From: Planctomycetota bacterium
GTDB taxonomy: Bacteria; Planctomycetota; GCA-002687715; CAIWVZ01
Assembly (NCBI GenBank): GCA_044222185.1
Contig: JBGANV010000003.1
Coordinates: 160,001 to 224,000 of the forward strand
Direction of reading: 5' to 3'
DNA length: 64,000 nucleotides
Shown: piece by piece, positions 1 through 64,000 of the stretch
How the letters are laid out: every line of letters starts with the position of its first letter
Numbering within the stretch: the stretch's first letter is position 1
Program-made: the position numbers and the translations under genes
Notes under the pieces: model-generated
Told to the model about the DNA's origin: nothing
What the model saw: only the letters and a program-made list of their open reading frames with translations
The model's database searches: none

Positions 1-475
1 CCAGACGGGTGCGAACGGCATCCTCGGTTCATTCAACCAGGCGACGGCCGTCGCGGGCACGAGCTGGAAGCTCACCCGTTCGAACTTCTATCCGCCGACG
101 GCACGGCTGACGCGCACCGGTGACGGCTCCGCCGGCAACGCACTGGCGTTGACGGTGATCGGCCAGGCGTCGAAGCCGGTCGTGATCACGGCCGGCACGC
201 TCCTCGGACCGACGTTCGCGCCGCCCTACGGCCGCCTCGAGCTGAACTACGCGGATCCGTCGTCGTTCGTCGTGCTGGCGGACGGTGTCGGCATGACCGG
301 CGCCGCCGATCCGAACGCCGTCACGTCGAGTGGCTGCGACTACACGTTCAGCGCCGTCCTGCCGGTTGCAGTCCCGTCGCTGCTCACGGTGTACTTCGAG
401 GCCATCGTCTTCGATGGAAACGCCCCGGGTGGCTACTGGTGGCGTTCGAACGTCGCCCAGGTCACGGGACTCTGA
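1..475 (+). CDS. 3' end of a putative secreted protein (5'-truncated by window) ending in the recurrent C-terminal domain
   Basis: Frame is open from nt 2 to TGA at 473-475. It ends ...VLADGVG...VYFEAIVFDG...RSNVAQVTGL, resembling other C-termini in this window. Confidence 0.75.
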   Translation, partial: QTGANGILGSFNQATAVAGTSWKLTRSNFYPPTARLTRTGDGSAGNALALTVIGQASKPVVITAGTLLGPTFAPPYGRLELNYADPSSFVVLADGVGMTGAADPNAVTSSGCDYTFSAVLPVAVPSLLTVYFEAIVFDGNAPGGYWWRSNVAQVTGL

Positions 476-595
476 TCGGCGCATAGGACGATCCGCCGAC
501 ACGGATCACCTCGCCAGAACGCGGCGGCCATCGGTCACGGTGGCTGCCGCGTCTTTCGTCGTGGAGGACCGGAACGGGACGAGAGACAATCGCCC

Positions 596-1180
596 ATGAC
601 GCGACCCGACGCCTTGCTCTTCGACGCGTGGATGCGGAGGTCCTTCGACCAGTGGGTCGGCCCGATCTCGCCGGAACGACGGGCCGAATACGACTCGACC
701 GTGACCGCGGTCGCGGCAGCGATGACGTCGCGCGGTGACCGGTTCTGGTGCGAGATCCCGCGCGCGATCCAGAAGACGTTCGGTCCGCGCGGCTTCGCCT
801 GGAACGGCATCTACCGTGTCTCGGCGCGAACGCTGGAGCTCGTCGCTGCCGCAGGCCCACCAGTCTGTACCGCGCTGCCCCTCGCCGGGGGACCGGGCTC
901 GTCGGGCATGTGCTGGGATGGCGTCCTCATGAACCAGACGCTCGTCGCTGGCGACGTGAAACGGTGGCCCGGCTACGTGTCCTGCGACGGTGAGAGCGGC
1001 CTGCGAACGGTTGCAGGCCTCGTCTGTCCGATCCGCGAAAGCGGCGGCCGGCCGATCGCCGTGTGGGACCTGGACAGCACGCGCCCGCTCGCGCCCGAGG
1101 ATCCCCTGTTCTTCGACCGGCTGTTCGCGACGCTTTCGATCGCTGCGGAACCGGTTGCGAACGACCTCGAGCCTCATTGA
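596..1180 (+). CDS. msrC: GAF-domain protein, free methionine-R-sulfoxide reductase (fRMsr/YebR)-like
   Basis: W.G.Y, GPPVC, GMC, PGYVSCD, LVCPI and DLDS motifs with the three Cys typical of fRMsr. Confidence 0.7.
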   Translation: MTRPDALLFDAWMRRSFDQWVGPISPERRAEYDSTVTAVAAAMTSRGDRFWCEIPRAIQKTFGPRGFAWNGIYRVSARTLELVAAAGPPVCTALPLAGGPGSSGMCWDGVLMNQTLVAGDVKRWPGYVSCDGESGLRTVAGLVCPIRESGGRPIAVWDLDSTRPLAPEDPLFFDRLFATLSIAAEPVANDLEPH

Positions 1181-1249
1181 GGTGGAATCCGGCTCGGAGC
1201 GGCAGGCGCGCCCGCCGCACGGCTACCATGCGCCCCTGGAGAGCCTTGG

Positions 1250-1798
1250 ATGACCGATTACCGACTTGCGACGAAACGCGTCTATGAGGGCCGGGTCCTG
1301 AAGGTCGACCTCGACCTTGTGAGCCTCCCGAACGGCAAGCAGACGAATCTGGAGATGATCCGACACCCGGGAGCCTCGGCGGTCGTGCCCCTCTTCCCCG
1401 ATGGCCGCGTGCGACTCATCCGCCAGTTCCGCTACGCCGCCGAGGCGTTCATCCTGGAGGTCCCGGCGGGCAAGCTCGACCCGGGGGAAACTCCCGCACG
1501 GTGCGCCGCACGCGAGGTCGAGGAGGAAGCCGGAGTGCGCGCCGGTCGATTACACTCGCTCGGCTTCATCTTCACGACGCCGGGGTTCACGGACGAGCGG
1601 ATCCACCTCTTCGCGGCAACGGGGCTCACTCCCGTCGAACGTCACCTCGACGACGACGAGGTGATCGACACGGTCGACATGACGCTTTCGGAAGCCTTGC
1701 GACTGGCGCGCACCGGCGGGATCCAGGACTCGAAGTCGTTGTGCGCGCTGTGGCGGACGGAGCAGGAGCTGGCCGCGGGAGCGATCACCCTCGCATGA
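1250..1798 (+). CDS. NUDIX hydrolase, ADP-ribose pyrophosphatase-like
   Basis: Nudix box GKLDPGETPARCAAREVEEEAG, plus HPGAS, QFRY, PGFTDE and IQDSKS motifs. Confidence 0.9.
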   Translation: MTDYRLATKRVYEGRVLKVDLDLVSLPNGKQTNLEMIRHPGASAVVPLFPDGRVRLIRQFRYAAEAFILEVPAGKLDPGETPARCAAREVEEEAGVRAGRLHSLGFIFTTPGFTDERIHLFAATGLTPVERHLDDDEVIDTVDMTLSEALRLARTGGIQDSKSLCALWRTEQELAAGAITLA

Positions 1799-3090
1799 AG
1801 TTCGCCCTCGTCGCCGCATTCGTGGCGATCGTTCCCTGCGCGGCACAGAAGGCCTCGAAGGCGCCCGAACCCAAGTGGATCGCGATCGAGCGCGACGCGC
1901 TGGCCGGCATCCAGAAGCTGTGGGTCGATCTCGCCCAGGCCGCCAACGAGCAGCGCGATGCCGGGATCGCGAGCCGAGCCATCGCCGCGGCGAAGGACGC
2001 CGGCGTCGACGAGAAACGGCTGGCCGCGCTGCAGGCGAGGTCAGCGACGGCCGCCGACTCGCGCCCGAGTGCGACGGCGCTCGCCCGGGAGAAGCTCGTC
2101 CGAAAGCAGGCCGCGGACCGATTCGAGAGGCTCGCGCCAACCGAGTGCGACGCGGCCGCCGAGGAGCACTTCGAGCAGCACCTGTGGCGCGCGTTCGACC
2201 TGGATGCCTCGAGTCCGTCGAGGCTCGTGGCGTTCCAGTCCATGCTCCGCGACGCCGCTGCCAGGCATCGATGGGATCGCGTGCAGCGCATGCTCGTTCG
2301 CGCGGAGACGCTGGACCCGGCCGGGTTCGATGCAGGACGGTACGCCGCCGTCGGCGACCAACTCGGGCTGGAGGACGCCGTTCGCATCCACGCCATCGCG
2401 CATCCCATGCAGGCGTGGGTTGCGCTTCCCAGGGGCTGGACGAAGGCGAAGTCCTGGCCAGTGGTCGTCGCCGTGGAGGGCGCCGGTTGCAACTTCCTCG
2501 GGGCGTGCAGGGCATTCCGGGGCGCGCGCGCCGACCTCCCCTTCATCATCGTGACGCCCGTGAGTTTCACGAACACGAACGAACTCAACCCGGCGGCCTA
2601 CCCCTATCCGCCGTCCGTCATCGAGGCGAACAAGGATCGGAGCGCGCGCTTCGACTTCGACGTTCCCGGGCTCACGGCCACACTCGCGGCGGTTACGGCG
2701 CGCTTCAACGGCGAGCGGACGTTCTACATGACCGGGTTCTCGGGAGGCGGATTCCTCACCTACTACTGGCTCCTGCACCGCGGCGACGATCTACGGGCCG
2801 CGGCCCCGGCCTGCGCCAACTTCGATCCCGCGCTGGCTCAGGCCGTCGCGGCGCCGAAGGATCTGGCGCTGCCGATCCACGTGTTCGAGGGTGAGAAGGA
2901 CGAGAACCGACGGCTCGTCCTCGGCAAGTACTCGCCCGGTCTGGACGAGCAGAATGATTCGGCCGCGCGAGCGCTGTCCGACCTCGGAATGACGAAGATC
3001 GAGCGCACGCGCCTTCCGGGCGTGGGGCACAGCTCCTGTCCCGCCGAGGTGATGAAGTTCTTCGAGTCCGTGCGAACGCGCCGGCCCTGA
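1795..3090 (+). CDS. Secreted alpha/beta-hydrolase (esterase-like) with a helical N-terminal region
   Basis: ATGA overlap with the NUDIX gene, signal peptide MKFALVAAFVAIVPCAAQ, nucleophile elbow GFSGGG, and C-terminal PGVGH. Confidence 0.75.
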   Translation: MKFALVAAFVAIVPCAAQKASKAPEPKWIAIERDALAGIQKLWVDLAQAANEQRDAGIASRAIAAAKDAGVDEKRLAALQARSATAADSRPSATALAREKLVRKQAADRFERLAPTECDAAAEEHFEQHLWRAFDLDASSPSRLVAFQSMLRDAAARHRWDRVQRMLVRAETLDPAGFDAGRYAAVGDQLGLEDAVRIHAIAHPMQAWVALPRGWTKAKSWPVVVAVEGAGCNFLGACRAFRGARADLPFIIVTPVSFTNTNELNPAAYPYPPSVIEANKDRSARFDFDVPGLTATLAAVTARFNGERTFYMTGFSGGGFLTYYWLLHRGDDLRAAAPACANFDPALAQAVAAPKDLALPIHVFEGEKDENRRLVLGKYSPGLDEQNDSAARALSDLGMTKIERTRLPGVGHSSCPAEVMKFFESVRTRRP

Positions 3091-3109
3091 TGGGCGCCGG
3101 CTCGGCCGG

Positions 3110-4849
3110 TCAGAGTATGTCCTTCATCTCGTCGACGGCTTCACTGCGCAGATCGTAGTTCGAATCGATCGCGACGCGCGGCAGGTCCGACCAGGGCGTG
3201 CGGCGGCCCAGGTTCCCGAGGGCGACGACCGCGTAGGCGCGGGACAGATGCTGCTGGTGATCGTCGTCGACGATCTTGATCAACGCATCGAGGACGGCGG
3301 GGTCGCCCAGCCGCCCGAGCGCGGTCGCCGCCGACCCCTTGATGACGTTCGATCCGCCGTCGCTGATGAGTTTCACCAACTGATCACGCGCCGCCTGATC
3401 GCCGATGCAGCCGAGAGCGAACGCCGAGCCGCAAAGGAGGTCCGCCGACTTGCTGTCGTTCTGCAGCTTGATGAGCACCGGTGCCGCCGTGCGATCCCGA
3501 AGCAGCGCGAAGTACCACATGGTGTGCGCCGTGACCTCCGGCGAACGTCCCTGCTTCACCAGGTCGAGCATCATGGGGAGCGAAGCCTTGTCCTGCAGCA
3601 ACCCCAGCGACACCGCCAGTGCACCGCGAAGCGAGTCGTCCGAGCCCGACTCGAACTCCTTGCGAAGGGCCGGAGCCACGTCCGTCGCGCCCGCGATGCC
3701 GAGCGCCAGCGCGACGAATGCGCGGTCCTGCTTCTCCTGGTTCTCGTAGCGGGTCTTCAGCGCCTTGATCGCCGTCGGCCCACCGACGCGGCCGAGCGCG
3801 ATCGTCGCCATGCGGCGCGCGAACAAATCGCCGTCCGATGCGGCCATCTGGGCGAGCACGCTGACGTTCTTGGCGTCGTCCTTGGCGAGGATCCGCCCCG
3901 CCGCGATGGCCGCGGATGCACGGACGTCCGCTCGCGGATCCGCGAGGGTCTTCATCACGAAGGGAAGCGACCCCGGATCCCGAACCTTCGCGATCGCGAC
4001 CGTGCCGAAGGCCACGTCGAAACGGTCCAGCGTCGTCGCCTCGCCCAAGGCGCGCTGGAGCAGCGATGCGACCATGGCGCCGCGATCCTTCGTTCCGTCG
4101 CGGCGGTCGGCCCCGGCCCAAAGGCCGGCGCCGATCCACCGAGCCGACTCGATCGGCGCGAAGCCTGCCTGGCTTGCGAGGGACGCCTTCGCCGACCCAT
4201 GTCCGAGCCCGTCGAGGAGCAGGCCGCGCGCCGCCTCACCGCCGGAGAACCCCAACGCGATGGCGGCCATGCCGCGCTCGCGCACGTTGCGCTCGGTCGT
4301 GTTGAAGATGTTCACGAGCGTCGCCTCGCCCTTCGCCTCGCGGAGGAGTCCGAGCCCGACGATCGCGGCCTCCGTGACGTTGCGGTCGTGATCGGCAACC
4401 GCACGCACGATCGCGTCCAGATCGTTGCCATCACCGGCCTTGCCCAGGGCGATGGCGGCGCTCGCGCGGACCTCGAAGTTCTTGTCCTTCAGCGCGCGCA
4501 TGAGCACGGGAATGAGTTTGCGGCGAACGTCCTCGCGCGTCATGGGAACGGCGGCAGCCATGGCGCCACCGTCGGACGCCGTGGCGGTCGCCCCCGGCAC
4601 GAGGAAGTCCTCCCGGTTCATGGCCCACCAGCACTCCCACCGCGCCGGGTCGAACGTGGGACCGTTCTGCGAGAACGCCGGGACGCCAGTCTTGGGAATG
4701 CGGGGGCCGTTTCGATCGGGACGACGCGCCGGCGGAATGTCCACGCTTCCCGGGCCCGCGTACTGACCACCATGCGCCTCGGCAACGGGTGCCATGAGAC
4801 CGAACAGGACGACCACCAGGGCAACGACGACGACATGGAGATGTTTCAC
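3110..4849 (-). CDS. Secreted HEAT/PBS-lyase repeat protein
   Basis: Signal peptide followed by HGGQYAGPG, W..WW..N and many VR..AA.ALG repeats. Confidence 0.85.
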   Translation of the reverse strand: MKHLHVVVVALVVVLFGLMAPVAEAHGGQYAGPGSVDIPPARRPDRNGPRIPKTGVPAFSQNGPTFDPARWECWWAMNREDFLVPGATATASDGGAMAAAVPMTREDVRRKLIPVLMRALKDKNFEVRASAAIALGKAGDGNDLDAIVRAVADHDRNVTEAAIVGLGLLREAKGEATLVNIFNTTERNVRERGMAAIALGFSGGEAARGLLLDGLGHGSAKASLASQAGFAPIESARWIGAGLWAGADRRDGTKDRGAMVASLLQRALGEATTLDRFDVAFGTVAIAKVRDPGSLPFVMKTLADPRADVRASAAIAAGRILAKDDAKNVSVLAQMAASDGDLFARRMATIALGRVGGPTAIKALKTRYENQEKQDRAFVALALGIAGATDVAPALRKEFESGSDDSLRGALAVSLGLLQDKASLPMMLDLVKQGRSPEVTAHTMWYFALLRDRTAAPVLIKLQNDSKSADLLCGSAFALGCIGDQAARDQLVKLISDGGSNVIKGSAATALGRLGDPAVLDALIKIVDDDHQQHLSRAYAVVALGNLGRRTPWSDLPRVAIDSNYDLRSEAVDEMKDIL

Positions 4850-5018
4850 CGCGTGGACTCCCGTGCGATTCCGCTCGCAACTGTTGGTGATTCCTACGTG
4901 ATCGCAGGCTCATCGTGAACCCCGCCATGCCTGGGCCCTCGGGATGGACCCCTGCCGGACGGTCGCACGCCCCGGTCAACCGCAAACGACGGGCCGACTG
5001 TCGCCCCCGGGCGCCCGC

Positions 5019-5049
5019 GGGAATCTTTGTCCGCTCCGTCTCGTCGATC
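5019..5049 (+). promoter_or_regulatory. Putative ECF-sigma promoter GGGAAT-N17-CGTCGATC
   Basis: Ends 27 nt before ATG 5077. The same two boxes with the same spacing occur at 34390-34420 (-). Confidence 0.5.
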
Positions 5050-5076
5050 GGGGACCGAACGCAACGGAGCCGAACC

Positions 5077-7437
5077 ATGCGACGTGTCGTCTTCCTCAGC
5101 GGCCGATCGATCTGGCCAGCACTCGCCCTCGCCGTGTCCTTCTTCGGCGGCGCAGCGACCGCTCAGCGGGACACGGGCCCGGAGACACCCGAACCCCGTT
5201 TTGCCGACCGCGTGCTGTTCTTCGAGCCCGACTACCTGCGCGGCCGTGTATCGACCGATCCTGATTGGACGGCTCCGTCGGCGGCTTTGGGACCCCCGAC
5301 CCAGTCCGTCGGCGGGTACGTCGCGCTCGGGGGCGGGGGGCGCCTCGCGGTCGGGTTCACGAGGGTGTGGATTGCGTGCAGCGGCGACGGGCGGCCGGAT
5401 CTCACGATCTCCAAGGCACGCGACAGAAAAGCCTGCGACGTTTTCGTGAAACCCGCCGACCGATCGACGGAGAGCGCATTGATCGCCGCCGAGTACCTGG
5501 GCGACGCCGCCGGGTGGTTTCGCGTCGGCAGGGCCGCCGACGAGGTTGAACCCTTCGACCTGGACTCCTGCTTCACGCGAGCCGCAGGGTGCAGTCTTCG
5601 ATTCCGCGGTGTGCGCCTCGACGACGCCAACCCGAGGGATGGAGACGCGCTCGCGGGCGCGGCCATCGACGCCGTCGCCGCGTTGAGCTGGGTCGAGGCC
5701 GAGCATCAACTCGATTCCGCCGAAGCCTCGCTTCGCGTGTTCGGCGAGTCCGACGACACGTGGCCACGGGCGATCGAGGTCAACGTCAACGAAGCGCGCA
5801 GGCTCCACGTCGAGGTGCGCGCCGCGCCCTTCACGCCGTTCATGATCCTCTTCTCGCCGGCGGGGCTCGTCGAGCATGCCGGCCTGCCAATGGACGGAGG
5901 CATCGTCGACCTCGACCCGCGGGACGGAATCCGCGTCATCCTCGACGGGATCCATCGTTCGGGCGGAACGCGCTTCGACCCGGACGCCGTAACGGACGAA
6001 TTCGGTACGTGGTCGTTCAGCGTCCCATTGCCCGAGATCGACCCGTCGTCGGTGACCGACCCGAGGGCTCACCTCGGCGCCATCCAGGTCGCCGTCCGGG
6101 ACCCCCTGCGGCCACGATCGGTGATCCTCACGGGCGCGGCGGACATGACGCTCGTCGCGGCCCGCCCACGCGCGGGGATCTTCGTCGCGCGCCTCGACGA
6201 CGTGGACCGCGCCGACGGTTCGCCGCAGCGGCCGTTCCCCAGCGTCACGGAGGGTCTGGCCGCCGCCCGGGCGTCCCACGCAACGCAGTTGTGGGTCGCG
6301 GCTGGCGTCTATCACGAGAGCCCCGTGTTCCCCGACGGCGTCTCGGTGCACGGCGGACTCAACCCGGAGGACTGGCACCCGGTCGCCGGGGCGTGGTCGA
6401 CATTCGCCGTGGGCTCCGTTCCCGCCCAGGTCGAACGCTGCACCATGCCGACGCTCGTCGAGTGGCTCGAGTTCTTCGCGGAGACGCCCATTCGCCCCGG
6501 TCGCAATTCGACGGCGCTCGAGATCAACCAGTCGACGCCTGCGCTCGAGTTCCGCGACTGCCGTTTCTTCGCCGACCGCGGTGCCGACGGCGCTGACGGC
6601 GTCGTACGCCCCGATGTCCCCGGCTCCTTCGGGGGCGACGGTGGCCGTGGCGGGAGTCGACTGAACGAAGCGGGACACCGCGGCCTGAGCGGCGAACTCG
6701 GTGCGACGGGCGGCGCGGGTGGTGCGGCGTCGGCGATGGGAAGTGGTTCTCCAGGTCATGACGGGTCGGCCGGTGCGCTCGTTCGCCCCGGGCGCAACGG
6801 CGAACGCGCACCCGACGGAACACTCTCCGAGACCGGGTGGATCACCGGCGCGGGCGGCGACGGCACGGATGGCGACGCGGGACGCGGCGGCGGTGGTGGC
6901 GGAGGTGGCGGCGCTGGGGCCGCGCCCGGGCCGCGCAACCGCCGCATCACCGTGCCCGGCGGCGCGGGCGGGGCCGGCGGTCGCGGAGGCGACGGTGGCG
7001 GCGCCGGCATCGGAGGCCTCGGCGGCGGCGGTTCGTTCGCAGTGACGCTGATCAACGCAAGCCCGGTGTTCTGCGGCTGCACGTTCCGTGCGCAGCGCGG
7101 CGGCGCGGGTGGGGCCGGCGCCGACGGTCACCCGGGGACGGACGGATTCGCGGGAATCGCCGGCGTCCCAGGCGCGTCCTTCGGTGGCGTCACGGGTGGC
7201 ACGGGCGGAGCGGGCGGTCGCGGCACCCGAGGCGGTGCCGGTGGCGGCGGAGGGGGTGGCAACGGTGGCCCGAGCTACTGCGTGCTTCGAGCTGGAATCA
7301 GCATTCCGACGCTGATCCGCTGCGGGAATCACTTCGTGACGGACTTCGGCGGCGCAGGCGGCCGCGGCGGCACGCACGGGTCGGGCTTGAGCACCGCTCC
7401 CGCGGGCGTCGACGGCGTCGCGGCATCGACCAACTGA
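5077..7437 (+). CDS. Secreted multidomain protein with a DUF1565-like motif and a PE_PGRS-like Gly-rich C-terminal half
   Basis: Signal peptide, DGSPQRPFPSVTEGL...VAAGVYHE motif, and long GGXGG runs at ~6580-7400. Confidence 0.7.
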   Translation: MRRVVFLSGRSIWPALALAVSFFGGAATAQRDTGPETPEPRFADRVLFFEPDYLRGRVSTDPDWTAPSAALGPPTQSVGGYVALGGGGRLAVGFTRVWIACSGDGRPDLTISKARDRKACDVFVKPADRSTESALIAAEYLGDAAGWFRVGRAADEVEPFDLDSCFTRAAGCSLRFRGVRLDDANPRDGDALAGAAIDAVAALSWVEAEHQLDSAEASLRVFGESDDTWPRAIEVNVNEARRLHVEVRAAPFTPFMILFSPAGLVEHAGLPMDGGIVDLDPRDGIRVILDGIHRSGGTRFDPDAVTDEFGTWSFSVPLPEIDPSSVTDPRAHLGAIQVAVRDPLRPRSVILTGAADMTLVAARPRAGIFVARLDDVDRADGSPQRPFPSVTEGLAAARASHATQLWVAAGVYHESPVFPDGVSVHGGLNPEDWHPVAGAWSTFAVGSVPAQVERCTMPTLVEWLEFFAETPIRPGRNSTALEINQSTPALEFRDCRFFADRGADGADGVVRPDVPGSFGGDGGRGGSRLNEAGHRGLSGELGATGGAGGAASAMGSGSPGHDGSAGALVRPGRNGERAPDGTLSETGWITGAGGDGTDGDAGRGGGGGGGGGAGAAPGPRNRRITVPGGAGGAGGRGGDGGGAGIGGLGGGGSFAVTLINASPVFCGCTFRAQRGGAGGAGADGHPGTDGFAGIAGVPGASFGGVTGGTGGAGGRGTRGGAGGGGGGGNGGPSYCVLRAGISIPTLIRCGNHFVTDFGGAGGRGGTHGSGLSTAPAGVDGVAASTN

Positions 7438-7484
7438 CCGTCGCGTCCGATCGGGGCGCAAACGCCGTGGTACGCTCGCCCACC

Positions 7485-10241
7485 ATGGAATCGGCGAACG
7501 CGGACGAGCCACAGACGGAGCCGGACGAACCCTCGAAGTCCCGGCCCCGTCGCACCTCCCCGTCTCCGCCCCCGGGCGACCCGGGCTCGACCTCCGACGA
7601 GACGCTGTGCCTCTCCGACGAGTTCTCGTCGCACGACTTCTTCTCCGACGTGGAGTCGTTCAAGGACCTCGGACGGCGTCTCCAGGCGACCCGCGCCGGA
7701 CCGGGCCACGACGTTCCCCGACACCTGGGGCCGTTCCAGATCGAGGAGTCCATCGGCCGCGGACTCACGGGGACCGTGTTCCGCGCCCGCCATGACCGGA
7801 CCGGACGTCGCGTCGCGTTGAAGGTCACGCCGTCGAACAACCTCGATCGCGCCGACGAGCTGCGCGCCGAGGGCCGCAAGCTCGGGAGCATCGATCACCC
7901 CAACGTCGTGAAGGTACTCGACACGGGCGAGGAAAAGGGCCACGTCTGGCAAGCGCTGGACCTCGTCCCAGGCACGACGCTCGCGCGTCGCATCGTCGAG
8001 GCACAGAATCGCGCCGCGAGCACGGACGACGGCCTGGGGCGGGCACGCACGAAACCCGAACCTCTCATTCCCCCGGACCTCGCCGTCGACTGGTTCACCG
8101 ATGCCGCACGCGGCCTCGCCGCGCTCCACAAAGCGGGACTCATTCATCGCGACGTGAAGCCCGGCAACATCATGATCAGCGAGCACGGCCCGGCCGTCCT
8201 GATCGATCTGGGACTGGCCGTGTCGGCCGACACCCTCGACATGCTCGACGACGCGATCGCGGGCACGATCCCGTACATGAGCCCCGAGCAGCTCGCTGGC
8301 GGAGCCGGCAGCCTCACCCCACGGAGCGACGTCTATTCGCTCGGAGCGACGTTCTTCGAGGTCCTCACCGGGCGCAGGCTCGTCACCTCCGTGCTGCGAA
8401 GCGGTGTCGGCGGCGGCTACCAGGTCACGCGCGCAGTGAAGCCCGGTGACCTGATCCCGGGGATTCCGGCCGAGATCAGTCGGATCATCGACACGTGCAT
8501 CGACGCGGACCCGGCGCGCCGATTCGAAAACGGGGCGGCTCTCGCGGAATCGCTGGAGGAGACCCGCGCGGCACTCTCGAGCGCGCTGCGTCCGCGTCCG
8601 CCGGTGATCACCAGGACACGAACGATCGTCGCCACGACGTGCCTCCTGCTCCTGGCTGCGCTCGGCGCCGGGCTCTGGAAGCGCAACGTCCGCGGCCGCG
8701 AGATCCAGATCGTCATCGACCGCGCAGCGGGCGCGCTCGCGACGCGCGGCCCGTCCGCATCCCTCGGCGAACTCATGTCCGCGCGGCGCAGCCTCGGCCC
8801 CTCCGAGCGCCTCGACGCGGCGATCGGCGACCTGACCCGGCGCGAAGCCCCAGCGATCCTCGGCGAGTGGACCGCTGCCCTGACGATCATGCGAGGGGAC
8901 CCTGCGGCGCTCGCCGACTTCGACGCCGCAGCCCGCGACGCCGAGGAGGCGCTCGAGGTCTCGCCGGTTCCCGACCTGCTCGGGCTCGCGGTCCTCCGCG
9001 GCGTACTCACGCGCGACGGAAGAGTCGCGGCGACCCTCGCCGCCCACCCGACGATCGACTGCGCGACGGTCGCCGACCTGGATGCCATCGTCCGCCTCGA
9101 AACACACGACATCGCAGGGTTCGCCGACTCCGTGGCGCGCGCCGATCGGCTACGCGCTTCGGGAGACGACGGCAATCGGTCGATCCTCGTCTGGCGCGAC
9201 TACTGCTGGCGGCGGGCCTTCGACCGCGCCGCGAACCGCGGGTCGACGGGCGAAGCGGCTGCGCCGTGGCCGCAGGCGTTGTCGGCGAGGACGCCCGAGC
9301 TGTCGGCCATCCGAGCCGCGCTGCGCAAGCTGACGGAGTCGAGCCCCGGGAACGCACTGGCCCGAACCGTCCTCGGTCTCGCCGCGTGGGACGACGGCGA
9401 CTTCGTCGAGGCGCATCGAGCCTTCGACGGCGTCTGGAGAGAACGCGGAGCGCGTCCCTCGACGGCGCACCTGATCGCCGTCGCGGCGATCGCCCGTTGG
9501 TTCACCGCGGCTGCGACGAACGGCGCGACGGAGCCGGTGCTCGACGGAGTGGTTTCGGACCTGGATCGCGCCGCAAGCGAGTCCCCGCTCTCCTGGCGCA
9601 CCGCTTTCACCTTCGCCGGCGATGCCGTGAAGCGGACGCACGGGCGCGCCGCGGGTGTAGCCCTCTGCCGCAAGCTCGCGCCGCGATGGACGAAGCGTGA
9701 CGAAACGCCATCCGGACTCTTTCGCACGTTGGCCGAGTGCGCGCTCCAGGCTCGGGACGCCACGGACACGCCTTCGAGTCTGCGCGCCTCCGAGCTGGAA
9801 TCCACGTGGGCTGTCGTGTCCGAACACGACATGGCACACCGATCGACCGACGACCGGTTCCACCGCCATCTCATCCTGGAATGCTGCGTCGCGACGCTCG
9901 GTGACACGGCCCGCGCGACGACGGACGCTGCCGTCGCGATCGAGCTTGGCGGACGGATCGAAGCACTGATCGAACACGAGATCACACGGAACGGCGATGC
10001 CGGCTACGACGCCCAGTGGGAGGCGTTGCAGGGGATCGCACGCGTCGCCGACGTGGCGTCGAGCAAGCTCCCTGCCTCCGTCGCGCGCCTCGGGATCACG
10101 ATCGGATGCAGATTGACCGATGACGCCTACTTCGCGTCGGAGCTGGAACGGACGCCCTATGCGGCGGTCCGTTCTCGCCGTCCGGAGCGCCGCGGCGAGG
10201 CGGCGCGCCACCTCGAAGCCTTGCGCGCCTTGGAGTTCTGA
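7485..10241 (+). CDS. Membrane-anchored Hanks-type Ser/Thr protein kinase with a helical/TPR-like C-terminal region
   Basis: GRGLTGTV, VALK, HRDVKPGN, DLG (in place of DFG), GTIPYMSPE and SDVYSLG motifs; one TM helix (IVATTCLLLLAALGAGLW). Confidence 0.9.
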   Translation: MESANADEPQTEPDEPSKSRPRRTSPSPPPGDPGSTSDETLCLSDEFSSHDFFSDVESFKDLGRRLQATRAGPGHDVPRHLGPFQIEESIGRGLTGTVFRARHDRTGRRVALKVTPSNNLDRADELRAEGRKLGSIDHPNVVKVLDTGEEKGHVWQALDLVPGTTLARRIVEAQNRAASTDDGLGRARTKPEPLIPPDLAVDWFTDAARGLAALHKAGLIHRDVKPGNIMISEHGPAVLIDLGLAVSADTLDMLDDAIAGTIPYMSPEQLAGGAGSLTPRSDVYSLGATFFEVLTGRRLVTSVLRSGVGGGYQVTRAVKPGDLIPGIPAEISRIIDTCIDADPARRFENGAALAESLEETRAALSSALRPRPPVITRTRTIVATTCLLLLAALGAGLWKRNVRGREIQIVIDRAAGALATRGPSASLGELMSARRSLGPSERLDAAIGDLTRREAPAILGEWTAALTIMRGDPAALADFDAAARDAEEALEVSPVPDLLGLAVLRGVLTRDGRVAATLAAHPTIDCATVADLDAIVRLETHDIAGFADSVARADRLRASGDDGNRSILVWRDYCWRRAFDRAANRGSTGEAAAPWPQALSARTPELSAIRAALRKLTESSPGNALARTVLGLAAWDDGDFVEAHRAFDGVWRERGARPSTAHLIAVAAIARWFTAAATNGATEPVLDGVVSDLDRAASESPLSWRTAFTFAGDAVKRTHGRAAGVALCRKLAPRWTKRDETPSGLFRTLAECALQARDATDTPSSLRASELESTWAVVSEHDMAHRSTDDRFHRHLILECCVATLGDTARATTDAAVAIELGGRIEALIEHEITRNGDAGYDAQWEALQGIARVADVASSKLPASVARLGITIGCRLTDDAYFASELERTPYAAVRSRRPERRGEAARHLEALRALEF

Positions 10242-10321
10242 GGAACATCCGGCGGCCCCACGAGCCGGGCTTGGGCCCGTGCCGAGCGTCGGGCGCGCCG
10301 ATCGAAACCACGAGACCCGCC

Positions 10322-10870
10322 ATGCAGGACAACGGCCCCATCGCGCTTCCGCCACCGCCAGCCAGCCCGGCGCCGCGCCCCCGCATCGACATCGATCACG
10401 GCATGGGCACGAACCCGCTCTGCGTCGACGTCGTCGTCGACTGGTCCGGTGTATCCGGCGTCGCTCTGAGGAACGCCGACTCCTACGTCCAGATCTCGAG
10501 TTTCGAGTCGTCCGACGCCACGGCGCCCCCACGGACCACGCTCCGGCGCCCGCTCTACACGGCGGAGGTGCGTGCGTTCACGCGCGCCGCGTCGGGCGAA
10601 CACGTGGCGTTCAAGACCAAGTGGACCGCGGCCGACTTTGGCGGGGCGATCGACCATTTCACCGTGACGCTCACGCTCGCCGTCGAATGCCAGAGCACGA
10701 ACGCCGCCAACGTCGTCGGTCTCTACCAGGGCCAGACCGTGACGAGCGTGACCCTCAGTGCCGACGGTTTGCAGGCGACCGACGCGCGAAGGAGTTGGAT
10801 CCCGCGCGCCGTCAGCCGGGACACCCCGGTCCCGGCCAACGAAACGACGGACGCGGTGAACGACGGGTGA
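10322..10870 (+). CDS. Hypothetical protein
   Basis: Protein-like composition and fills the gap after the kinase. No recognised motif; start uncertain. Confidence 0.55.
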   Translation: MQDNGPIALPPPPASPAPRPRIDIDHGMGTNPLCVDVVVDWSGVSGVALRNADSYVQISSFESSDATAPPRTTLRRPLYTAEVRAFTRAASGEHVAFKTKWTAADFGGAIDHFTVTLTLAVECQSTNAANVVGLYQGQTVTSVTLSADGLQATDARRSWIPRAVSRDTPVPANETTDAVNDG

Positions 10871-10894
10871 AGAGGGCGCCGCGCGACCGCCCGC

Positions 10895-12298
10895 TCACGG
10901 TGACCCGAGGACGAGCCTCAACCCGCGCGTGAGGGTCGCACCGCCGAGCTGCGGGAACGCCGTACTCGTCGGGTCCAGGACGAGGATCTGCACGTAGCAG
11001 ACGGCCGCCATGAGCTGCGGATCCGGCGGGATGGCGACGCCGAGCGCGCCCTGACCGCTGCCATTCGTCGGAAACGTCAGGGGCAGTCCCGGCGCGGGAA
11101 GGATGATCCGCGTGACGTCGACGTAGACGTGCGTGCTCGGCGTCACGGCGACGTCGTCATACGCGGCGCTCACCACGATCAGCGCAGACGAGTTGGGGGC
11201 GGCACCCTGCACGCCCAGGGTGAACGACGGATTGCCCAGGAAGGGATTGCTCGTGCTCGTGAGCTGCGGCACCGCTCCGGCCGACGGATTCCCGTAGAGA
11301 GCGCGCGCGGCGGGAACGGCATGGGGCGTGGCCGTCGTGTACCAGGGTGCCGTCAGTGGATCGCCTCGGAAGAAGGCGTCGAGCAGGCTCGCCACCTTGA
11401 ACCGCGCGAGGACGTTCGGGTGCGTTCCGTCGGACGGTTGGAAGTCGCGGCACTCCCAGACGAGACCGTCGCTCCGAGGTGTGAGTCCGTCGGCCCAAAG
11501 GTACGGACCCCACGAGACCCACGGAGCCATCACGGGTCCCATCGCCGGATCGAAATTCAACGACGGGTCACCGTTGATCTGGCTCTCGATGAGCCACTTC
11601 ACGGAGAAGCCGCTTTGGTAGGCGTGCGGCTCGGGGTTCAGCGTCGTGCTCGCGTAGCCGGCGTAGGTGCGGCTCGAGAAGAATGCGGCACGGACGTTCG
11701 TGAACTTGGCATGGAGATTCCGCGCGATGCTTGCGAGATCGGCCTGAAGGATCTGCGCGTCCAACGGGAACGGCTGGGTGGGGCCGATCTCGGCTTCCTT
11801 CACCCAGCAAGCCTGGACTTGCGCCGCGGTGACTCCAGCCGAGGTGAGGCGCTGCTGAACGACCGTCCAGAAATTGGAGTTCGGGTTGGCGACGACGGCC
11901 GCATCCTGGCCGCCCTGCGCGCCGTCGACGACGACGAGCCTGGGATTTCGCAGCGGGTCGCCGTTCGACACGCCGAGGAACTGCGTGAACTCCTGGGTCG
12001 TGTTCGACATCCCGATGGACAGAAACACGATCCTCCCGGTTGCGCTGGGGGCTCCGGAGGCGTCCCGCGGCACGATCCCCGCGATCTGCGCAGCTCCGGC
12101 TGCCGCGTGCGCCAGCGGCCGAACGTTCGCCCCGCCGGGATAGAGGCCGCCCTGGAACCCCTGGTAGGTCCCCGTCCCAAGATCGTTCAACGGCACGAGC
12201 CCCGTGGTGACTCCAGCGCAGTTCTGGGCCCGAGCCGCACCGATGCATGCGAACGTGAGCGCGACGGCAAACACCGCGAGTCGAGGCTTGACGACCAT
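10895..12298 (-). CDS. Secreted SGNH/GDSL-like hydrolase plus recurrent C-terminal domain
   Basis: GAGGAGG RBS, signal peptide, SIGMSN (block I-like) and DGTHP (DxxH). Tail is IPPDPQL...YVQILVLDP...LTRGLRLVLG. Confidence 0.7.
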   Translation of the reverse strand: MVVKPRLAVFAVALTFACIGAARAQNCAGVTTGLVPLNDLGTGTYQGFQGGLYPGGANVRPLAHAAAGAAQIAGIVPRDASGAPSATGRIVFLSIGMSNTTQEFTQFLGVSNGDPLRNPRLVVVDGAQGGQDAAVVANPNSNFWTVVQQRLTSAGVTAAQVQACWVKEAEIGPTQPFPLDAQILQADLASIARNLHAKFTNVRAAFFSSRTYAGYASTTLNPEPHAYQSGFSVKWLIESQINGDPSLNFDPAMGPVMAPWVSWGPYLWADGLTPRSDGLVWECRDFQPSDGTHPNVLARFKVASLLDAFFRGDPLTAPWYTTATPHAVPAARALYGNPSAGAVPQLTSTSNPFLGNPSFTLGVQGAAPNSSALIVVSAAYDDVAVTPSTHVYVDVTRIILPAPGLPLTFPTNGSGQGALGVAIPPDPQLMAAVCYVQILVLDPTSTAFPQLGGATLTRGLRLVLGSP

Positions 12299-12348
12299 GA
12301 CGACCTCCTCACCTTGGGTCGGCGCGACGGTGGCGGCCGAACCGAGGA

Positions 12349-14214
12349 TCAGTACCCGAACTGCAACGACAGCGCGTTGCTCAACGTGAACCGCAGCGAT
12401 GGGTTCCCAACCACGGGCGGTCCGGCGGCATCGAGGATGATCGCCTGCACGGCGAACGACATCCCGGCGAGCGGCGGAACCGCGGGCACGGGAAGCGGAA
12501 ACTGGCACGCGCCGAGGCCGGACGTCGTCGCGGTCCCGAGAGGATTCAACCCCGCCTGCGTGAGGGCCGCGAAGCCCGCCAGGTCGAGACGGAGGATGCA
12601 GCCGTTGCCCACGTCGAGCGCGGGCCCGACGCTCGTGCTGGCGAACAACGTCGCCGCCGAGAGAGGGGCCCCGGTCGCGAGCGTCGCCGCGAAGGTTGGA
12701 TTGCCGAGGGTCGGCAGGCCCGCGCCACCGAGTTGCGGGATGAGGTTGAAGAAACCCGGGCAGCCCTGCCCGACGACCGACTTCTGCGCGAGTGCCGAGG
12801 ACTGCTGGATCGTGATGCGCTGGTTCGTGGTGACCCCGAGGAGGACGTCGGTCGTGCCGTCCATCCAGTGAACGATGACCTGATCCACCGTCGCCGCGGC
12901 TCCGCAACCGAAGTGCGCCGGCAAGAGGTTCTGGCTGAACGCGCCCGACGCCGAGTTCATCAGTCGATATTGGTGCGTCGCCCCGATCACGACTTCGACC
13001 GTGGCCCCGATCGCCGACCGATTGTCCCGAGTCCCGCGCGGTGTGACCTGGAGCCAGTGGTTCGCCGACCCCGAGTTCCGATAGAGCTTGTCGCGATTCA
13101 GCGCGCCGACGTGGATGTCGAGATCGCCGTCGTTGTCGTAGTCGACGAACGCGCAGTCGTAGCCGTTCGTGTTGCTCGCGTTCGCGCCCGCGGCATTGGG
13201 GACGACCTGGAACGTCAGGTTGCCGAGGTTGCGGTAGAGGAGGTTGGGCCCGGCGGGCATCGACAGGTAGATGTCGACGAGTCCATCGTTGTCGTAGTCG
13301 CCGATGTCGCACCCGCGACCGTAGGATGGCGGCCCAAAAAGCCCCGCCGCCTGGGCGACGTCGAGCATCGGGAGAACGCCGTCGTTCCGATAGAGGTGGT
13401 TGGGTTCGCCCGCCGCACCTGCGACGAAGAGGTCGTAGTCTCCGTCACCGTCGAAGTCGGCCCACTCGGTGCCGTACGTATTCGGTGAGTAGTCGACGCC
13501 GGCAGCGGCAGCGATCTCCGTGTAGTTCGGCTGGCCCGTTCCGATCCGATTGTTGCGGAAGAGTCGATTGACCGTCGCGCCGGAGCAGGTCGAGAGGAAG
13601 CAGTCGACGTCCCCGTCGCTGTCGAAGTCACACCACGCCACGCCGTACGCGTGGGCCTGCGGATCCGCCAGGCCCGTCGACTGGCTGACGTCCGCGAAGA
13701 CGCCACCGTGGTTCTCGAAGAAGGTGAACGGCGTCAGTTCCTTCGCGACGAAGAGATCCAGATCGCCGTCATTGTCGTGGTCGACCCAGGTGACGGACTG
13801 CGCGAACTCCGAGTTCGCCGCACCGATGGCGGCCGAGACGTCCACGAACGGCCCTGGGTACTGGTTGCGGAAGAGGTTGTTTCCCGCGAAGTTCCCCAGG
13901 TAGAGGTCGGGCTTGCCGTCACCGTCGTAATCCGCCCAGGCACACGACCAGCCGCTCGACGCATGAGAGGTCCCCATGGCCGCCGTGACGTCGACGAACA
14001 CTCCACCGTCGTTGCGAAACAGGCGACTCGTGCCGCCATTGTTTTGAACGTAGACGTCGAAGTCGCCGTCGCCGTCGAAGTCAGCCCAGCCCATTCCTCT
14101 CGTCTGATCGTTCGCGCTGGGGAACCCGGCGGCCGTCGCGACGTCCGTGAACGCCTGTCCCCGAACGAGCGCACAGAGCAATGCGGTTACGGCGAGCGAT
14201 CGAACGGGTGACAT
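12349..14214 (-). CDS. CRTAC1-like protein (FG-GAP/VCBS repeats + ASPIC/UnbV) plus recurrent C-terminal domain
   Basis: Seven D(F/Y/H)DxDGxxD repeats, then NHWL...NRSAIGA.V...HFG.G...V.W.DG. Tail is LSNALSLQFGY. Confidence 0.9.
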   Translation of the reverse strand: MSPVRSLAVTALLCALVRGQAFTDVATAAGFPSANDQTRGMGWADFDGDGDFDVYVQNNGGTSRLFRNDGGVFVDVTAAMGTSHASSGWSCAWADYDGDGKPDLYLGNFAGNNLFRNQYPGPFVDVSAAIGAANSEFAQSVTWVDHDNDGDLDLFVAKELTPFTFFENHGGVFADVSQSTGLADPQAHAYGVAWCDFDSDGDVDCFLSTCSGATVNRLFRNNRIGTGQPNYTEIAAAAGVDYSPNTYGTEWADFDGDGDYDLFVAGAAGEPNHLYRNDGVLPMLDVAQAAGLFGPPSYGRGCDIGDYDNDGLVDIYLSMPAGPNLLYRNLGNLTFQVVPNAAGANASNTNGYDCAFVDYDNDGDLDIHVGALNRDKLYRNSGSANHWLQVTPRGTRDNRSAIGATVEVVIGATHQYRLMNSASGAFSQNLLPAHFGCGAAATVDQVIVHWMDGTTDVLLGVTTNQRITIQQSSALAQKSVVGQGCPGFFNLIPQLGGAGLPTLGNPTFAATLATGAPLSAATLFASTSVGPALDVGNGCILRLDLAGFAALTQAGLNPLGTATTSGLGACQFPLPVPAVPPLAGMSFAVQAIILDAAGPPVVGNPSLRFTLSNALSLQFGY

Positions 14215-14285
14215 CTGCGGGATCTCCGTGCGGCAGTGAATGCCGCGCGGATTGTAGGCCCGCCCCCCGTGACCCGCCAGCGCGA

Positions 14286-15239
14286 TCAGAACGTGACGGA
14301 GACGCCTCCGTGGAAGATCACTTCGAAGTGATCGTTCACGTGCTCGTTCAGCGCCGCGGCATTGTTGCCGAGCCAGAGGAATTGCACGCCGGCGGATGCC
14401 TGCCACGAGCCTGCCGACGGCGGAATGAACCCGAGCGGCATCGCGAAGGTGAAGCCCGTCTGGAAGAACCCGAAGGTGTCGTCGTCGCCGGCGCCGTCGT
14501 CGTAGTAGTCGTCGAGGCTGAGGCCGACGGCCGTCGGGAACGACATCCGGACCGGATAGGACTCGGACTTGATCAGCGTGAAGCCCGGCTCGATCGAGAA
14601 CTCGAAATACGTGCCCTCGTGAAGTCCCAGGTCGGCTTAATTGTTCAACTCGCGAGCGATCGTGATCGTCGGATGAAAGCCGTCGAAGCCGTCGATGTCG
14701 ACGCCGACCGTGTCGCTCCAGAACTTGCTGTCGTCGATCCCGATGCCGAAGTCGAGTTCGTCGATGTCTTTGAACCCGTCATTGGGGCTCGTGTACTTGT
14801 AGTAGGCGATCGACAGCTCGAGGAAGTCGAAGAGCCCGACGGACACGCCGCCGTAGAAGTCCGCCTCGTACCACGGGTCATCGGCGGCACCTTCCTTGCC
14901 AGTCGGCCCCCATTGGAAGCTGTGGAACGTTCCTGCCAGCAGGCTGATGCTGTTCAACGCGCCCGAGTCCGTCTCGTACACCATCAGGCTCATGTCGACG
15001 GCGGGCTGGAGCGTGACGTTCTGGTTCTCGGCCCAGATGCCGCGTCCGAAGTACTGGCTTGGGAAATCGAACGCGAGCGTGAGCGAGAACGGGCTCGCCG
15101 CCTCGGCCTCTGCCTCCTGCGGGACCTTCACGTCCTCCGTGGCGGCCTCGATCGTGGCGGCCCTCTCGGCCTCCTGTGAGACGGCGATACGCGGGGCGAC
15201 TGCGGCGAGAGCCATACCGATGATGAGCCACTTCTTCAT
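14286..15239 (-). pseudogene. Outer-membrane beta-barrel/porin-like protein interrupted by one in-frame TAA (14637-14639)
   Basis: Signal peptide MKKWLIIG..., YFGRG and WYEADFY motifs. The ORFs either side of the stop share a frame (ELNN*ADLGLHEGTYFEF), and the protein ends GGVSVTF with a terminal Phe. Confidence 0.7.
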
Positions 15240-15617
15240 GGGAGCGCCTGTCCTCTGCTGACCAATCCCGGATTCCGTCCCTCGGTCCTCGCGCGCGAGC
15301 GCAGGATGCATCGATCGCATCCGCGCACCCACGAGGGTGCGGTTCGGAGGCGGTCGCGGCGCCATGGCGCCGCGCGAGGGAACGATCCGACGTGCCGCGC
15401 TCAGTGTCGACGACGAGGGCGGCGAGACTTGACGCGGAGCGCGCGACACGACTGCCGGAGGACGATCCATCTCCTTTCAGCTCGATGCGCGTCATCCGGC
15501 GGTCGCTCGAAAGGTGCGCGGTCGCACTTCAAAGGACTTGAGATTTTCCGGACGTCACCGGGCATCGGCCACGGGATTCGGTGGTAGCCTCCGCCGGAGG
15601 TCACGAACAAAACCACC

Positions 15618-15842
15618 ATGATTTCACGCCAGCTCATGACGTTCGCCCTTACGTCCTTCGTTGCCGCCGTCTTCTGCATGCCGCCGACCGATGGCGGTGC
15701 ATCCCCGGACCCGACCTCCACGCGGCCTTCGGCGCGCAAGCCGGTTCCGGCTGCCGTCACGCCGGGAACGCGCACGGGGAATCGCCGCTTCCACGCAGCG
15801 GGCCACGTGCAGAAGCACAGCTCCGGTCTCATCAAGGGCTGA
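15618..15842 (+). CDS. Possible small secreted or membrane peptide (74 aa)
   Basis: Hydrophobic N-terminus (LMTFALTSFVAAVFC) and a hairpin immediately after the stop. Confidence 0.35.
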   Translation: MISRQLMTFALTSFVAAVFCMPPTDGGASPDPTSTRPSARKPVPAAVTPGTRTGNRRFHAAGHVQKHSSGLIKG

Positions 15843-15849
15843 CTTCCCC

Positions 15850-15879
15850 GTGAGCGGCATCCTCGGGAATGCCGCTTGC
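15850..15879 (+). terminator. Stem-loop after the small ORF
   Basis: GTGAGCGGCAT-cctcggga-ATGCCGCTTGC: 8 Watson-Crick bp plus G-U extension, weak U-tail. Confidence 0.35.
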
Positions 15880-15954
15880 GACGGTCGGATTCCCAGCGGT
15901 TTTCCCGCGTCCGCTGCCGACGATGACCGTCATTCCTCCCCCGGATGGCGCCCT

Positions 15955-15982
15955 TCAATCGCAGGGCCAACCCAGTCGATAC
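15955..15982 (+). promoter_or_regulatory. Putative sigma28 (FliA/WhiG-type) promoter upstream of cheA
   Basis: TCAA-N16-GTCGATAC, compared with consensus TAAA-N15/16-GCCGATAA. Confidence 0.5.
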
Positions 15983-16132
15983 CTCCGCTGGGTCGCGCCA
16001 TTCGCGAGGCGGAGGAACCGTAGCGACACGCTCGATTACGCCGGCACCCCCTGAGGAAGCCGGCGGATCCGCGCGTGCCCCGGCAAGCAGGCAGCTCGCG
16101 AGCGGCTCCGACAGTTGCGGAGCGTCGTGACG

Positions 16133-18598
16133 ATGAACGACATGGGAGAGGTCCTCAACGAGTTCCTCGTTGAGAGCTACGAGAGTCTCGAACATCTCGA
16201 CCAGGATTTCGTCGAGTTGGAGAAGTCTCCGAGCAACAAGGAGATCATCACCCGGATCTTCCGTGCGTTCCACACGATCAAGGGAACGTCCGGCTTCCTC
16301 GGCTTCCAACGCCTCGAAACGCTGACGCACGCGGGCGAGAGCCTGCTGAGCAAGCTGCGCGACGGCGTCCTCACGGTCGATCGCGACATCATCACGGCGC
16401 TCCTCGCCACGATCGACGGCGTCCGTCAGATCCTGAAGGCGGTCGAACAGACGAACGAGGAGCCGGACATCGACTTCACGGCGCTCGTCGCTCGACTGTC
16501 GCAGCTGCAGAAAGCCGATGCGCCCGCCGCCCCGGCGACGGAGACGCAGGCCTCGCCGCCCGCGCACGCACCAGCCCAAGCGGCCGCACCCGCAGCACCC
16601 GCGCCCGCGACGGTGACCCCAGCCGCGACCACGCCTGCGACTCAGCCGGCGCCAGCCGCTCCGGCAGCTCCCGCCCCCCTTGCTTCCGCTGCGCCGGTCA
16701 CTCCCCCGGTCGCCCCGCCGCCAGTCGCCGCAGCGCACGCCCCAGCGGCCCCAGCAGCGCCGCCACCGGCCGCCCACGCGGCGCCACCGACTCCGCAGCC
16801 GCCCCAATCTCACGTCGCGCCAGCCGAGAGGCCGGCGCCAGCGGCCCCAAGCGACGATCACGCCCCACGCGAGGCTGCGTCCGGCGAGAAGAACCACTCA
16901 GTCACGGACAACAACGTCCGCATCGACGTGGCGCTCCTCGACAAGATCATGAATCTGGTCGGAGAGCTCGTCCTCGCCCGCAACCAGGTGCTCCAGTTCG
17001 GCGCGCAGAACCGCGGGAACGGCGCGTTCGTCGCGACCACTCAGCGCCTGAACCTCATCACGACCGAGCTGCAGGAGAACGTCATGAAGACGCGCATGCA
17101 GCCCATCGGGACGATCTGGCGCAAGTTCCCCCGAGTGTTGCGTGACCTCGCGCTCGCGTGCAGCAAGCAGATTCGACTCGAGATGGTCGGCGAGGACACG
17201 GAACTCGACCGCACGATCATCGAGTCGATCCGCGACCCCCTGACCCACATCATCCGCAACTCGTGCGATCACGGGATCGAGGAGCCCGCGGAGCGCGCGA
17301 AAGCCGGCAAGCCCGCGGAAGGCGTGCTGAAACTCCGGGCCTTCCACGAGAGCGGTCACGTGGTGATCGAGGTATCGGATGACGGCCGCGGAATCGACGC
17401 CGAGCGCGTGAAACAGAGCTGCATCAAGAAGGGGCTCGTCACTCTCGAGCGCGCCGCGCGCATGACCGAGCGCGAGCTCGTCGACATGATCTTCCTCCCT
17501 GGATTCTCCACCGCCGAAAAGGTCACGAACCTCTCCGGGCGCGGCGTCGGCATGGACGTCGTGAAGTCGAACGTGGAGAAGATCGGTGGGACGGTCGAGA
17601 TCCAGACCGTGCGTGGAACGGGGACCACGCTCGTCATCCGGATCCCCCTCACGCTCGCGATCATTCCGGCCCTGACGATCCGCTGCGCGAACCAGCGCTA
17701 CGCAATCCCGCAGGTGAGTCTGCTCGAACTCGTCCGCGTCGACACCGGCGGCGGCGGCGCGGCAATCGAGTCGATCTTCGGCGCTCACGTCTATCGGCTC
17801 CGCGGTCACCTGCTTCCCCTCGTCTGCCTGCGTGAACTCCTCGGGGCACCGCCGCTCGAGCGGAAGACCGGCGACGACGACGCGGACTCGATCAACATCG
17901 TCGTGCTCCAATCCGCGGGCCGGCACTTCGGCCTGATCGTCGACAAGATCGAGGACACGGAGGAGATCGTCGTGAAGCCGCTGAGCAAGCAGCTGAAGCA
18001 CATGCCGGTGTTCGCCGGCGCGACGATCATGGGCGACGGCAAGATCGCACTGATCCTCGACGTGAACGGCATCGCGCAGCACGCGTCGATCGGAGCCCAA
18101 GGCGCAGACGTCGAGCCATCCCGGGGAGACGCGCGAACCGAGGCGAAGAGCCGTCGCATGTCCCTCGTCGTGTGCGAGACGTACGGCGGAGCCCGCGTCG
18201 GGATCCCGCTTCCGCTGGTGGCGCGCCTGGAGGAATTCCGCGTCGGTGCGGTGGAGCACGTGGGCAACCGCCGAGTGATCCAGTACCGCGACGACATCCT
18301 TCCCCTCGTTCCCATGGACGAGATCCTGGAGTCTGGCGGCGGCAACGGCACGTTGCCGACGGAGGCGGACCAGAAGATGGACGCCATCGTCCATCAGCAG
18401 GGAGACCGCAGCGTCGGAGTCCTCGTCGGACACATCGTCGACATCGTGGAGGAGGCGGTGAACTTCCAGAACGGCGCCCGACGAAGCGGCGTCCTGTGCA
18501 GCGCCGTCGTCAAGGGGCGCGTCACCGAGATCCTGGACATCTCCGAACTCCTTCGTCCCCAGTTTGCCGAGCCGGCGGCCGAGGCCGCCTATCGATAG
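16133..18598 (+). CDS. cheA: Chemotaxis histidine kinase CheA with two CheW domains
   Basis: Hpt FRAFHTIKG, a Pro/Ala linker with no recognisable P2 domain, RNSCDHG, DDGRGID and SGRGVGMDVV motifs, then two CheW-like domains. Confidence 0.97.
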   Translation: MNDMGEVLNEFLVESYESLEHLDQDFVELEKSPSNKEIITRIFRAFHTIKGTSGFLGFQRLETLTHAGESLLSKLRDGVLTVDRDIITALLATIDGVRQILKAVEQTNEEPDIDFTALVARLSQLQKADAPAAPATETQASPPAHAPAQAAAPAAPAPATVTPAATTPATQPAPAAPAAPAPLASAAPVTPPVAPPPVAAAHAPAAPAAPPPAAHAAPPTPQPPQSHVAPAERPAPAAPSDDHAPREAASGEKNHSVTDNNVRIDVALLDKIMNLVGELVLARNQVLQFGAQNRGNGAFVATTQRLNLITTELQENVMKTRMQPIGTIWRKFPRVLRDLALACSKQIRLEMVGEDTELDRTIIESIRDPLTHIIRNSCDHGIEEPAERAKAGKPAEGVLKLRAFHESGHVVIEVSDDGRGIDAERVKQSCIKKGLVTLERAARMTERELVDMIFLPGFSTAEKVTNLSGRGVGMDVVKSNVEKIGGTVEIQTVRGTGTTLVIRIPLTLAIIPALTIRCANQRYAIPQVSLLELVRVDTGGGGAAIESIFGAHVYRLRGHLLPLVCLRELLGAPPLERKTGDDDADSINIVVLQSAGRHFGLIVDKIEDTEEIVVKPLSKQLKHMPVFAGATIMGDGKIALILDVNGIAQHASIGAQGADVEPSRGDARTEAKSRRMSLVVCETYGGARVGIPLPLVARLEEFRVGAVEHVGNRRVIQYRDDILPLVPMDEILESGGGNGTLPTEADQKMDAIVHQQGDRSVGVLVGHIVDIVEEAVNFQNGARRSGVLCSAVVKGRVTEILDISELLRPQFAEPAAEAAYR

Positions 18599-18606
18599 GA
18601 CCCACC

Positions 18607-19065
18607 ATGCCGAACCGCCGTCAGTTCTGCACGTTCATGGCCGACCGCTTCTACCTGGGCATCGAGGCGCACACGGTCCAGGAGGTCATCCGCAATCACG
18701 AATCCACGCCGGTGCCGCTTGCACCGCGCGAAGTCACCGGGCTCATCAACCTTCGCGGACAGATCGTCGCGGCGGTCGACCTCCGCACGCGCCTCCATCT
18801 GCCCCCGCGCACGGGGAACACGGTCCCCATGCACGTCGTGGTGAAGACCCCGGACGGGCTCGTCAGCCTGACCGTCGACGAGATCGACGACGTGATCGAG
18901 GTCGACGACGAAACCTACGAGCCGCCGCTGGAAACGGTGAAGCGGCCGATTCGCGACCTCGTCTCGGGGGTCTACAAGCTGAAGGATCGCCTCTTGCTCA
19001 TCCTCGACACGCAGAAAGCTGTCGCCATCGGTGGCTCTGCGGTCCCGGCCGCGAAGGGCGGGTGA
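18607..19065 (+). CDS. cheW: Chemotaxis coupling protein CheW
   Basis: VQEV...TPVPLAP...GLINLRGQIV..VDLR. Confidence 0.95.
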   Translation: MPNRRQFCTFMADRFYLGIEAHTVQEVIRNHESTPVPLAPREVTGLINLRGQIVAAVDLRTRLHLPPRTGNTVPMHVVVKTPDGLVSLTVDEIDDVIEVDDETYEPPLETVKRPIRDLVSGVYKLKDRLLLILDTQKAVAIGGSAVPAAKGG

Positions 19066-19126
19066 TCGATGCACACGGACGTGACGATGCGTCCCACCGC
19101 GCCTGTCCGCCGAGCGGCATGCGCAC

Positions 19127-19154
19127 TCAACTATGGGAGTTCGACTCCCGATAA
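19127..19154 (+). promoter_or_regulatory. Putative internal sigma28 promoter upstream of cheY
   Basis: TCAA-N16-CCCGATAA in the 169-nt cheW-cheY gap. Confidence 0.55.
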
Positions 19155-19234
19155 ACACTTGCAGGCGAGAGGCCGGCGACACGGTTCGCGAACGGCGCGC
19201 GCCACCGGTGAAGGAACTTTCGGCGGAGCCAGCC

Positions 19235-19600
19235 ATGCGCGCGCTTGTCGTTGACGACTCGAAGAGCATCCGATCGATCATCGGACGAATCCTGGCCGAG
19301 TGCGGGATCGAATCCGTGGCCGCAGACAACGGCGAAACGGGCCTGGCGGCGCTGGAAGCAAGCGAGGTCGACTTCGTCCTCGTCGACTGGAACATGCCGG
19401 TCATGGACGGCTTCACCTTCCTGAAGACCGTCCGCGCGGATCCGAAGTACGACGCGCTGCAGATCATCATGTGCACGACTGAGACGGAGGTGTCCCAGAT
19501 GATGGCCGCACTCGAGGCCGGCGCGAATGAATACGTCACGAAGCCGTTCACGAAGGACGTCATCCTCGCCAAACTCGGACTCCTCGGAATTGTGAGCTGA
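19235..19600 (+). CDS. cheY: Chemotaxis response regulator CheY
   Basis: LVVDDS, DWNMPVMDG, MCTTE and YVTKPF motifs. Confidence 0.93.
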   Translation: MRALVVDDSKSIRSIIGRILAECGIESVAADNGETGLAALEASEVDFVLVDWNMPVMDGFTFLKTVRADPKYDALQIIMCTTETEVSQMMAALEAGANEYVTKPFTKDVILAKLGLLGIVS

Positions 19601-19605
19601 AGCCC

Positions 19606-20718
19606 ATGGCGTCCTCACCGCTTCCGCGAATCAAGGTGCTCGTCGTGGATGACTCCTCGGTCATTCGTCACGTCGTCGCACACGTCATCGCGATGGATCC
19701 GGCGTTCGAGATCGTGGGCCATGCGGCCAACGGCAAGATCGCACTCGAGATGCTGCCGCGGCTGAACCCGGACTTGGTGACGCTCGACATCGAAATGCCG
19801 GAGATGGACGGAATCGAGACGCTGAAGCGGCTCCGCAAGACCCATCCTCGGCTGCCCGTGATCATGTTCAGCACGCTCACCGAGCGCGGCGCGGCGGCGA
19901 CCGTCGAAGCTCTCGCTTGCGGTGCGACGGATTACGCCGCGAAGCCGTCGGGCCAGACCAGTCTCGACAGTTCGATCCAGACCATGCAGGTGGAACTGAT
20001 CCCCAAGCTCCGGGCGCTGTTCCCGCAACGCGCGATGACGTCGTCGCGGCCAGCGTTCTCCGGCAGCGTGGGCGCCGAGCTGCCCTCCGCCCCGGTCCAG
20101 CCCATCGACCTCGTCGTGATCGGTGCATCCACCGGCGGTCCGGGGGCACTGCAGCACATCCTTCCCAAGCTGCCTCGGGACCTGTGCGTTCCCGTCCTCG
20201 TCGTTCAACACATGCCGCCAGTGTTCACCCAGGCGCTGGCCGAACGGCTGAACGATGCGTGCCCCATCAGCGTGCGAGAGGCCGTCGATCGAGAACCCCT
20301 GACGCGGGGCACGGTCCTGATCGCGCCCGGCGACGTCCACCTCGAAGTTGCCGGCGTGCCCGGTGCCGGCAAGGTGCGGCTCCACCGCCAGCCGCCGGAG
20401 AACTCGTGCCGGCCGTCCGTGGACGTCTTGTTCCGCTCCGCTGCCCAGATGTACGGCGGGAACGTCCTCGCCGTGATGCTCACCGGCATGGGCCAGGACG
20501 GGCTCAAGGGTTCGCAGCTGATCGCCGAAGCCCAGGGTTTCCTCATCGTCCAAGACCAGGCGACGTCCGTCGTCTGGGGAATGCCCGGCGCCGTCCAGAA
20601 GGCCGGGATCGCCAACTGCGTGCTGCCACTCCAGGAGATCGGACCCGCCATCGTGTCCACGGTGAACGCCAGCTTGAAGAAGCAGCGCGTCGTGCACGCA
20701 CCGTCCACCCGAGACTGA
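19606..20718 (+). CDS. cheB: Chemotaxis methylesterase CheB
   Basis: REC domain plus GASTGG, QHMP, RPSVD and LTGMGQDG motifs. Confidence 0.97.
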   Translation: MASSPLPRIKVLVVDDSSVIRHVVAHVIAMDPAFEIVGHAANGKIALEMLPRLNPDLVTLDIEMPEMDGIETLKRLRKTHPRLPVIMFSTLTERGAAATVEALACGATDYAAKPSGQTSLDSSIQTMQVELIPKLRALFPQRAMTSSRPAFSGSVGAELPSAPVQPIDLVVIGASTGGPGALQHILPKLPRDLCVPVLVVQHMPPVFTQALAERLNDACPISVREAVDREPLTRGTVLIAPGDVHLEVAGVPGAGKVRLHRQPPENSCRPSVDVLFRSAAQMYGGNVLAVMLTGMGQDGLKGSQLIAEAQGFLIVQDQATSVVWGMPGAVQKAGIANCVLPLQEIGPAIVSTVNASLKKQRVVHAPSTRD

Positions 20719-20719
20719 A

Positions 20720-21541
20720 ATGCCGCTCGCTGCCCCCGTCATGGAATTCGTGCGACGAATGGTCCTCGACCGCTCCGGGATCTCGCTGGACGCGTCGCAA
20801 GACTACCTCGTCGAGGCGCGGCTGGCGCCCCTGGCGCGGGACGACGGATTCCGCTCCGTCGACGACTTCATCGATCACGCACGGGATTCGGGAACCGAGA
20901 CGCTCCACGAGCGGATCACAGAAGCGCTCACGACGAACGAAACGAGCTTCATGCGCGATCCGGCGCTGTTCGACGCCATCGTCAAGCACGCGTTGCCCGA
21001 ACTCATCCTCGCGCGCGCCAACGAGCGCAAGCTCACGATCTGGTCCGCGGCCTGTTCCACCGGCCAGGAGCCGTACTCCGTTGCGATCCTCCTGCGGAGC
21101 AGATTCCCCCAGGTCGCGGACTGGGACGTGAAGATCGTCGGAACGGACCTCTGCGAGAGCGTCCTCGGCCGCGCACAGGAGGGCCGCTACACGGCGATCG
21201 AAGCGAACCGGGGAATGCCCGCGACGCTCCTGATCAAGTACTTCGAACGGGTCGGGCTCGACTGGCGCGTGCGCCCCGAGATCCGCGCCATGGTCGAGTT
21301 CACCAAGCTGAACCTCATCGGGAGCTGGCCGCCGCTCCCCATGTTCGATCTCATCCTGCTGCGGAACGTGCTGATCTACTTCGACGTGCCCGTGAAGCAG
21401 CGAGTCATCAAGAGTGCGCGCAAGGTCCTGCGACCGGACGGATACCTCGTGATGGGAGCCGCCGAGACGCTGTACACGGTCGACGACAGCTTCGCCCGGA
21501 TCCAATGGGAGAAGGCCGTCGCATACCGTCCGATCCCATGA
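20720..21541 (+). CDS. cheR: Chemotaxis methyltransferase CheR
   Basis: TTNETSF.RD, WSAACSTGQEPYS and RNVLIYF motifs. Confidence 0.97.
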   Translation: MPLAAPVMEFVRRMVLDRSGISLDASQDYLVEARLAPLARDDGFRSVDDFIDHARDSGTETLHERITEALTTNETSFMRDPALFDAIVKHALPELILARANERKLTIWSAACSTGQEPYSVAILLRSRFPQVADWDVKIVGTDLCESVLGRAQEGRYTAIEANRGMPATLLIKYFERVGLDWRVRPEIRAMVEFTKLNLIGSWPPLPMFDLILLRNVLIYFDVPVKQRVIKSARKVLRPDGYLVMGAAETLYTVDDSFARIQWEKAVAYRPIP

Positions 21542-21555
21542 TCAGGAGAGAGTAA

Positions 21556-22026
21556 ATGGAGGCTCACGTCATCAACCTGGCCGACGACATCACGAAGATC
21601 ACGGAGGCCGTGTGGACGTCGACTCTGAACGAGTCGATCATCCGCAAGCGCCTGCCGGACAACGCGCTGTCCCGGCCGTTCCTCACCACGTGCATCCACA
21701 TCACGGGCGCCTGGGAAGGAACCATGATCCTCGAGTGCTCATTGGAGTACGGACGCGCCGTCGCCGCGTCGATCTTCGGGACTCGCCCCGCGGACGTCAC
21801 GCACGACGAGGCCCACGACGCCGTCGGCGAGTTGATCAACATGATCGGCGGCAACGTGAAGGCGCTCCTTCCGACGCCGTCGCAGCTCTCGCTGCCGTCG
21901 GTTGCCGAGGGGATGAACTACCGGATGTCCATCCCCGGAACCGTGGCGCTCCACGAGTTGGACTACGACTCGAACGGGCATTGGATCCGCGTGCGGCTCC
22001 TGCAATCGACGCGTCGCCGCGACTGA
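21556..22026 (+). CDS. cheX: CheX-family phosphatase
   Basis: ITGAWEG, DAVGELINMIGGN (ExxN) and LSLPSV motifs. Confidence 0.88.
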   Translation: MEAHVINLADDITKITEAVWTSTLNESIIRKRLPDNALSRPFLTTCIHITGAWEGTMILECSLEYGRAVAASIFGTRPADVTHDEAHDAVGELINMIGGNVKALLPTPSQLSLPSVAEGMNYRMSIPGTVALHELDYDSNGHWIRVRLLQSTRRRD

Positions 22027-22076
22027 CCAACACCCCAACAGGATTCACTCCGACCACGAACGGGAGTTCTCGCGCC

Positions 22077-22439
22077 ATGAAGATCATGATCGTCGACGAC
22101 AGCAAGGCGATGCGGATGATCGTCCTCCGCACGCTTCGGCAGGCCGGTTTCCAGAGCCACACGTTCGAAGAGCAGCCGAACGGCGCCGAAGCGCTGAAGG
22201 CCATCCAGGCGGGTCCGCCGGATCTCGTCCTGTGCGACTGGAACATGCCGGAAATGAACGGCATCCAGCTCCTCACCGAGCTGCGCAAGCAAGGCAACGG
22301 GGTGAAGTTCGGCTTCATCACGTCAGAGGCCTCGCCCGAGATGAAGAACCTGGCCGTGGAAGCCGGCGCGCTCTTCCTCATCACCAAGCCGTTCACGGTC
22401 GAGACGTTCCAGCAGATGCTCACGCCCGTCGTCTCCTGA
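22077..22439 (+). CDS. cheY: Second CheY-like single-domain response regulator
   Basis: IVDDS, DWNMPEMNG, FITSE and ITKPF motifs. Confidence 0.9.
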   Translation: MKIMIVDDSKAMRMIVLRTLRQAGFQSHTFEEQPNGAEALKAIQAGPPDLVLCDWNMPEMNGIQLLTELRKQGNGVKFGFITSEASPEMKNLAVEAGALFLITKPFTVETFQQMLTPVVS

Positions 22440-22456
22440 TCGAGCGACGCCCCGCC

Positions 22457-22933
22457 ATGACGATGTGCACCGTACCGACCTGCGAATCCGTGTCCGCGTT
22501 CCTGGAGAGCCTCTTCGGAACGAAGGTCGCGGCGTCGCTCGGCACGACGACGGCGTTCGATCCGAAGGCGCCGCTCGTGGCCGCGATCTACGCGAGCGAG
22601 CAGGGCGCAACGGTCGGCGTCTGGCTTTGCGACCTGTCGTTCGCCGCCAGCGCGGCGGCGGCGCTGTGCGTGGTGCCGGTCGAGCAGGCAACGGACGCGA
22701 TCACGGCGGGAGCGCTTCCGGACTCGCTGATGGAGAACCTGAAGGAAGTCTTCAACGTCGGCTCACGCTTCTTCGTCGGGCCCGGCGCCCCGCGCGTCGC
22801 CCTGAAGAGCGTGCACTCGCAGCCGCTGCCGACGGAGATCCGCATCGCCATGGCGAAGTCGCCGCTCCGCGTGAACGTGGATGCCGAGATCACCGGCTAT
22901 CCCAAGGGTCGCATGACCCTCTTCATGAGCTGA
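22457..22933 (+). CDS. Chemotaxis-associated hypothetical protein, divergent CheC/CheX-like
   Basis: Last gene of the cluster, CheX-like size, with ENLKEVFNV (ExxN). Confidence 0.6.
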   Translation: MTMCTVPTCESVSAFLESLFGTKVAASLGTTTAFDPKAPLVAAIYASEQGATVGVWLCDLSFAASAAAALCVVPVEQATDAITAGALPDSLMENLKEVFNVGSRFFVGPGAPRVALKSVHSQPLPTEIRIAMAKSPLRVNVDAEITGYPKGRMTLFMS

Positions 22934-23074
22934 CGCGATCCCGAACGAGGGTGTTCAGGTCCCCCGCGCGGGATCTGCCAGCGGCTGACTTGACGCCGAA
23001 GCGGCATCAGCCGGCCCGCCCCCCCGCCCCCTTCCAGCAGGGCGGCGGAGGAACGGACGACGCGAGGCCTCGGG

Positions 23075-26000
23075 TCAGAGGCTCGTGTTGAAGAACGCCC
23101 ACGTCAGGCGGAATCCGACCGGACTCGCCGCGTCGAGGTAGCCGGCCTGGAGCGTGAAGTGAGCTCCGGTCGGCGGGTTCGGCGCAACCAGCCCAGGCAG
23201 GATGAACTCGCCGCCCGGCGCCGTGTTCCCCGGCAGGTTCGGGCTCATCACGATCCCGGCCTGCGGTGGTCCAAAGACGCCGAGGCCATCGAGAACGGGG
23301 AAGAGCCCCGGCGATCCCACCTGGAGCACGAGGTTCGCGGCAGGAGTGGGCCAGTTCGTCACCGGCCCCGGCAGGCCGGAGTCACCGACGAGCGTGAACG
23401 CGGCGTTCGGTGCACAGCCCTCGATGTTGAACGAGAACGTGACGCCCGGAGTCATCGGATCCTGCAGGGGCACGTGCCCGATCACACCGTGGTTCGAGCC
23501 GCTGCCCACGATGACCTCCGTCATGTTGGACGCGACCGTCGGGAAGTTCTCGACGGCGATCGCGAGGCCACCGGACATCCGCGTCTGCTCGATCGACGCA
23601 GGGATCGAGGCCGTCAACTGCGCGGCGCTCACGTACGTCGTCGTGAGTTGCACGCCGTTGGCGTACACCTTCGACGTCGGCATGAAGCCGCTGCCGTTCA
23701 CGGTCAGGTTCGTGGCGGGCGACGCCAGAGTCTTGATCGCGATCGACACGGGCGTGAGCGAGGTGATCGCCGGCCCCGTGATCGTGAACGTGAGCGCCGG
23801 CGTGTTTCCGCCACCCGGTCCCGGATTGCGCACGAGGATGCTCGCGGACCCCGGGGTCGCGATGTTCGCCGCAGGAATCGCCGCCGTGAGCTGCGTCGCG
23901 CTCACGAACGTCGTCGGCTGCGGGACGCCGTCCCACCGCACCTGGCTCTGCGTGTTGAAGTTCGTTCCGGTCACCGTGAGCGTGAAGCCGGCCGTACCGG
24001 CGAACCGCGAGGTTGGGCTCATCGACACCAGCGTCGGGACCGGGTTGTTGATCGTGAAGGTCAACACTCCCGAGTTCCCGCCGCCCGGCGCCGGGTTGTT
24101 CACCCGCACCGACACGGTCGCCGCGTTCGCAACGTTCGCCGCCGGCACCGAGGCCGTGACCTGCGTCGCGCTGACGAATGTCGTCGAGAGTCCCGCTCCG
24201 TTCCACTGCACCTGGCTCTGCGTGTTGAAGTTCGAGCCGTTCACCGTGAGCGTGAAGGCCGCCGAACCTGCGAGGGTCGAGCTCGGCGACAGCGACGCGA
24301 TGGTCGGCACCGGGTTGTTGATCGTGAACGTCAACGTCCCGGAGTTACCCCCGCCCGGCGCCGGGTTGTGCACCAGCACCGATGCCGTCCCTGCAGCCAC
24401 GATGTTCGCCGCCGGCACCGAGGCCGTGACTTGCGTCGCGGAGACGAACGTCGTCGTGAGGTTCGCGCCGTTCCACTGCACCCGGCTCTGAGTGTTGAAG
24501 CTCGAGCCGTTGACGGTGAGGATGAACGCCGCACCGCCCGCAGTCGCGCTCGAGGGGCTGAGCGACGCGATCGCCGGCACCGGGTTCGTGATCGTGAAGG
24601 TCTGGCCTGCCGTCGTCCCGCCGCCTGGCGCCGGGTTGAACACGGTCACCGTGTGCGTGCCGGCAGTTGCAAGCAGCCCCGCCGGAATCGTCGCCGTCAC
24701 CGACGTCGCGCTGACGAACGTCGTCGGTTGGTTCGCGCCGTCCCAACGGACGATGCTCCCGGCCACGAAGTTCGTCCCGGTGCAGGTCAGCACGATCGCT
24801 GCACTGCCCGCGCCCACCGTCGCCGGGCTGATCGACGTGAGCGTCGGCGCCGGGTTCGGCGTCACGTCCACGTCGACGACGAACGAGCCCGAGATCCCGA
24901 CGCCGCCGTCCTTGAAGACGAGGATCGCGTGAACGCCGGGGCCGAGCGTGCGCGTCATCGTCGGACCACCGACGGTGGACGCGAACACGGCGGCGCCGCG
25001 ACGAGCCCACGCCGGCGTCGCCTGGGGCTCGAACAGCGCCCACTCGAGCCCGGCCAAACCGGTCAGCACCATGTCGTAGCTGCCTCCCGGCGCCGGAACC
25101 GTGAACTCGAAGATGCGGAGTGCCTGCGCAGCGCCCCACGCGGCCGAGTACGGCGTCCCCGGTGTGACGGTCACGCGCGTCGCTTGGTTCGCGCTGGCCG
25201 ACGTGGTGCCGAAGAACCGAGCCATGACGCCTTCGGTCGGCGCAACGGTGCCTTGGTAGCCATCGGCGACCACGAAGTCGCACGCCGTGCCGCCGAGCTG
25301 CGACTGGCCGGAGCCGATCTCCACATCCCAGTCGCTCGCGGCGGACGTGATCCCCACCGCATTCCACACGCCGGCCACGGGTGCGACCGTGAACGGCTGG
25401 CACTCGTTGGTCACGGTCGTCGACGCGGTCGACGGGCTGAGTGCGATGGGCGGCGCAGTTGCGCACACGTGAGCCGTGAACGACGCGGTCGCCGTCACGG
25501 GGCCGCCGTCATGGACGACGGCGAGTGCGTGCCAACCCACGCCGAGTGACGCCGTCACGGTCCCGGTCGACGTCGTGCCCGACGCTTCGATGTTCGTGTT
25601 GTCGCTGACCCAGCTCGAGTCCACCCCGGGCGAGTGGAAGACCCAGCGCAACGATGGATCGCCGGTGACCGTGACGTCGTAGCTGCCCGCGGTCGTGATG
25701 TTGACCTCGAGCAGTCGGATGATCTGGTTCGCCGAAAGCGAGCCGAAGTACTGATTGTCGACCGTCATCGTGCTCGACGAGGCGTGCTGGAGCGTCGCGT
25801 CGGCGCTTCCGGCGAAGCGGGTCGTCGTCCCGGACGACGCCGGGATCACGCCCAACTCGCCGTTCGCGATGACGTAGTCGCAGCTCGTTCCACCGGAGAA
25901 CGCGTAGGCCTCGCCGAGGAAGACGTCCCAGTCCGCCTGCGAGCTGACGGCGACCGCGTTCCACGCGTTGGCGACCTGCGTGACGCTGAAGCCCTGGCAC

Positions 26001-27772
26001 GGGTTCGTGACCGTGACCTGCGTGTTCGCCAGCAGTGCGATCGGAGCGACTCCCTGGCAGACGTTGATCGTCAGCGAGGAAACCGTCGCGCCGGCGCCGA
26101 GGTTCCGATAGACCGCGATCGCGTGCCAGCCCGTCCCGAGCGAGATCCCGGAGACGGGGCCGCCATTGAGCGACGATCGTGACGCGAGCGACGCCGACGA
26201 GCGAGGCCGCCAGTCGTTGTTGGTTCCCGGGCCGTAGAGGATCCAGCCGAGCGAGGAGTCACCCGTGATGTTGACGTCGTAGGTGCCCGACGACGTCACG
26301 TTGAATTGATACAGCGCGAACACGTCCGTCGACGAGAACGTCGAGACGGTCGCCGCTCCGACGTTCACCGTGGTCGCGACGGAGAACTCGCCGCGCGCGG
26401 TCGTGCCACCCGAGTATCGGTACATGCGCCCGCTGACGGGCGGCACGGTTCCCAGGTTGCCGTTCGCGATGATGAAGTCGCACGTGGGGTTGAAGTAGGA
26501 GGAATAGAGGCCGTCCACCTGCATGTCCCAATCGCTCGTCGAGGACACCGCCATGCCGACCCAATCCGTCGAGGACGTGGTCGTGTTGAAGATTGCCGGG
26601 GTGCAGCTCAAGAGCGCCGACGTGCCGTTGGACAGGCTGAAGTTCCCGCAGCCGATGGTGGTGTTGATCGCCGCCTGCAAGGCCCCGGTGAGGATGCTCG
26701 TGCCCGCGTTGTAGCCGAGCGTTCCACAGAAGCCGTGCGTGTGGATGCCGATGGCATCACCACTCGCCACGTCGATGACGGGCGCGCCCGAGTTGCCGTC
26801 CGTCGTATCGACGTCGTATCGGATCTCGGTCCCGCTGACGCCGTTGTAAGGACCGGCCGACGTCTGCTGGACGTAGTTGTAGGTGTTGTTCGGCGTGGAG
26901 TCCGAGCCGTTCCCCGTCACGCGGATCGTCGGAACGATGACCGGCGGGAAGTAGGTGGGCAGGGAGGTCGCGAGCGAGAACCACGAGCCCTGACGCGCAG
27001 CGGCCGTCTGCCCCGACGTGTTCGGGTGAAGACGAGCAACCGACCAATCGTCGCCCGATCCGTTGTCGGATGCCTGGATCGTCGACTGATCGACAGGGAA
27101 CTGATCCGCGACACCGGGATGCTGGATGGAACCACCGCTCGTCGAGAGCGGGTAATTGAATTCGGCAACGACGAGGAAGTCAGGGGCCGGGTTGGCGCAG
27201 TGGCCGGCGCTCAAGATCGTCGACGTGTTGCTGATGAGCCAGCCCGTGCAGCCGCCGGACGTCTGCGTCGCGCTGAAGAGCAGACGGCAGACGCGGACGT
27301 CGGAACTCAACACGCGGTTGTCGGAACCGCAGAGCGTGTCGAGCACGGAAGCCGGCATCGTGGGTGCTCCCACCAACGCTTCGCTGACCGCCACGTTCGC
27401 GGTGGAGCCCGGAGCGAGCGTGACCGACACGGTCACGGTGGAACCGTTGAACCAGGCCGAGTGGTTCTGCCACTGCTTGAGCGTTCCACGGCGAAGGTCC
27501 TGGAATTCGCCGTCGATCGGGTTCGTCACACGGATGACGTCTTCGTCGCCGCCCAGGTCGGCAACGGAGAAGATGAGCTGGATGGCGCTCACCGCGGGGA
27601 TGGAGATACTCTCGCTCCACACCACCTGAGGCGTCGCGGCGGGGTTCGAGAGCGGGCCGCTGAGGGCCTCCGCTGGAACCCGAAGAAGCGGCGGGTTCGC
27701 GACCTGCGCTCCGGCGAGCGTCGTCAGAACCCCGAAGAGCAGGCACGTTGACCAGTTTCTGCGTCGCATCAT
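23075..27772 (-). CDS. Large secreted trypsin-fold serine protease with three ~200-aa modules, five IPT/TIG-like domains and the recurrent C-terminal domain
   Basis: AAAGGAGG RBS, signal peptide, and catalytic triad motifs SAGHC / DDW / DGNSGAP. IPT repeats read P.I.SLSP...LTV.G.NF...TT(F/Y)VSA.Q...NP.PGGG. Confidence 0.9.
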   Translation of the reverse strand: MMRRRNWSTCLLFGVLTTLAGAQVANPPLLRVPAEALSGPLSNPAATPQVVWSESISIPAVSAIQLIFSVADLGGDEDVIRVTNPIDGEFQDLRRGTLKQWQNHSAWFNGSTVTVSVTLAPGSTANVAVSEALVGAPTMPASVLDTLCGSDNRVLSSDVRVCRLLFSATQTSGGCTGWLISNTSTILSAGHCANPAPDFLVVAEFNYPLSTSGGSIQHPGVADQFPVDQSTIQASDNGSGDDWSVARLHPNTSGQTAAARQGSWFSLATSLPTYFPPVIVPTIRVTGNGSDSTPNNTYNYVQQTSAGPYNGVSGTEIRYDVDTTDGNSGAPVIDVASGDAIGIHTHGFCGTLGYNAGTSILTGALQAAINTTIGCGNFSLSNGTSALLSCTPAIFNTTTSSTDWVGMAVSSTSDWDMQVDGLYSSYFNPTCDFIIANGNLGTVPPVSGRMYRYSGGTTARGEFSVATTVNVGAATVSTFSSTDVFALYQFNVTSSGTYDVNITGDSSLGWILYGPGTNNDWRPRSSASLASRSSLNGGPVSGISLGTGWHAIAVYRNLGAGATVSSLTINVCQGVAPIALLANTQVTVTNPCQGFSVTQVANAWNAVAVSSQADWDVFLGEAYAFSGGTSCDYVIANGELGVIPASSGTTTRFAGSADATLQHASSSTMTVDNQYFGSLSANQIIRLLEVNITTAGSYDVTVTGDPSLRWVFHSPGVDSSWVSDNTNIEASGTTSTGTVTASLGVGWHALAVVHDGGPVTATASFTAHVCATAPPIALSPSTASTTVTNECQPFTVAPVAGVWNAVGITSAASDWDVEIGSGQSQLGGTACDFVVADGYQGTVAPTEGVMARFFGTTSASANQATRVTVTPGTPYSAAWGAAQALRIFEFTVPAPGGSYDMVLTGLAGLEWALFEPQATPAWARRGAAVFASTVGGPTMTRTLGPGVHAILVFKDGGVGISGSFVVDVDVTPNPAPTLTSISPATVGAGSAAIVLTCTGTNFVAGSIVRWDGANQPTTFVSATSVTATIPAGLLATAGTHTVTVFNPAPGGGTTAGQTFTITNPVPAIASLSPSSATAGGAAFILTVNGSSFNTQSRVQWNGANLTTTFVSATQVTASVPAANIVAAGTASVLVHNPAPGGGNSGTLTFTINNPVPTIASLSPSSTLAGSAAFTLTVNGSNFNTQSQVQWNGAGLSTTFVSATQVTASVPAANVANAATVSVRVNNPAPGGGNSGVLTFTINNPVPTLVSMSPTSRFAGTAGFTLTVTGTNFNTQSQVRWDGVPQPTTFVSATQLTAAIPAANIATPGSASILVRNPGPGGGNTPALTFTITGPAITSLTPVSIAIKTLASPATNLTVNGSGFMPTSKVYANGVQLTTTYVSAAQLTASIPASIEQTRMSGGLAIAVENFPTVASNMTEVIVGSGSNHGVIGHVPLQDPMTPGVTFSFNIEGCAPNAAFTLVGDSGLPGPVTNWPTPAANLVLQVGSPGLFPVLDGLGVFGPPQAGIVMSPNLPGNTAPGGEFILPGLVAPNPPTGAHFTLQAGYLDAASPVGFRLTWAFFNTSL
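23771..24860. repeat. Four tandem 270-bp intragenic repeats (IPT/TIG domains)
   Basis: Register motif cgggtt/cggccc...(g)atcgtgaa recurs at 23771, 24041, 24311 and 24581, and cgggtt at 24851. Confidence 0.85.
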
Positions 27773-28230
27773 TTCGATCCTCCTTTGAGTCGTCGATGGA
27801 CAGACTTCATCCCCCCAGCGACGCCTCGGATGCCGATGTGACAGCCCCGCGTGAATCCGAGTGGCCCGAAAGCGCAGCAGTTTGACGGGCGCGGCCCCGA
27901 CCGTCCCCGCCGGTGCGACGGATATGCGCAGCTGGGGGCTCGGTTGGAGCCACCGTCCGAGCACTCGGCTACCCCGATGGACCAGTCGTCGCGGGAGCCG
28001 CACCGCATGCGCGATGGCAGGCGCGGCGGCAGCCCACGACGCGAGCCATCGCCGCGTCCGCGTCGCCGTCGCCGTCGCCGAGACATCGAGCGCGGCCACT
28101 CTCCGTGCCCAGACGCGCGCCGCCCCCCCACGGTGCGAAGCGTCGCGACGCCGGGGAATTCGCGCGGGCGCCCCAAGTGGGTCGCGCGGAAAACGAAGCT
28201 ACAACGCCGACCGCGCCGGAGGCCCACCCC

Positions 28231-30105
28231 ATGACGACGCGTGAAGATCAGTCAGACAGCATCTCCGAGTTCACGCTGAAGGCCGTGGTCGCTGGCGTCG
28301 GCTTCGGAATCCTCTTCGGAGCGGCCAACGCGTACCTGGGGCTGAAGGCTGGCCTCACGGTCTCGACCTCCATCCCCATCGCCGTCCTCTCGACCGCCGT
28401 GTTCCGGCTGATGTCGCGCCGAGGCGGCACGATCCTCGAAGCGAACATGGCGCAAACGATCGGCAGCGCCAGCTCGTCGCTCGCAAGCGGCACGATCTTC
28501 ACCGTCCCTGCGCTGTTCATGTGGGGCGTGGTCCCGCCGATCCACCAAGTGGCGATCCTGGCGTGGTGCGGAGGCGTCCTGGGCATCCTCGCCATGATCC
28601 CGCTCCGGCGCCTCCTGATCGTCCAGGCGGACAAGGAACTCCCCTACCCTGAAGGTCGCGCCTGCGCCGACGTCCTCCGCGCCGCGGGAGATTCCGCATC
28701 CAGCCGCTGGATCTTCATCGGGCTCGCCACCGGTGCCGCGGTGAAGGTGCTCGGCTCGTTCTTCAAGCTGCTTCCCGAAAGTGCGAGCTGCCCGCTCGGC
28801 GCCCTCCCGAACGCCACGCTCGCCATCGCGATCGCCCCCGCACTTCTCGCGGTCGGGTACATCGTCGGCTTTCGCGCCTCATCGATCATGGTGGGGGGAA
28901 GCCTCCTCACTGCGATCGTCCTCGCGCCGCTGATCACGCGCATGCACGGCGAGGGGGTCGCTGCGGCGAAGGCGACTCTGGCGCCGCTGACGGCCGGCGA
29001 CGTGCGCAGCCGCTACATCATCTTCATCGGCGCCGGCGCGGTCGCAGCCGCGGGCATCATCACCGTGATCAAGACGGTGCCGACGATGGCATCCTCACTT
29101 CTGGCGGTCGTACGCGGATTGAAATCCCAGGCCTCCGGCGTGACGGACTCGGAGCGGACGGACCGGGATCTCCCCTCCGGCGTGATCATCGCCGGGCTCC
29201 TGATCCTCGTGCTCGTCCTGGGATTCGTACCGGGCGTCTTCGCGGGGAACCTCACGTTCGGTGGCCGTCTCGCCGCCGCAGCGAGCGTCGCCGTCTTCGG
29301 TTTCCTTTTCGTGCCGGTCTCCTCACGACTCGTGGGGCTCATCGGCGTTTCCTCCAACCCCACGTCCGCCATGGCGCTGATCACTCTGACGACCTGCGCC
29401 GCGATCTTCGCGCTCATGGGATGGTCCGGCATCGACGCCAAGGCCGCCGTGCTCACGGTCGGAACCGTCGTCTGCGTCGCGGCGTCGAAGGCCGGTGACA
29501 TCTCCCAGGATCTGAAGACCGGCTGGCTCGTCGGCGGGACGCCGGCGCGCCAGCAGTTCGGACAGTTGATCGCCGCGGCATGCGCCTGCTGGGCCGTCGC
29601 GGCCGTCGTTTGCGCGCTCGGGGAGAAACCAGGCTTCACGGGCCCCGGGGCCATGGCTGCGCCGCAGGCGAAGCTGATGAAGACGGTGGTGGAGGCCGTC
29701 CTCGGCGAGACTCTCGATTGGGGCCTCCTGCTCACGGGCATCTCCCTCGGCGGAATCGGATTCCTCGTCGGTCTTCCGCCTCTGCAGCTCGCGCTGGGCA
29801 TCTACCTGCCTCTGGGAACCATGGCAGCGATCTTCGTCGGAGGCTGCGCTCGCAAGTACTCCGAATCACGACCCGGCGTCACCGAGAGTCACGTCCAGAA
29901 GGGCGTGCTCTGCGCGTCCGGCCTCGTCGCCGGCGAGGGCCTCGCCGGCGTGGCCTACGCCATCAACGCGTTCGTGCGAAACCTGGACCGGGAACAGGCG
30001 CCCCCGCCATCCACTACCCAGCAGTGGGCGGGCGTCGCGATCGTGCTCTGCGTCGCGATCCTGCTGGCGTGGTCGGCGCGTCGCACCGCGCCGGCGCCAC
30101 GCTGA
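28231..30105 (+). CDS. OPT-family oligopeptide transporter
   Basis: NAYLGLKAGLTVSTSIP, LPYPEG, GVSSNP, QDLKTG and APQA.LM motifs; many TM helices. Confidence 0.95.
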   Translation: MTTREDQSDSISEFTLKAVVAGVGFGILFGAANAYLGLKAGLTVSTSIPIAVLSTAVFRLMSRRGGTILEANMAQTIGSASSSLASGTIFTVPALFMWGVVPPIHQVAILAWCGGVLGILAMIPLRRLLIVQADKELPYPEGRACADVLRAAGDSASSRWIFIGLATGAAVKVLGSFFKLLPESASCPLGALPNATLAIAIAPALLAVGYIVGFRASSIMVGGSLLTAIVLAPLITRMHGEGVAAAKATLAPLTAGDVRSRYIIFIGAGAVAAAGIITVIKTVPTMASSLLAVVRGLKSQASGVTDSERTDRDLPSGVIIAGLLILVLVLGFVPGVFAGNLTFGGRLAAAASVAVFGFLFVPVSSRLVGLIGVSSNPTSAMALITLTTCAAIFALMGWSGIDAKAAVLTVGTVVCVAASKAGDISQDLKTGWLVGGTPARQQFGQLIAAACACWAVAAVVCALGEKPGFTGPGAMAAPQAKLMKTVVEAVLGETLDWGLLLTGISLGGIGFLVGLPPLQLALGIYLPLGTMAAIFVGGCARKYSESRPGVTESHVQKGVLCASGLVAGEGLAGVAYAINAFVRNLDREQAPPPSTTQQWAGVAIVLCVAILLAWSARRTAPAPR

Positions 30106-30849
30106 TCATTCCGGCGGTGCGCCCCGCGGATCGGTGAACAAACGCTCGATCTCGGCCGGCGTGAGCTCGCGACATCGACCGGCCGTCAGGTCGCCGGGAA
30201 GATCGAACGCACCGATGCGGTCGCGGTGCAGTTCGACCACTTCGGCGCCGCATGCCGTGAACATCCGCCGGACCTGGTGGTAGCGGCCCTCATCCAGGAT
30301 CACGGTGGCACGACCGCGCCCGTCGGGAGTGCGTTCGTGGATCTCGAGGGTGGCAGGTTTCGTCGGCTCTTCGTCGTCGTCGATCCGGATGCCGCGTGCG
30401 AACCTCGCGACCGAGTCGGGCTTGAGCTCGCCCGAGTATCCCACGCGGTAGCGCCGCGGAACGTGCCGACGCGGGTGAGTCAGCCGTTGGATGAACTGCC
30501 CTTCCGTCGAGAGCACGAGCAGCCCGGAAGTCTCCCGGTCGAGGCGCCCCGCAGCCTCGAGCCCCGCGGTGACGAACGCAGGAGGCAGAAGCTCGTAGAG
30601 GGTCGGGCTCTCCGCCGGGTCGTGGCTGCAGCTGTAGCCAACGGGCTTGTGGACGACGACGTGGAGGACGTCCTTCGGCCGTTCCACCCGCTCGCCGTCG
30701 AAGGCGACGTCGTTACCGTCGACGATCTGGGCCGGGTCGCGACACACCGCCCCATCGACGGTCACCCGCCCCCTGCGAACGAGGGCCTTCGCGCCGCTGC
30801 GCGAGGCGATCCCCGATCGACTCAGAAATGCGTCGAGACGTTCTCGCAT
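30106..30849 (-). CDS. rsuA: RsuA-family rRNA pseudouridine synthase
   Basis: S4 domain (RLDAFLS...SRS) plus HKPVGY, GRLDRETSGLL and EGRYHQVRRMF motifs. Confidence 0.88.
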   Translation of the reverse strand: MRERLDAFLSRSGIASRSGAKALVRRGRVTVDGAVCRDPAQIVDGNDVAFDGERVERPKDVLHVVVHKPVGYSCSHDPAESPTLYELLPPAFVTAGLEAAGRLDRETSGLLVLSTEGQFIQRLTHPRRHVPRRYRVGYSGELKPDSVARFARGIRIDDDEEPTKPATLEIHERTPDGRGRATVILDEGRYHQVRRMFTACGAEVVELHRDRIGAFDLPGDLTAGRCRELTPAEIERLFTDPRGAPPE

Positions 30850-30964
30850 GTCGTCTGTCCCACCCCGCAAGCGCCCCTGGACCGGGAGTGGTGCGCAGCG
30901 TAACAAGCGGCCCAGCCTGGCCCGGCCCGCCCGCGCGGGACGTCGGCGATGGAGATCCTCGGTC

Positions 30965-32212
30965 ATGACGATGCAGACGGCGGCGATGCGGCGCATCGCA
31001 GTGGTTCTCGGACTGTGCGCGACGTTCGGGCTGTCCCAGGAGACGCGGCCAGCGGCGCCGGGAAGCACGGTCGACTGGGCGAAGGACCTCGGCGCCCTCG
31101 TTCACGGGATCGAGGAGCACCACGTGGCGCCGTTCACGATGATTTCGAAGGACTCGTTCCTCGAGAAGGCAGACGCGCTCGCAATGCGGATTCGCACGCT
31201 CGGGGACGACGAAGCCGAAGTGGCGCTCCAGGCCCTCGTCGCCGAGCTCAAGGATGGCCACACGCTCATCGCGCTCAAGAACACGCAGCGAGATCCCATG
31301 CCGATTCGCTTCGCGTCATGGTCCGATGGCGTGCGCGTCTTCTCGATCGATCCGGCGAACAGGCGCGCGCTCGGCTGCAAGCTCGCCGCCATCGACGGCA
31401 TGCCGATCGAGGCGGTGATGGCGCGGCTTGCATCGGTGATCTCTCGCGACTCGGATCCGGCGCTCGACGCCCAGGCCTTCTGGCGCCTTCCGCAAGCACG
31501 GGTGCTCCGCGGCTTGGGCATCGTGAAGGATGCGTCGAAGGTGACGTACCGTCTCGCACCGGACGAAGGCGAGCCATTCGACCTCGCCTTGTCGCCGGGG
31601 ATGCTTGGCAGGGACGCCGTCTACGCGGCACCCAAACGAGCGGCAACGACCGACCAGCGCGGTCGCAAGTGGCACCACCACGAGGTCGTCGACGGCTCGA
31701 TCCTCTACATCCAGTACAACCAGTGCTCGACGTCGAAGGAGCAGGACATCAGCGTCTTCGGCGAAGCCATGGAGAAGATCCTCTGCTCGGGATCGATCAA
31801 GGCGATCGTCTTCGACCTCCAGTACAACGGCGGCGGCAACTCGACGCTCGGGGACCTGCTGTTCGCGCGGCTCGGGCGGCAATCGCCGATGAAGGAGAAG
31901 AAGAACGTCTTCTGCATCATCGGACCGCAGACCTTCAGCTCGGCGATCCTCAACACGTTGTCGCTGCGCAAGGGTTTCGGCGCGGTGGTGATCGGCCGCC
32001 CGACCGGGCAGGGACCGGATCACTTCGGCGAGGTGAAGGCGTTCACGCTCCCCAGCTCGGGGCTGACGGTCCAGTACTCCTCGAAGGACTTCCGTCGCGG
32101 CGCCGGCAACGAGCGGTCGATCATGCCCGATCACGTCGTCGGGCGGACCTTCGCCGAATACCAGGCGGGAAAAGACCCGCTGCTCGACAAGGTCCGCGAA
32201 CTCATGAAGTGA
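30965..32212 (+). CDS. Secreted S41-family (tail-specific protease-like) peptidase
   Basis: Signal peptide plus DGHT, DLQYNGGG, TFSSA, G.PTG and I.PD motifs. Confidence 0.8.
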   Translation: MTMQTAAMRRIAVVLGLCATFGLSQETRPAAPGSTVDWAKDLGALVHGIEEHHVAPFTMISKDSFLEKADALAMRIRTLGDDEAEVALQALVAELKDGHTLIALKNTQRDPMPIRFASWSDGVRVFSIDPANRRALGCKLAAIDGMPIEAVMARLASVISRDSDPALDAQAFWRLPQARVLRGLGIVKDASKVTYRLAPDEGEPFDLALSPGMLGRDAVYAAPKRAATTDQRGRKWHHHEVVDGSILYIQYNQCSTSKEQDISVFGEAMEKILCSGSIKAIVFDLQYNGGGNSTLGDLLFARLGRQSPMKEKKNVFCIIGPQTFSSAILNTLSLRKGFGAVVIGRPTGQGPDHFGEVKAFTLPSSGLTVQYSSKDFRRGAGNERSIMPDHVVGRTFAEYQAGKDPLLDKVRELMK

Positions 32213-32249
32213 CGTCGCTCCGGCGGGACTCGCTCGGCCCGCTGGCCCG

Positions 32250-34340
32250 TCAGAGGTCGATTTCCCTGACCTCCCCCGGATTGACGACGAACGTCGACGA
32301 CCCGGCGGAGCCACCCTTCAACGCGCCGAAGACCGCGCCCAAGTCGGGTTGATCGTTCCGCTTCATGACGCTGATCCGGTAGCTCCCGGTCGCGAGTCCG
32401 GAGAACTCGAATCGCCCCTCCGCGTTGGTCGCGGCATCGCGCGGGCCATCGATGGCGTTGGCATCGAGCGGGGTCAACTGCACCGCGGCCTTGGGGTCGG
32501 GCACTCCGTTGGAGAGCACGCGCCCGCGGACGATGGCCCCGAGCGTCAGGACGATGTCCCGCAGGGTCGACTCCCCGGTCGCCGGTACGCTCGTACCGGC
32601 GACGACCGCCGGAGCGAATCGCTCGTGTCGCACGGAGACCGTGTAGGTACCTGCCGGTACCGTGGAGATCTCGAACCGACCGGCGGAATCGGTCGTGACA
32701 TCCCTGGTCTCCCGCCGGACGACTCTCTCGATCAAGGCGGAGAACGGGTTCGTGGGCACCGCCGTCTTCGGTGCGACGTCGAACGAGACGAACGCGCCGA
32801 TCACAGGCTGATGACGCGCGTCCACGACCCGACCCCGGATGACCGCGCCCTTCATCAGGCGGATTTCCACGCCCGTGCGGCGCTCGCCCTCCGCAAGCAC
32901 GATCTCGCCCGTGCGGCCTCCCGCGTATCCCGGCGCGTCCGCGACGAAGCAGTAGCGCCCCGCGTGCAGGCTCCCGTAGTCGAACGTCCCGTCCTTGAAC
33001 CGCGGCGGACCGAACGCCCGCATCGTCGCCTGCATCGGAAAACCGTCATCGGTCGAGTTCCGGAATCCCAGCCGGAACTCCGGCACCGGCTGGCCGGTCG
33101 CGTCGTCGACGACTCGACCGAGGACTCGCGCGAGCGATGGAAGCCGGAAGTCGACGCCGGACGTTCCGGCCTCGATGGGGCGGTGCGTCACGGAGAGATA
33201 GTCGGACGTCGTGGCGGCCACGGCGTACCCACCGACGCGCAGCCCGGTGATGACGTAGGAGCCGTCCGGGCCCGTCCGCACGCAATCGAGCGTGGTGAGC
33301 GGCGCCCCGTCCGGGGCACGCTTGATGGCCTCCGCGGCGGCGGTCTCGTCGCTGCCAGTGCCGTCCGCCGGGTGCTTGGGGTCCGCGAGCGCCTTTGGGC
33401 TCGGGAGCGTCCGGTGATCGGCCACCGCCTCGCGTGGCGACCCCTGGACGGAGACCCAGACTCCGGCGATCGGCGCGCCCGTGTCGGCGGCGGCGACGTG
33501 TCCCGAGATCGTGAGGCCTGCATCCAGCCAGAACTCCAAGCGCCCCGCGTCGGCACCGACCGGCACCATCAGGCTCGGGATCACCCCCGTGGCGAAGGAT
33601 GCATGACGCGCGAGGACCTTCTTCAGCCCTGGCGAGAGGCTGGCCGCACGGAACGAGCCCGTGCCATCGGTGGTGGCCGACTTCTCCAGCGCTCCCACCG
33701 GGTCGAGAGCGCTGGCCCGCTGGTCGTAGAAGCTCACGGTCGCGCCGGCGATGGGCGCTCCCGCGCCATCGCGGACGAAGCCCGTCACGGCCTGCCCGCT
33801 CGTGAGAACGACCCGCAGCGACGCGGCCCCGGCGGCACCCAACGTGACCGGTCCAACCCGCGCAACGGTGAAATCCGCATGCGAGACTCGGACCAGGTAC
33901 GCCTGCCCCGGTGGAACGTCGCTCATCGGAAACGCGAAGAGCCCGCTCCCATCAGACCGCGTGCGGGCCTGCGGATCGCCGTCCTGCGTGCGAGTCCGGA
34001 TCGCGGACACGTCGACGACGAGTTCGCAAAGGGCATCGCTGACGGGCACCCCGCCATCGGAGATCACCACGCCCCCGATCCCATCAGTGACCCTCGCGGC
34101 GGTGCCCTCGAATCGCGACACGGTCACAGCCGGGCCTGAATCCGCCTTTGCGGGTGGGATCTGCGCGCCATTTCGATCCGCGACCGGACGTTGGGGCGGT
34201 GCCTCGAGCGGAGCCGGTGCATACGGGCCGCCGGCGGTCTTGCCGGGCTCGTCCCCGGGGGGCGCAAGGAACGACCAGCCGAGAGCGGCCAGTCCCACCG
34301 CGACGATCAAGAAGATCAGTACCCCAATCGGTCGCTTCAT
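32250..34340 (-). CDS. Membrane-anchored protein with tandem carboxypeptidase-regulatory-like (CarboxypepD_reg) domains
   Basis: N-terminal TM helix and repeated G.V.D..G.P..GA.V / TD..G.F....L..G.Y units. Confidence 0.85.
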   Translation of the reverse strand: MKRPIGVLIFLIVAVGLAALGWSFLAPPGDEPGKTAGGPYAPAPLEAPPQRPVADRNGAQIPPAKADSGPAVTVSRFEGTAARVTDGIGGVVISDGGVPVSDALCELVVDVSAIRTRTQDGDPQARTRSDGSGLFAFPMSDVPPGQAYLVRVSHADFTVARVGPVTLGAAGAASLRVVLTSGQAVTGFVRDGAGAPIAGATVSFYDQRASALDPVGALEKSATTDGTGSFRAASLSPGLKKVLARHASFATGVIPSLMVPVGADAGRLEFWLDAGLTISGHVAAADTGAPIAGVWVSVQGSPREAVADHRTLPSPKALADPKHPADGTGSDETAAAEAIKRAPDGAPLTTLDCVRTGPDGSYVITGLRVGGYAVAATTSDYLSVTHRPIEAGTSGVDFRLPSLARVLGRVVDDATGQPVPEFRLGFRNSTDDGFPMQATMRAFGPPRFKDGTFDYGSLHAGRYCFVADAPGYAGGRTGEIVLAEGERRTGVEIRLMKGAVIRGRVVDARHQPVIGAFVSFDVAPKTAVPTNPFSALIERVVRRETRDVTTDSAGRFEISTVPAGTYTVSVRHERFAPAVVAGTSVPATGESTLRDIVLTLGAIVRGRVLSNGVPDPKAAVQLTPLDANAIDGPRDAATNAEGRFEFSGLATGSYRISVMKRNDQPDLGAVFGALKGGSAGSSTFVVNPGEVREIDL

Positions 34341-34389
34341 CGCCGTCTCCCGGAACGGCGGCTGCGATCGGCAGCCACCAACCGGCAGA

Positions 34390-34420
34390 GATCGACGTCG
34401 GCGTCCGAAACCGAATTCCC
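34390..34420 (-). promoter_or_regulatory. Putative ECF-sigma promoter GGGAAT-N17-CGTCGATC
   Basis: Identical boxes and spacing to 5019-5049; lies 49 nt upstream of ATG 34340. Confidence 0.5.
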
Positions 34421-34610
34421 GAACGTCCAAGACACCGTGTCGCAGGGCTGCGCGACTCAAAAGACCCGGCTTGGTACTTCCGGATTCGGGCTCGGAGGAC
34501 TACGCTCGCCGCTGATGCAACCCGGACGTGCGTGTGCCCGTCCGCGACCGCAGGGGCGCCAATGCCGGCGCCGAGAGAGTTCTCACCCATCCAACATGGA
34601 GTCCGTCCCG

Positions 34611-35687
34611 ATGAGAGTTTCCGCCATCCTGATCGCAACCGCGCTGACCACGACGCTCGCCGTCGCGCAGACGTTCCCGAACGGCCTCTACTACCGATTC
34701 AACGAAGGGGCGGGCACCGCCACGCAGAACCTGGCGAATCCCCAGGTCGGAACAGCATTCGGCAACTTCGTCGGCTCACCCACCTGGACGGCCGGTCAAT
34801 TCGGCACCGCCTACGCCAACACCGGGGTCGCCACCAACTACGTCGACTCCGGGTGGCCGGTCAATTTCACGAACACGTCGTGGACCCTCGAGTATTGGGT
34901 CAGCCTCAACTCGATCACGACGACGATCAGCTACATGTGCGGTGACACGTCGACGGGCTTCCGCACGTTCAGCGGCGGTGTCGCCGGGTCGAACGGCATC
35001 ATCCTCCGCGGCACCGGAATCACCGACTGCTGGATCAACCCGGCCGTGAGCGCCGCCGCCACGTGGGCGCACGTCGCGTGGGTCTACGACAACTCGGTCA
35101 CTCCGAAGGTGATCTACGGCTACCTGAACGGCGTGCTCGCCGTGACGTCGGTGCAGGCCACCCCCATCACGGTGACCTCGGCGAACAACTTCCGGGTCGG
35201 CGCCCAGACGACCGCCACGGCGCTCAATGGCTCGATGGACGAGTTCCGGCTCTGGTTCGTCGCGCGTTCGGCGGCCGACATCATCGCGAACTACAACCTC
35301 GAGGTGAACGATCGCAACATCCTCAACGTCACGACGACGGGCGCCGGCACTGGGGACCTCGCGGTCTCGTTGACGAACATCGACCCGAATGCCGTAGAGG
35401 GCTATTTGCTCATCTCCGCCACGCCGCCAGCCATCGTCGGAACGGGCCCGCTCCTCGGACTGAACCCGGACGGTCTGACCTGGTCGATCTTCAGCATTCC
35501 GTCGTTCCCCGGGAACCCGCTCCACTTCCCGATCGGATTCGTCGGCTTCTTCCCTGACGTGCCGTTCACCGTCGGCGCGGGAGGCGGAGCCGTCTTCGCT
35601 GGCCAGACGTGGGATTTCGCCGCCGCCGTGTTGGGCACGGGTGTGACGTACCTGGGGCGATCCGGAGTGAAGCGCATCACCTGGTGA
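34611..35687 (+). CDS. Secreted LamG/concanavalin-like protein with a C-terminal extension
   Basis: Signal peptide, YYRFNEGAG, WTLEYW, WAHVAWVYD, YLNGV and GSMDEFRLW motifs. The tail is a divergent version of the recurrent domain. Confidence 0.85.
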   Translation: MRVSAILIATALTTTLAVAQTFPNGLYYRFNEGAGTATQNLANPQVGTAFGNFVGSPTWTAGQFGTAYANTGVATNYVDSGWPVNFTNTSWTLEYWVSLNSITTTISYMCGDTSTGFRTFSGGVAGSNGIILRGTGITDCWINPAVSAAATWAHVAWVYDNSVTPKVIYGYLNGVLAVTSVQATPITVTSANNFRVGAQTTATALNGSMDEFRLWFVARSAADIIANYNLEVNDRNILNVTTTGAGTGDLAVSLTNIDPNAVEGYLLISATPPAIVGTGPLLGLNPDGLTWSIFSIPSFPGNPLHFPIGFVGFFPDVPFTVGAGGGAVFAGQTWDFAAAVLGTGVTYLGRSGVKRITW

Positions 35688-36213
35688 GGGGTGACTCGAA
35701 GTGATCCGGCGGGCGCCGCGACGGCGCCCGCGCTCGGCACACGGACTCCGACTCGGAACCCCCGAACGCGCCGAGGACTGCTTCACGAATCGACGTTCGA
35801 CCGAGCCCGGCGCGGATGAGACCGGTGGCGGCACCGGGAACCGCCCGCGCCGAGGTGACGCCTGCTCACGCGCCCCGGTCGTCCGCGTGATCGACGACGC
35901 TGCGGCCCTGTTCCGAGGAACTTGCGTCGCGGGCGCTCCGATCCCTGCCGCGCTGGCGCTCGACGCCAGGAGCTCGCGGCCGGCTCGCGCGCGTTCCGCC
36001 GAGCCCCGCGGCGGCCTCTCCAACGTCCCCATCGGACGCGCGTCTTCGACGACGAACGAACGGCCGTCGCGGCGGCGCATGATCACACGTGCCGGCCGAT
36101 CGGTCGGGATTACCCGTCCGGTACCAACGCCGTCGCTCCCTCGAGGGCGGCCACCGGCCGTCGCCGTGCATCGGGCAGGGCAATCGGCGTCGAGATGGTC
36201 TGACACCAGCATC

Positions 36214-36229
36214 AGGCACGGGAGTTGCA
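36214..36229 (+). promoter_or_regulatory. Putative sigma54 (-24/-12) promoter
   Basis: AGGCACG-GGAG-TTGCA, compared with consensus TGGCACG-N4-TTGCW; GG-N10-GC spacing is exact. Confidence 0.65.
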
Positions 36230-36284
36230 AAACGCCGCCCAGGTCCGGCCCTCCCGTTCGAACCCAAACCGAAGAGGTCATCCG

Positions 36285-36389
36285 ATGAAGAAGTCGATCC
36301 AGGGGAAGGTTTCGGCTCTGTTGCTGTGGCTGCTCGGCATTCCGCTTCCGATCGTGCTGCTGATCGTGCTGTTCAGAGGATGCTCGTGA
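36285..36389 (+). CDS. 34-aa single-TM microprotein MKKSIQGKVSALLLWLLGIPLPIVLLIVLFRGCS
   Basis: Hand translation (below the ORF-track cutoff). GAAGAGG RBS, upstream sigma54 site, and hydrophobic core WLLGIPLPI. Confidence 0.75.
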   Translation: MKKSIQGKVSALLLWLLGIPLPIVLLIVLFRGCS

Positions 36390-37071
36390 ACCGCGCGACT
36401 TCGAGCTGAAACAGGTGCGACCGGGCAGAAGCCATGCGCGGAGCGCGAGCAGGAGGATCGCCCCGCGCGCGGGGCCGAGATCGAACGGGTGCCGCACGCG
36501 GTCGAGCTCGTACCCACGGCCCTGCGAAGGCACGACGGCCCGACGATCGGGCCCTGAGAAAGCCCATCGACGGATCGAGCCCGGCCGGCGCGAACCTGGA
36601 GGACGCTGCCCGCATCGAGGGAACGCGGGGCGTGGCGCGACGAGTCCTGCGCCCGACCTTGCGCCCGACCTTGCGCGAGAAACGCCTGCGAGTCCCAACG
36701 GAGCGGAGACTCCCGCGCTCAGAAGCCGAGTCCTCCGTCTCGAGGCTCGCGAACGCGACGACGTTGCGTCGCGTGAACGTCGGACCCGCGACGACCGTGC
36801 GGTCGTCCCCCGAGGCCAGGCCGTTCGATCGCGTCGTCGCACGGAACATCGACGGGAATTCGCCGTGAACGACCCTGGTCGCGAAGGGACGTCGATCCCA
36901 GATGAGCTCCGATTCTCACGACGCGGGCGGGATCGTCCGGCAGGCTGCGCGCGAGGGTCGTCGTGCGCCGCACCGCGGTGATGGCGCTCGGAGCGCCAGC
37001 CGCGGTCGACGCGGCTCGCGACCTGGCGCGGCCTGAATTGATGGCTCGGCGCTCGTCGAGGAACCTCCTGC

Positions 37072-37803
37072 ATGACCGCCACCGTCCGGCTCGCCGTCAT
37101 CGGAGACATCCACGCGCACACGGAGTACCTCACCCGGGTCCTTCGGCGTATCGCCGACGTTGGCGCGGACGGCGTCCTCCTGGTCGGAGATCTCGGCTCG
37201 CATCACCTCGGCTAGGTCAGCCGTCGAACGCCGGAACGCGACGCGCGATACCTCGCCTCCGTAGACGACGTTCTCGATCGCGTGCGCGCGCCGGGGCTCC
37301 CCGTGGTCTACGTCCCTGGGAACCACGACCTTCCCACGCTCGATCGAGACGGGAACGTGGACGGCCGCGTCACGCAGATCGCCGGCCAGAGGATCTTGGG
37401 CATCGGTGGAGCCGGTCCCGCGCGCTTTGGATTCGCGTATGAGTGGGACGAGGACGAGATCCGCCGGCGCCCGGCACCGCCGTGCGACGTCATCCTCTCG
37501 CATACGCCGCCCGCGAACACGCCCCTGGATCGACTGGCCTCCGGCGCCGGTCACGTGGGCAGTCTGGCGATCCGTGAACGTGCGGAGGCCCACGACGGCG
37601 TCCTCGTCTGCGGGCACATTCACGAATCGCCGTCGGGGGTCCAGATCGGGCGCTGTCTGTGCGTGAACGCCGGCGGACTGGGCCGTCCCTTCGGCCGGGC
37701 GCAGGTCGCGTTCATCGAGCGTGATCCGACCTCGTGGACGGCGTGGCACGAAGACTTGGATGACGGCCGCGTTCAGCGCTGGGGTCTTGCGACCGCGAGG
37801 TGA
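37072..37803 (+). pseudogene. Calcineurin-like metallophosphoesterase interrupted by one in-frame TAG (37213-37215)
   Basis: GDIH and GD lie upstream of the stop; PGNHD, SHTPP and CGHIHE lie downstream in the same frame. Confidence 0.8.
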
Positions 37804-39665
37804 CGCGCGGGCGTGGCTCGCCGCGTGGCCTCGCTCGCTGCGCGAAGCGCCTGCCGTAGATCCCTCTCGAGTCCGCTCGCAGCACGCCCGCGCTCGCCCT
37901 CCTGGAGGCGGTCGATCAACTCGCTGGCATGGCGGAGCGTCGAGACCGCCGAGCGTGGCGACTGCAACCGCAGCTCGTTCGACGCGGTGATTCGCAGGTA
38001 GCGCACGGCTCGCGAGAAGTCCCCGCTCTGCTCGAAGTGCACGGCGAGCTTGGCGGCGATCTCGGCGACGCGGTCACCGTAGATGGCCTCGCCCCTCGTG
38101 CCGATGACCTGATGCAGTCGGCGGCGCCGCGAGGGCGCGACCTGACGGTAGAGGGCGTTGCGATAGAGCGAGTGAATGAACTCGTACCGCGCCGAGACCG
38201 TCCCGTCGGGCCACTCCATCACGCCGATCGAGCGCAGAAACTGGCGCCGGCGCACCATGCGTTCGAGGCACTCCTCGACCGCGAGGACGTCTCCCTCGAG
38301 GCCGATCGCGACGGTGGCCGAAGAGAAGTCCATCCCCGCGACGCTGCCCACTTCCAGCGCTGCGATCTCCTGCGGCGAGAGGCGCTCGACCTGCTTCTGG
38401 ATCATCTGCTGGACACTCTCGGGAATGCCGATGACCCCCTGGTCCAAGGGCTGAGCGATGACGACCGCGTCGCGCGTCGTCGAGATCACGCCGGTCGCGA
38501 GGAGCCAGTCGATCACGTTCACCAGGAACAGCGGATGGCCGTTGGTCCATTCGTAGAGGGTCGGCGCGAACTCGGTGGGAAGGGACAGACCGCGGAACCG
38601 ATGCGCGACGACGTCACGAACACCCTCCGGAAGCAGTCCGTCGAGCGTGAACTCGCGGCAACGGCCCTGTGCCACGAGGTTGTCCCGTACCACGCGTATG
38701 GCGCCATCGGCGAGGATCGCGTCGACCGGACGGAACGTCCCGATCACGAGAAGCTGCGCGCGGTCGCGCCGCGCGGCGACGACGGAGAGGAGGTCGAGCG
38801 TCGACACGTCGGCCCAGTGCAGGTCCTCGATCACGAGAATGAGCGGTGCATCGGCCGCGAGAACGTCCAAGGCTTCGGCCATCTCGCGGAGCATCCGCTC
38901 ACGAACCGCGCCCGAGCCGGCCGCGCCGGGCAGCTCCGGTTCTGCGATCCCTCCCGACACGTGACGCAGCCAGGTCGGAGCCAGACGTCGCAGCACCGCG
39001 AGTGCGTGCGTGTCGATTCCCTGGCGAACGACCCTCGACAGGGCGTCGAGAACCGGGAGATAGGGCTCGCGAGGGCCGTGATGCTCGATGCAGTCGCCAC
39101 GGAGGACTCGGACCTCGGGCCGCCCTTCGACGGTGGAAAGGAACGCGTCCACGACCGCGGTCTTGCCGATCCCGGCAGCTCCGCTCACGAGGCACACCTG
39201 CCGCTGCCCCCGCGACGCGGCGAGGAGGTCCGCGGTCAGTCGGGCGATGGCTGACCCGCGCCCGGGGAGGTCGACGTCGGTTGGGATGGTCGAAGGTCGC
39301 GGAGCCGACTTGATGGCTGCGGGCCGCAAGTCGCCGAGCGATTCCCCGCCCCGTGCGCCGTGAATCTCGCGCACGTCACGAAGCGTCCCGACGAATCGAT
39401 ATCCACGGCGGTGCTGCGTTTCGATGAAGCGCGGCGCCTTCGCGTCGTCGCCGAGAGCCTGGCGAAGCTCCCGCACGCACACCTTCAGGACCGCGTCACC
39501 CACGATCGTGTGCGGCCACACGGCATCGAGGAGGTGCTCCTTCGTCACCAGGGTGCCCGGCGCCTTCATGAGCTCGCGGAGCAGGGAATAGGCCTTCGGC
39601 GTCAGCGCGATCCGGCGGCTGCCGTCCGTCAGACACTCGTTCTGGATGTCGATGTGAAGGTCCAT
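37773..39665 (-). CDS. Transcriptional regulator: OmpR/CadC-type winged helix plus STAND-like AAA ATPase
   Basis: LTPKAY.LL...LLDAVW...LRQALGD...IET..RRGYRF, Walker A GAAGIGKT, Walker B VIEDLHWAD, GHPLF, and only a short helical tail. Confidence 0.88.
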   Translation of the reverse strand: MDLHIDIQNECLTDGSRRIALTPKAYSLLRELMKAPGTLVTKEHLLDAVWPHTIVGDAVLKVCVRELRQALGDDAKAPRFIETQHRRGYRFVGTLRDVREIHGARGGESLGDLRPAAIKSAPRPSTIPTDVDLPGRGSAIARLTADLLAASRGQRQVCLVSGAAGIGKTAVVDAFLSTVEGRPEVRVLRGDCIEHHGPREPYLPVLDALSRVVRQGIDTHALAVLRRLAPTWLRHVSGGIAEPELPGAAGSGAVRERMLREMAEALDVLAADAPLILVIEDLHWADVSTLDLLSVVAARRDRAQLLVIGTFRPVDAILADGAIRVVRDNLVAQGRCREFTLDGLLPEGVRDVVAHRFRGLSLPTEFAPTLYEWTNGHPLFLVNVIDWLLATGVISTTRDAVVIAQPLDQGVIGIPESVQQMIQKQVERLSPQEIAALEVGSVAGMDFSSATVAIGLEGDVLAVEECLERMVRRRQFLRSIGVMEWPDGTVSARYEFIHSLYRNALYRQVAPSRRRRLHQVIGTRGEAIYGDRVAEIAAKLAVHFEQSGDFSRAVRYLRITASNELRLQSPRSAVSTLRHASELIDRLQEGERGRAASGLERDLRQALRAASEATRRATPARHLAVARPQR

Positions 39666-39814
39666 GAAAGCTGCTCGCAGCGGCCGGCACGGCTGCCGGA
39701 CGCCCCCCGCGCTCACGCGACGAAACGATGACTGAACCCTTACCGTTCGATCAGGACTCGGCCCGGTCGGCTCCCTAGAATCCGGCGCCGTGACACGACC
39801 CCAGGGAGCCTCCC

Positions 39815-40060
39815 GTGATTGAAGAAGGCAGAACTGCCGCGCACCTAACAGCCGATCGCGCATTCGTGGTCCAATTCCTGCCCCCGTCCCCAGTGCAACC
39901 GGCGGAACTCCAAGGCCGCGTGGAACATGTGGTCACGGGGCGGGCGGCGCGTTTTCAGTCGGCCCGAGAGATGGTGCGGTTCATGGCGACGGTGCTGCTG
40001 CGGGAGGACGCGTTCCCCGGCCAGTCCATCGCGCCGGGGGACGGGCCTCTTACCGGATGA
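39815..40060 (+). CDS. Small hypothetical protein (RAFVVQF...GRVEHV.TG...F.S)
   Basis: GGAG RBS, compact beta/alpha pattern, divergent from the STAND regulator. Confidence 0.65.
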   Translation: MIEEGRTAAHLTADRAFVVQFLPPSPVQPAELQGRVEHVVTGRAARFQSAREMVRFMATVLLREDAFPGQSIAPGDGPLTG

Positions 40061-40199
40061 TGACTCCGATCTGACACGTCGATGACCTGGAGTTCATGAC
40101 TCCTTGGGCGCCGACGCGAGCATGGGCCCGCAAGTCGAACCGAGCCGCTCGAGCCGCGCATGTGCGCGCGCCGCGCTGGCTCGAACCGAGGTGAATCCC

Positions 40200-41663
40200 A
40201 TGAACATGCAGATCCGAATCGTCACCGCCACCCTCGCCCTCTTCGTCGCGACGACGGCCGCCGCGCAAACTCCCCCGGACGCCTATCACATCGCCTTCTC
40301 CGTCAGCGGTGGAGCCGTCGCGAACTACCCGACGCCGTTGACGAACCCCGTGAACCCGGCGATCGCGTTCACGAACCAGACGATCGCGCTGGTCGATCCA
40401 AGCAGCACGGCGACGAACACGGCCTACGCCATCTCGGACACGGCGACATGGGCGGCCTGGCTCGGTGACTCGGACGGCGACGGCAACTACGCCGAATCGA
40501 TCATCCTGTCCGTGGACGCGATCGATCTCCCCGCGGGATCGCGGAACCCGCCGACGATCTTCGATTTCCTCGTCTCGTTCCAGAACGACATCGGATCGAC
40601 GGGAGCGCTCAACGGCGTTCTCGTCCGTGACGGCGACGTCGTCCGCCTGCGACCGGGTGGCGGAGTCACGCCATTCATGACGGAGACCCAGTTCATCTCG
40701 GCCATCGGAAACCTGGCACCGACGACCTTCGACATCGACGCATTCGCGATCGACCCCGCGACTGACGACATCTACTTCAGCGTCGATGCGGACACGCTGG
40801 TGGCGGGGTTCACGCTCCGCCGGGACGGTGACCTGTACGTCATCCGGAGCTCGAACTACACGCTGGGCGCGAACGGCTCCGTGACCTCGGTCGTTCCGGG
40901 TTCGGCCCAAGTTGCCCTGGCGGAATCGGCCGTGAACGCCCGGTTCACGGCTGCGGGTCTCACCGGTGGACTCCTGGACCTGAAGGCCATCGAGATCGAT
41001 CCCCGCGGCGGCACGTTCACGAGCTCCGCCGGCGTGTGCCCGAACCTCCTGTTCTGCGGTGACAACACGGCGCACGGCGCGACGATCGTGTCGACGGTCG
41101 GCGGCGGCACGGTGTTCAGCCTGCAGGGCGACAACAACCAGCAGATCGTCTTCAACAACCCGCTGCGGCTCGGGATCCTGAACAACCCGGGGTCGTTCCA
41201 GTTCAACACGATCGCGAACCTCGCGATCGGCGTCGGGTTCCTGGAGACGACGCCGCGGTTCCTGGACACGGACTCCGTCGGCTATCAGACGCCGGGCGTG
41301 CTCCGTCTGGACATGACCGGGCTCGCGCCGAATGCACCGGTGCTGCTGCTTGCCCGCCATGGAACGACGTCGCCGTCCGGGACGATCACCAGCCGCCTCG
41401 ACATCGACACGGTCTCTTTCCCGGGGATCAACCTGGACCGCGCGGGCGGATTCCGCGAGCTCTACCTGATCGACCCCGCGGACTCGATCTTCAATCTCTC
41501 ACTCAGCCTGCCCGCGCTGATCGCCGACGCCAACGGCCGCGCGACGCGCACGTTCAACGTGCCGTTCCTGAACCCGGGGATCGGGTTCTGCTTCCAGGCC
41601 TTCGACACCTCGAACACCACGCTGACGACGCCGGTGATCCCCGTCACGATCTTCATTCCGTGA
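40200..41663 (+). CDS. Secreted protein with D(I/V)DA-type repeats plus recurrent C-terminal domain
   Basis: GAGG RBS, signal peptide, and repeats VDAIDL..VSF..RDGDVV / IDAFAID..YFS..RDGDL. Tail is ADANGRA...VP...CFQAFD. Confidence 0.8.
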   Translation: MNMQIRIVTATLALFVATTAAAQTPPDAYHIAFSVSGGAVANYPTPLTNPVNPAIAFTNQTIALVDPSSTATNTAYAISDTATWAAWLGDSDGDGNYAESIILSVDAIDLPAGSRNPPTIFDFLVSFQNDIGSTGALNGVLVRDGDVVRLRPGGGVTPFMTETQFISAIGNLAPTTFDIDAFAIDPATDDIYFSVDADTLVAGFTLRRDGDLYVIRSSNYTLGANGSVTSVVPGSAQVALAESAVNARFTAAGLTGGLLDLKAIEIDPRGGTFTSSAGVCPNLLFCGDNTAHGATIVSTVGGGTVFSLQGDNNQQIVFNNPLRLGILNNPGSFQFNTIANLAIGVGFLETTPRFLDTDSVGYQTPGVLRLDMTGLAPNAPVLLLARHGTTSPSGTITSRLDIDTVSFPGINLDRAGGFRELYLIDPADSIFNLSLSLPALIADANGRATRTFNVPFLNPGIGFCFQAFDTSNTTLTTPVIPVTIFIP

Positions 41664-41671
41664 GGGTCCCC

Positions 41672-41696
41672 GGCCCGGCGCGATCTGCGCCGGGCC
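41672..41696. terminator. Hairpin between convergent genes
   Basis: GGCCCGGCGC-gatct-GCGCCGGGCC, a perfect 10-bp stem. Confidence 0.6.
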
Positions 41697-41704
41697 TTCG
41701 CTCG

Positions 41705-43156
41705 TCAGCGCCAGGCGAACACGAGACCGGATTGCGTCCGACTCCACCCGGCGGCGAAAGTTGCGAATGCGATCTGGCTTCCGGTAGCGACGTCCACGAG
41801 CCCGATGTCGTTCGGCCCGTTGCCGATGAACGCGTAGAGCGTCGCCGTCAGCAGGTACTTCCCGCTGGGTGAGACCCCGAGCACCCACCGTCCGTCCTGC
41901 GATGGCTGGGAGTACGGAACCGCCGTCGTGGTGACGCTCGACGGGTCCGCCAGATCGAGATGCACCGCTCGAATCGAGTCCGTCGACACCGCATAGGCGT
42001 CCACCCCATTGCGAGCCGAGACGTAGGTGAACGCAGGCGTTGCGGTCGAAAGCTGGGCGCTCGTGAGCGCCCCGATCCAGCTTCCACTCGCCTGGTCATG
42101 GCGGTGGATCGTTGTCGCCCCGCCGGCGGTGACCTGGGTCACCGCGACCGAGATCAGGCGTCCGGTTCCCGTCATCGTCGGGCGGCCGATCAGGATCCCG
42201 AACCCGATCGCGAACGGCGACGGCGCCACGCTCATCGGTTGCAGGTATGACGCGCTCGTCGGATCGGTTTGAAGGATCGCGAGGCCACCGATGGAGCGGA
42301 TCACGGCGAGCCGCAGGCCGTCGTTCGAAAGTTCCATCTGGTATCCCGGCTCCGTCGTCTGCGCGAGGAGCGAGCCGAACCCGGCCGACTGGGGCGAAGC
42401 CTCGAACACGCGGAGGCCCGCCCCCCCACCGATCGCGTAGAGCCGGTCGTGAACGCGATCGAAACACAGGTTCTGGCATCCGCCGGGTGCGATCAGGGAG
42501 ACGACTGGCGCGGGCGACGTCGTATCCACGACCCAGACGCCATCCGTCGCGGCGATGAAGAGGTCCCGCCCGCCGCTCCCGAAGACGAGATCGTTGACCC
42601 AGAACCCGGGCGACGGGGGCGGAATCGTCGTCACGGCGCCGAGGATCGGGTCCAGGAGCGCGATGACGCCGTTCGGCTGAGTCATCGCCAGCATGGAGTG
42701 GCGAGAGACGTCGAGGAAGAGCGGCTGAGTGGCGCCGATGCCCCCGGCCGACGATGGAGAGACGACGGCGGCCTGCGCGTAGGCATTCAGGCCCATGAGC
42801 TCCGGGACCTCCGGTCCAGCGAGCGGTCGCGCCAGGGTGCCACGTCCTGCGGCGTCGAGCGTTCCGAGGCCGACGTCGATGACGTCCTCGCCGGCCAGGC
42901 TCGGGTACAGCGCGAGCCCGAGGAAGGACTGGTCGGCGCGGCGGACCGAGGCCACGAGGAAGAACGTGCCGTTGGCCGGGCCGCCGACGATCTCGTAGCC
43001 GAACTGCATGTTCCCGAGCCACGGCGGCTGACCGACGAGCGCAGGCGTCCTGCCATCGACGGGAGTCCCCTGCCCGAATGGGAACTGACCGGAGGCCGAT
43101 GTCGACAGGAACGACGACAAGGACACGGCGAACAGCACCGCTACGGTTCGAATCAT
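41705..43156 (-). CDS. Secreted beta-propeller (YncE-like) protein carrying the recurrent domain at its N-terminus
   Basis: Signal peptide, then FGQG...PWLGN...LDAAGRG...PELMG..AYAQAAV, then propeller blades (GSGGRDLF, SNDGLRL, SPSGKYL). Confidence 0.75.
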   Translation of the reverse strand: MIRTVAVLFAVSLSSFLSTSASGQFPFGQGTPVDGRTPALVGQPPWLGNMQFGYEIVGGPANGTFFLVASVRRADQSFLGLALYPSLAGEDVIDVGLGTLDAAGRGTLARPLAGPEVPELMGLNAYAQAAVVSPSSAGGIGATQPLFLDVSRHSMLAMTQPNGVIALLDPILGAVTTIPPPSPGFWVNDLVFGSGGRDLFIAATDGVWVVDTTSPAPVVSLIAPGGCQNLCFDRVHDRLYAIGGGAGLRVFEASPQSAGFGSLLAQTTEPGYQMELSNDGLRLAVIRSIGGLAILQTDPTSASYLQPMSVAPSPFAIGFGILIGRPTMTGTGRLISVAVTQVTAGGATTIHRHDQASGSWIGALTSAQLSTATPAFTYVSARNGVDAYAVSTDSIRAVHLDLADPSSVTTTAVPYSQPSQDGRWVLGVSPSGKYLLTATLYAFIGNGPNDIGLVDVATGSQIAFATFAAGWSRTQSGLVFAWR

Positions 43157-43393
43157 CGCGAACCTCGCTCGGTGAGCCTTGGGGGTCAGCGGGGCGCCAC
43201 TCGTGCCCCGGCTTGCACAGCGGTGGGGTCGTCGGCCGCTGGTGCGGAGAAACAAAGAGTGAAGTGCCGGCGACCCGGGTGGCGTTGCGGGCGGACGCAG
43301 CCAACCGGTGCGAGCGGGGTGCAACCCGGCGTACCCCCGGGAGACGGTCGCCGGACTGGACTTCGATCCACGGCCGGCCCACAATCCCAGACC

Positions 43394-45007
43394 ATGCGCC
43401 CGCAGGCCCACCGTGCACTCGCCTTGTTCTTGCTCAGCGTCGGGCTCGCCGGGGCGCAGGCGCCCGCCGGGTTCCGCACGTTCGTTGCCGAAGGTACGGG
43501 GCTCGAGTTCTTCGCTCCCACGGAGTACTCGCAGATCCCGCTTCCTCCCACCGAGTCGACCCTCGCCGCACGGTTTCAGCGCAAGTCGGTCCCCGACGAA
43601 CTCGAGAGCGCCAAGATCAAGATGAAGCCGGAGCTCGTCGTCTACTGCTTCCCGATCCGGGCCCGCAACGTCACGGGGAAACCAAGCTCCGAGTCCGCGC
43701 CGGCCGACGAAGGCCCGAAGACGCTTCGCGAAGCCATGGAGAAGCGTTCCGAAGTCGTGGACTTCGAGGACTTCAAGGCGAAGCGCCTGGGCGGATGGTC
43801 CACGACGGATGTGCCGGGGAAACCCGGGCACTTCATCCTCCAGTCCGCCGCGCAGAAGACCGCCGAGGGTTACCTCGTGCACCGTGAGGAGCATGGCCAG
43901 GCGTGTGGGATCTACGGCGTCGTGCCCAAGGTCTATTCGACGCAGCTTCGGGCCACGATCACGGGCATGGCGCGCGGGCTCAAGCTTCCCGACCGCGCGG
44001 CCAAGGACACGGATGCGAGCGCCGATTCCACACTCGACCGGCTCTACAAGGACTCGAAGCTCACGGCGATCGCTCACCGAAAGACGGTTCGCAAGGGCCT
44101 CGCTACGGGATGGAAGGCACTGGACACGCCGCACTACATCATCGTCCAGCACTCACCCGACGAGAAACTCGTCAACAAGATTGCTCGCGACATCGAAGCC
44201 ATGCAGGGCTTCTACTCGCAGCTCTTCCCGCCCGTGAAGCCCGTGGAGGCCGTCAGCGTCGTGCGCGTTTGCAGGAACCGCACCGAGTTCCTGGCCTACG
44301 GTGGGCCGCCCATGTCGGGTGGCTTCTGGCACGCCGGCAACGAGGAGCTCGTCTTCTACGACTTCGAGCAGACCACTCTCGACAACGAAGCGGCCGGCGT
44401 GACGGCCGGCAAGACCACCGACAAGGACTCACTCCTCGTCCTCTATCACGAGGCGTTCCACCAGTACATCTATTACGCCGTCGGTGAGGTCGCGCCGCAC
44501 GATTGGTTCAACGAGGGGCACGGCGACTACTTCAGCGGCGCCGTGATCCCGCAGTACGGGACGAAGGTCGACCACATCGGGCCGTCGCCGTGGCGCATCC
44601 ACCGAGCCAAGGACCAATGCGAGTTCGGCAAGGGGTGGGTGCCGCTGAAAGCCCTCGTCCACGCGGAACGGGCCGAGTACTACAACCCGGCGCGACAAGC
44701 CGATTACTACGCTGCCGGCTGGTCCTTCGTCTACTTCCTCCGCGAAGCCGAGGTCGTGAAGAAGCACCCGCGGTGGTCGAAGGTCCTGACCGACTACTTC
44801 GATGCACTGAAGCGCGGCTACCTGGACGCCATCGAGCCGATCCCCAAGCCGACGCTCGCGGACAAGCAGGCGGCCCAAGCGAAGGCCAAGGAGGCCGCGC
44901 TGGCGGCGTTCCTGAAAGACGTGGACCTGGACGCCCTCGAGTCGCAGTGGAAGAGCTTCATCGTCAAGATGAAGGACCCCTGGCCGGAGCGGCGGAAGAA
45001 GCCGTGA
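43394..45007 (+). CDS. Secreted gluzincin-like metallopeptidase (DUF1570/peptidase MA-like)
   Basis: Signal peptide plus HEAFHQY, WFNEG.GDYF and YAAGWSFVYFL motifs. Confidence 0.8.
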   Translation: MRPQAHRALALFLLSVGLAGAQAPAGFRTFVAEGTGLEFFAPTEYSQIPLPPTESTLAARFQRKSVPDELESAKIKMKPELVVYCFPIRARNVTGKPSSESAPADEGPKTLREAMEKRSEVVDFEDFKAKRLGGWSTTDVPGKPGHFILQSAAQKTAEGYLVHREEHGQACGIYGVVPKVYSTQLRATITGMARGLKLPDRAAKDTDASADSTLDRLYKDSKLTAIAHRKTVRKGLATGWKALDTPHYIIVQHSPDEKLVNKIARDIEAMQGFYSQLFPPVKPVEAVSVVRVCRNRTEFLAYGGPPMSGGFWHAGNEELVFYDFEQTTLDNEAAGVTAGKTTDKDSLLVLYHEAFHQYIYYAVGEVAPHDWFNEGHGDYFSGAVIPQYGTKVDHIGPSPWRIHRAKDQCEFGKGWVPLKALVHAERAEYYNPARQADYYAAGWSFVYFLREAEVVKKHPRWSKVLTDYFDALKRGYLDAIEPIPKPTLADKQAAQAKAKEAALAAFLKDVDLDALESQWKSFIVKMKDPWPERRKKP

Positions 45008-45060
45008 GGCGTGACGGAGCCTGCACCGTCCATCGGCGCAGGACCGTTCGTCGACACGCA

Positions 45061-46559
45061 TCACGGGATCGTGAACGTCCCCGTCCCGCCGATGTCGCGG
45101 ATCACGAACCCATTCGCCGTGACGTCGAACGTCACGGCGGCGGTGAACAGCCGCGGCCCGCAGAGCGCCGGCTCCGCAGGCAGCGCGAGGACCGATGTCG
45201 CGGCCCCGGCACCATCGAGCGCTCCGGTGAACCCCTGGAACACGCTGGGGCGGCCGGGGATCGGGTCGAGGATGATCGACGGTCGAGCCCGATTCGGCAG
45301 CCGTCGCCCGTAGCGAGGCCGGTGCGTGCGTGCGCCGACATCCCGAGGAGGCAACCGGCGCCGTGCGAAGCGGCCGCTCCCACGGCGAAGGTCGTCGACG
45401 CACCAGGTCCACCGATGGAGCCGATCGTGTGCACGATCGCAGCAGGCCATCCCTCGATGCGCAGATCGTCGATGGCGCATTCCGTGCCCGAGTCGCCCGG
45501 GACATCCGCAACGCGAAAGCGACCGCGCGTCGCGCTCGCAGGAACGATGAACGCGTCCAACGTGACGCGATGCTCGGTCCAACTGTTCCGCCGACCGCGG
45601 ACCTCATCGACCCTCACCCAGGATCCACCACCATCGTTCGAGACGTCGATCACAACCGCGTCATCGTGATCGTCGTTCGCGAGCGTGGTCGTCCTCGGGC
45701 TGCCACGGGAACCACCCGCCCGGCGAGACGATCAGGCCCGCCTGGACGGGATCCACGCGCGTCCACGCGCCGTCACCGAAGTCGAGGGCCAAGCCCACGG
45801 TCCACCCCGACGGATTCTCTCGGTCATCGCTCGCGATCCTCGCCCCAACGCCGGCGAACAGCGGGACGGTCACCGTGCGCGTGATCCCGTCCAACACGAG
45901 CGTGGCCGACGATCCAACGGCTGCGCCCGTCGGAACCGCAGCTGCAAGGGTGATCCGGAACGTGGCGGTTGCGTTCGAGCGCGACGCCGCAGCGCCTGGC
46001 GTCGTGGCGGAATTCGTCACGAGCCGGACATGCGGTGAGAGCGCCGTCACAGACGCGGCGACCTGACCGCTCGTCCCCCGCCGACCCACGTTGCGAAGCG
46101 TCGAGACGACGTCGAGCGCCTCGCCGGCCTCCAGCCATGTGTCGCCATCGCCGCTCACTCGAACGGCCTGCGTCCCGGCAAGCGCATCGAACGCAGCCAC
46201 CCTCTCCGCGAACGTGCCCCCCCCATGCGTCCCGAGCCCACATCCGGAAACGAGTCGAGCGGCGACGCCAGGCCTTCCTGGACGTGGGCGATCCGGTCTT
46301 CGTGCACCATGACCGAGGAAAGCCCCGCCTGGTCCAACATCGCCAACGCTGCCGGAGAGTTGATGAGGACCGGGACCCAGCCGGGATCGACGTGGTTTGG
46401 GATCACATCCAGGTCGAGCCCGCCCAACGATGGAACGCGGCTGCCGTCGGAACGTGGGCCTTCGCCTCGGAGGAACGCTCGGGCGTCGGCGCGTCGGCGA
46501 CTCCGGCAAGCGCGAACGCCGAGAGCGCCACGGCGAGGACGAAGGCGATGAGCGCCATG
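45061..46559 (-). pseudogene. Degraded secreted protein, probably an M14 carboxypeptidase-T-like relic with frameshifts and internal deletions
   Basis: Protein-like pieces run in successive frames: signal peptide MALIAFVLAV; prodomain ...GSGRMGG; TFAERVAAFDAL; GDGD..LEAGE..LRNVG; VSNDGGGSW...IDDLRIEG; tail ALDGAGAA...LPAEPALCG. Confidence 0.6.
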
Positions 46560-46715
46560 GGGTTCTCCAGTGCCGGCGCCGCGTACGGCGCCCTCGCAGC
46601 CGCGCAGCCCGATCGTAGTCGCATACCCACGACAGGAGGTACCTCTATCCCACGCTCGGCGATTCAACCGGGATGACGGCCTCCAAGCAGCGACACGCTC
46701 GCGAGTCCTGCCTGG

Positions 46716-47771
46716 TCAGAACCCGAGCGTGAGATCGATGGCATTCGAAAGCGCGAACGACGGGTTGCCACCGAACTGGATCGCCTGGGTCGCGACGAAG
46801 ATTCCCGCCAGTGCAGGGTCCGGCGGGAGTGGAATCGAGAAGCTCGCCTGTGGCCCGGCGATCGGCGGAGTGAGCTCGAAGACCGGGAAGTCGATGAGCA
46901 GCACCTGCCCGCTGGCGAGCGCGAGCTGTGTCGCGGCAGCCGACAAGAAGATCTGCGCGGCGGCGTGGTTCGTCGGGGCGAGGTCGACGTTCCCGCTCCA
47001 CGACTGGCCAAGGCGCGGGAGCGACGACGTGTAGGACTGTGGGTTGGGAGGGACGTTGCGCGACGTTGCCAGAGCCGGGCCCTGAAGCGCGAGCGTCACC
47101 GACACCTGGTATCCGCCCGTGAACGGGAAGGAGTTGAAGATGCTCTCGGCGCGATTCTGAACGCTCAACGAGTACTGCCCCGGCCCGAGCGTCCCGCGCG
47201 TCACGAGCGTGAACGTCCCAGGAGGCCCGAGCCCGGTCGAATACGGCGGCGGCGTCACCCCCGGGTCGGGCGTGATGCTCGATCCGCTGAAGCTGTACGC
47301 AGCACTCGAGACGAGCGTCTCGTTGCTCGTCGCGCTGAGGGCGACGTTCAGGGTGAAGTGAACGGGTGCGGGCACCGTGAACGTCCATTGGTCGCGTGCA
47401 TCCGCAACGGCGCTCGAGCCTGCGGGCCCGACCGGTCCGCGCATGGCGTTGCCGATGGCTGAGATCGAGAGGCTCGTCGGAGTGGGAATCACCGTGAGCT
47501 GCGAACCGGCGGAACTCGGGAGCCACGTCGGACCGCCCGGGTCGCTCACGGCGATCGTGTCGGCCGTCGGAGTCGTCGTCGTGAACGTGTGAGATCCCGA
47601 GGGACCCCCGAACTGCCCGCAGTACGCGAGGTTCGTCCCGAAACGGCTGACGTACGTCATCGTCACCTGCGACTGACCGAAGCCACGTGACGCCGCACAA
47701 GCGACGACGATTCCGAGCACGAGGCCTCGAGCCCCGAGACGAGCGAACCAATCATTCGACGAGCCGTGCAT
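46716..47771 (-). CDS. Secreted beta-sandwich protein plus recurrent C-terminal domain
   Basis: Signal peptide and Ser/Thr/Gly-rich domain. Tail is PRLGQSW...IPLPPDPALAGIFVATQA...LSNAIDLTLGF. Confidence 0.8.
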   Translation of the reverse strand: MHGSSNDWFARLGARGLVLGIVVACAASRGFGQSQVTMTYVSRFGTNLAYCGQFGGPSGSHTFTTTTPTADTIAVSDPGGPTWLPSSAGSQLTVIPTPTSLSISAIGNAMRGPVGPAGSSAVADARDQWTFTVPAPVHFTLNVALSATSNETLVSSAAYSFSGSSITPDPGVTPPPYSTGLGPPGTFTLVTRGTLGPGQYSLSVQNRAESIFNSFPFTGGYQVSVTLALQGPALATSRNVPPNPQSYTSSLPRLGQSWSGNVDLAPTNHAAAQIFLSAAATQLALASGQVLLIDFPVFELTPPIAGPQASFSIPLPPDPALAGIFVATQAIQFGGNPSFALSNAIDLTLGF

Positions 47772-48175
47772 CTTGGACTCCCCTGGTCGACCTCGTGTGC
47801 CTGACGACGACGGAGGGTCCCGTCGTCATCCGCTGGTGATTCGACATATACAGGATCCGCCGGAACGAGCAACGCCGACGCCGTGATCCTGGAAATTCGG
47901 CGAGGCGGCGTCATCCCGGCGGACGCGCGCGTTGGACCGGTGCCGCGACGGATCAGGCGCATCGAGCCGAAACATGCGCCGAAACGTCGTAAGTCCCTCG
48001 CCAGGGCGCTCGTCGCGCGACGACTCACCTCCGATGCAGCAGGAGTTCCATGAGCCGCGGAAACACGGTGGGGTCGCCGCGGAGCTCGCCCTGACGGCAC
48101 TCGCCCCGAGCGATGAGCGCCAGCGCGAGGTCCCGCCGCACGGAAGCGGCCGTCCATGCCGTGGTCGCGCCTCCA

Positions 48176-49582
48176 CTACGAGAGCGCGATCTTCACCTGC
48201 TTGCCGATGGCGACCAGTTCGGCGTCCTGCTCGGCGGGCGTGAGAGCCGCGAGGGGACGCGATGGGTCGTTGGCTGCCTGGAACTCGGACAGCGGCGTCT
48301 CCGCAAACGCGCTGGCGCGAACGGCGATCCACAGAATGATCAGCCCCTCGGTACTCGCCGCCTTGAGGATGCGAGGAAGTTCCTCGTCGGCGACGAAGTC
48401 GGAAGCGAGGAACGACGGCGTGACGAGCAGGATCGCGACACGCGTGCGGCGCAAGGCCACCTCGATCTCGCTCTTCCACTTCGCCCCTGGCGCGATGCTC
48501 TGGTCGTCCCAGACCTCGACCGCCTTGTGGCGAACGTAGGGTTTCAGCGCTTCGCGAATGCGATCGAGCCACTCGTGGTCCTTGTGGCTGTAGCTGATGA
48601 ACACCCGGTCGCGGACATAGCCCGAGAGTGCACTGTTGAACGCCGTCATTGCGCGCGCGGCGCCGGCCTCGGCGCGATCGTCGTGGGAAACCCTTGCGCG
48701 ATCCTGCGCGGGCGCAGGGACGCGGCGCGTTCCCTCGACGAGCGCGGACAGCTCCGGAATCGCCTCCTCGGCGGCACGACGCCCAGACGCGATCAGCCCG
48801 TCCTTGCGTGCCGCTGACATTCCGAACTCGTCGATCCGCACGCCGAGCGACGGGATGTCGACGATGCCGACTCGGCCCATCTGGTCGACCAGGTACTCGT
48901 CGCGCGTCCACCCACCGATCGCAAACAGCTGGCCGAGGAAACCGGCCAGGTTCGATTCGCGCACGGACTCCTGAGGATTGGACGCGGGACGGAGCACAAC
49001 GATCGGGAGGTCCTCGTCGTGGTGCGCTGCAAGCCAGACGGGACACGGGGACGCGAGCGCACCATCGACGACGATCCGCCCGTCGCGTTCGTGCGGCGGG
49101 TACATGAACGGCGCGGACACGGCGATCCGCATCGCCTCCGACATGCGCAGATCCGGCGTGGTCTGACGCGAGTAGACGAGGAGATGGCGCGAGACGAGAT
49201 CGACGCCGATCGTCGCGAACGGTTTCTGGAGCTGCGCGAACGTCGGATCCGCGCCGAGGATCCGCGGAAGCTCGCTGGCGATGCCCGGCTCCGAGTACGC
49301 AGCGAACGGCCACGACCACATGGAGCCCACGAACGGCAGGGCCGCCAGGCGGTGCTTCACTCCGGCCAGCCGCGAGAAGTCGATCGCGATCACGAGACGC
49401 TGCACGTCGCGGGGCGCGATGCCCGAAGCGAGCATGGCGCCGTACAAAGATCCCGCCGATGCCGCCGAGATGCTGGCTACTTCGAAGCCGGCCTCGTCGA
49501 GCACCGCGACGGCGCCCGCGTATGCGACGGCTCGCATCCCGCCCGCCGCCAGCACGAGGTGAACACGCCTCCGATCGTTCAT
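48176..49582 (-). CDS. Patatin-like phospholipase fused to a C-terminal TIR domain
   Basis: Patatin motifs AAGGMR, AASAG and VDGA. TIR motifs VFISYSHKD, WDD..I.PG..W..EI, LLVTPSFLASDF and EELP. Alternative start at 49606. Confidence 0.88.
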   Translation of the reverse strand: MNDRRRVHLVLAAGGMRAVAYAGAVAVLDEAGFEVASISAASAGSLYGAMLASGIAPRDVQRLVIAIDFSRLAGVKHRLAALPFVGSMWSWPFAAYSEPGIASELPRILGADPTFAQLQKPFATIGVDLVSRHLLVYSRQTTPDLRMSEAMRIAVSAPFMYPPHERDGRIVVDGALASPCPVWLAAHHDEDLPIVVLRPASNPQESVRESNLAGFLGQLFAIGGWTRDEYLVDQMGRVGIVDIPSLGVRIDEFGMSAARKDGLIASGRRAAEEAIPELSALVEGTRRVPAPAQDRARVSHDDRAEAGAARAMTAFNSALSGYVRDRVFISYSHKDHEWLDRIREALKPYVRHKAVEVWDDQSIAPGAKWKSEIEVALRRTRVAILLVTPSFLASDFVADEELPRILKAASTEGLIILWIAVRASAFAETPLSEFQAANDPSRPLAALTPAEQDAELVAIGKQVKIALS

Positions 49583-49802
49583 CGATCGCCCTCGCCGTCC
49601 GGACATGCCGGACCACCGGACCGCAACAGCTCATGCCCGTTCCGGGCGGAACGGTACCCGATCGATGCGCGCGGACCACGGTCGCCCCCGCGCGAGCCTA
49701 CCCATGCGACGTCACTTTTCAGCTCAGCGTGACGCTTGAGTGAAGGGCGGAAGTCTTCGAACGGCAAGCGACTCGCTTGATGGAATCCGCCGGGAACAAG
49801 CC

Positions 49803-51221
49803 ATGAAAAGCACCACATTGCTTCGGTTGATCGCGCTCGCAGGACTCGTGGGACCAACGTTCGCTCAGAGTGGGCCATGGACCGACGGCGAAGTCGTCGT
49901 GTTGTCTCCCGCGAGCGGCGGCGGCGGGCTCGCGCTCCACCGCATCGCACCGGAGACCGGCCACGGCGAGGTGCTCGTCGGTGGCTCGTCGGGATATGGC
50001 GGATGGTCGGGAAAAGTCGCATTCGACCCCTATCGCAACGCACTCCTCGTCAACCTCGCGCTGCCGCCCGACGGACTGTTCACCTACAAGCTCTGGGCCG
50101 TCAACTGGGACGGCACGAAGGCTGCAATCCCCGGCTTCAGCGGAGCCACGCTCCGCGCGCTCTGTCCCACCGGCGACGGGCGCGTCTACTTCCAGGACCA
50201 CGCAACGGGCGCGACGAATGCGATCCAGTACATCGACTCCGCCAACACGATTCACACGCTGATGAACTCGACGAACACCGCGCCGTTCCTCTTCGCGGTC
50301 GAGCACATGATCTTCCACGCTCCGAGCAACTCGCTGATTGCAAGCACGTCGAGCTGGTGGTCGACGAACGACTGTGCGTCCACGGGTTCGAGCCTGTTCC
50401 GGATCCCGCTCTCGACCGACGGCTCACGGGTCTCGGGGGCCGTGACGTGCACGAGCGTGAGCAATGCCTACGCCGCCGAGGAGATCATGTCTCTCGATTA
50501 CCTGCCGGGGGGGAATCTGCTCATCACGCTGGCGTCAGGTGTGCCGGGCTATGCGCCCGACAAGCTGATGTCCGTGAATCCTTGGACACTCGCCGTGAGC
50601 GGCTGGGCGCACCCGGCGCAGATGGACCTGAACGGCGGGCTCTACAGCACCCGCATCGGGAAGGCGATCGTTCTGGATGACGGACCAAATCAACTTCGCA
50701 CCTTCGTCCCCGGTCAGCCCGGGCTCGGGACTCTGCTGGCGTGTGACGTGCCACTCGGGGACGCCACGACTGGTTACAGCCCGGCTGAATCGATCTGGGA
50801 GATCGACACCAATGGCCCCGGATGTCAAGGACTCACGCACACGTTCGGTGCGGGCCTCGCCGGGAGCAACAACGTCATCCCGGCGCTTGGCGTCGTCGGT
50901 TGCCCCGACGTGAACAGCAGCTTCACCATCTCGATCGACAACGTCGTGGGAGGAGCGAGCGGACTCCTGGTCGTCGGCACTGCGCCTGCGGCAATCCCGG
51001 CGCTCGGCGGCACGCTCTACGTCTACCCCATCGCGCTGCAGTTTCCGGTGACCGTCGGAGGGACCCCGGGCGCGGCCGGTGCGGGTTCGTTCGGACTGCC
51101 GCTCCTCGTGACGGATCCCGCGCTGACCGGCCTGACCCTCTTCATGCAAGCGGGCTTCATCGACGGCACCGCGGTCCAAGGTGTCTCCCTCACGAACGGC
51201 CTCCAGCTCGTGATCGGGTGA
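49803..51221 (+). CDS. Secreted beta-propeller-like protein plus recurrent C-terminal domain
   Basis: Signal peptide MKSTTLLRLIALAG...AQ. Tail is FGAG.AG...DPALTGLTLFMQAGFID...LTNGLQLVIG. Confidence 0.8.
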   Translation: MKSTTLLRLIALAGLVGPTFAQSGPWTDGEVVVLSPASGGGGLALHRIAPETGHGEVLVGGSSGYGGWSGKVAFDPYRNALLVNLALPPDGLFTYKLWAVNWDGTKAAIPGFSGATLRALCPTGDGRVYFQDHATGATNAIQYIDSANTIHTLMNSTNTAPFLFAVEHMIFHAPSNSLIASTSSWWSTNDCASTGSSLFRIPLSTDGSRVSGAVTCTSVSNAYAAEEIMSLDYLPGGNLLITLASGVPGYAPDKLMSVNPWTLAVSGWAHPAQMDLNGGLYSTRIGKAIVLDDGPNQLRTFVPGQPGLGTLLACDVPLGDATTGYSPAESIWEIDTNGPGCQGLTHTFGAGLAGSNNVIPALGVVGCPDVNSSFTISIDNVVGGASGLLVVGTAPAAIPALGGTLYVYPIALQFPVTVGGTPGAAGAGSFGLPLLVTDPALTGLTLFMQAGFIDGTAVQGVSLTNGLQLVIG

Positions 51222-51607
51222 GGCGCGCGGCCGGGTTCGATTCGCCGCGCGCACGGCGGAGGCGGCCGGAGCGGCCAGGACACCGCGCAAGCCACGGATC
51301 GCTCGGCGCCGCGTCATGCCGGCCCCGAATCCGCGCCATGGGTTTGCCGAGGGGCTCGGCTCAGTGCCGCACCTGGCCGCAACTGAACGCGCCCACGGCA
51401 TTCATCGTGGCGGCGAACGCGGATCCCCGCTCTCGGGGTCGCAAGACTCGCGACGCGACGCCGAGTTGGGAGCCGCGGACGAGGTCGCGAACTCAGCGAG
51501 AGCGAAGGCCGTGTGGGGTGCCGCGGAGCCATCCGAGGTTGGCAGGACTCCGGCAATCGGCCGCGAACGTCCTCCGGCGTCCTCACTCGGACGAGCAGGC
51601 CGGAAAG

Positions 51608-51651
51608 CAACGAGCCCCGGCCGGATCCAGAGATCCAACCAGGGCTCGTTG
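51608..51651 (-). terminator. Long hairpin directly 3' of tRNA-Asp
   Basis: CAACGAGCCC...GGATC-caga-GATCC...GGGCTCGTTG, followed on the minus strand by CTTT. Confidence 0.65.
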
Positions 51652-51653
51652 AG

Positions 51654-51727
51654 CGAGGGTGACGGGACTCGAACCCGCAACCACCAGATCGACAGTCTGG
51701 TGCGCTAACCAATTGCGCTACACCCCC
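51654..51727 (-). tRNA. tRNA-Asp(GTC), CCA not encoded
   Basis: GGGGGTG/CACCCTC acceptor stem, D-arm GCGC..TGG..GCGC, anticodon arm CCAGA-CTGTCGA-TCTGG, T-arm GCGGG-TTCGAGT-CCCGT, discriminator G. Confidence 0.97.
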
Positions 51728-51917
51728 GGGGCGCACGCCTTCGACGACGGGGTCCGCCGCCAAAAGAGGGCCGCATCATAGCGGCGGCCATCAGCCGGAC
51801 AAGGGCACCGGGATCGGGCGGAATGCACGGTTGGAATCCACGGGTGTGACGTTCAGGAACGAACCGGCCTCCCGGATCCGGAGGGTTTCGCGCAGTCGCG
51901 CGGCCTCCGGAGATGCC

Positions 51918-54900
51918 ATGAGGATCACGTCCATTCTGCTCGTGTCGCTGGCCGCCGCGGCTTCGATGACGGCTCAGACCGGTTCCGTCATCCCCGACAG
52001 CCAGATCCCCCGCGATCAGGTCCAGCGCGACTGGGTGAATTTCGAAACGCACCCCATCCAGCCGATCGCGTTGTCGAACGACCAGAGCCTGTTGATGTGC
52101 ATCAACCAACCGGCAGGACGGTTGGTGATCTTCAACGCGGCCGATCGGTCGGTGTCGGGTGTCGTGAGGACCGGCCCGGGCGTGGTGAGCGTCGTGCCGC
52201 GACCAGGGACGAACGAGGTGTTCCTCGTGGACGCCGTCGCCGGCGCGGTGTCGGTGCTGGACCTCGGGCTGCGATCGATCGTCAAGACGATTCGCGTCGG
52301 AGCGCAGCCACACGGACTCGTGTTCACGCCCAGCGGTGACCGCGCGTACGTGGCATGCTCAGCCATCGACAGGGTCGACGTGATCGATCTGCGCACGGGA
52401 TCGGGAACCGCGTACGGCGTCGTGAATCAAATCGCCATCCCGGCCAAGAACCCTCGCGCCATCGCCTACCTCGGCGGGAAAGTCTGGGTCGCGTCGCTGC
52501 TCTCGGGCAACAACACGTCGGTCGTGTCCCCGGGAGCCAACCCGGGCGCCACCTCGGTGAAGAAGGTCACGGCGCAGAACGGCGGGTCGGGGTTCCAAAG
52601 CCCGCTGCCCGACCGTGACATCCTCGCGATCACGCCACATCCCACGAATCCGGCGCTGGACGTCCTCGACCCGACCGCGACGGTGACGGCAGTGGGCACG
52701 AGCCTGTTCAATCTGCACGACGCCGCGGGTGCGCTCTGGGTGCCAAACACCGACGCGCTGAACGCAGACGTGATCGGCGAGAAGAACTTCGTCGGCGGGC
52801 AGGTGGTGAGGAACCAGCTCACGAAGGTGACGATTCCGGGCGGCGCGACGACGGTCTATTCGCTCGACCTGCCGCCAGCGGGCAGTGCCCCCTGCGCCCA
52901 GCCGACGGGGATGGCATACGACCCGGTGAACGGAAGCCTGTTCGTTTGCGGATATGGCAGCGACACCGTCGCCGTCCTGAATGCGTCGACGGGGACGTGG
53001 CGTGGACAGGTCGCACTCCCCGCGGCCCCCGGGTTCCGCACGGGGCCACGGTGCGCGCTCTACGACTCGACCCGGAAACTGGTCTACGTCCTGAACAAGG
53101 CCGCCGACACGCTCAGCGTCATCGACGCCGCAGCGACGCCGACGCTGCTCACGACGGTGAGCCTGGGATTGGATCCGACTCCGGCTCCGATCAAGCGCGG
53201 GCGTGGCCACCTCATCAACGCCAATCACTCCCTCTCCGGCACCGGCTCCTGCGCGTCCTGCCATGTGGACGGACACCTGGACGGTCTCGGCTGGGACTTG
53301 TCCGCGTTCCTCGACCCGGTCGGCACGCAGACGCCGATGTACGAACAGGACCGGAAGGGGCCGATGGTCACCCAGAGCCTGCGCGGCCTTCGCGAGACGC
53401 TCCCCTACCACTGGCGTGGCGAGCGCGCGACGCTCGAGTCGTTCAACCCGGCCTTCGTCGGACTTCTCAAGCGCCCGCAGGAATTGACGTCAGCCGAGTT
53501 CGCGGACTTCCGCGCGTACATCGAGAGTCTGACGTACTCTCCCAACCCGCGCCAGTCGTCCGATCGGACGTACACGACGACTCAGAGGATGGGAGCCGCC
53601 ATCTACATGTCGACGCCGGTCGTCAGCAATCTGGCCTGCAACGGCTGTCACGCGCTGCCGCTCGGCACGCAGGGAGAACCGCTGTTCGACGTGCCCGGGA
53701 ACGAGCTCTCGCGGTCCTTCGTCGTGCCGCACCTGCGGGGGGTGGTCGACAAGCTGTCACCGGCGTTCTTCGTGGGAGGCAACTTCCAATACCGGCCGGA
53801 AACGGGCTTCGGCCTCCTTCACAGCGGCTTCTTCGCAACGCTGGAAGTGCTGACGCCTTTGCAGGCGAACGGCGACTTCATGAGCCTCTTCATTCCGCTC
53901 TCGCAGACCGAGCGGACCCTCGTCGGAGGCTTCGTCTCCGCGCTCGACACGGGGCTCGCCCCCGCAACGGCTTTCCAGGCGACGGTCAACCAGCAGAACG
54001 CGGGCTCGTTCTCGACGGACCTCACCTATCTCACGAGCCAGGCCGATCTCGGCAACTGCGACATCGCCGCGTTCGCCAACTTCCGCATCTCTCCAACCCA
54101 GAGCGTCAAGCGTGGGTACGCCTACGATCGGACCTCGCACCAGTTCTGGTCGACGACGATAAGCGAGGGACTGAATCAGCCGGCGCTGCTCGTCGGGCTC
54201 GCGAGCCTCGGCATGGGTGAAGTGACCTTCGTCGGCTTGCCCGTGGGCATGGGGTGGCGTTTCGGCGTCGACGAGGACATGGATTGGTTGCAGGACGACG
54301 ACGAGGCGGCCCGCGGATGCAACGGCGACGTCTCGGACAAGGACCTGGACGGGTTCCCCGACGGTTGGGAAGTCGCCCGCGGGATGAACCCGACGCAGTT
54401 CGACTCCTCGGCGAACGACACGCAAGCCCCCGTGATCTTCGGAGCGCAGCTCGTCTACCAGACGACGAACGTGGCGAAGTACCGCGTCGACACGAGCGAG
54501 CCGACGCGCCTCCTCGTCACGACGACCGTGAACAACGTGACGACGAGCACGGTGGTGAGTCCTGCGGATCCGGGCCCCGACTTCCAGATGTCCCACATGG
54601 TCGTCGTGCAAGGGCTGTCCGCAGGTCAGGCGGCGACGATCTCGATCCAGGCCACCGACCCCGCGGGAAACTCGTCCGCTTCGTCCGTGAGCCTGGTCGC
54701 ACAGTCGCAGAACTTCCCATCCCTCCACGTCGGATCGTTGACGGTCCAGGTGACCACCGACCCGGCGAGCCAGACGGCGACGGCGACGATCCAGGTGGGC
54801 GTGGCGTCCGAGACGGGCGCCTTGCTCGCCAACATGAACGTCGAGGCCCGGATCTACCTCGAAGTCGGCGGAGTGCTGACCGAGCCGTTCGCGACGCCGT

Positions 54901-55082
54901 CGAACCACATGGTGACGGCGGCCAACGGGATCGCGACGTTCACGGGGACCTTCACGCTGCCGCCCCCGAACAATCGGAAGCTCCACGTCGCCGTGTGGGA
55001 CGTCTCCGAGCCCGTGTTCCCACCGGTTCGAGCCTACGTCGAAGCCCGCGACGTCCTGAACTACGCGAACGCGGGATTCTGA
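51918..55082 (+). CDS. Secreted YVTN/YncE beta-propeller plus di-heme cytochrome c (CcP/MauG-like) protein
   Basis: Signal peptide, propeller repeats (VGAQPHGLVFTPSG), CASCH and CNGCH heme motifs, KGPMVTQSLRG, PYHWRG, DLDGFPDGWE, and an Ig/FN3-like tail. Confidence 0.85.
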   Translation: MRITSILLVSLAAAASMTAQTGSVIPDSQIPRDQVQRDWVNFETHPIQPIALSNDQSLLMCINQPAGRLVIFNAADRSVSGVVRTGPGVVSVVPRPGTNEVFLVDAVAGAVSVLDLGLRSIVKTIRVGAQPHGLVFTPSGDRAYVACSAIDRVDVIDLRTGSGTAYGVVNQIAIPAKNPRAIAYLGGKVWVASLLSGNNTSVVSPGANPGATSVKKVTAQNGGSGFQSPLPDRDILAITPHPTNPALDVLDPTATVTAVGTSLFNLHDAAGALWVPNTDALNADVIGEKNFVGGQVVRNQLTKVTIPGGATTVYSLDLPPAGSAPCAQPTGMAYDPVNGSLFVCGYGSDTVAVLNASTGTWRGQVALPAAPGFRTGPRCALYDSTRKLVYVLNKAADTLSVIDAAATPTLLTTVSLGLDPTPAPIKRGRGHLINANHSLSGTGSCASCHVDGHLDGLGWDLSAFLDPVGTQTPMYEQDRKGPMVTQSLRGLRETLPYHWRGERATLESFNPAFVGLLKRPQELTSAEFADFRAYIESLTYSPNPRQSSDRTYTTTQRMGAAIYMSTPVVSNLACNGCHALPLGTQGEPLFDVPGNELSRSFVVPHLRGVVDKLSPAFFVGGNFQYRPETGFGLLHSGFFATLEVLTPLQANGDFMSLFIPLSQTERTLVGGFVSALDTGLAPATAFQATVNQQNAGSFSTDLTYLTSQADLGNCDIAAFANFRISPTQSVKRGYAYDRTSHQFWSTTISEGLNQPALLVGLASLGMGEVTFVGLPVGMGWRFGVDEDMDWLQDDDEAARGCNGDVSDKDLDGFPDGWEVARGMNPTQFDSSANDTQAPVIFGAQLVYQTTNVAKYRVDTSEPTRLLVTTTVNNVTTSTVVSPADPGPDFQMSHMVVVQGLSAGQAATISIQATDPAGNSSASSVSLVAQSQNFPSLHVGSLTVQVTTDPASQTATATIQVGVASETGALLANMNVEARIYLEVGGVLTEPFATPSNHMVTAANGIATFTGTFTLPPPNNRKLHVAVWDVSEPVFPPVRAYVEARDVLNYANAGF

Positions 55083-55151
55083 TCTCGAGGGCGGCATTCG
55101 CAGGGCGGCGCGCGCTCCCGCCGCCCCGCGGCCCCGCGGTAGACTCCGGCC

Positions 55152-56339
55152 ATGCCCCGCGCCGTTCAACGCACGCCGAGCCTTGCCTCCATCCTCGCAA
55201 CGACCGCCGCCCTGATCTTCGCCTGGCTCTGCACGAGCTGTCAGTCGCCGTCGACGCCGCCACCGACTCCGACGCCGCCGAGCACGATCATCGTGGGAAC
55301 CCAGCAGCCGGAGTCGGCCGGTGGGATTCTCACGCTCGCGCTCGAAGGTGCGGAACGCGGCGCGCAGCGCTCGGCGCTCGCGGGCGTGGCGAAGCCGACG
55401 TTCGTGCACCGCGTGGCGTCGCGCAACATGCTCGTCGTGGCGAGCGAGGTCGGCGACGTGAAGCAAGGCCGTGACGGTGCCATCGTGACCGTCGCGTGCG
55501 CTTCCGACGGGACGCCCGCGCGCGTCCTCGGGCGGGCGCCCTCGGGCGGCGCCGGTCCGTGCTCGCTCGACGTGACGGAGGACGGCCGGTGGGTCGTCGT
55601 CGCGAACTACGGTGGTGGAAGCGTGGCCGTGCTCCCGATCGACGACGCCGCTGCGCCGAGGGCGCCGACCGCGATCGTCCGACACGACGGCCGCGGTGCC
55701 GTCGCAGGTCGTCAGGACGCGCCGCACGTGCACGACGCGCGCTTCGCCTCGAACGGGCGCTTCGTCGTCGTCGCGGACCTCGGGATCGACCGTGTCCTCG
55801 TCTACCGCTTCGATCGCGATCACGGCACGCTCACGCCGCATTCATCGCCGGGAATCGACCTGCCGCCCGGCTCCGGCCCCCGCAAGATCGCCTTCCACCC
55901 TTCGGGCAAGTGGATCTTCGTCGCCTGCGAGCTGTCGAACACCGTCGCCACGTGCGCATGGGATGAGGCCGCGGGCGCACTCACCCTCGCCGCGAGCGTC
56001 TCGACACTGCCGGAAGGCTTCGAAGACAGGAGCTTCGCCGGGGACGTCCTCGTCTCCGAGGATGGCCGGCGGCTCTACGTCAGCAATCGCGGAAACGATT
56101 CCATCGCCACGTTCTCGGTCGACGCCGGAACCGGCGGGCTGAGTTTGCTGGCGCACACCGCGAGCGGGGGGAAGTTTCCGTGGAGCCTCGCTCTCGACGG
56201 CGCGCGCCGGCTGCTCTTCGCCGCGAACCAGGGTTCGAACGAAGTCGTCGCATGCGAGCTGGACCCGACGACGGGCGTGCCTGGCGCGGCACGACGATTC
56301 GCCGAGGCGACCCGCCCCACGTCGCTCGCGCTCGAGTAG
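55152..56339 (+). CDS. pgl: Lactonase family (6-phosphogluconolactonase/cycloisomerase 2), possibly a lipoprotein
   Basis: ANYGGG, RQDAPHVH, DLGID, GSGPR..FHP, ELSN, YVSNRG.DS and ANQ.S motifs. Confidence 0.85.
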   Translation: MPRAVQRTPSLASILATTAALIFAWLCTSCQSPSTPPPTPTPPSTIIVGTQQPESAGGILTLALEGAERGAQRSALAGVAKPTFVHRVASRNMLVVASEVGDVKQGRDGAIVTVACASDGTPARVLGRAPSGGAGPCSLDVTEDGRWVVVANYGGGSVAVLPIDDAAAPRAPTAIVRHDGRGAVAGRQDAPHVHDARFASNGRFVVVADLGIDRVLVYRFDRDHGTLTPHSSPGIDLPPGSGPRKIAFHPSGKWIFVACELSNTVATCAWDEAAGALTLAASVSTLPEGFEDRSFAGDVLVSEDGRRLYVSNRGNDSIATFSVDAGTGGLSLLAHTASGGKFPWSLALDGARRLLFAANQGSNEVVACELDPTTGVPGAARRFAEATRPTSLALE

Positions 56340-56415
56340 CGGCGATGGCGTGGATCGCACCGGCGCCAGCGACCGACCGTCGGCGACGACTCGTACACGA
56401 CCAGGACCCCAGGGC

Positions 56416-56455
56416 AAAAAAAAGGTCCCGCCGCACCCGAAAGTGCGGCGGGACC
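56416..56455 (-). terminator. Rho-independent terminator oriented on the minus strand
   Basis: 13-bp stem GGTCCCGCCGCAC/GTGCGGCGGGACC with an A8 run on its left (U8 on the minus strand). Confidence 0.9.
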
Positions 56456-56632
56456 ACGCAGCCTCGCCTCGCACACGGCTGGTCGCTTCCGCGACCAGCC
56501 TCCCTCCAACGTTTCTTTCCCCAGGAGTCCTTCCTCACGAAGCTCCTGAGCACGCCTGACGTTGTCCGTTCGTTCGCGGCCTTTTGGGCCGCAGGAGTGA
56601 TCTCCGCGAGACCTCGTCGATCACTCCCGTGA
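56416..56632 (-). ncRNA. Candidate structured small RNA (CsrB/Rsm-like, GGA-rich)
   Basis: Promoter-like element, four hairpins and a terminator, about ten GGA motifs, and no credible ORF. The 5' end is estimated. Confidence 0.55.
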
Positions 56633-56637
56633 GCTTG

Positions 56638-56664
56638 TTCTCGGAACGCATCGAACTGACTTGA
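56638..56664 (-). promoter_or_regulatory. Putative sigma28-type promoter for the candidate sRNA
   Basis: TCAA-N15-TCCGAGAA on the minus strand. Confidence 0.45.
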
Positions 56665-56857
56665 GGGACGGCGCCGAACCCGGACGAGTCGCCGTTGGAA
56701 CGCCGGATCCGGGTTGGAATACTGGCGGCCGACCCGCAAGGTTGGGCCTGTCGCTGCCCGGCACCGTGCCGACGCACCGGACGAAACCAGCACGGATCGA
56801 AGCCTTTTCCCGGCCCCAGGCGTCCCGTGTGGACGCCCCGGAGCCGGCGCGACTCCC

Positions 56858-58432
56858 ATGGCACAGAACATCAAGACCCGCGCGGCCGATTACGCGCAGT
56901 GGTACCTGGACGTCATCAATGCCGCCGGCCTGGCCGACTACTCACCCGTCCGCGGGTGCATGGTCATCAAGCCGCACGGCTACGCCATGTGGGAACAGCT
57001 CCAGAAGGAGTTGGATCATCGCTTCAAGGCGACGGGCCACGTCAACGCCTACTTCCCCGTCTTCATCCCCATGAGCTTCCTCGCCAAGGAAGCCAAGCAC
57101 GTGGAAGGGTTCGCCATGGAGTGCGCCGTCGTGACGCACGCCGGATTGGAGCCCGACGGCGAGGGCGGACTCCGCCCCAAGGGCAAGCTGGAAGAGCCGC
57201 TCATCGTCCGCCCGACGAGCGAGACGATCATCGGACACATGTACGCCCAATGGGTCCAGTCGTGGCGCGACCTGCCGATCCTCATCAACCAATGGGCGAA
57301 CATCGTTCGCTGGGAGATGCGCACGCGCCTCTTCCTGCGGACCATGGAATTCCTCTGGCAGGAAGGACACACCGCGCACGAGACGTGGGAAGAAGCGGAG
57401 GCGGAGACGCGCCGCATGCTCGACGTCTACTCGGACGTCGCGCAGAACGTGCTGGCGATCCCCGTGATCCGCGGCCGGAAGACACCCAGCGAACGCTTCG
57501 CCGGCGCCGACGACACCTACTGCATCGAAGCGATGATGCAGGACGGCAAGGCGCTCCAGGCGGGAACCAGCCACAACCTGGGACAGAACTTCGCGAAGGC
57601 GTTCGACATCAAGTTCCAGACGCGTGACCAGCAGGTGGCGCACGTCTACACCACCTCCTGGGGTGTCACGACCCGGCTCATCGGGGCCGTGATCATGACG
57701 CACTCGGATGACGAAGGCCTGGTCTGCCCGCCCGCCATGGCGCCGGTGCTGCTGGCCATCGTCCCGATCTACCGCAAGCCGGAAGAGCGGGACGCAGTCA
57801 TCGCCTACGCCCGCCGGCTCCTCGCGCAGATCGCCGGAGAGGAAGCCGTCGCGCGCGCAGAGGCCGAGCGCGGCAACCAGGAGATCCTGAACGTGAACCT
57901 GGGCGGCGCCCGCGTGGGACAACGCGTGGTGCTCGATCTGCGCGACGGCCTCCGTCCTCCGGACAAGTTCTTCTGGTGGGAGCAGCGCGGCGTGCCGATC
58001 CGCTTCGAGGCCGGTCCGAAGGACCTCGCACAGGAGAGCGTGATGACCGTGCTCCGTCACACGCGCGAGAAGGCGCCCATCAAGGCCGTCGACATCTCGC
58101 ACACCTGGTTCGAGGCCACGCTCGCTCGGATCCAACAGGCCCTCTTCGATCGCGCCGTCGCGTACCGGAAGGACCACACGTGGATCTGCGACAGCTACGC
58201 CGAGTTCAAGGACAAGATCGAATCGCAGCCGGGTTTCTACCTGATGCACTGGGACGGCACCGCCGAGACGGAAGCCCGCATCAAGGAGGAGACGAAGGCC
58301 ACGATCCGCTGCATTCCCCTCGCCGACACGTTGGACACGGCGGGCGGTGAAGTGAACCTCAGGACGCCCGGAACCGACCCCATGTCGGGCAAACCATCGA
58401 ACGGGCGCGTGATCTTCGCTCGCGCCTACTGA
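56858..58432 (+). CDS. proS: Proline--tRNA ligase, archaeal/eukaryote-like type
   Basis: VRGCMVIKP.GY, RPTSET, NQWANIVRWE, FLRT.EFLWQEGHT, QAGTSHNLGQNF, SWG.TTR and terminal FARAY. Confidence 0.97.
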   Translation: MAQNIKTRAADYAQWYLDVINAAGLADYSPVRGCMVIKPHGYAMWEQLQKELDHRFKATGHVNAYFPVFIPMSFLAKEAKHVEGFAMECAVVTHAGLEPDGEGGLRPKGKLEEPLIVRPTSETIIGHMYAQWVQSWRDLPILINQWANIVRWEMRTRLFLRTMEFLWQEGHTAHETWEEAEAETRRMLDVYSDVAQNVLAIPVIRGRKTPSERFAGADDTYCIEAMMQDGKALQAGTSHNLGQNFAKAFDIKFQTRDQQVAHVYTTSWGVTTRLIGAVIMTHSDDEGLVCPPAMAPVLLAIVPIYRKPEERDAVIAYARRLLAQIAGEEAVARAEAERGNQEILNVNLGGARVGQRVVLDLRDGLRPPDKFFWWEQRGVPIRFEAGPKDLAQESVMTVLRHTREKAPIKAVDISHTWFEATLARIQQALFDRAVAYRKDHTWICDSYAEFKDKIESQPGFYLMHWDGTAETEARIKEETKATIRCIPLADTLDTAGGEVNLRTPGTDPMSGKPSNGRVIFARAY

Positions 58433-58523
58433 GCTCGCAAAAGCCGGGGCGACGAGCACGATTCTTCGCAAGTAGACTGCCGGGGGAACGACGGGATCCG
58501 TCCCCGGAACCACGAGACCATTG

Positions 58524-59690
58524 ATGACCTACAACGTTGTGTGTCTGCCAGGTGACGGCATCGGCCCCGAGGTGATGAACGAAGGGCTCCGCGCGCTTCG
58601 CGCGGTGGCGAAACCCCTGGGTATCGACTTCAAGTTCGAAGAGATCCCGTGCGGCGGCCAGTACTTCCTCGCGAACGGCAAGCACCACGACTGGCCCGAC
58701 GGCAGCTTCGAGAAGTGCAAGGCGGCCGACATGATCCTCCTCGGCGCGGTCGGCTGGCCGTCGCCCGACGGCAAGGGCCCGACCCTCATGGAGAACGGGC
58801 ACATGGCCGGCCACTCGGCCGTCCTCGGCAACCGAACCAAACTCGACCTGTACGCAAACGTTCGTCCCGTCCGCCTCTACCCCGGCATCCACCATCGGAT
58901 CCACGGTGGATCGATGCAGGTGTGGCAGCCGGGCAAGGTGGACATCATCTTCGTCCGCGAGAACACGGAAGGCCTCTACAGCCCAACGGGCGGCATCCTG
59001 GCCCCCGGCGACGTGAAGCAGGTCGGCATCGATACGCGCGTCATCACGCGTCGCGGGTCGGAGCGCGTGATCCGAAAGGCCTTCGAGATCTGCCGCCGTC
59101 GCAATCGCGGCGCACCGGCCGACGGCAAGAAGCGCGTCACCTGCATCCTGAAGGACAACGTCCTCCACGGCTGCCGCCTCTTCGGCGAGATCTTCTTCGA
59201 CATCGGCAAGGAGTATCCCGAGATCGAGAAGGAGACGTCCATCGTCGACGCGTTCACGCAGTGGCTCGTCACCAAGCCCGAGTGGTACGACGTCTGCGTC
59301 ACGACGAACATGTTCGGTGACATCGTCACGGACCTCGCATCGGTGCTTCAAGGCGGCATGGGCATGGCGGCGGGCGCGAACGTCGGAGACGACCACGGCA
59401 TGTTCGAGCCGATCCACGGCTCGGCGCCCAAGCACGCAGGCCTCGACAAGGCCAACCCCATGGCCATGGTCCTCGCCGCGAAGGAAGGCTGCTCGTGGCT
59501 CGGCCATCGCAAGAACGACGCGAAGCTCGAGAAGGCGGCCGACTGCCTCGAGCACGCGGTGATGAACGTCCTCGAGCGCGGCAAGCCGCTCACGTACGAC
59601 CTGGTGGACGACCCGAAGAACGCCGCGCGCTGTTCCGTCGTAGGTGCGGCCGTGGCTGACGAGGCCGCGCGCCTTGCGACGGCGCACTGA
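58524..59690 (+). CDS. Isocitrate/isopropylmalate dehydrogenase family protein
   Basis: [37 protein letters not shown] and FEPIHGSAP motifs. Substrate not assignable. Confidence 0.9.
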
Positions 59691-60369
59691 TCCCAGACCA
59701 GCAACGAGAACCGCGGCCGCCGGCCGCGGTTCGAGTCTCCGAGGTGCGGCCCCGGCATCGTTCACGCCCCTCCCCGCCGCGTTCTATGCACGCAACGCAC
59801 TCCGCGTCGCGCGCGACCTGCTCGGCAAGCTCCTCGTCCGAGAACTTCCCGAGGGCCGCGTCGTCGTCCGGATCGTGGAGGTGGAGGCCTATCGCGGCCC
59901 CGCGGATCGCGCGGCCCACAGCTTCGGCGGGCGCCGCACGCCGCGCAACGAGGTGATGTACGGCCCGGCGGGCCGGCTCTACGTCTACTTCGTCTACGGA
60001 ATGCACTGGTGCGCCAACGTCGTCGCGGCACGGGAGGGTGTGCCCGAAGCCGTACTCCTCCGCGGCGCCGAGGTCATCGAGGGATCGGCCATCCTCCGAG
60101 CCCGCCGCGGTCGGGAGCTGCCGGACCACGAACTCCTGCGGGGCCCGGCGAACCTCTGCAAGGCCCTCGGAGTCGACGGAACACACAACGGCGTCGGCCT
60201 CGAGACGGGCGCGATCCATCTGGCGGATGCGCCCAGGATCGGGAGCGCACGCGTGCGGAGTTCGCCGCGGATCGGCGTCGACTACGCAGGTGTCGACGCG
60301 AGCCTGCCGTGGCGGCTGTTCGTCGCGGATTGCCGCTCCGTTTCCGGCCCGCGTCAGAAGAAGGCGTAG
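59644..60369 (+). CDS. mpg: DNA-3-methyladenine glycosylase (MPG/AAG family)
   Basis: VARDLLGK, IVEVEAY.G, YVYFVYGMH, GPANL, PRIG and PWR motifs. Start codon uncertain. Confidence 0.9.
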   Translation: MRPWLTRPRALRRRTDPRPATRTAAAGRGSSLRGAAPASFTPLPAAFYARNALRVARDLLGKLLVRELPEGRVVVRIVEVEAYRGPADRAAHSFGGRRTPRNEVMYGPAGRLYVYFVYGMHWCANVVAAREGVPEAVLLRGAEVIEGSAILRARRGRELPDHELLRGPANLCKALGVDGTHNGVGLETGAIHLADAPRIGSARVRSSPRIGVDYAGVDASLPWRLFVADCRSVSGPRQKKA

Positions 60370-60384
60370 CGCGAAACGCACGCG

Positions 60385-61482
60385 TCAGGTGGCGCGGCGC
60401 AGCAGGGAGCGATCGAGCTGGCCGATCGCCGTTCGGCCGCAGAGCCGCATCGCCAATCGCAGCTCGTCGCTCAACAGGTCGAGGGCGCGAACGACCCCCG
60501 CCTCACCCGACGTCGCGAGCGCATAGAGAATGGGTCGCCCAACGAGCACGGCCTTCGCTCCCAACGCGATCGCTTTCACGACGTCGGTGCCTCGACGGAC
60601 CCCGCCGTCGACGAGGACGTCGGCCCGGCCAGCCACCGCATCCACGACCTCCGGGAGTGCCTCGATCGGCGGGATCGAGCCGTCGAGCTGCCGGCCGCCA
60701 TGGTTGGAGACGATGACCCCCGAGCAGCCGTGCTCGACGGCAAGCGCCGCGTCCTCGGCGGTCAAGATCCCCTTCACGATCACAGGGAGCCTGGCGTTTG
60801 CCCGGAGCCACTCGACGCCTTCCCAGGTGAGCGAGTCATCGAGTTGATCGTGCACGTAGTCGGCGAAGCTCTTGTAGGCGGAACGGCCCGAGGCGTCCGT
60901 CGGCATGGCCAGCTGCGGACGGGCGGTGAAGTTGCGCAGCTCGACGCCCGGGGGAAGCGTGAAGAGGTTCCGGATGTCGCGCTCGCGGCGCCCGAGGTGA
61001 GGCGTGTCGACCGTGAGGACGAGCGCGTCGAATCCCGCGGCCTCCGCCCGATCGACCAGGTGCCGCGCCAGCGCCCGATCCTTGTACACGTAGAGCTGGA
61101 ACCAGCGCGGGCCGGGCCCCGTCGCAGCCACCTCCTCGAGCGAACTCGACGCGGCCGTGCTCAACACGAACGTGCAGTCGCGTGACGCCGCGCCGCGCGC
61201 CGTCGCCAGTTCGCCCTCGGGATGCGCAAGCCGATGGAACGCCATGGGCGCGATCACGATCGGCGACGGCATCTGGCGGCCGACGACGGTGGTGCGGAGA
61301 TCGATGGTGCTGACGTCGACGAGACTTCTCGGTCGCAGCCACCAACGGTCGTACGCCCCGCGGTTCGCCACCAGCGATCGCTCGTCTCCTGCGCCGCCGC
61401 AGAAGTAATCGAAGCTCGCTCGTGGGAGGCAGCCGCGCGCGAGGACTTCAAAATCGTCCAGGTTGATTGGGTTCTGGTCCAT
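60385..61482 (-). CDS. FMN-dependent alpha-hydroxy acid oxidase/dehydrogenase
   Basis: DY..GGA, WFQLY, LTVDTP, VKGI, SNHGGRQLD and DGGVRRGTD motifs. Confidence 0.95.
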   Translation of the reverse strand: MDQNPINLDDFEVLARGCLPRASFDYFCGGAGDERSLVANRGAYDRWWLRPRSLVDVSTIDLRTTVVGRQMPSPIVIAPMAFHRLAHPEGELATARGAASRDCTFVLSTAASSSLEEVAATGPGPRWFQLYVYKDRALARHLVDRAEAAGFDALVLTVDTPHLGRRERDIRNLFTLPPGVELRNFTARPQLAMPTDASGRSAYKSFADYVHDQLDDSLTWEGVEWLRANARLPVIVKGILTAEDAALAVEHGCSGVIVSNHGGRQLDGSIPPIEALPEVVDAVAGRADVLVDGGVRRGTDVVKAIALGAKAVLVGRPILYALATSGEAGVVRALDLLSDELRLAMRLCGRTAIGQLDRSLLRRAT

Positions 61483-61760
61483 GCCGCCGGACTCTGCATG
61501 CGCCGCGGCCGGAACTTCAAGGCTCGGAGCGTCCGGCCGACGTCCGGATGCGGTGCAGGCACGGCCCCACGCGCCACCCGATCGGCCTTGAACCTCCGTG
61601 GCCAGCCGTATTCCGCCCGCCCGGCACTCGATTCGATGGCATCTGCGCCCTATCCTGTGCGCTCATCCGGTGTCCGCATCACCCCGCACGCCGGATTCGT
61701 GGGGCGCGAGCGATCCATCCTCGCGCGCGAAGCGACCCACCATCCATGCCGAGTCCGTCA

Positions 61761-64000
61761 ATGAACCCAATGAGAAGCCTCACGATCCTGGCTGCCGGTC
61801 TGCTCGTGCTTTCCTGCGGCCGCACGCCGACGGCGTCGATGACCGCCGCCGCGGCCACCATCGACATCCAGGCCACGTCCCATGCGGCCGAGCACGGGCT
61901 CGCCCCGGATGCCGTGCGACGCATCGCCGCATCCGACGAAGCCACGGCGGCCGCATTGGCGCTCACGGTGGTGCAGGTGAAAGAGCTGCACGAGCTTCGG
62001 GGGTTGAGCAACGACATCCTCCTCACGCTCCCGAAGGTCAAACTCGACCGCGCGCTGTGGAAGTGCGCCAATCCCAAGCCCGACCGGCCGGATGAGGCCG
62101 AGCTCTGGCGATTGGAAGGCCTGAAGGACGAGAACGGCGAGATCCCGCAGAACGCGGTCCTCACCGCGAGGCAGCAACTGGATGCGCTGCCGAGCCCCGA
62201 CGGCGGGGGCATCGGGCAATTCAGCTGGACGTGGCTTGGTCCCAACAACATCGGCGGCCGGATCCGCAGCATCGCCTTCCATCCGACGACGCCGTCGACG
62301 ATGTTCGTCGGCAGCGTGTCCGGCGGACTTTGGAAGTCGACCACGAGCGGCACCAACTGGTCCGTCGTGAACGACTTCATGGCAAATCTCGCCATCACGA
62401 CCATCGTCTTCGACCCCACGAACGCGAGCGTCATGTATGTGGGAACGGGCGAGGGCTTCTCCAACGGCGGCGCCGTGCGCGGAGCCGGCATCTTCAAGAG
62501 CACGGACGGCGGCGTGACGTTCAGCCAGCTCTCGCAGACGAACAACTCCAACTTCAACTACGTGAATCGCCTCGCGATCTCGTCGAACGGCGCGACGATC
62601 CTCGCCGCGACGAACGCCGGCATATTCCAGAGCACGAACGCTGGTGGAAACTGGCTGCAGCGCACGCTCACGCGGGCGTTGGACGTCGACATCGATGCGC
62701 TGAACCCCTCCCATGCCGTCGCCGGTCAGGACAACGGCGTCGCGATCGTCTCCAACAATGGCGGCACGAGTTGGAGCGCCTCCACGGGCATCGCGGCGGG
62801 CGGGGCCCGCGTCGAAGTCGCGATCTCGAAGACGGTCGCGAACGTCGTGTACGCGTCCGTGAACCAGGGCAGCGGGCAGCTCTATCGCTCGACCGACGGC
62901 GGCGCGACGTTCACGCTCCGCAATTCGGGGACGAATTACCTGGGCTCCCAGGGGTGGTACGACAACGTCGTCTGGGTGTCGCCGTACGACGTGACCGGTG
63001 CGGCATCAGCTGACACCGTGATCGTGGGCGGAATCGACCTCTGGCGCTCGGTCGACGGTGGCACCACGCTCACGCGCATGAGCAACTGGTCGCAGGCGCC
63101 GAACAGCGCGCACGCGGATCAACACGGCATCTTCGAGACGCCGACGTTCAACGGCCTCACGGACCGCACGGTGTTCTTCTGCAACGACGGCGGCGTGTAT
63201 CGCGCGAGCAACGTCTTCACGGCCGGCACTCCGTCGTTCACCTCCGGATGGTCCGCCATGCTCTCCGGCCTGGGGATCACGCAGTTCTACGGCGCTGGCG
63301 CCAGCCCGGCTTCCAACAACGTCATCGGCGGAACCCAGGACAACGGGACGCTGAGGTACACACCCGCGACCGGCCTCACGTGGTCGACGATCTTCGGCGG
63401 CGACGGGGGCGTCTGCGCCGTCGACCCGACGAACGGCAACTACGTGTACGGCGAATATGTCACGCTCGACCTCTTCCGGTCGAGCACGGGCGGCGGCAGC
63501 ACGGGGTACATCAACGGCCGCACGGGCAACAGCTGGAAGGCGCCGCCCTACGTGATCACGGACTGCCAGAACGGATTCGCGAGCTTCATCGCACCGTTCA
63601 CGCTCGATCCGAGCAATCCGAACCGCATGATCGCCGGCGCCCGTTCCGTCTGGCGCAGCAACGACGTGAAGACGCCGAACACCTCGACGACCGGACCCCA
63701 ATGGGCCGCCATCAAGCCGCCGACCACCGGCAATTCCAATTCCACGGCCGTCTCCGTTGCGCCGAGCAGCAGCGACATCATCTGGGTTGGCCACGGAAAT
63801 GGTGACGTCTACTACACGACGAACGGGACGGCCGCGACGCCCACGTGGACGCAGCGCAACACGACGTCTCCCGCGTTGCCCGGGCGCAAGGTGACCCACA
63901 TCACGATCGACCCTGGCAACCCGAATCACGTGCTCGTGACGTTCGGCGGCTACAGCGCGCAGAACGTCTGGGTGACGAACAACGCCGGGGCGACGTGGAC
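61761..64000 (+). CDS. Secreted or lipoprotein BNR/VPS10-type beta-propeller (glycosyl hydrolase-like), 3'-truncated by the window
   Basis: Frame is open to the window end. Signal LTILAAGLLVLSC, WTWLGPNNIGGRIR, many S.DGG.(T/S)(F/W) Asp-boxes, HADQH, NDGG, GGTQDNG and GGDG. Confidence 0.88.
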   Translation, partial: MNPMRSLTILAAGLLVLSCGRTPTASMTAAAATIDIQATSHAAEHGLAPDAVRRIAASDEATAAALALTVVQVKELHELRGLSNDILLTLPKVKLDRALWKCANPKPDRPDEAELWRLEGLKDENGEIPQNAVLTARQQLDALPSPDGGGIGQFSWTWLGPNNIGGRIRSIAFHPTTPSTMFVGSVSGGLWKSTTSGTNWSVVNDFMANLAITTIVFDPTNASVMYVGTGEGFSNGGAVRGAGIFKSTDGGVTFSQLSQTNNSNFNYVNRLAISSNGATILAATNAGIFQSTNAGGNWLQRTLTRALDVDIDALNPSHAVAGQDNGVAIVSNNGGTSWSASTGIAAGGARVEVAISKTVANVVYASVNQGSGQLYRSTDGGATFTLRNSGTNYLGSQGWYDNVVWVSPYDVTGAASADTVIVGGIDLWRSVDGGTTLTRMSNWSQAPNSAHADQHGIFETPTFNGLTDRTVFFCNDGGVYRASNVFTAGTPSFTSGWSAMLSGLGITQFYGAGASPASNNVIGGTQDNGTLRYTPATGLTWSTIFGGDGGVCAVDPTNGNYVYGEYVTLDLFRSSTGGGSTGYINGRTGNSWKAPPYVITDCQNGFASFIAPFTLDPSNPNRMIAGARSVWRSNDVKTPNTSTTGPQWAAIKPPTTGNSNSTAVSVAPSSSDIIWVGHGNGDVYYTTNGTAATPTWTQRNTTSPALPGRKVTHITIDPGNPNHVLVTFGGYSAQNVWVTNNAGATW

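Follow-up and report, generated by a model that had tools for sequence, protein, structure and literature searches.

The window, that is, the whole stretch of 64,000 nucleotides that was analysed, encodes a series of proteins carrying a shared domain, which falls into two families (A and B):

2..475, +: 3' end of the gene for a 698-aa exported protein, with start and signal peptide upstream of the window; family-A domain at ~146-472 (E 5e-5, held out)
5806..6153, +: possible internal copy of low confidence in gene 5077-7437 (E 0.14; not recovered in the genome-wide scan)
10895..12298, -: 467-aa signal-peptide protein, cargo without Pfam match; family-A domain at 10898-11290; tailed orthologue in a relative (G006; 47% identity)
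12349..14214, -: 621-aa FG-GAP and ASPIC/UnbV protein with signal peptide; family-A domain at 12352-12750
23075..27772, -: 1565-aa trypsin-like protease with TIG / choice-of-anchor Z repeats; family-A (subtype C) domain at 23078-23470
34596..35687, +: 363-aa LamG protein; family-B domain at 35316-35684 (modelled, pLDDT 96)
40200..41663, +: 487-aa signal-peptide protein; divergent family-A-like domain at ~41319-41660 (E 0.027)
41705..43156, -: 483-aa signal-peptide protein; N-terminal family-A domain at 42719-43045 (E 6e-11)
45061..46200, -: relic gene, broken cargo fragments akin to a tailed paralog; family-A domain across two reading frames
46716..47771, -: 351-aa signal-peptide protein; family-A domain at 46719-47060
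49803..51221, +: 472-aa signal-peptide protein; family-A domain at 50850-51218 (modelled, pLDDT 88)
61770..64000, +: 948-aa Sortilin/Vps10-type propeller protein, possibly a lipoprotein, running past the window; family-B domain just beyond it

A preliminary description of the locus had listed nine similar protein tails, all of which translate as stated, in the coding frame, each ending at a stop. Because tail-versus-tail BLAST is weak (best E 0.001 in a nine-sequence database), a held-out HMM was chosen, seeded with four window tails, iterated solely on ORFs outside the window (209 domains) and then run on the window. The seed tails match at E 1e-17 to 1e-12, and four of the five held-out tails are also recovered: three at E 6e-5 or better (23075 at 3e-5, 1-475 at 5e-5, and the relic 45061, with its domain split over two frames, at 6e-5) and 41260-41663 at only 0.027. 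At E<=1e-3, reversed ORFs give 0 matches versus 288 real ones. The tail at 35320-35687 is not recovered by the family-A model and represents family B. The nine tails are all real, and eight belong to family A (one weakly, one as a frameshifted relic, which could also reflect an assembly error). Two copies had been overlooked, the N-terminal one in 41705-43156 and that of the B-tailed gene leaving the window from 61770. Sec signal peptides are present on every complete window carrier, as described, including the 1-475 gene. The cargo labels FG-GAP/ASPIC, trypsin-like protease with TIG repeats, and LamG are supported by Pfam, but 'SGNH-like' and 'propeller' are not.

Family B (seeded by the 35320 tail) has 48 copies; each lies no more than 10 aa from the stop, and none overlaps family A. 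When the 41260 tail is used as seed, it yields a five-member group, three members of which already lie within A. Comparison of A and B by hhalign gives 80% (E 1e-5) on large alignments and 1% (E 0.05) on A1 versus A2; a bridging HMM matches 43 A and 61 B members, and the AlphaFold models of the two have an identical order of elements. From these sequence and model comparisons, common ancestry of A and B appears likely, although not proven.

AlphaFold models of A and B copies are all-beta and globular, and the domain is predicted to fold as an Ig/Fn3-like beta-sandwich, ~112 aa long, into which a hydrophobic hairpin is inserted and which has a short E-F helix. Foldseek gives no match at E<=0.001, and the fold searches return no structural match above background and no distinct PDB match. 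The preliminary description could name no Pfam for the tail, and the domain is indeed absent from Pfam and NCBIfam, which give at most single chance matches to 64 A and 41 B copies; its caution that the tail may already be modelled is not borne out in these databases, and its concern about a known Ig family holds for the fold (Ig/Fn3-like), yet not for any known family. In the ESM Atlas, the top matches (0.97-0.98) are unnamed Planctomycetota clusters; the named matches CHRD and Spondin_N (0.75-0.83) are probably cargo labels and were set aside. At 50% identity the family comprises 28,130 clusters. A literature search, which covered the main text of mostly open-access papers, gave no description of the domain.

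In the host genome (93.8% complete), the domain is carried by about a tenth of the genes (463 of the 4847 called proteins), and carriers account for 14.6% of residues. After masking of the domain, 438 cargoes fall into 170 clusters, in agreement with the proposed cargo-independence, and A and B tails replace one another on one cargo family. Within these 438 carriers the domain is C-terminal in 369, N-terminal and directly behind the signal peptide in 29, internal in 19, solo or a fragment in 19, and tandem in 2. The idea of a strictly C-terminal sorting tag is not upheld, as in ~16% of carriers the domain is N-terminal, internal, alone or tandem with conserved residues unchanged; motif residues are alike in 192 terminal and 37 non-terminal copies. 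Cargoes reach ~3300 aa and include multihaem cytochromes; CxxCH motifs occur in 12 carriers, two of which have nine. P0091, with 11 apparent repeats, was rejected as a spurious match on an unrelated repeat protein. The domain is found in all 23 genomes of the host's class; among 150 genomes, 30 have at least seven matches, one has a single match and 119 have none, an all-or-none presence by family that supports the suggested lineage restriction. There was no match in five genomes reached via loci of other lineages, nor in four of five reached via Planctomycetota-titled loci.

By a loose heuristic, a signal-peptide-like start is present in 333/356 carriers versus 1827/4140 other proteins, consistent with the expected co-occurrence, and such a start combined with a +1 Gln in 299/356 versus 661/4140; this strong Gln bias resembles the Q-rule of Bacteroidetes, as set out in the accessible part of PMC5837995. 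A later hydrophobic helix follows the signal peptide in only 6/360 carriers, and the tail, as had been noted, lacks a TM-plus-basic end and is nearly Lys-free (0.2%). The cargoes are low in charge: their median K+E+R is 5%, against 17% for the remaining exported proteins, and 306/333 cargoes (counting only families seeded from window tails) and 89/96 long metagenomic representatives are below 9%. The domain occurs on 332/440 low-charge versus 0/799 high-charge signal-peptide proteins; the remaining 108/440 have no HMM match, some having visibly divergent tails and others none. The single high-charge carrier was discarded, as it appears to join a kinase ORF, in frame, to the signal-peptide gene downstream of it.

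In four cargo families, the charge of tail-less paralogs in the aligned region is mostly about double that of the tailed ones, or higher: ASPIC (tailed 0.06 vs. tail-less 0.17), SBBP (0.02-0.05 vs. 0.10), peroxidase-like (0.10-0.12 vs. 0.17-0.21) and M1-peptidase-like (0.09 vs. 0.17-0.19). One tail-less SBBP paralog is also low in charge (0.067), which counts against a role as an anchor. As internal controls, BamA, Skp, the secretins and the T2SS pseudopilins lie at 0.15-0.28 and three candidate major pilins at 0.08-0.10, values that agree with the accessible part of PMC2932507; low charge, taken as the sign of an extracellular location, indicates location only indirectly. The domain is rare on lipoproteins, occurring on 1/11 low-charge lipoproteins versus 336/399 low-charge Gln-type proteins, where the lipoprotein count was filtered after the data had been seen (10 of 21 rows dropped, 6 tailed and 4 tail-less) and several of the 11 are paralogs. 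One putative lipoprotein has a B tail, and three of the four tail-less matches to the ASPIC domain of the window have a lipobox. The envelope-docking part of the earlier proposal thereby gains support from the composition partition and the rarity on lipoproteins, but the dedicated machinery that it placed elsewhere was not found by neighbourhood, profile or barrel screening. Neighbourhoods of 11 tailed-gene loci in relatives contain housekeeping genes and no shared machine; phylogenetic profiling across 150 genomes, suggested as a route to a partner, gave GspD (65/151), a short lipidated secretin (47/151) and a Skp-like protein (56/151), none exclusive to carriers; and a heuristic outer-membrane barrel screen yielded 26 candidates (by inspection porins, BamA, TamA/B and a TonB-dependent receptor), none of them SprA-sized.

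The host encodes a T2SS, with GspE at 647.8 bits (above the TIGR02533 cut-off of 630.25) and GspD at 331 bits (just under the TIGR02517 cut-off of 351). By sequence inspection, F, G, H, I and J adjoin GspE/GspD, and K, L and M lie elsewhere; no GspC was identified in the host genome. A T2SS secretin is present in 29/30 domain-rich genomes versus 35/120 with one or no copy, a co-occurrence for which shared ancestry can account.

We consider the chances about even that the domain is an uncleaved surface anchor or address on exported proteins of several Planctomycetota families, probably via the T2SS; that it serves their surface proteome as the standard module for address and retention is a finely balanced proposition. 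In the path proposed, carriers are, as their sequences show, exported by Sec and cleaved by signal peptidase I, which usually leaves Gln at the N-terminus. Periplasmic folding and maturation, including disulfides and c-type haems, would follow, and the folded protein would then cross the outer membrane, most likely by the T2SS, because this is the sole folded-protein route found in the host genome. The domain, still uncleaved, may then attach non-covalently to a putative partner at the outer surface (e.g., an outer-membrane lipid, LPS, protein or glycan layer), and would fill the role that a lipid anchor has in lipoproteins.

It is unlikely, though deserving of serious consideration, that the domain is instead a portable folded export signal read by the T2SS (secretin N0, GspC/L/M or pseudopilus tip), with retention secondary or absent. 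Near-confinement of the domain to the low-charge class is consistent with this, as are the retention of the T2SS even in relatives of 2.4-2.9 Mb, a stand-alone N0-like protein encoded among tailed genes, and the occurrence of non-terminal copies, as a folded signal does not have to sit at a protein end. T2SS signals are regarded as structural, and in Pel3 a loop of the Fn3 domain is used, according to the accessible part of PMC7949064. However, T2SS-type secretins are common in genomes without the domain, no T2SS component is co-distributed exclusively with it, and low-charge lipoproteins and about one-quarter of low-charge exported proteins have no detected copy. The stronger claim, that the domain is a portable folded T2SS address, necessary as well as sufficient for sending hundreds of unrelated folded proteins through the secretin and holding them at the surface, is doubtful; such an address would give the T2SS its first discrete signal domain and open its choice of substrates to direct testing. 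Any reading of the domain by the T2SS would bear on substrate choice, called elusive in the accessible part of PMC7949064.

A self-assembling coat, lattice or fibre built from the domain, with cargoes co-assembled (S-layer-like display), is distinctly improbable. There are domain-only and triple-tandem proteins, two paralogs in a set of four related domain-only ones exceed the 96th percentile of codon bias, and known S-layers are built of Ig-like folds (with weak, tied matches to 8cka and 7ptp); but copies share just 14-39% identity with the first row of A1, carriers have an unremarkable median codon bias (54th percentile), and the domain-only subfamily is found in the host family alone (3/151 genomes), where it forms part of longer ORFs. 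A three-copy A1 homo-oligomer prediction, with a score of zero, speaks neither for nor against assembly.

There is little probability that the domain is an ordinary accessory ligand-binding Ig/Fn3 module (for carbohydrate, lipid or metal) or stabiliser, spread by shuffling without a sorting system. Structural matches to generic Ig/Fn3/MG folds only (best VIA-align Z 8.3 for A and 7.7 for B), N-terminal, internal and tandem copies, and a faint profile likeness to neocarzinostatin apoproteins (PF00960; E 0.02-0.09) are compatible with such a module. Nevertheless, carriers nearly always have a single copy (4 surplus ones among 364 domains), on ~75% of one compositional class and none of the other, with all-or-none presence by family; and PF00960 does not pick up family copies.

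Very improbable is a cleaved C-terminal sorting signal (T9SS, PEP-CTERM or GlyGly-CTERM type) with a divergent translocon or sortase: family B is exclusively and the carriers are predominantly C-terminal, the C-terminal region of PorU (6za2 residues 1048-1156; Z 7.0, rmsd 4.1, 102 aligned) is among structural matches tied with many unrelated Ig folds, and the host has three C25 peptidases, but these are not in a T9SS-like context (one is itself B-tailed), the domain has no TM segment, and the 29 N-terminal carriers, like the 19 internal ones, keep the same conserved residues, which makes a cleaved T9SS- or PEP-CTERM-type tag unlikely.

As a family the domain is very large, yet neither Pfam nor NCBIfam has a model for it. 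A role as surface address or anchor, if correct, would delimit at a stroke the surface proteome of several Planctomycetota families about which little is known and add a display principle without sortase or T9SS, from which a portable surface-display tag may follow.

The T9SS type A CTD of Bacteroidota (TIGR04183 / PF18962) is likewise a small Ig-like sandwich that ends many unrelated Sec-exported proteins; however, it spans 72 positions, versus ~112 with a hairpin insert in the nearly Lys-free domain described here, which also occurs N-terminally, internally and solo. TIGR04183 / Por_Secre_tail matches 0/64 A and 0/41 B copies (genome-wide best E 0.086, below the cut-off, which controls also missed). 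SprA (TIGR04189) was not found in four carrier genomes, one of them single-contig (Bacteroidota control, 2521 bits), and the host genome has no match to PorV (PF19572; Bacteroides control positive) or PF14349 (no control positive). PEP-CTERM/exosortase systems likewise involve large lineage-specific exported families with a terminal tag, but the domain lacks their TM-plus-basic end, and no exosortase (PF09721) was found in the host genome (control positive in one archaeon). Neocarzinostatin-type apoproteins and Fn3/MG/Ig folds are similar beta-sandwiches, without a structural match above background; PF00960 reaches a best E of 0.08 in the genome and is not among the folds listed in the fold searches. 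Dockerin, SLH and similar modules are folded, uncleaved, cargo-independent anchors usable at either protein end. The domain would share these properties and work from either end as they do, rather than as a cleaved C-terminal signal, but it differs in fold and motifs, with no dockerin/SLH-type Pfam match to 64 A and 41 B copies at E<=0.1. The GlyGly-CTERM tag contains a TM segment. This tag is short and processed, whereas the domain is folded, globular, without TM and not required to be C-terminal, and no NCBIfam match links its copies to this tag. GlyGly-CTERM/rhombosortase with the T2SS in Vibrio is the nearest functional analogue of the anchor reading: a shared terminal tag holds T2SS cargo at the surface, and export uses a separate signal, according to the accessible part of PMC12889589.

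The domain, a module of about 112 aa with an Ig/Fn3-like fold, represents a real, uncatalogued and very large superfamily. All nine tails listed in the preliminary description were located in the sequence as quoted there, although their treatment as one family held only in part. A family-A HMM was seeded with four window tails and expanded using only ORFs from elsewhere in the genome; of the tails excluded from training, it picked up three at E 3e-5 to 6e-5 and a fourth at 0.027. It missed the tail at 35320–35687, which is the founder of a separate family, B. The same HMM identified an N-terminal copy absent from that description (gene 41705–43156; E 6e-11). In the copy at 45061 the domain is broken across two frames, with broken cargo fragments upstream. 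The converged family-A model detects 288 domains at E ≤ 1e-3, and none in reversed ORFs.

For family A, AlphaFold predicts a sandwich made entirely of beta strands (pLDDT 87.8); the family-B sandwich (pLDDT 96.4) has a single short helix within its insert. In both models the order is strands A, B, and C, a hairpin insertion, strands D and E, a short helical turn, strand F, and a G strand that is split. In favour of homology between A and B are a first hhalign comparison (80%, E 1e-5), a bridging HMM that joins members of both, the shared topology of the predicted models, and a nested distribution (12 of 12 other B-positive genomes are also A-positive), although a second comparison by hhalign fell short of significance (1%, E 0.05). 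As for membership of a known carbohydrate-binding or Ig family, the alternative raised at the outset, sequence and profile searches of Pfam, NCBIfam, and PDB sequences assigned no family, although the fold is generic: searches with both models returned only Ig, Fn3, and macroglobulin matches. No description of the domain was found in the literature searched, nor is one mentioned in passages of two preprints (bioRxiv 10.1101/817700; 10.64898/2026.10.26.761892).

In the host genome (7.08 Mb; completeness 93.8%), where the window corresponds to C7:160001–224000, all models combined detect the domain in 463 of 4847 proteins from our own gene calls, or 14.6% of residues. A single scan yielded 438 carriers (reversed control, 0), with the domain C-terminal in 369, N-terminal in 29, internal in 19, alone or fragmentary in 19, and a triple repeat in two. 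The proposed terminal position applies to most copies (237 of 288 A domains lie within 10 aa of the stop), but 47 lie more than 30 aa away, many directly after the signal peptide. Conservation falls on identical Gly, Pro, Leu, Gln, and Ser/Thr-Asn positions whether copies are terminal (192) or non-terminal (37). The cargoes are indeed unrelated, as had been claimed: once masked, the 438 fall into 170 clusters, including 123 singletons, and the biggest clusters mix A with B tails, or N- with C-terminal placement. Genes for carriers show a modest tendency to lie together (59 adjacent pairs vs. 27 expected). Other window genes include:

14286–15239, minus strand: Gcw_chp-like outer-membrane protein gene, apparently broken into two ORFs
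16133–22933, plus strand: chemotaxis-type cluster (CheA, CheB, CheR, response regulators)
48176–49582, minus strand: Patatin (PF01734, E 1e-24) and TIR (PF13676, E 4e-14) fusion without signal peptide
51918–55082, plus strand: exported propeller protein (1054 aa, low charge) lacking any A or B tail; some tailed cargoes are its homologues

The propeller protein is a counter-example to an obligatory domain. The Patatin–TIR gene, which lies between two tailed genes, is possibly an anti-phage defence gene. Despite the chemotaxis-type cluster, a genome-wide motif search found no match to the flagellin motif.

The association with signal peptides was borne out: by a loose heuristic, 333 of 356 carriers have one, vs. 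1827 of 4140 other proteins, and a signal peptide with Gln at +1 occurs in 299 and 661, respectively. This Gln bias is strong genome-wide, including in non-carriers ([AGS]Q site in 478/1027), and resembles the Bacteroidetes Q-rule as described in parts of PMC5837995, the main text of which does not contain the word Planctomycetes. The strongest new result on carriers is a partition by charge (K+E+R content), with a median of 5% in cargo regions and 17% in other exported proteins; for the window-seeded families, 306 of 333 cargoes are below 9%. With extended models, which are partly circular in that some were seeded from low-charge leftovers, the domain occurs in 332/440 signal-peptide proteins of low charge, 27/86 of intermediate charge, and 0/799 of high charge. 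Only one of 2216 high-charge proteins of at least 300 aa carries it, and this one seems to be two genes read through as a single ORF. Among 96 long profile-search representatives, a few of them from the host genome itself, 89 are below 9% and two at 12% or more. Within four cargo families, the charge of tailed paralogs is about half that of their tail-less counterparts or lower (one low-charge tail-less paralog is an exception); in the peroxidase-like family among the four the figure is about 60%. In the host, known periplasmic and outer-membrane proteins have a high charge and three candidates for major pilins a low one, a pattern that fits the composition of extracellular proteins (more Ala, Asn, Gln, Ser, Thr; less Arg) given in portions of PMC2932507. 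We infer that the domain marks proteins destined for the cell exterior.

Two further unnamed C-terminal domains, with no C-terminal overlap with A or B, occur on low-charge exported proteins: one on 35 (seed C1:835849–837858), some with an A domain upstream, and one on seven (seed C1:924615–926297).

Profile searches of the genome found no SprA, PorV, exosortase, or T9SS tail model. The genome encodes eight secretins, and the following loci bear on export:

C14:508097–510670 and C15:193765–196161: two tailed proteins, each bearing nine CxxCH motifs
C1:1541589–1552520: T2SS cluster comprising a tandem pair of GspD paralogs and GspE, F, G, H, I, J
C1:736555–737376, plus strand: 273-aa exported protein of T2SS secretin N0-N1-like domains only (33% to GspD, E 6e-28)
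C1:1909242–1912274: operon (L157, L156) with genes for a Skp-like protein and a short secretin that is lipidated and has no N0, and a GspK-like gene

CxxCH motifs occur in twelve carriers, the two with nine being candidate surface multihaem cytochromes. Because haem attachment takes place in the periplasm, such carriers must exit in a folded state. No other folded route was found, so T2SS is, by elimination, the likely export route. At the T2SS cluster GspC was not recognised, and K, L, and M are dispersed outside it. T2SS secretin N-domains are present in 29 of 30 domain-rich genomes (the exception being an assembly of 890 contigs) yet also in 35 of 120 others, which argues against a dedicated partner; that the domain is itself a T2SS export signal is unlikely. 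Recruitment of T2SS substrates is described in PMC7949064 as elusive and probably structural. The N0-N1-like protein, encoded amid tailed genes, is a candidate adaptor or relic. The Skp-like and short lipidated secretin genes are side by side in seven of seven sampled genomes of the order, and in many others; a neighbourhood survey and consideration of both as further candidates yielded nothing exclusive to carriers.

Four proteins, 65–83% identical, consist only of a signal peptide and the domain, and two have ribosomal-like codon bias:

C1:2248092, C6:570841, C10:62928, and C6:761498: L158 and its paralogs

A self-assembling coat is nonetheless quite improbable. Among 21 low-charge proteins that show a lipobox pattern, seven carry the domain; after a post hoc rule removed 10 in which a Gln-type cleavage site follows closely downstream (six tailed, four tail-less), the proportion is 1/11, vs. 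336/399 Gln-type proteins (p 2e-7, inflated by paralogy). A plain accessory module is also improbable. Three features fit an uncleaved retention module: the domain and a lipid anchor nearly exclude each other, the domain occurs once per protein, and it works from either end. A cleaved tag is the least probable reading. An anchor on T2SS-exported proteins is our preferred reading, at about even confidence. Gly, Pro, Ala, and Leu abound in the domain, and Lys (0.2%) and Arg (1.6%) are scarce, which makes it unlikely that simple electrostatics bind it to LPS phosphates.

The domain is present in 23 of 23 genomes of the host class (24 to 150 matches each). Across 150 genomes of the phylum, scored up to a ceiling of 30 matches each, 30 have at least seven matches, one has one, and 119 have none, so that presence is nearly all-or-none by family; positive genomes are kin, indicating one or a few lineages rather than independent gains. 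A profile search returned 28,130 cluster representatives (50% clustering). Most Atlas clusters of the tail belong to Planctomycetota, and the host's ProRS likewise has its nearest match (71%) in a record labelled Planctomycetota.

T9SS CTDs share their location on proteins with the domain, and dockerin and SLH modules presumably work in a similar mode. GlyGly-CTERM on T2SS cargo (PMC12889589) is a further functional analogue. The tested membership features of GlyGly-CTERM and dockerin/SLH each failed for the domain, as did those of T9SS CTDs in sequence, machinery, and position. Our verdict is that it is best read as a cargo-independent surface address or anchor, of a kind known from other systems.

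Follow-up and report, generated by a model that had tools for sequence, protein, structure and literature searches.

What is encoded on the minus strand of the 518-nt gap between a lactonase gene and proS in a genome of the Planctomycetota, where both neighbouring genes are read from the plus strand? The window, by which we mean the whole 64-kb stretch of DNA that was analysed (64,000 nucleotides), comes from an assembly of 7.08 Mb that is 93.8% complete and has a G+C content of 68%. An initial annotation of the window had placed in this gap an unannotated, motility-linked RNA (~215 nt) that has a promoter and a terminator of its own, and had assigned it the role of a CsrA sponge. On re-reading of the minus strand, every coordinate it had given was correct, and the orientation of both neighbours was as described. 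The candidate RNA gene occupies window positions 56665-56416 of the minus strand, which is very probably the gene for a ~215-nt non-coding RNA; the promoter motif, the terminator and the lack of a credible open reading frame support this part of the proposal. We consider it likely that the gene is transcribed with sigma-28. In our best reading it stands alone, with its own promoter and its own terminator, as the gene of a lineage-specific small RNA of the late flagellar regulon. The link to motility is supported by the promoter, which is of the lineage's flagellin type, while the role as a CsrA sponge fails. The features of the locus are collected in Table 1.

Table 1. Features of the candidate RNA gene and its surroundings (window positions; hairpins are listed in the direction of transcription).
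Feature	Position	Strand	Remark
7-bladed lactonase gene (left flank)	55152-56339	+	Pfam E 9.5e-88
Class II ProRS gene proS (right flank)	56858-58432	+	
-35-like element CTCAAG	56660-56665	-	identical in the window, G001 and G004; also before flagellin gene 2
-10-like element TCCGAGAA	56638-56645	-	14-nt spacer from CTCAAG
Transcription start zone, predicted	56628-56634	-	from the usual distance to the -10 element
Hairpin 1, GGAGTGATC/GATCACTCC (GGGAGTGATC ... GATCACTCC)	56593-56628	-	in the MFE and centroid structures; GGAGTGATC/GATCACTCC at 56627-56594
Hairpin 2, GCGGCC-CAAAA-GGCCGC	56576-56592	-	predicted fold
Linker, unpaired, with AACGGACAACG and GTCAGGCGTG	56552-56575	-	
Hairpin 3 (stem PA), CAGGAG ... 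CTCCTG, GAGGAAGGA on the 3' side	56522-56548	-	
Purine-rich motif ACGTTGGAGGGAG, predicted unpaired, Shine-Dalgarno-like	56500-56512	-	core GGAGGGAG at 56507-56500
Hairpin 4 (stem PB), GGCTGGTCGC-GGAA-GCGACCAGCC	56477-56500	-	
Intrinsic terminator, 14-bp stem (11 G-C pairs), loop TTTC, T8	56416-56455	-	stem 56455-56424, T8 56423-56416
tRNA-Asp(GTC), synteny marker outside the RNA	51653-51727	-	4.7 kb downstream of the RNA, same strand

The terminator had been called the strongest of the window, and this was confirmed: its hairpin reaches -31.7 kcal/mol, compared with -15.3 kcal/mol at the only other run of five or more T residues. Such runs occur just twice in the whole 64 kb when both strands are counted. 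Genome-wide, the terminator ranks fifth in strength among 45 terminator-like sites, and it is the sole one of these with a CTCAAG-type promoter motif within 400 nt upstream.

At the other end of the gene, the promoter had been described as sigma-28-like. The motif CTCAAG-N14-TCCGAGAA at 56665-56638 is strongly supported as a promoter of the flagellin type. In the host genome, CTCAAG-N14-TCCGACAA lies ahead of flagellin gene 2, and the looser TCAAG...GCTCGATA lies ahead of flagellin gene 1. Within the host genome the full string CTCAAG-N14-TCCGAGAA is unique to the RNA locus, and the shorter consensus TCAAG-N14-TCCGANAA has three matches, one at the RNA locus, one at flagellin gene 2 and one directed towards the 3' end of flagellin gene 1. 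Across the order, 20 of 23 genomes contain the same consensus, with 39 matches in total; the reversed control has 2. The downstream content was examined for 33 of these 39 sites. Flagellin genes (MGLRINTN...) follow six of them, a small FlgM-like gene encoding a 96-104-aa MDVF... protein follows six, terminator-ended stretches without an ORF follow about eight, and other or ambiguous sequence follows 13. The MDVF... proteins score below the Pfam FlgM threshold (E 0.047 in one of three).

The presence of fliA, which had been proposed as a check, was borne out by two FliA/WhiG matches over the NCBIfam TIGR02479 cut-off in the host genome; the two FliA genes lie at C1:1905541-1906203 and C7:394594-395259. 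The same genome contains three flagellin-N matches, and the Pfam FlgM model gave no match in it at 93.8% completeness. In enterobacteria the sigma-28 consensus is TAAA-N15-GCCGATAA; the host genome does not contain the exact E. coli string. Because flagellin and FlgM-like genes follow the CTCAAG-N14-TCCGAGAA-type motif, and because the motif resembles TAAA-N15-GCCGATAA, we infer that it is read by FliA. TCAAG-N14-TCCGANAA can serve as a consensus of sigma-28 promoters in the order, and its distribution indicates that several unrelated small non-coding transcripts depend on it.

All four minus-strand hairpins that had been described were found at their coordinates, and the purine-rich motif ACGTTGGAGGGAG is predicted to be unpaired with a probability of 0.64-0.85. 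The folding energy beats that of shuffled sequences on both strands (z -6.5 for minus, -7.7 for plus) and therefore cannot identify the strand; the assignment to the minus strand was made because the promoter and the U tail sit there. About ten GGA motifs had been claimed, and we counted 11 such triplets on the minus strand, compared with 4 on the plus strand. With a mean of ~5 per 249 nt in the window (sd 2.2), 1.3% of minus-strand segments of this length reach 11, and the GGA enrichment is thus real yet moderate. Approximately 6 of the 11 triplets are predicted to be unpaired in the RNA.

There is no plausible ORF in the transcript. Apart from a 38-aa frame, the ORFs are short or read through the terminator, and Pfam returned 0 matches for the 38-aa ORF and for five longer ORFs overlapping the element. 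The ATG-initiated ORF of the counterpart in genome G001 (see below) is lost in G004. Rfam gave no match to the candidate RNA at the gathering score, and its sole match in the window was a tRNA. A permissive E-value scan of 56300-56900 returned six sub-threshold matches, none of them to a Csr/Rsm family. The best of these, asX1, scored 26.7 bits against a threshold of 70 and lay mostly over the terminator. Leader families of Rfam had no match on either strand of the same interval. The element is single-copy, as only its own locus matches in the host genome at E<=0.001; an intergenic hairpin repeat of the REP/BIME kind was ruled out by this single copy.

To place the RNA in evolution, we compared the locus with those of relatives. 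DNA searches with the element in 40 relatives gave matches confined to the host genome, and a search of genome contigs with the lactonase protein returned no relatives. ProRS searches of genome contigs and metagenome contigs, with 80 loci each, gave best identities of 71% and 70%, respectively, the best named relative being a Planctomycetota MAG at 71%. A loosened-motif scan of all these ProRS loci, together with a reading of the sequence upstream of the four closest, gave no further counterpart upstream of proS, and the few motif matches at these loci fell inside or past the coding sequence. Two further genera of the family were shown to have syntenic counterparts, located between proS and tRNA-Asp. 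The genomes are G001 and G004, which belong to one genus, and G002, which represents a third; G007, discussed with them, belongs to another family.

In G001 and G004, CTCAAG-N14-TCCGAGAA lies on the strand opposite proS and is followed by a stretch of ~165 nt that ends in a terminator. The body of this stretch consists, in order, of a stem CAGGG...CCCTG, GAGGA(A/G)G, AAAACGGAGGGAG, a hairpin, a linker and the terminator. The window, G001 and G004 have identical promoter blocks, separated by a 14-nt spacer that is not alignable. The unit of G002 is likewise divergent from proS and terminator-ended, with a promoter match, judged by eye, that is only partial (TTCAGG-N13-GCCGACAA). In G007 an exact sigma-28 motif precedes a GGA-rich, terminator-ended stretch of ~245 nt, which is followed by tRNA-Asp; the divergent neighbour is a Na/Ca-exchanger gene instead of proS. 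The 10-mer GTCAGGCGTG is common to the window and G007 at a similar offset from the -10 element (77 vs 78), and the G007 stretch is a possible counterpart of the RNA in another family. The terminators of all four units finish in T4-T6. tRNA-Asp trails the RNA counterpart by ~145-185 nt on the same strand in G001, G004 and G007. In the window, the lactonase gene and another plus-strand ORF separate the candidate RNA from tRNA-Asp(GTC).

We then built a covariance model, R1, from the G001 and G004 units, two sequences that are 97% identical. R1 matched the window copy at 56413-56554 as the top of its locus (20.6 bits, E 3.7e-6 in 601 nt) and the G002 unit, L029:726-844, again as the top of its locus (15.4 bits, E 2.6e-4 in 1.8 kb). 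These alignments keep stem PA, the GGAGGGAG motif, stem PB and the terminator stem PT in register. Relative to CAGGG/CCCUG of G001 and G004, PA is changed on both sides (AG/CT to GA/TC), and the GAGGAAG beside it is kept in G001. The position of PB is taken by a hairpin of wholly different sequence in G001 and G004 (CGACGCG/CGCGTCG, loop GCCTTTG) and by a GGGGCC/GGCCCC hairpin in G002. Just 5' of PB lies the best-conserved motif of the body, which reads ACGGAGGGAG in G001 and G004 and GCGGAGCGAG in G002. The linker sequence AACGGACAACG is common to the window and G002. The covariation signal comes from about 3 independent lineages in an alignment that was fitted to the structure, and the comparison as a whole has three or four effective lineages.

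Applied genome-wide, R1 had its best host-genome match (27 bits) at a false positive in a coding region, and the true copy was not listed. Over the 23 genomes it gave only false positives besides its own sources, and the four that were inspected lay in or beside coding sequence without a promoter. On other sigma-28-driven non-coding loci R1 matched little beyond the terminators. When the bodies were aligned with that of the window, shuffled sequences reached the observed score in 88 of 300 trials for G007, 16 of 300 for G002 and 103 of 300 for G001, and MAFFT alignments of the homologues were structurally not sensible. Because the body alignments are no better than shuffles, the homology of the units is argued from position, promoter, architecture and short motifs. 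It is a homology of this kind, without a statistically secured alignment.

RNAs of the CsrB/RsmZ type titrate CsrA through repeated GGA motifs, and it was this role that had been assigned to the RNA. A six-frame search with Pfam PF02599 gave 0 matches in the host genome (93.8% complete), which answers the question of csrA presence in the negative, and none of the 23 genomes of the order gave a CsrA match. The same search was positive in the controls E. coli, B. subtilis and T. maritima, and across the phylum it detected CsrA in 57 of the 151 genomes sampled. The GGA pattern, too, appears not to be kept in relatives. The RNAs of G001 and G004 have five GGA triplets (~3.3 expected), of which one is clearly unpaired; that of G002 has six, three of them predicted to be unpaired. 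The GGAA loop of hairpin 4 is replaced by GCCUUUG in G001 and G004. With its CsrA partner missing, with neither the number of GGA motifs nor their placement in loops apparently conserved, and with no Rfam match, membership of the RNA in the Csr/Rsm family is ruled out. Pfam searches of the host genome for FliW, FlbT and Hfq gave no match at its completeness of 93.8%.

How might the RNA act instead? RNA polymerase carrying FliA (sigma-28) would start a few bases past TCCGAGAA and end at the hairpin-U8 terminator. Judging from its promoter, the RNA would be produced together with flagellin, late in flagellum assembly, and it may act in trans as a regulator of the late flagellar regulon. The conserved, unpaired CGGAG(G/C)GAG between PA and PB would then pair with a pyrimidine-rich RNA partner. 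As a whole, a FliA-driven, trans-acting regulatory RNA that works through CGGAG(G/C)GAG is the explanation that we favour with modest confidence; the pairing mechanism in particular, taking a sigma-28-transcribed non-coding RNA gene as given, is put forward tentatively. CGGAG(G/C)GAG is the sole feature of the body kept in three genera, and in none of the three lineages does a start codon lie at a suitable distance from the GGAGGGAG motif. A conserved, unpaired, Shine-Dalgarno-like motif without a usable start codon argues for an RNA that pairs in trans.

Duplexes were predicted between the RNA and the 5' regions of four flagellar genes (two flagellin genes, one flgL-like and one flgM-like gene). 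None stood out from its shuffled controls, of which 10, 22, 5 and 21 out of 25 each were as good or better. In a genome-wide search for complementary sites, CTCCCTCC turned up 176 times. The 12-mer CTCCCTCCAACG has a single further occurrence, at C11:27923, which was rejected as a target, as it lies inside a long reverse-strand ORF and is at chance level. A genome-wide search for clustered pyrimidine tracts, as expected of a CU-rich partner RNA, was non-specific (713 clusters). Promoters of the same type drive short RNAs that contain CUCUCUCUC tracts (L143, L152) in sister families, where the flagellin mRNAs (L130, L131) have GGAGAGAGA ribosome-binding sites. Since both occur there, RNA-RNA interplay around Shine-Dalgarno-like sequences in the sigma-28 regulon is plausible but unproven.

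Other explanations of the locus were weighed against a trans-acting regulatory RNA. The unit may have no dedicated function: an orphan or spurious sigma-28 promoter would read into a field of hairpins, the terminator would mainly insulate the convergent lactonase gene, and the transcript would be noise. The fast turnover of the body sequence fits this explanation, as does the plus strand, which folds equally well as the minus strand. We nevertheless regard it as unlikely, given that the U8 tract is present on the minus strand only, that the promoter blocks are conserved between genera and the spacer is not, and that three genera retain the unit at the syntenic position despite a 4.7-kb change in one flank. 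Its single copy, moreover, shows that it is no repeat.

Alternatively, the repeated GGA/GGAGG motifs could titrate an RNA-binding regulator other than CsrA. CsrA/FliW and FlbT are the known translational checkpoints of flagellin, and as they were not found here, another regulator is conceivable. A density of 11 GGA triplets in 249 nt, which 1.3% of segments reach, with roughly six of the triplets predicted to be unpaired, would suit such a protein sponge, as would the RNAs downstream of sigma-28-type motifs in G002 and G007, which share the richness in purines and GGA. However, CsrA has 0 matches in 23 genomes of the order, no candidate protein emerged, the multiplicity of GGA appears unconserved (five in G001 and G004) and the GGAA loop is lost. 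Among 32 distinct sigma-28 transcripts and sites, no conserved motif, including one of the GGA type, occurs at a fixed downstream position. We therefore think it unlikely that the RNA is a protein sponge. A broader version, to which we give equally little weight, is a sigma-28-driven decoy RNA whose exposed, Shine-Dalgarno-like GGAGG/GGA motifs would sequester a translational repressor; this could be a protein other than CsrA or pyrimidine-rich anti-SD small RNAs of the CUCUCUCUC type. If true, the decoy would be a counterpart of the Csr/Rsm sponge that evolved independently and is timed by sigma-28, in an order where CsrA, FliW and FlbT were not found.

The RNA could also be a cis element of proS that couples ProRS to the flagellar programme, through divergent transcription or as an antisense to a long proS 5' UTR. 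In each of the family's three genera with an assembled region, the unit and proS indeed point away from each other. Yet the genes are 105-340 nt apart and nothing indicates overlapping transcripts, no Rfam leader matches on either strand, and the possible G007 counterpart faces the Na/Ca-exchanger gene and keeps tRNA-Asp, so that a role in cis appears improbable. Finally, a small-protein mRNA is highly improbable, although a 29-aa GTG frame from 56623 with GGGAG just before it and the 38-aa frame are open, because ATG 56651 of the latter falls within the promoter spacer, GGGAG abuts GTG with zero spacing, the 5' domain with the frame (hairpin 1 included) has no equivalent in G001 and G004, Pfam has no match and the GGAGGGAG motif lacks a usable start codon in three lineages.

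To our knowledge, regulatory RNAs are almost unknown in the Planctomycetota, and a literature search by title and abstract start found no paper on a planctomycete small RNA or a planctomycete flagellar sigma-28 regulon. In form, the RNA resembles CsrB, CsrC and RsmX/Y/Z, which are multi-hairpin RNAs that expose several GGA motifs and end in an intrinsic terminator. It differs from them in that no CsrA was found in the order, the GGA pattern appears unconserved, Rfam has no match and the promoter is of the sigma-28 type, whereas promoters of CsrB/Rsm-type RNAs are GacA/UvrY-dependent.

The trans-acting regulatory RNA that we favour has closer parallels in sigma-28-dependent small RNAs. Melamed et al. 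(2023) describe UhpU, MotR, FliX and FlgO of E. coli, which are UTR-derived, sigma-28-dependent and tune flagellum synthesis (PMC10578931). The promoter logic would be alike, with the planctomycete side deduced from the motif. The E. coli set is UTR-derived and Hfq-associated (PMC10578931), whereas the planctomycete RNA is free-standing in a genome where Hfq was not found by Pfam. Rfam detected no relation in sequence or structure to these E. coli RNAs. For Campylobacter jejuni, Konig et al. (2024) describe CJnc170 (FlmR), which is FliA-dependent, and CJnc230 (FlmE), which is RpoN-dependent (PMC11187230). According to the same paper, CJnc170 is made with the late FliA genes and tunes filament assembly (PMC11187230), a likeness to the role proposed here, and it shows that small RNAs of the FliA class exist beyond enterobacteria. 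CJnc170 belongs to a different phylum and has no detectable homology to the planctomycete RNA, for which a flgM-like target is unsupported by the duplex energies. The planctomycete RNA is of the same functional kind as the sigma-28-dependent small RNAs of E. coli and C. jejuni and unrelated to them in sequence. If several non-coding RNAs depend on sigma-28 in this order, tuning of the late flagellar genes at the RNA level would have arisen independently of E. coli and Campylobacter. The locus offers a testable case, with a promoter that assigns it to a regulon, a rare canonical terminator and syntenic counterparts.

Contigs of four sequencing runs, two of which (X2 and X3) are metatranscriptomes of one study, were compared over 56200-57100 (901 nt). 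One X2 contig covers 56461-56622 and one X3 contig covers 56460-56602, both near-identical to the window. Over the 901 nt, X2 otherwise contains just a diverged 39-nt piece of proS, and X3 contains nothing further. Contigs of X1, which is probably a DNA library, and of X5, for which the kind of library is not on record, cover other parts of the stretch and carry no information on transcription. An X5 contig also breaks at 56460, so the end at this position is probably an assembly break, and another X5 contig spans 56622-56714, the region where the contigs of the RNA libraries end. This pattern hints at an abundant RNA confined to the predicted gene, as seen in unstranded contigs of a single study with possible DNA carry-over. 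The single difference of the X2 and X3 contigs from the window is G>A at 56587 (plus strand), where a C-G pair of hairpin 2 becomes U-G, so that pairing in this hairpin is preserved.

Behind sigma-28-type promoters, several genomes of the order carry terminator-ended units as well as protein genes (see table). Several small RNAs, each specific to its lineage, thus seem to belong to the late flagellar regulon of this order. The unit in a genome of another family (G007) shares GTCAGGCGTG with the window RNA, the predicted ncRNA on the strand opposite proS, at the same offset, and is followed after 145 nt by tRNA-Asp. It is possibly a distant counterpart of the window RNA. Two further stretches of about 200-300 nt located 3' of sigma-28 motifs (L148 in G012 and L149 in G020) end in terminators and contain no obvious ORF.

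Predicted features located behind sigma-28-type promoters
Feature	Location	Strand
Exact sigma-28 motif, ~245-nt GGA-rich multi-hairpin stretch and terminator	L129:1501-1770 (G007)	+
Terminator-ended ~130-nt RNA	L152 (G014), about 1501-1660	-
Terminator-ended ~130-nt RNA	L143 (G011), about 1501-1640	-
MDVF... protein gene	G000:C10:35541-35831	+
MDVF... protein gene	L124:1591-1878	
MDVF... protein gene	L127:1151-1438	-
MDVF... protein gene	L139:1114-1425	-
MDVF... protein gene	L153:1117-1428	-

In two genomes of another genus of the window's family (G001 and G004), tRNA-Asp lies within about 185 nt after the RNA. Relative to them, the window has an insertion of about 4.7 kb between the RNA and tRNA-Asp (51653-56416), containing a lactonase gene and a plus-strand ORF of 1083 aa without a clear Pfam family.

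The two ~130-nt RNAs, from two other families of the order, each contain two or three CUCUCUCUC tracts. They look like anti-Shine-Dalgarno sRNAs targeting flagellin, because flagellin mRNAs of the same order (L130 and L131) have GGAGAGAGA ribosome-binding sites. A third exact sigma-28-type motif match in the window genome (C1:1973967-1973993, plus strand; L128:1501-1527) lies ~135 nt past the flagellin gene 1 stop codon, facing back into the gene; it is a candidate promoter for a FliA-driven antisense RNA against the 3' end of the flagellin mRNA.

Among the protein genes, a conserved protein of 96-104 aa beginning with MDVF is encoded directly 3' of sigma-28-type promoters in several genomes and is probably the anti-sigma-28 factor FlgM of the order. 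The Pfam FlgM model, however, reached only E 0.047, short of its threshold, in one of the three proteins tested and had no match in the window genome. A conserved small membrane-like protein (M..LL..QQNIYDKF...) was observed 3' of sigma-28 motifs in G010 (L132) and G012 (L133); within one family of the order it is a further recurrent member of the putative sigma-28 regulon.

In the window and the genome alike, terminators of the canonical hairpin-plus-U-tract kind are very rare: the 64-kb window has two runs of five or more T, and the 7.08-Mb assembly has 45 strong sites. In this lineage they may work well as markers of sRNA and tRNA genes.

By eye, a tract resembling CCTTTTCCC precedes the start codon of proS by ~50-60 nt in the window (CCTTTTCCC at about 56803-56811, plus strand) and in G001 and G004 (loci L011 and L012, about 54-62 nt upstream of proS); two genomes of another family have a similar CCTTTTGC. 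The tract may belong to the promoter or leader of proS.
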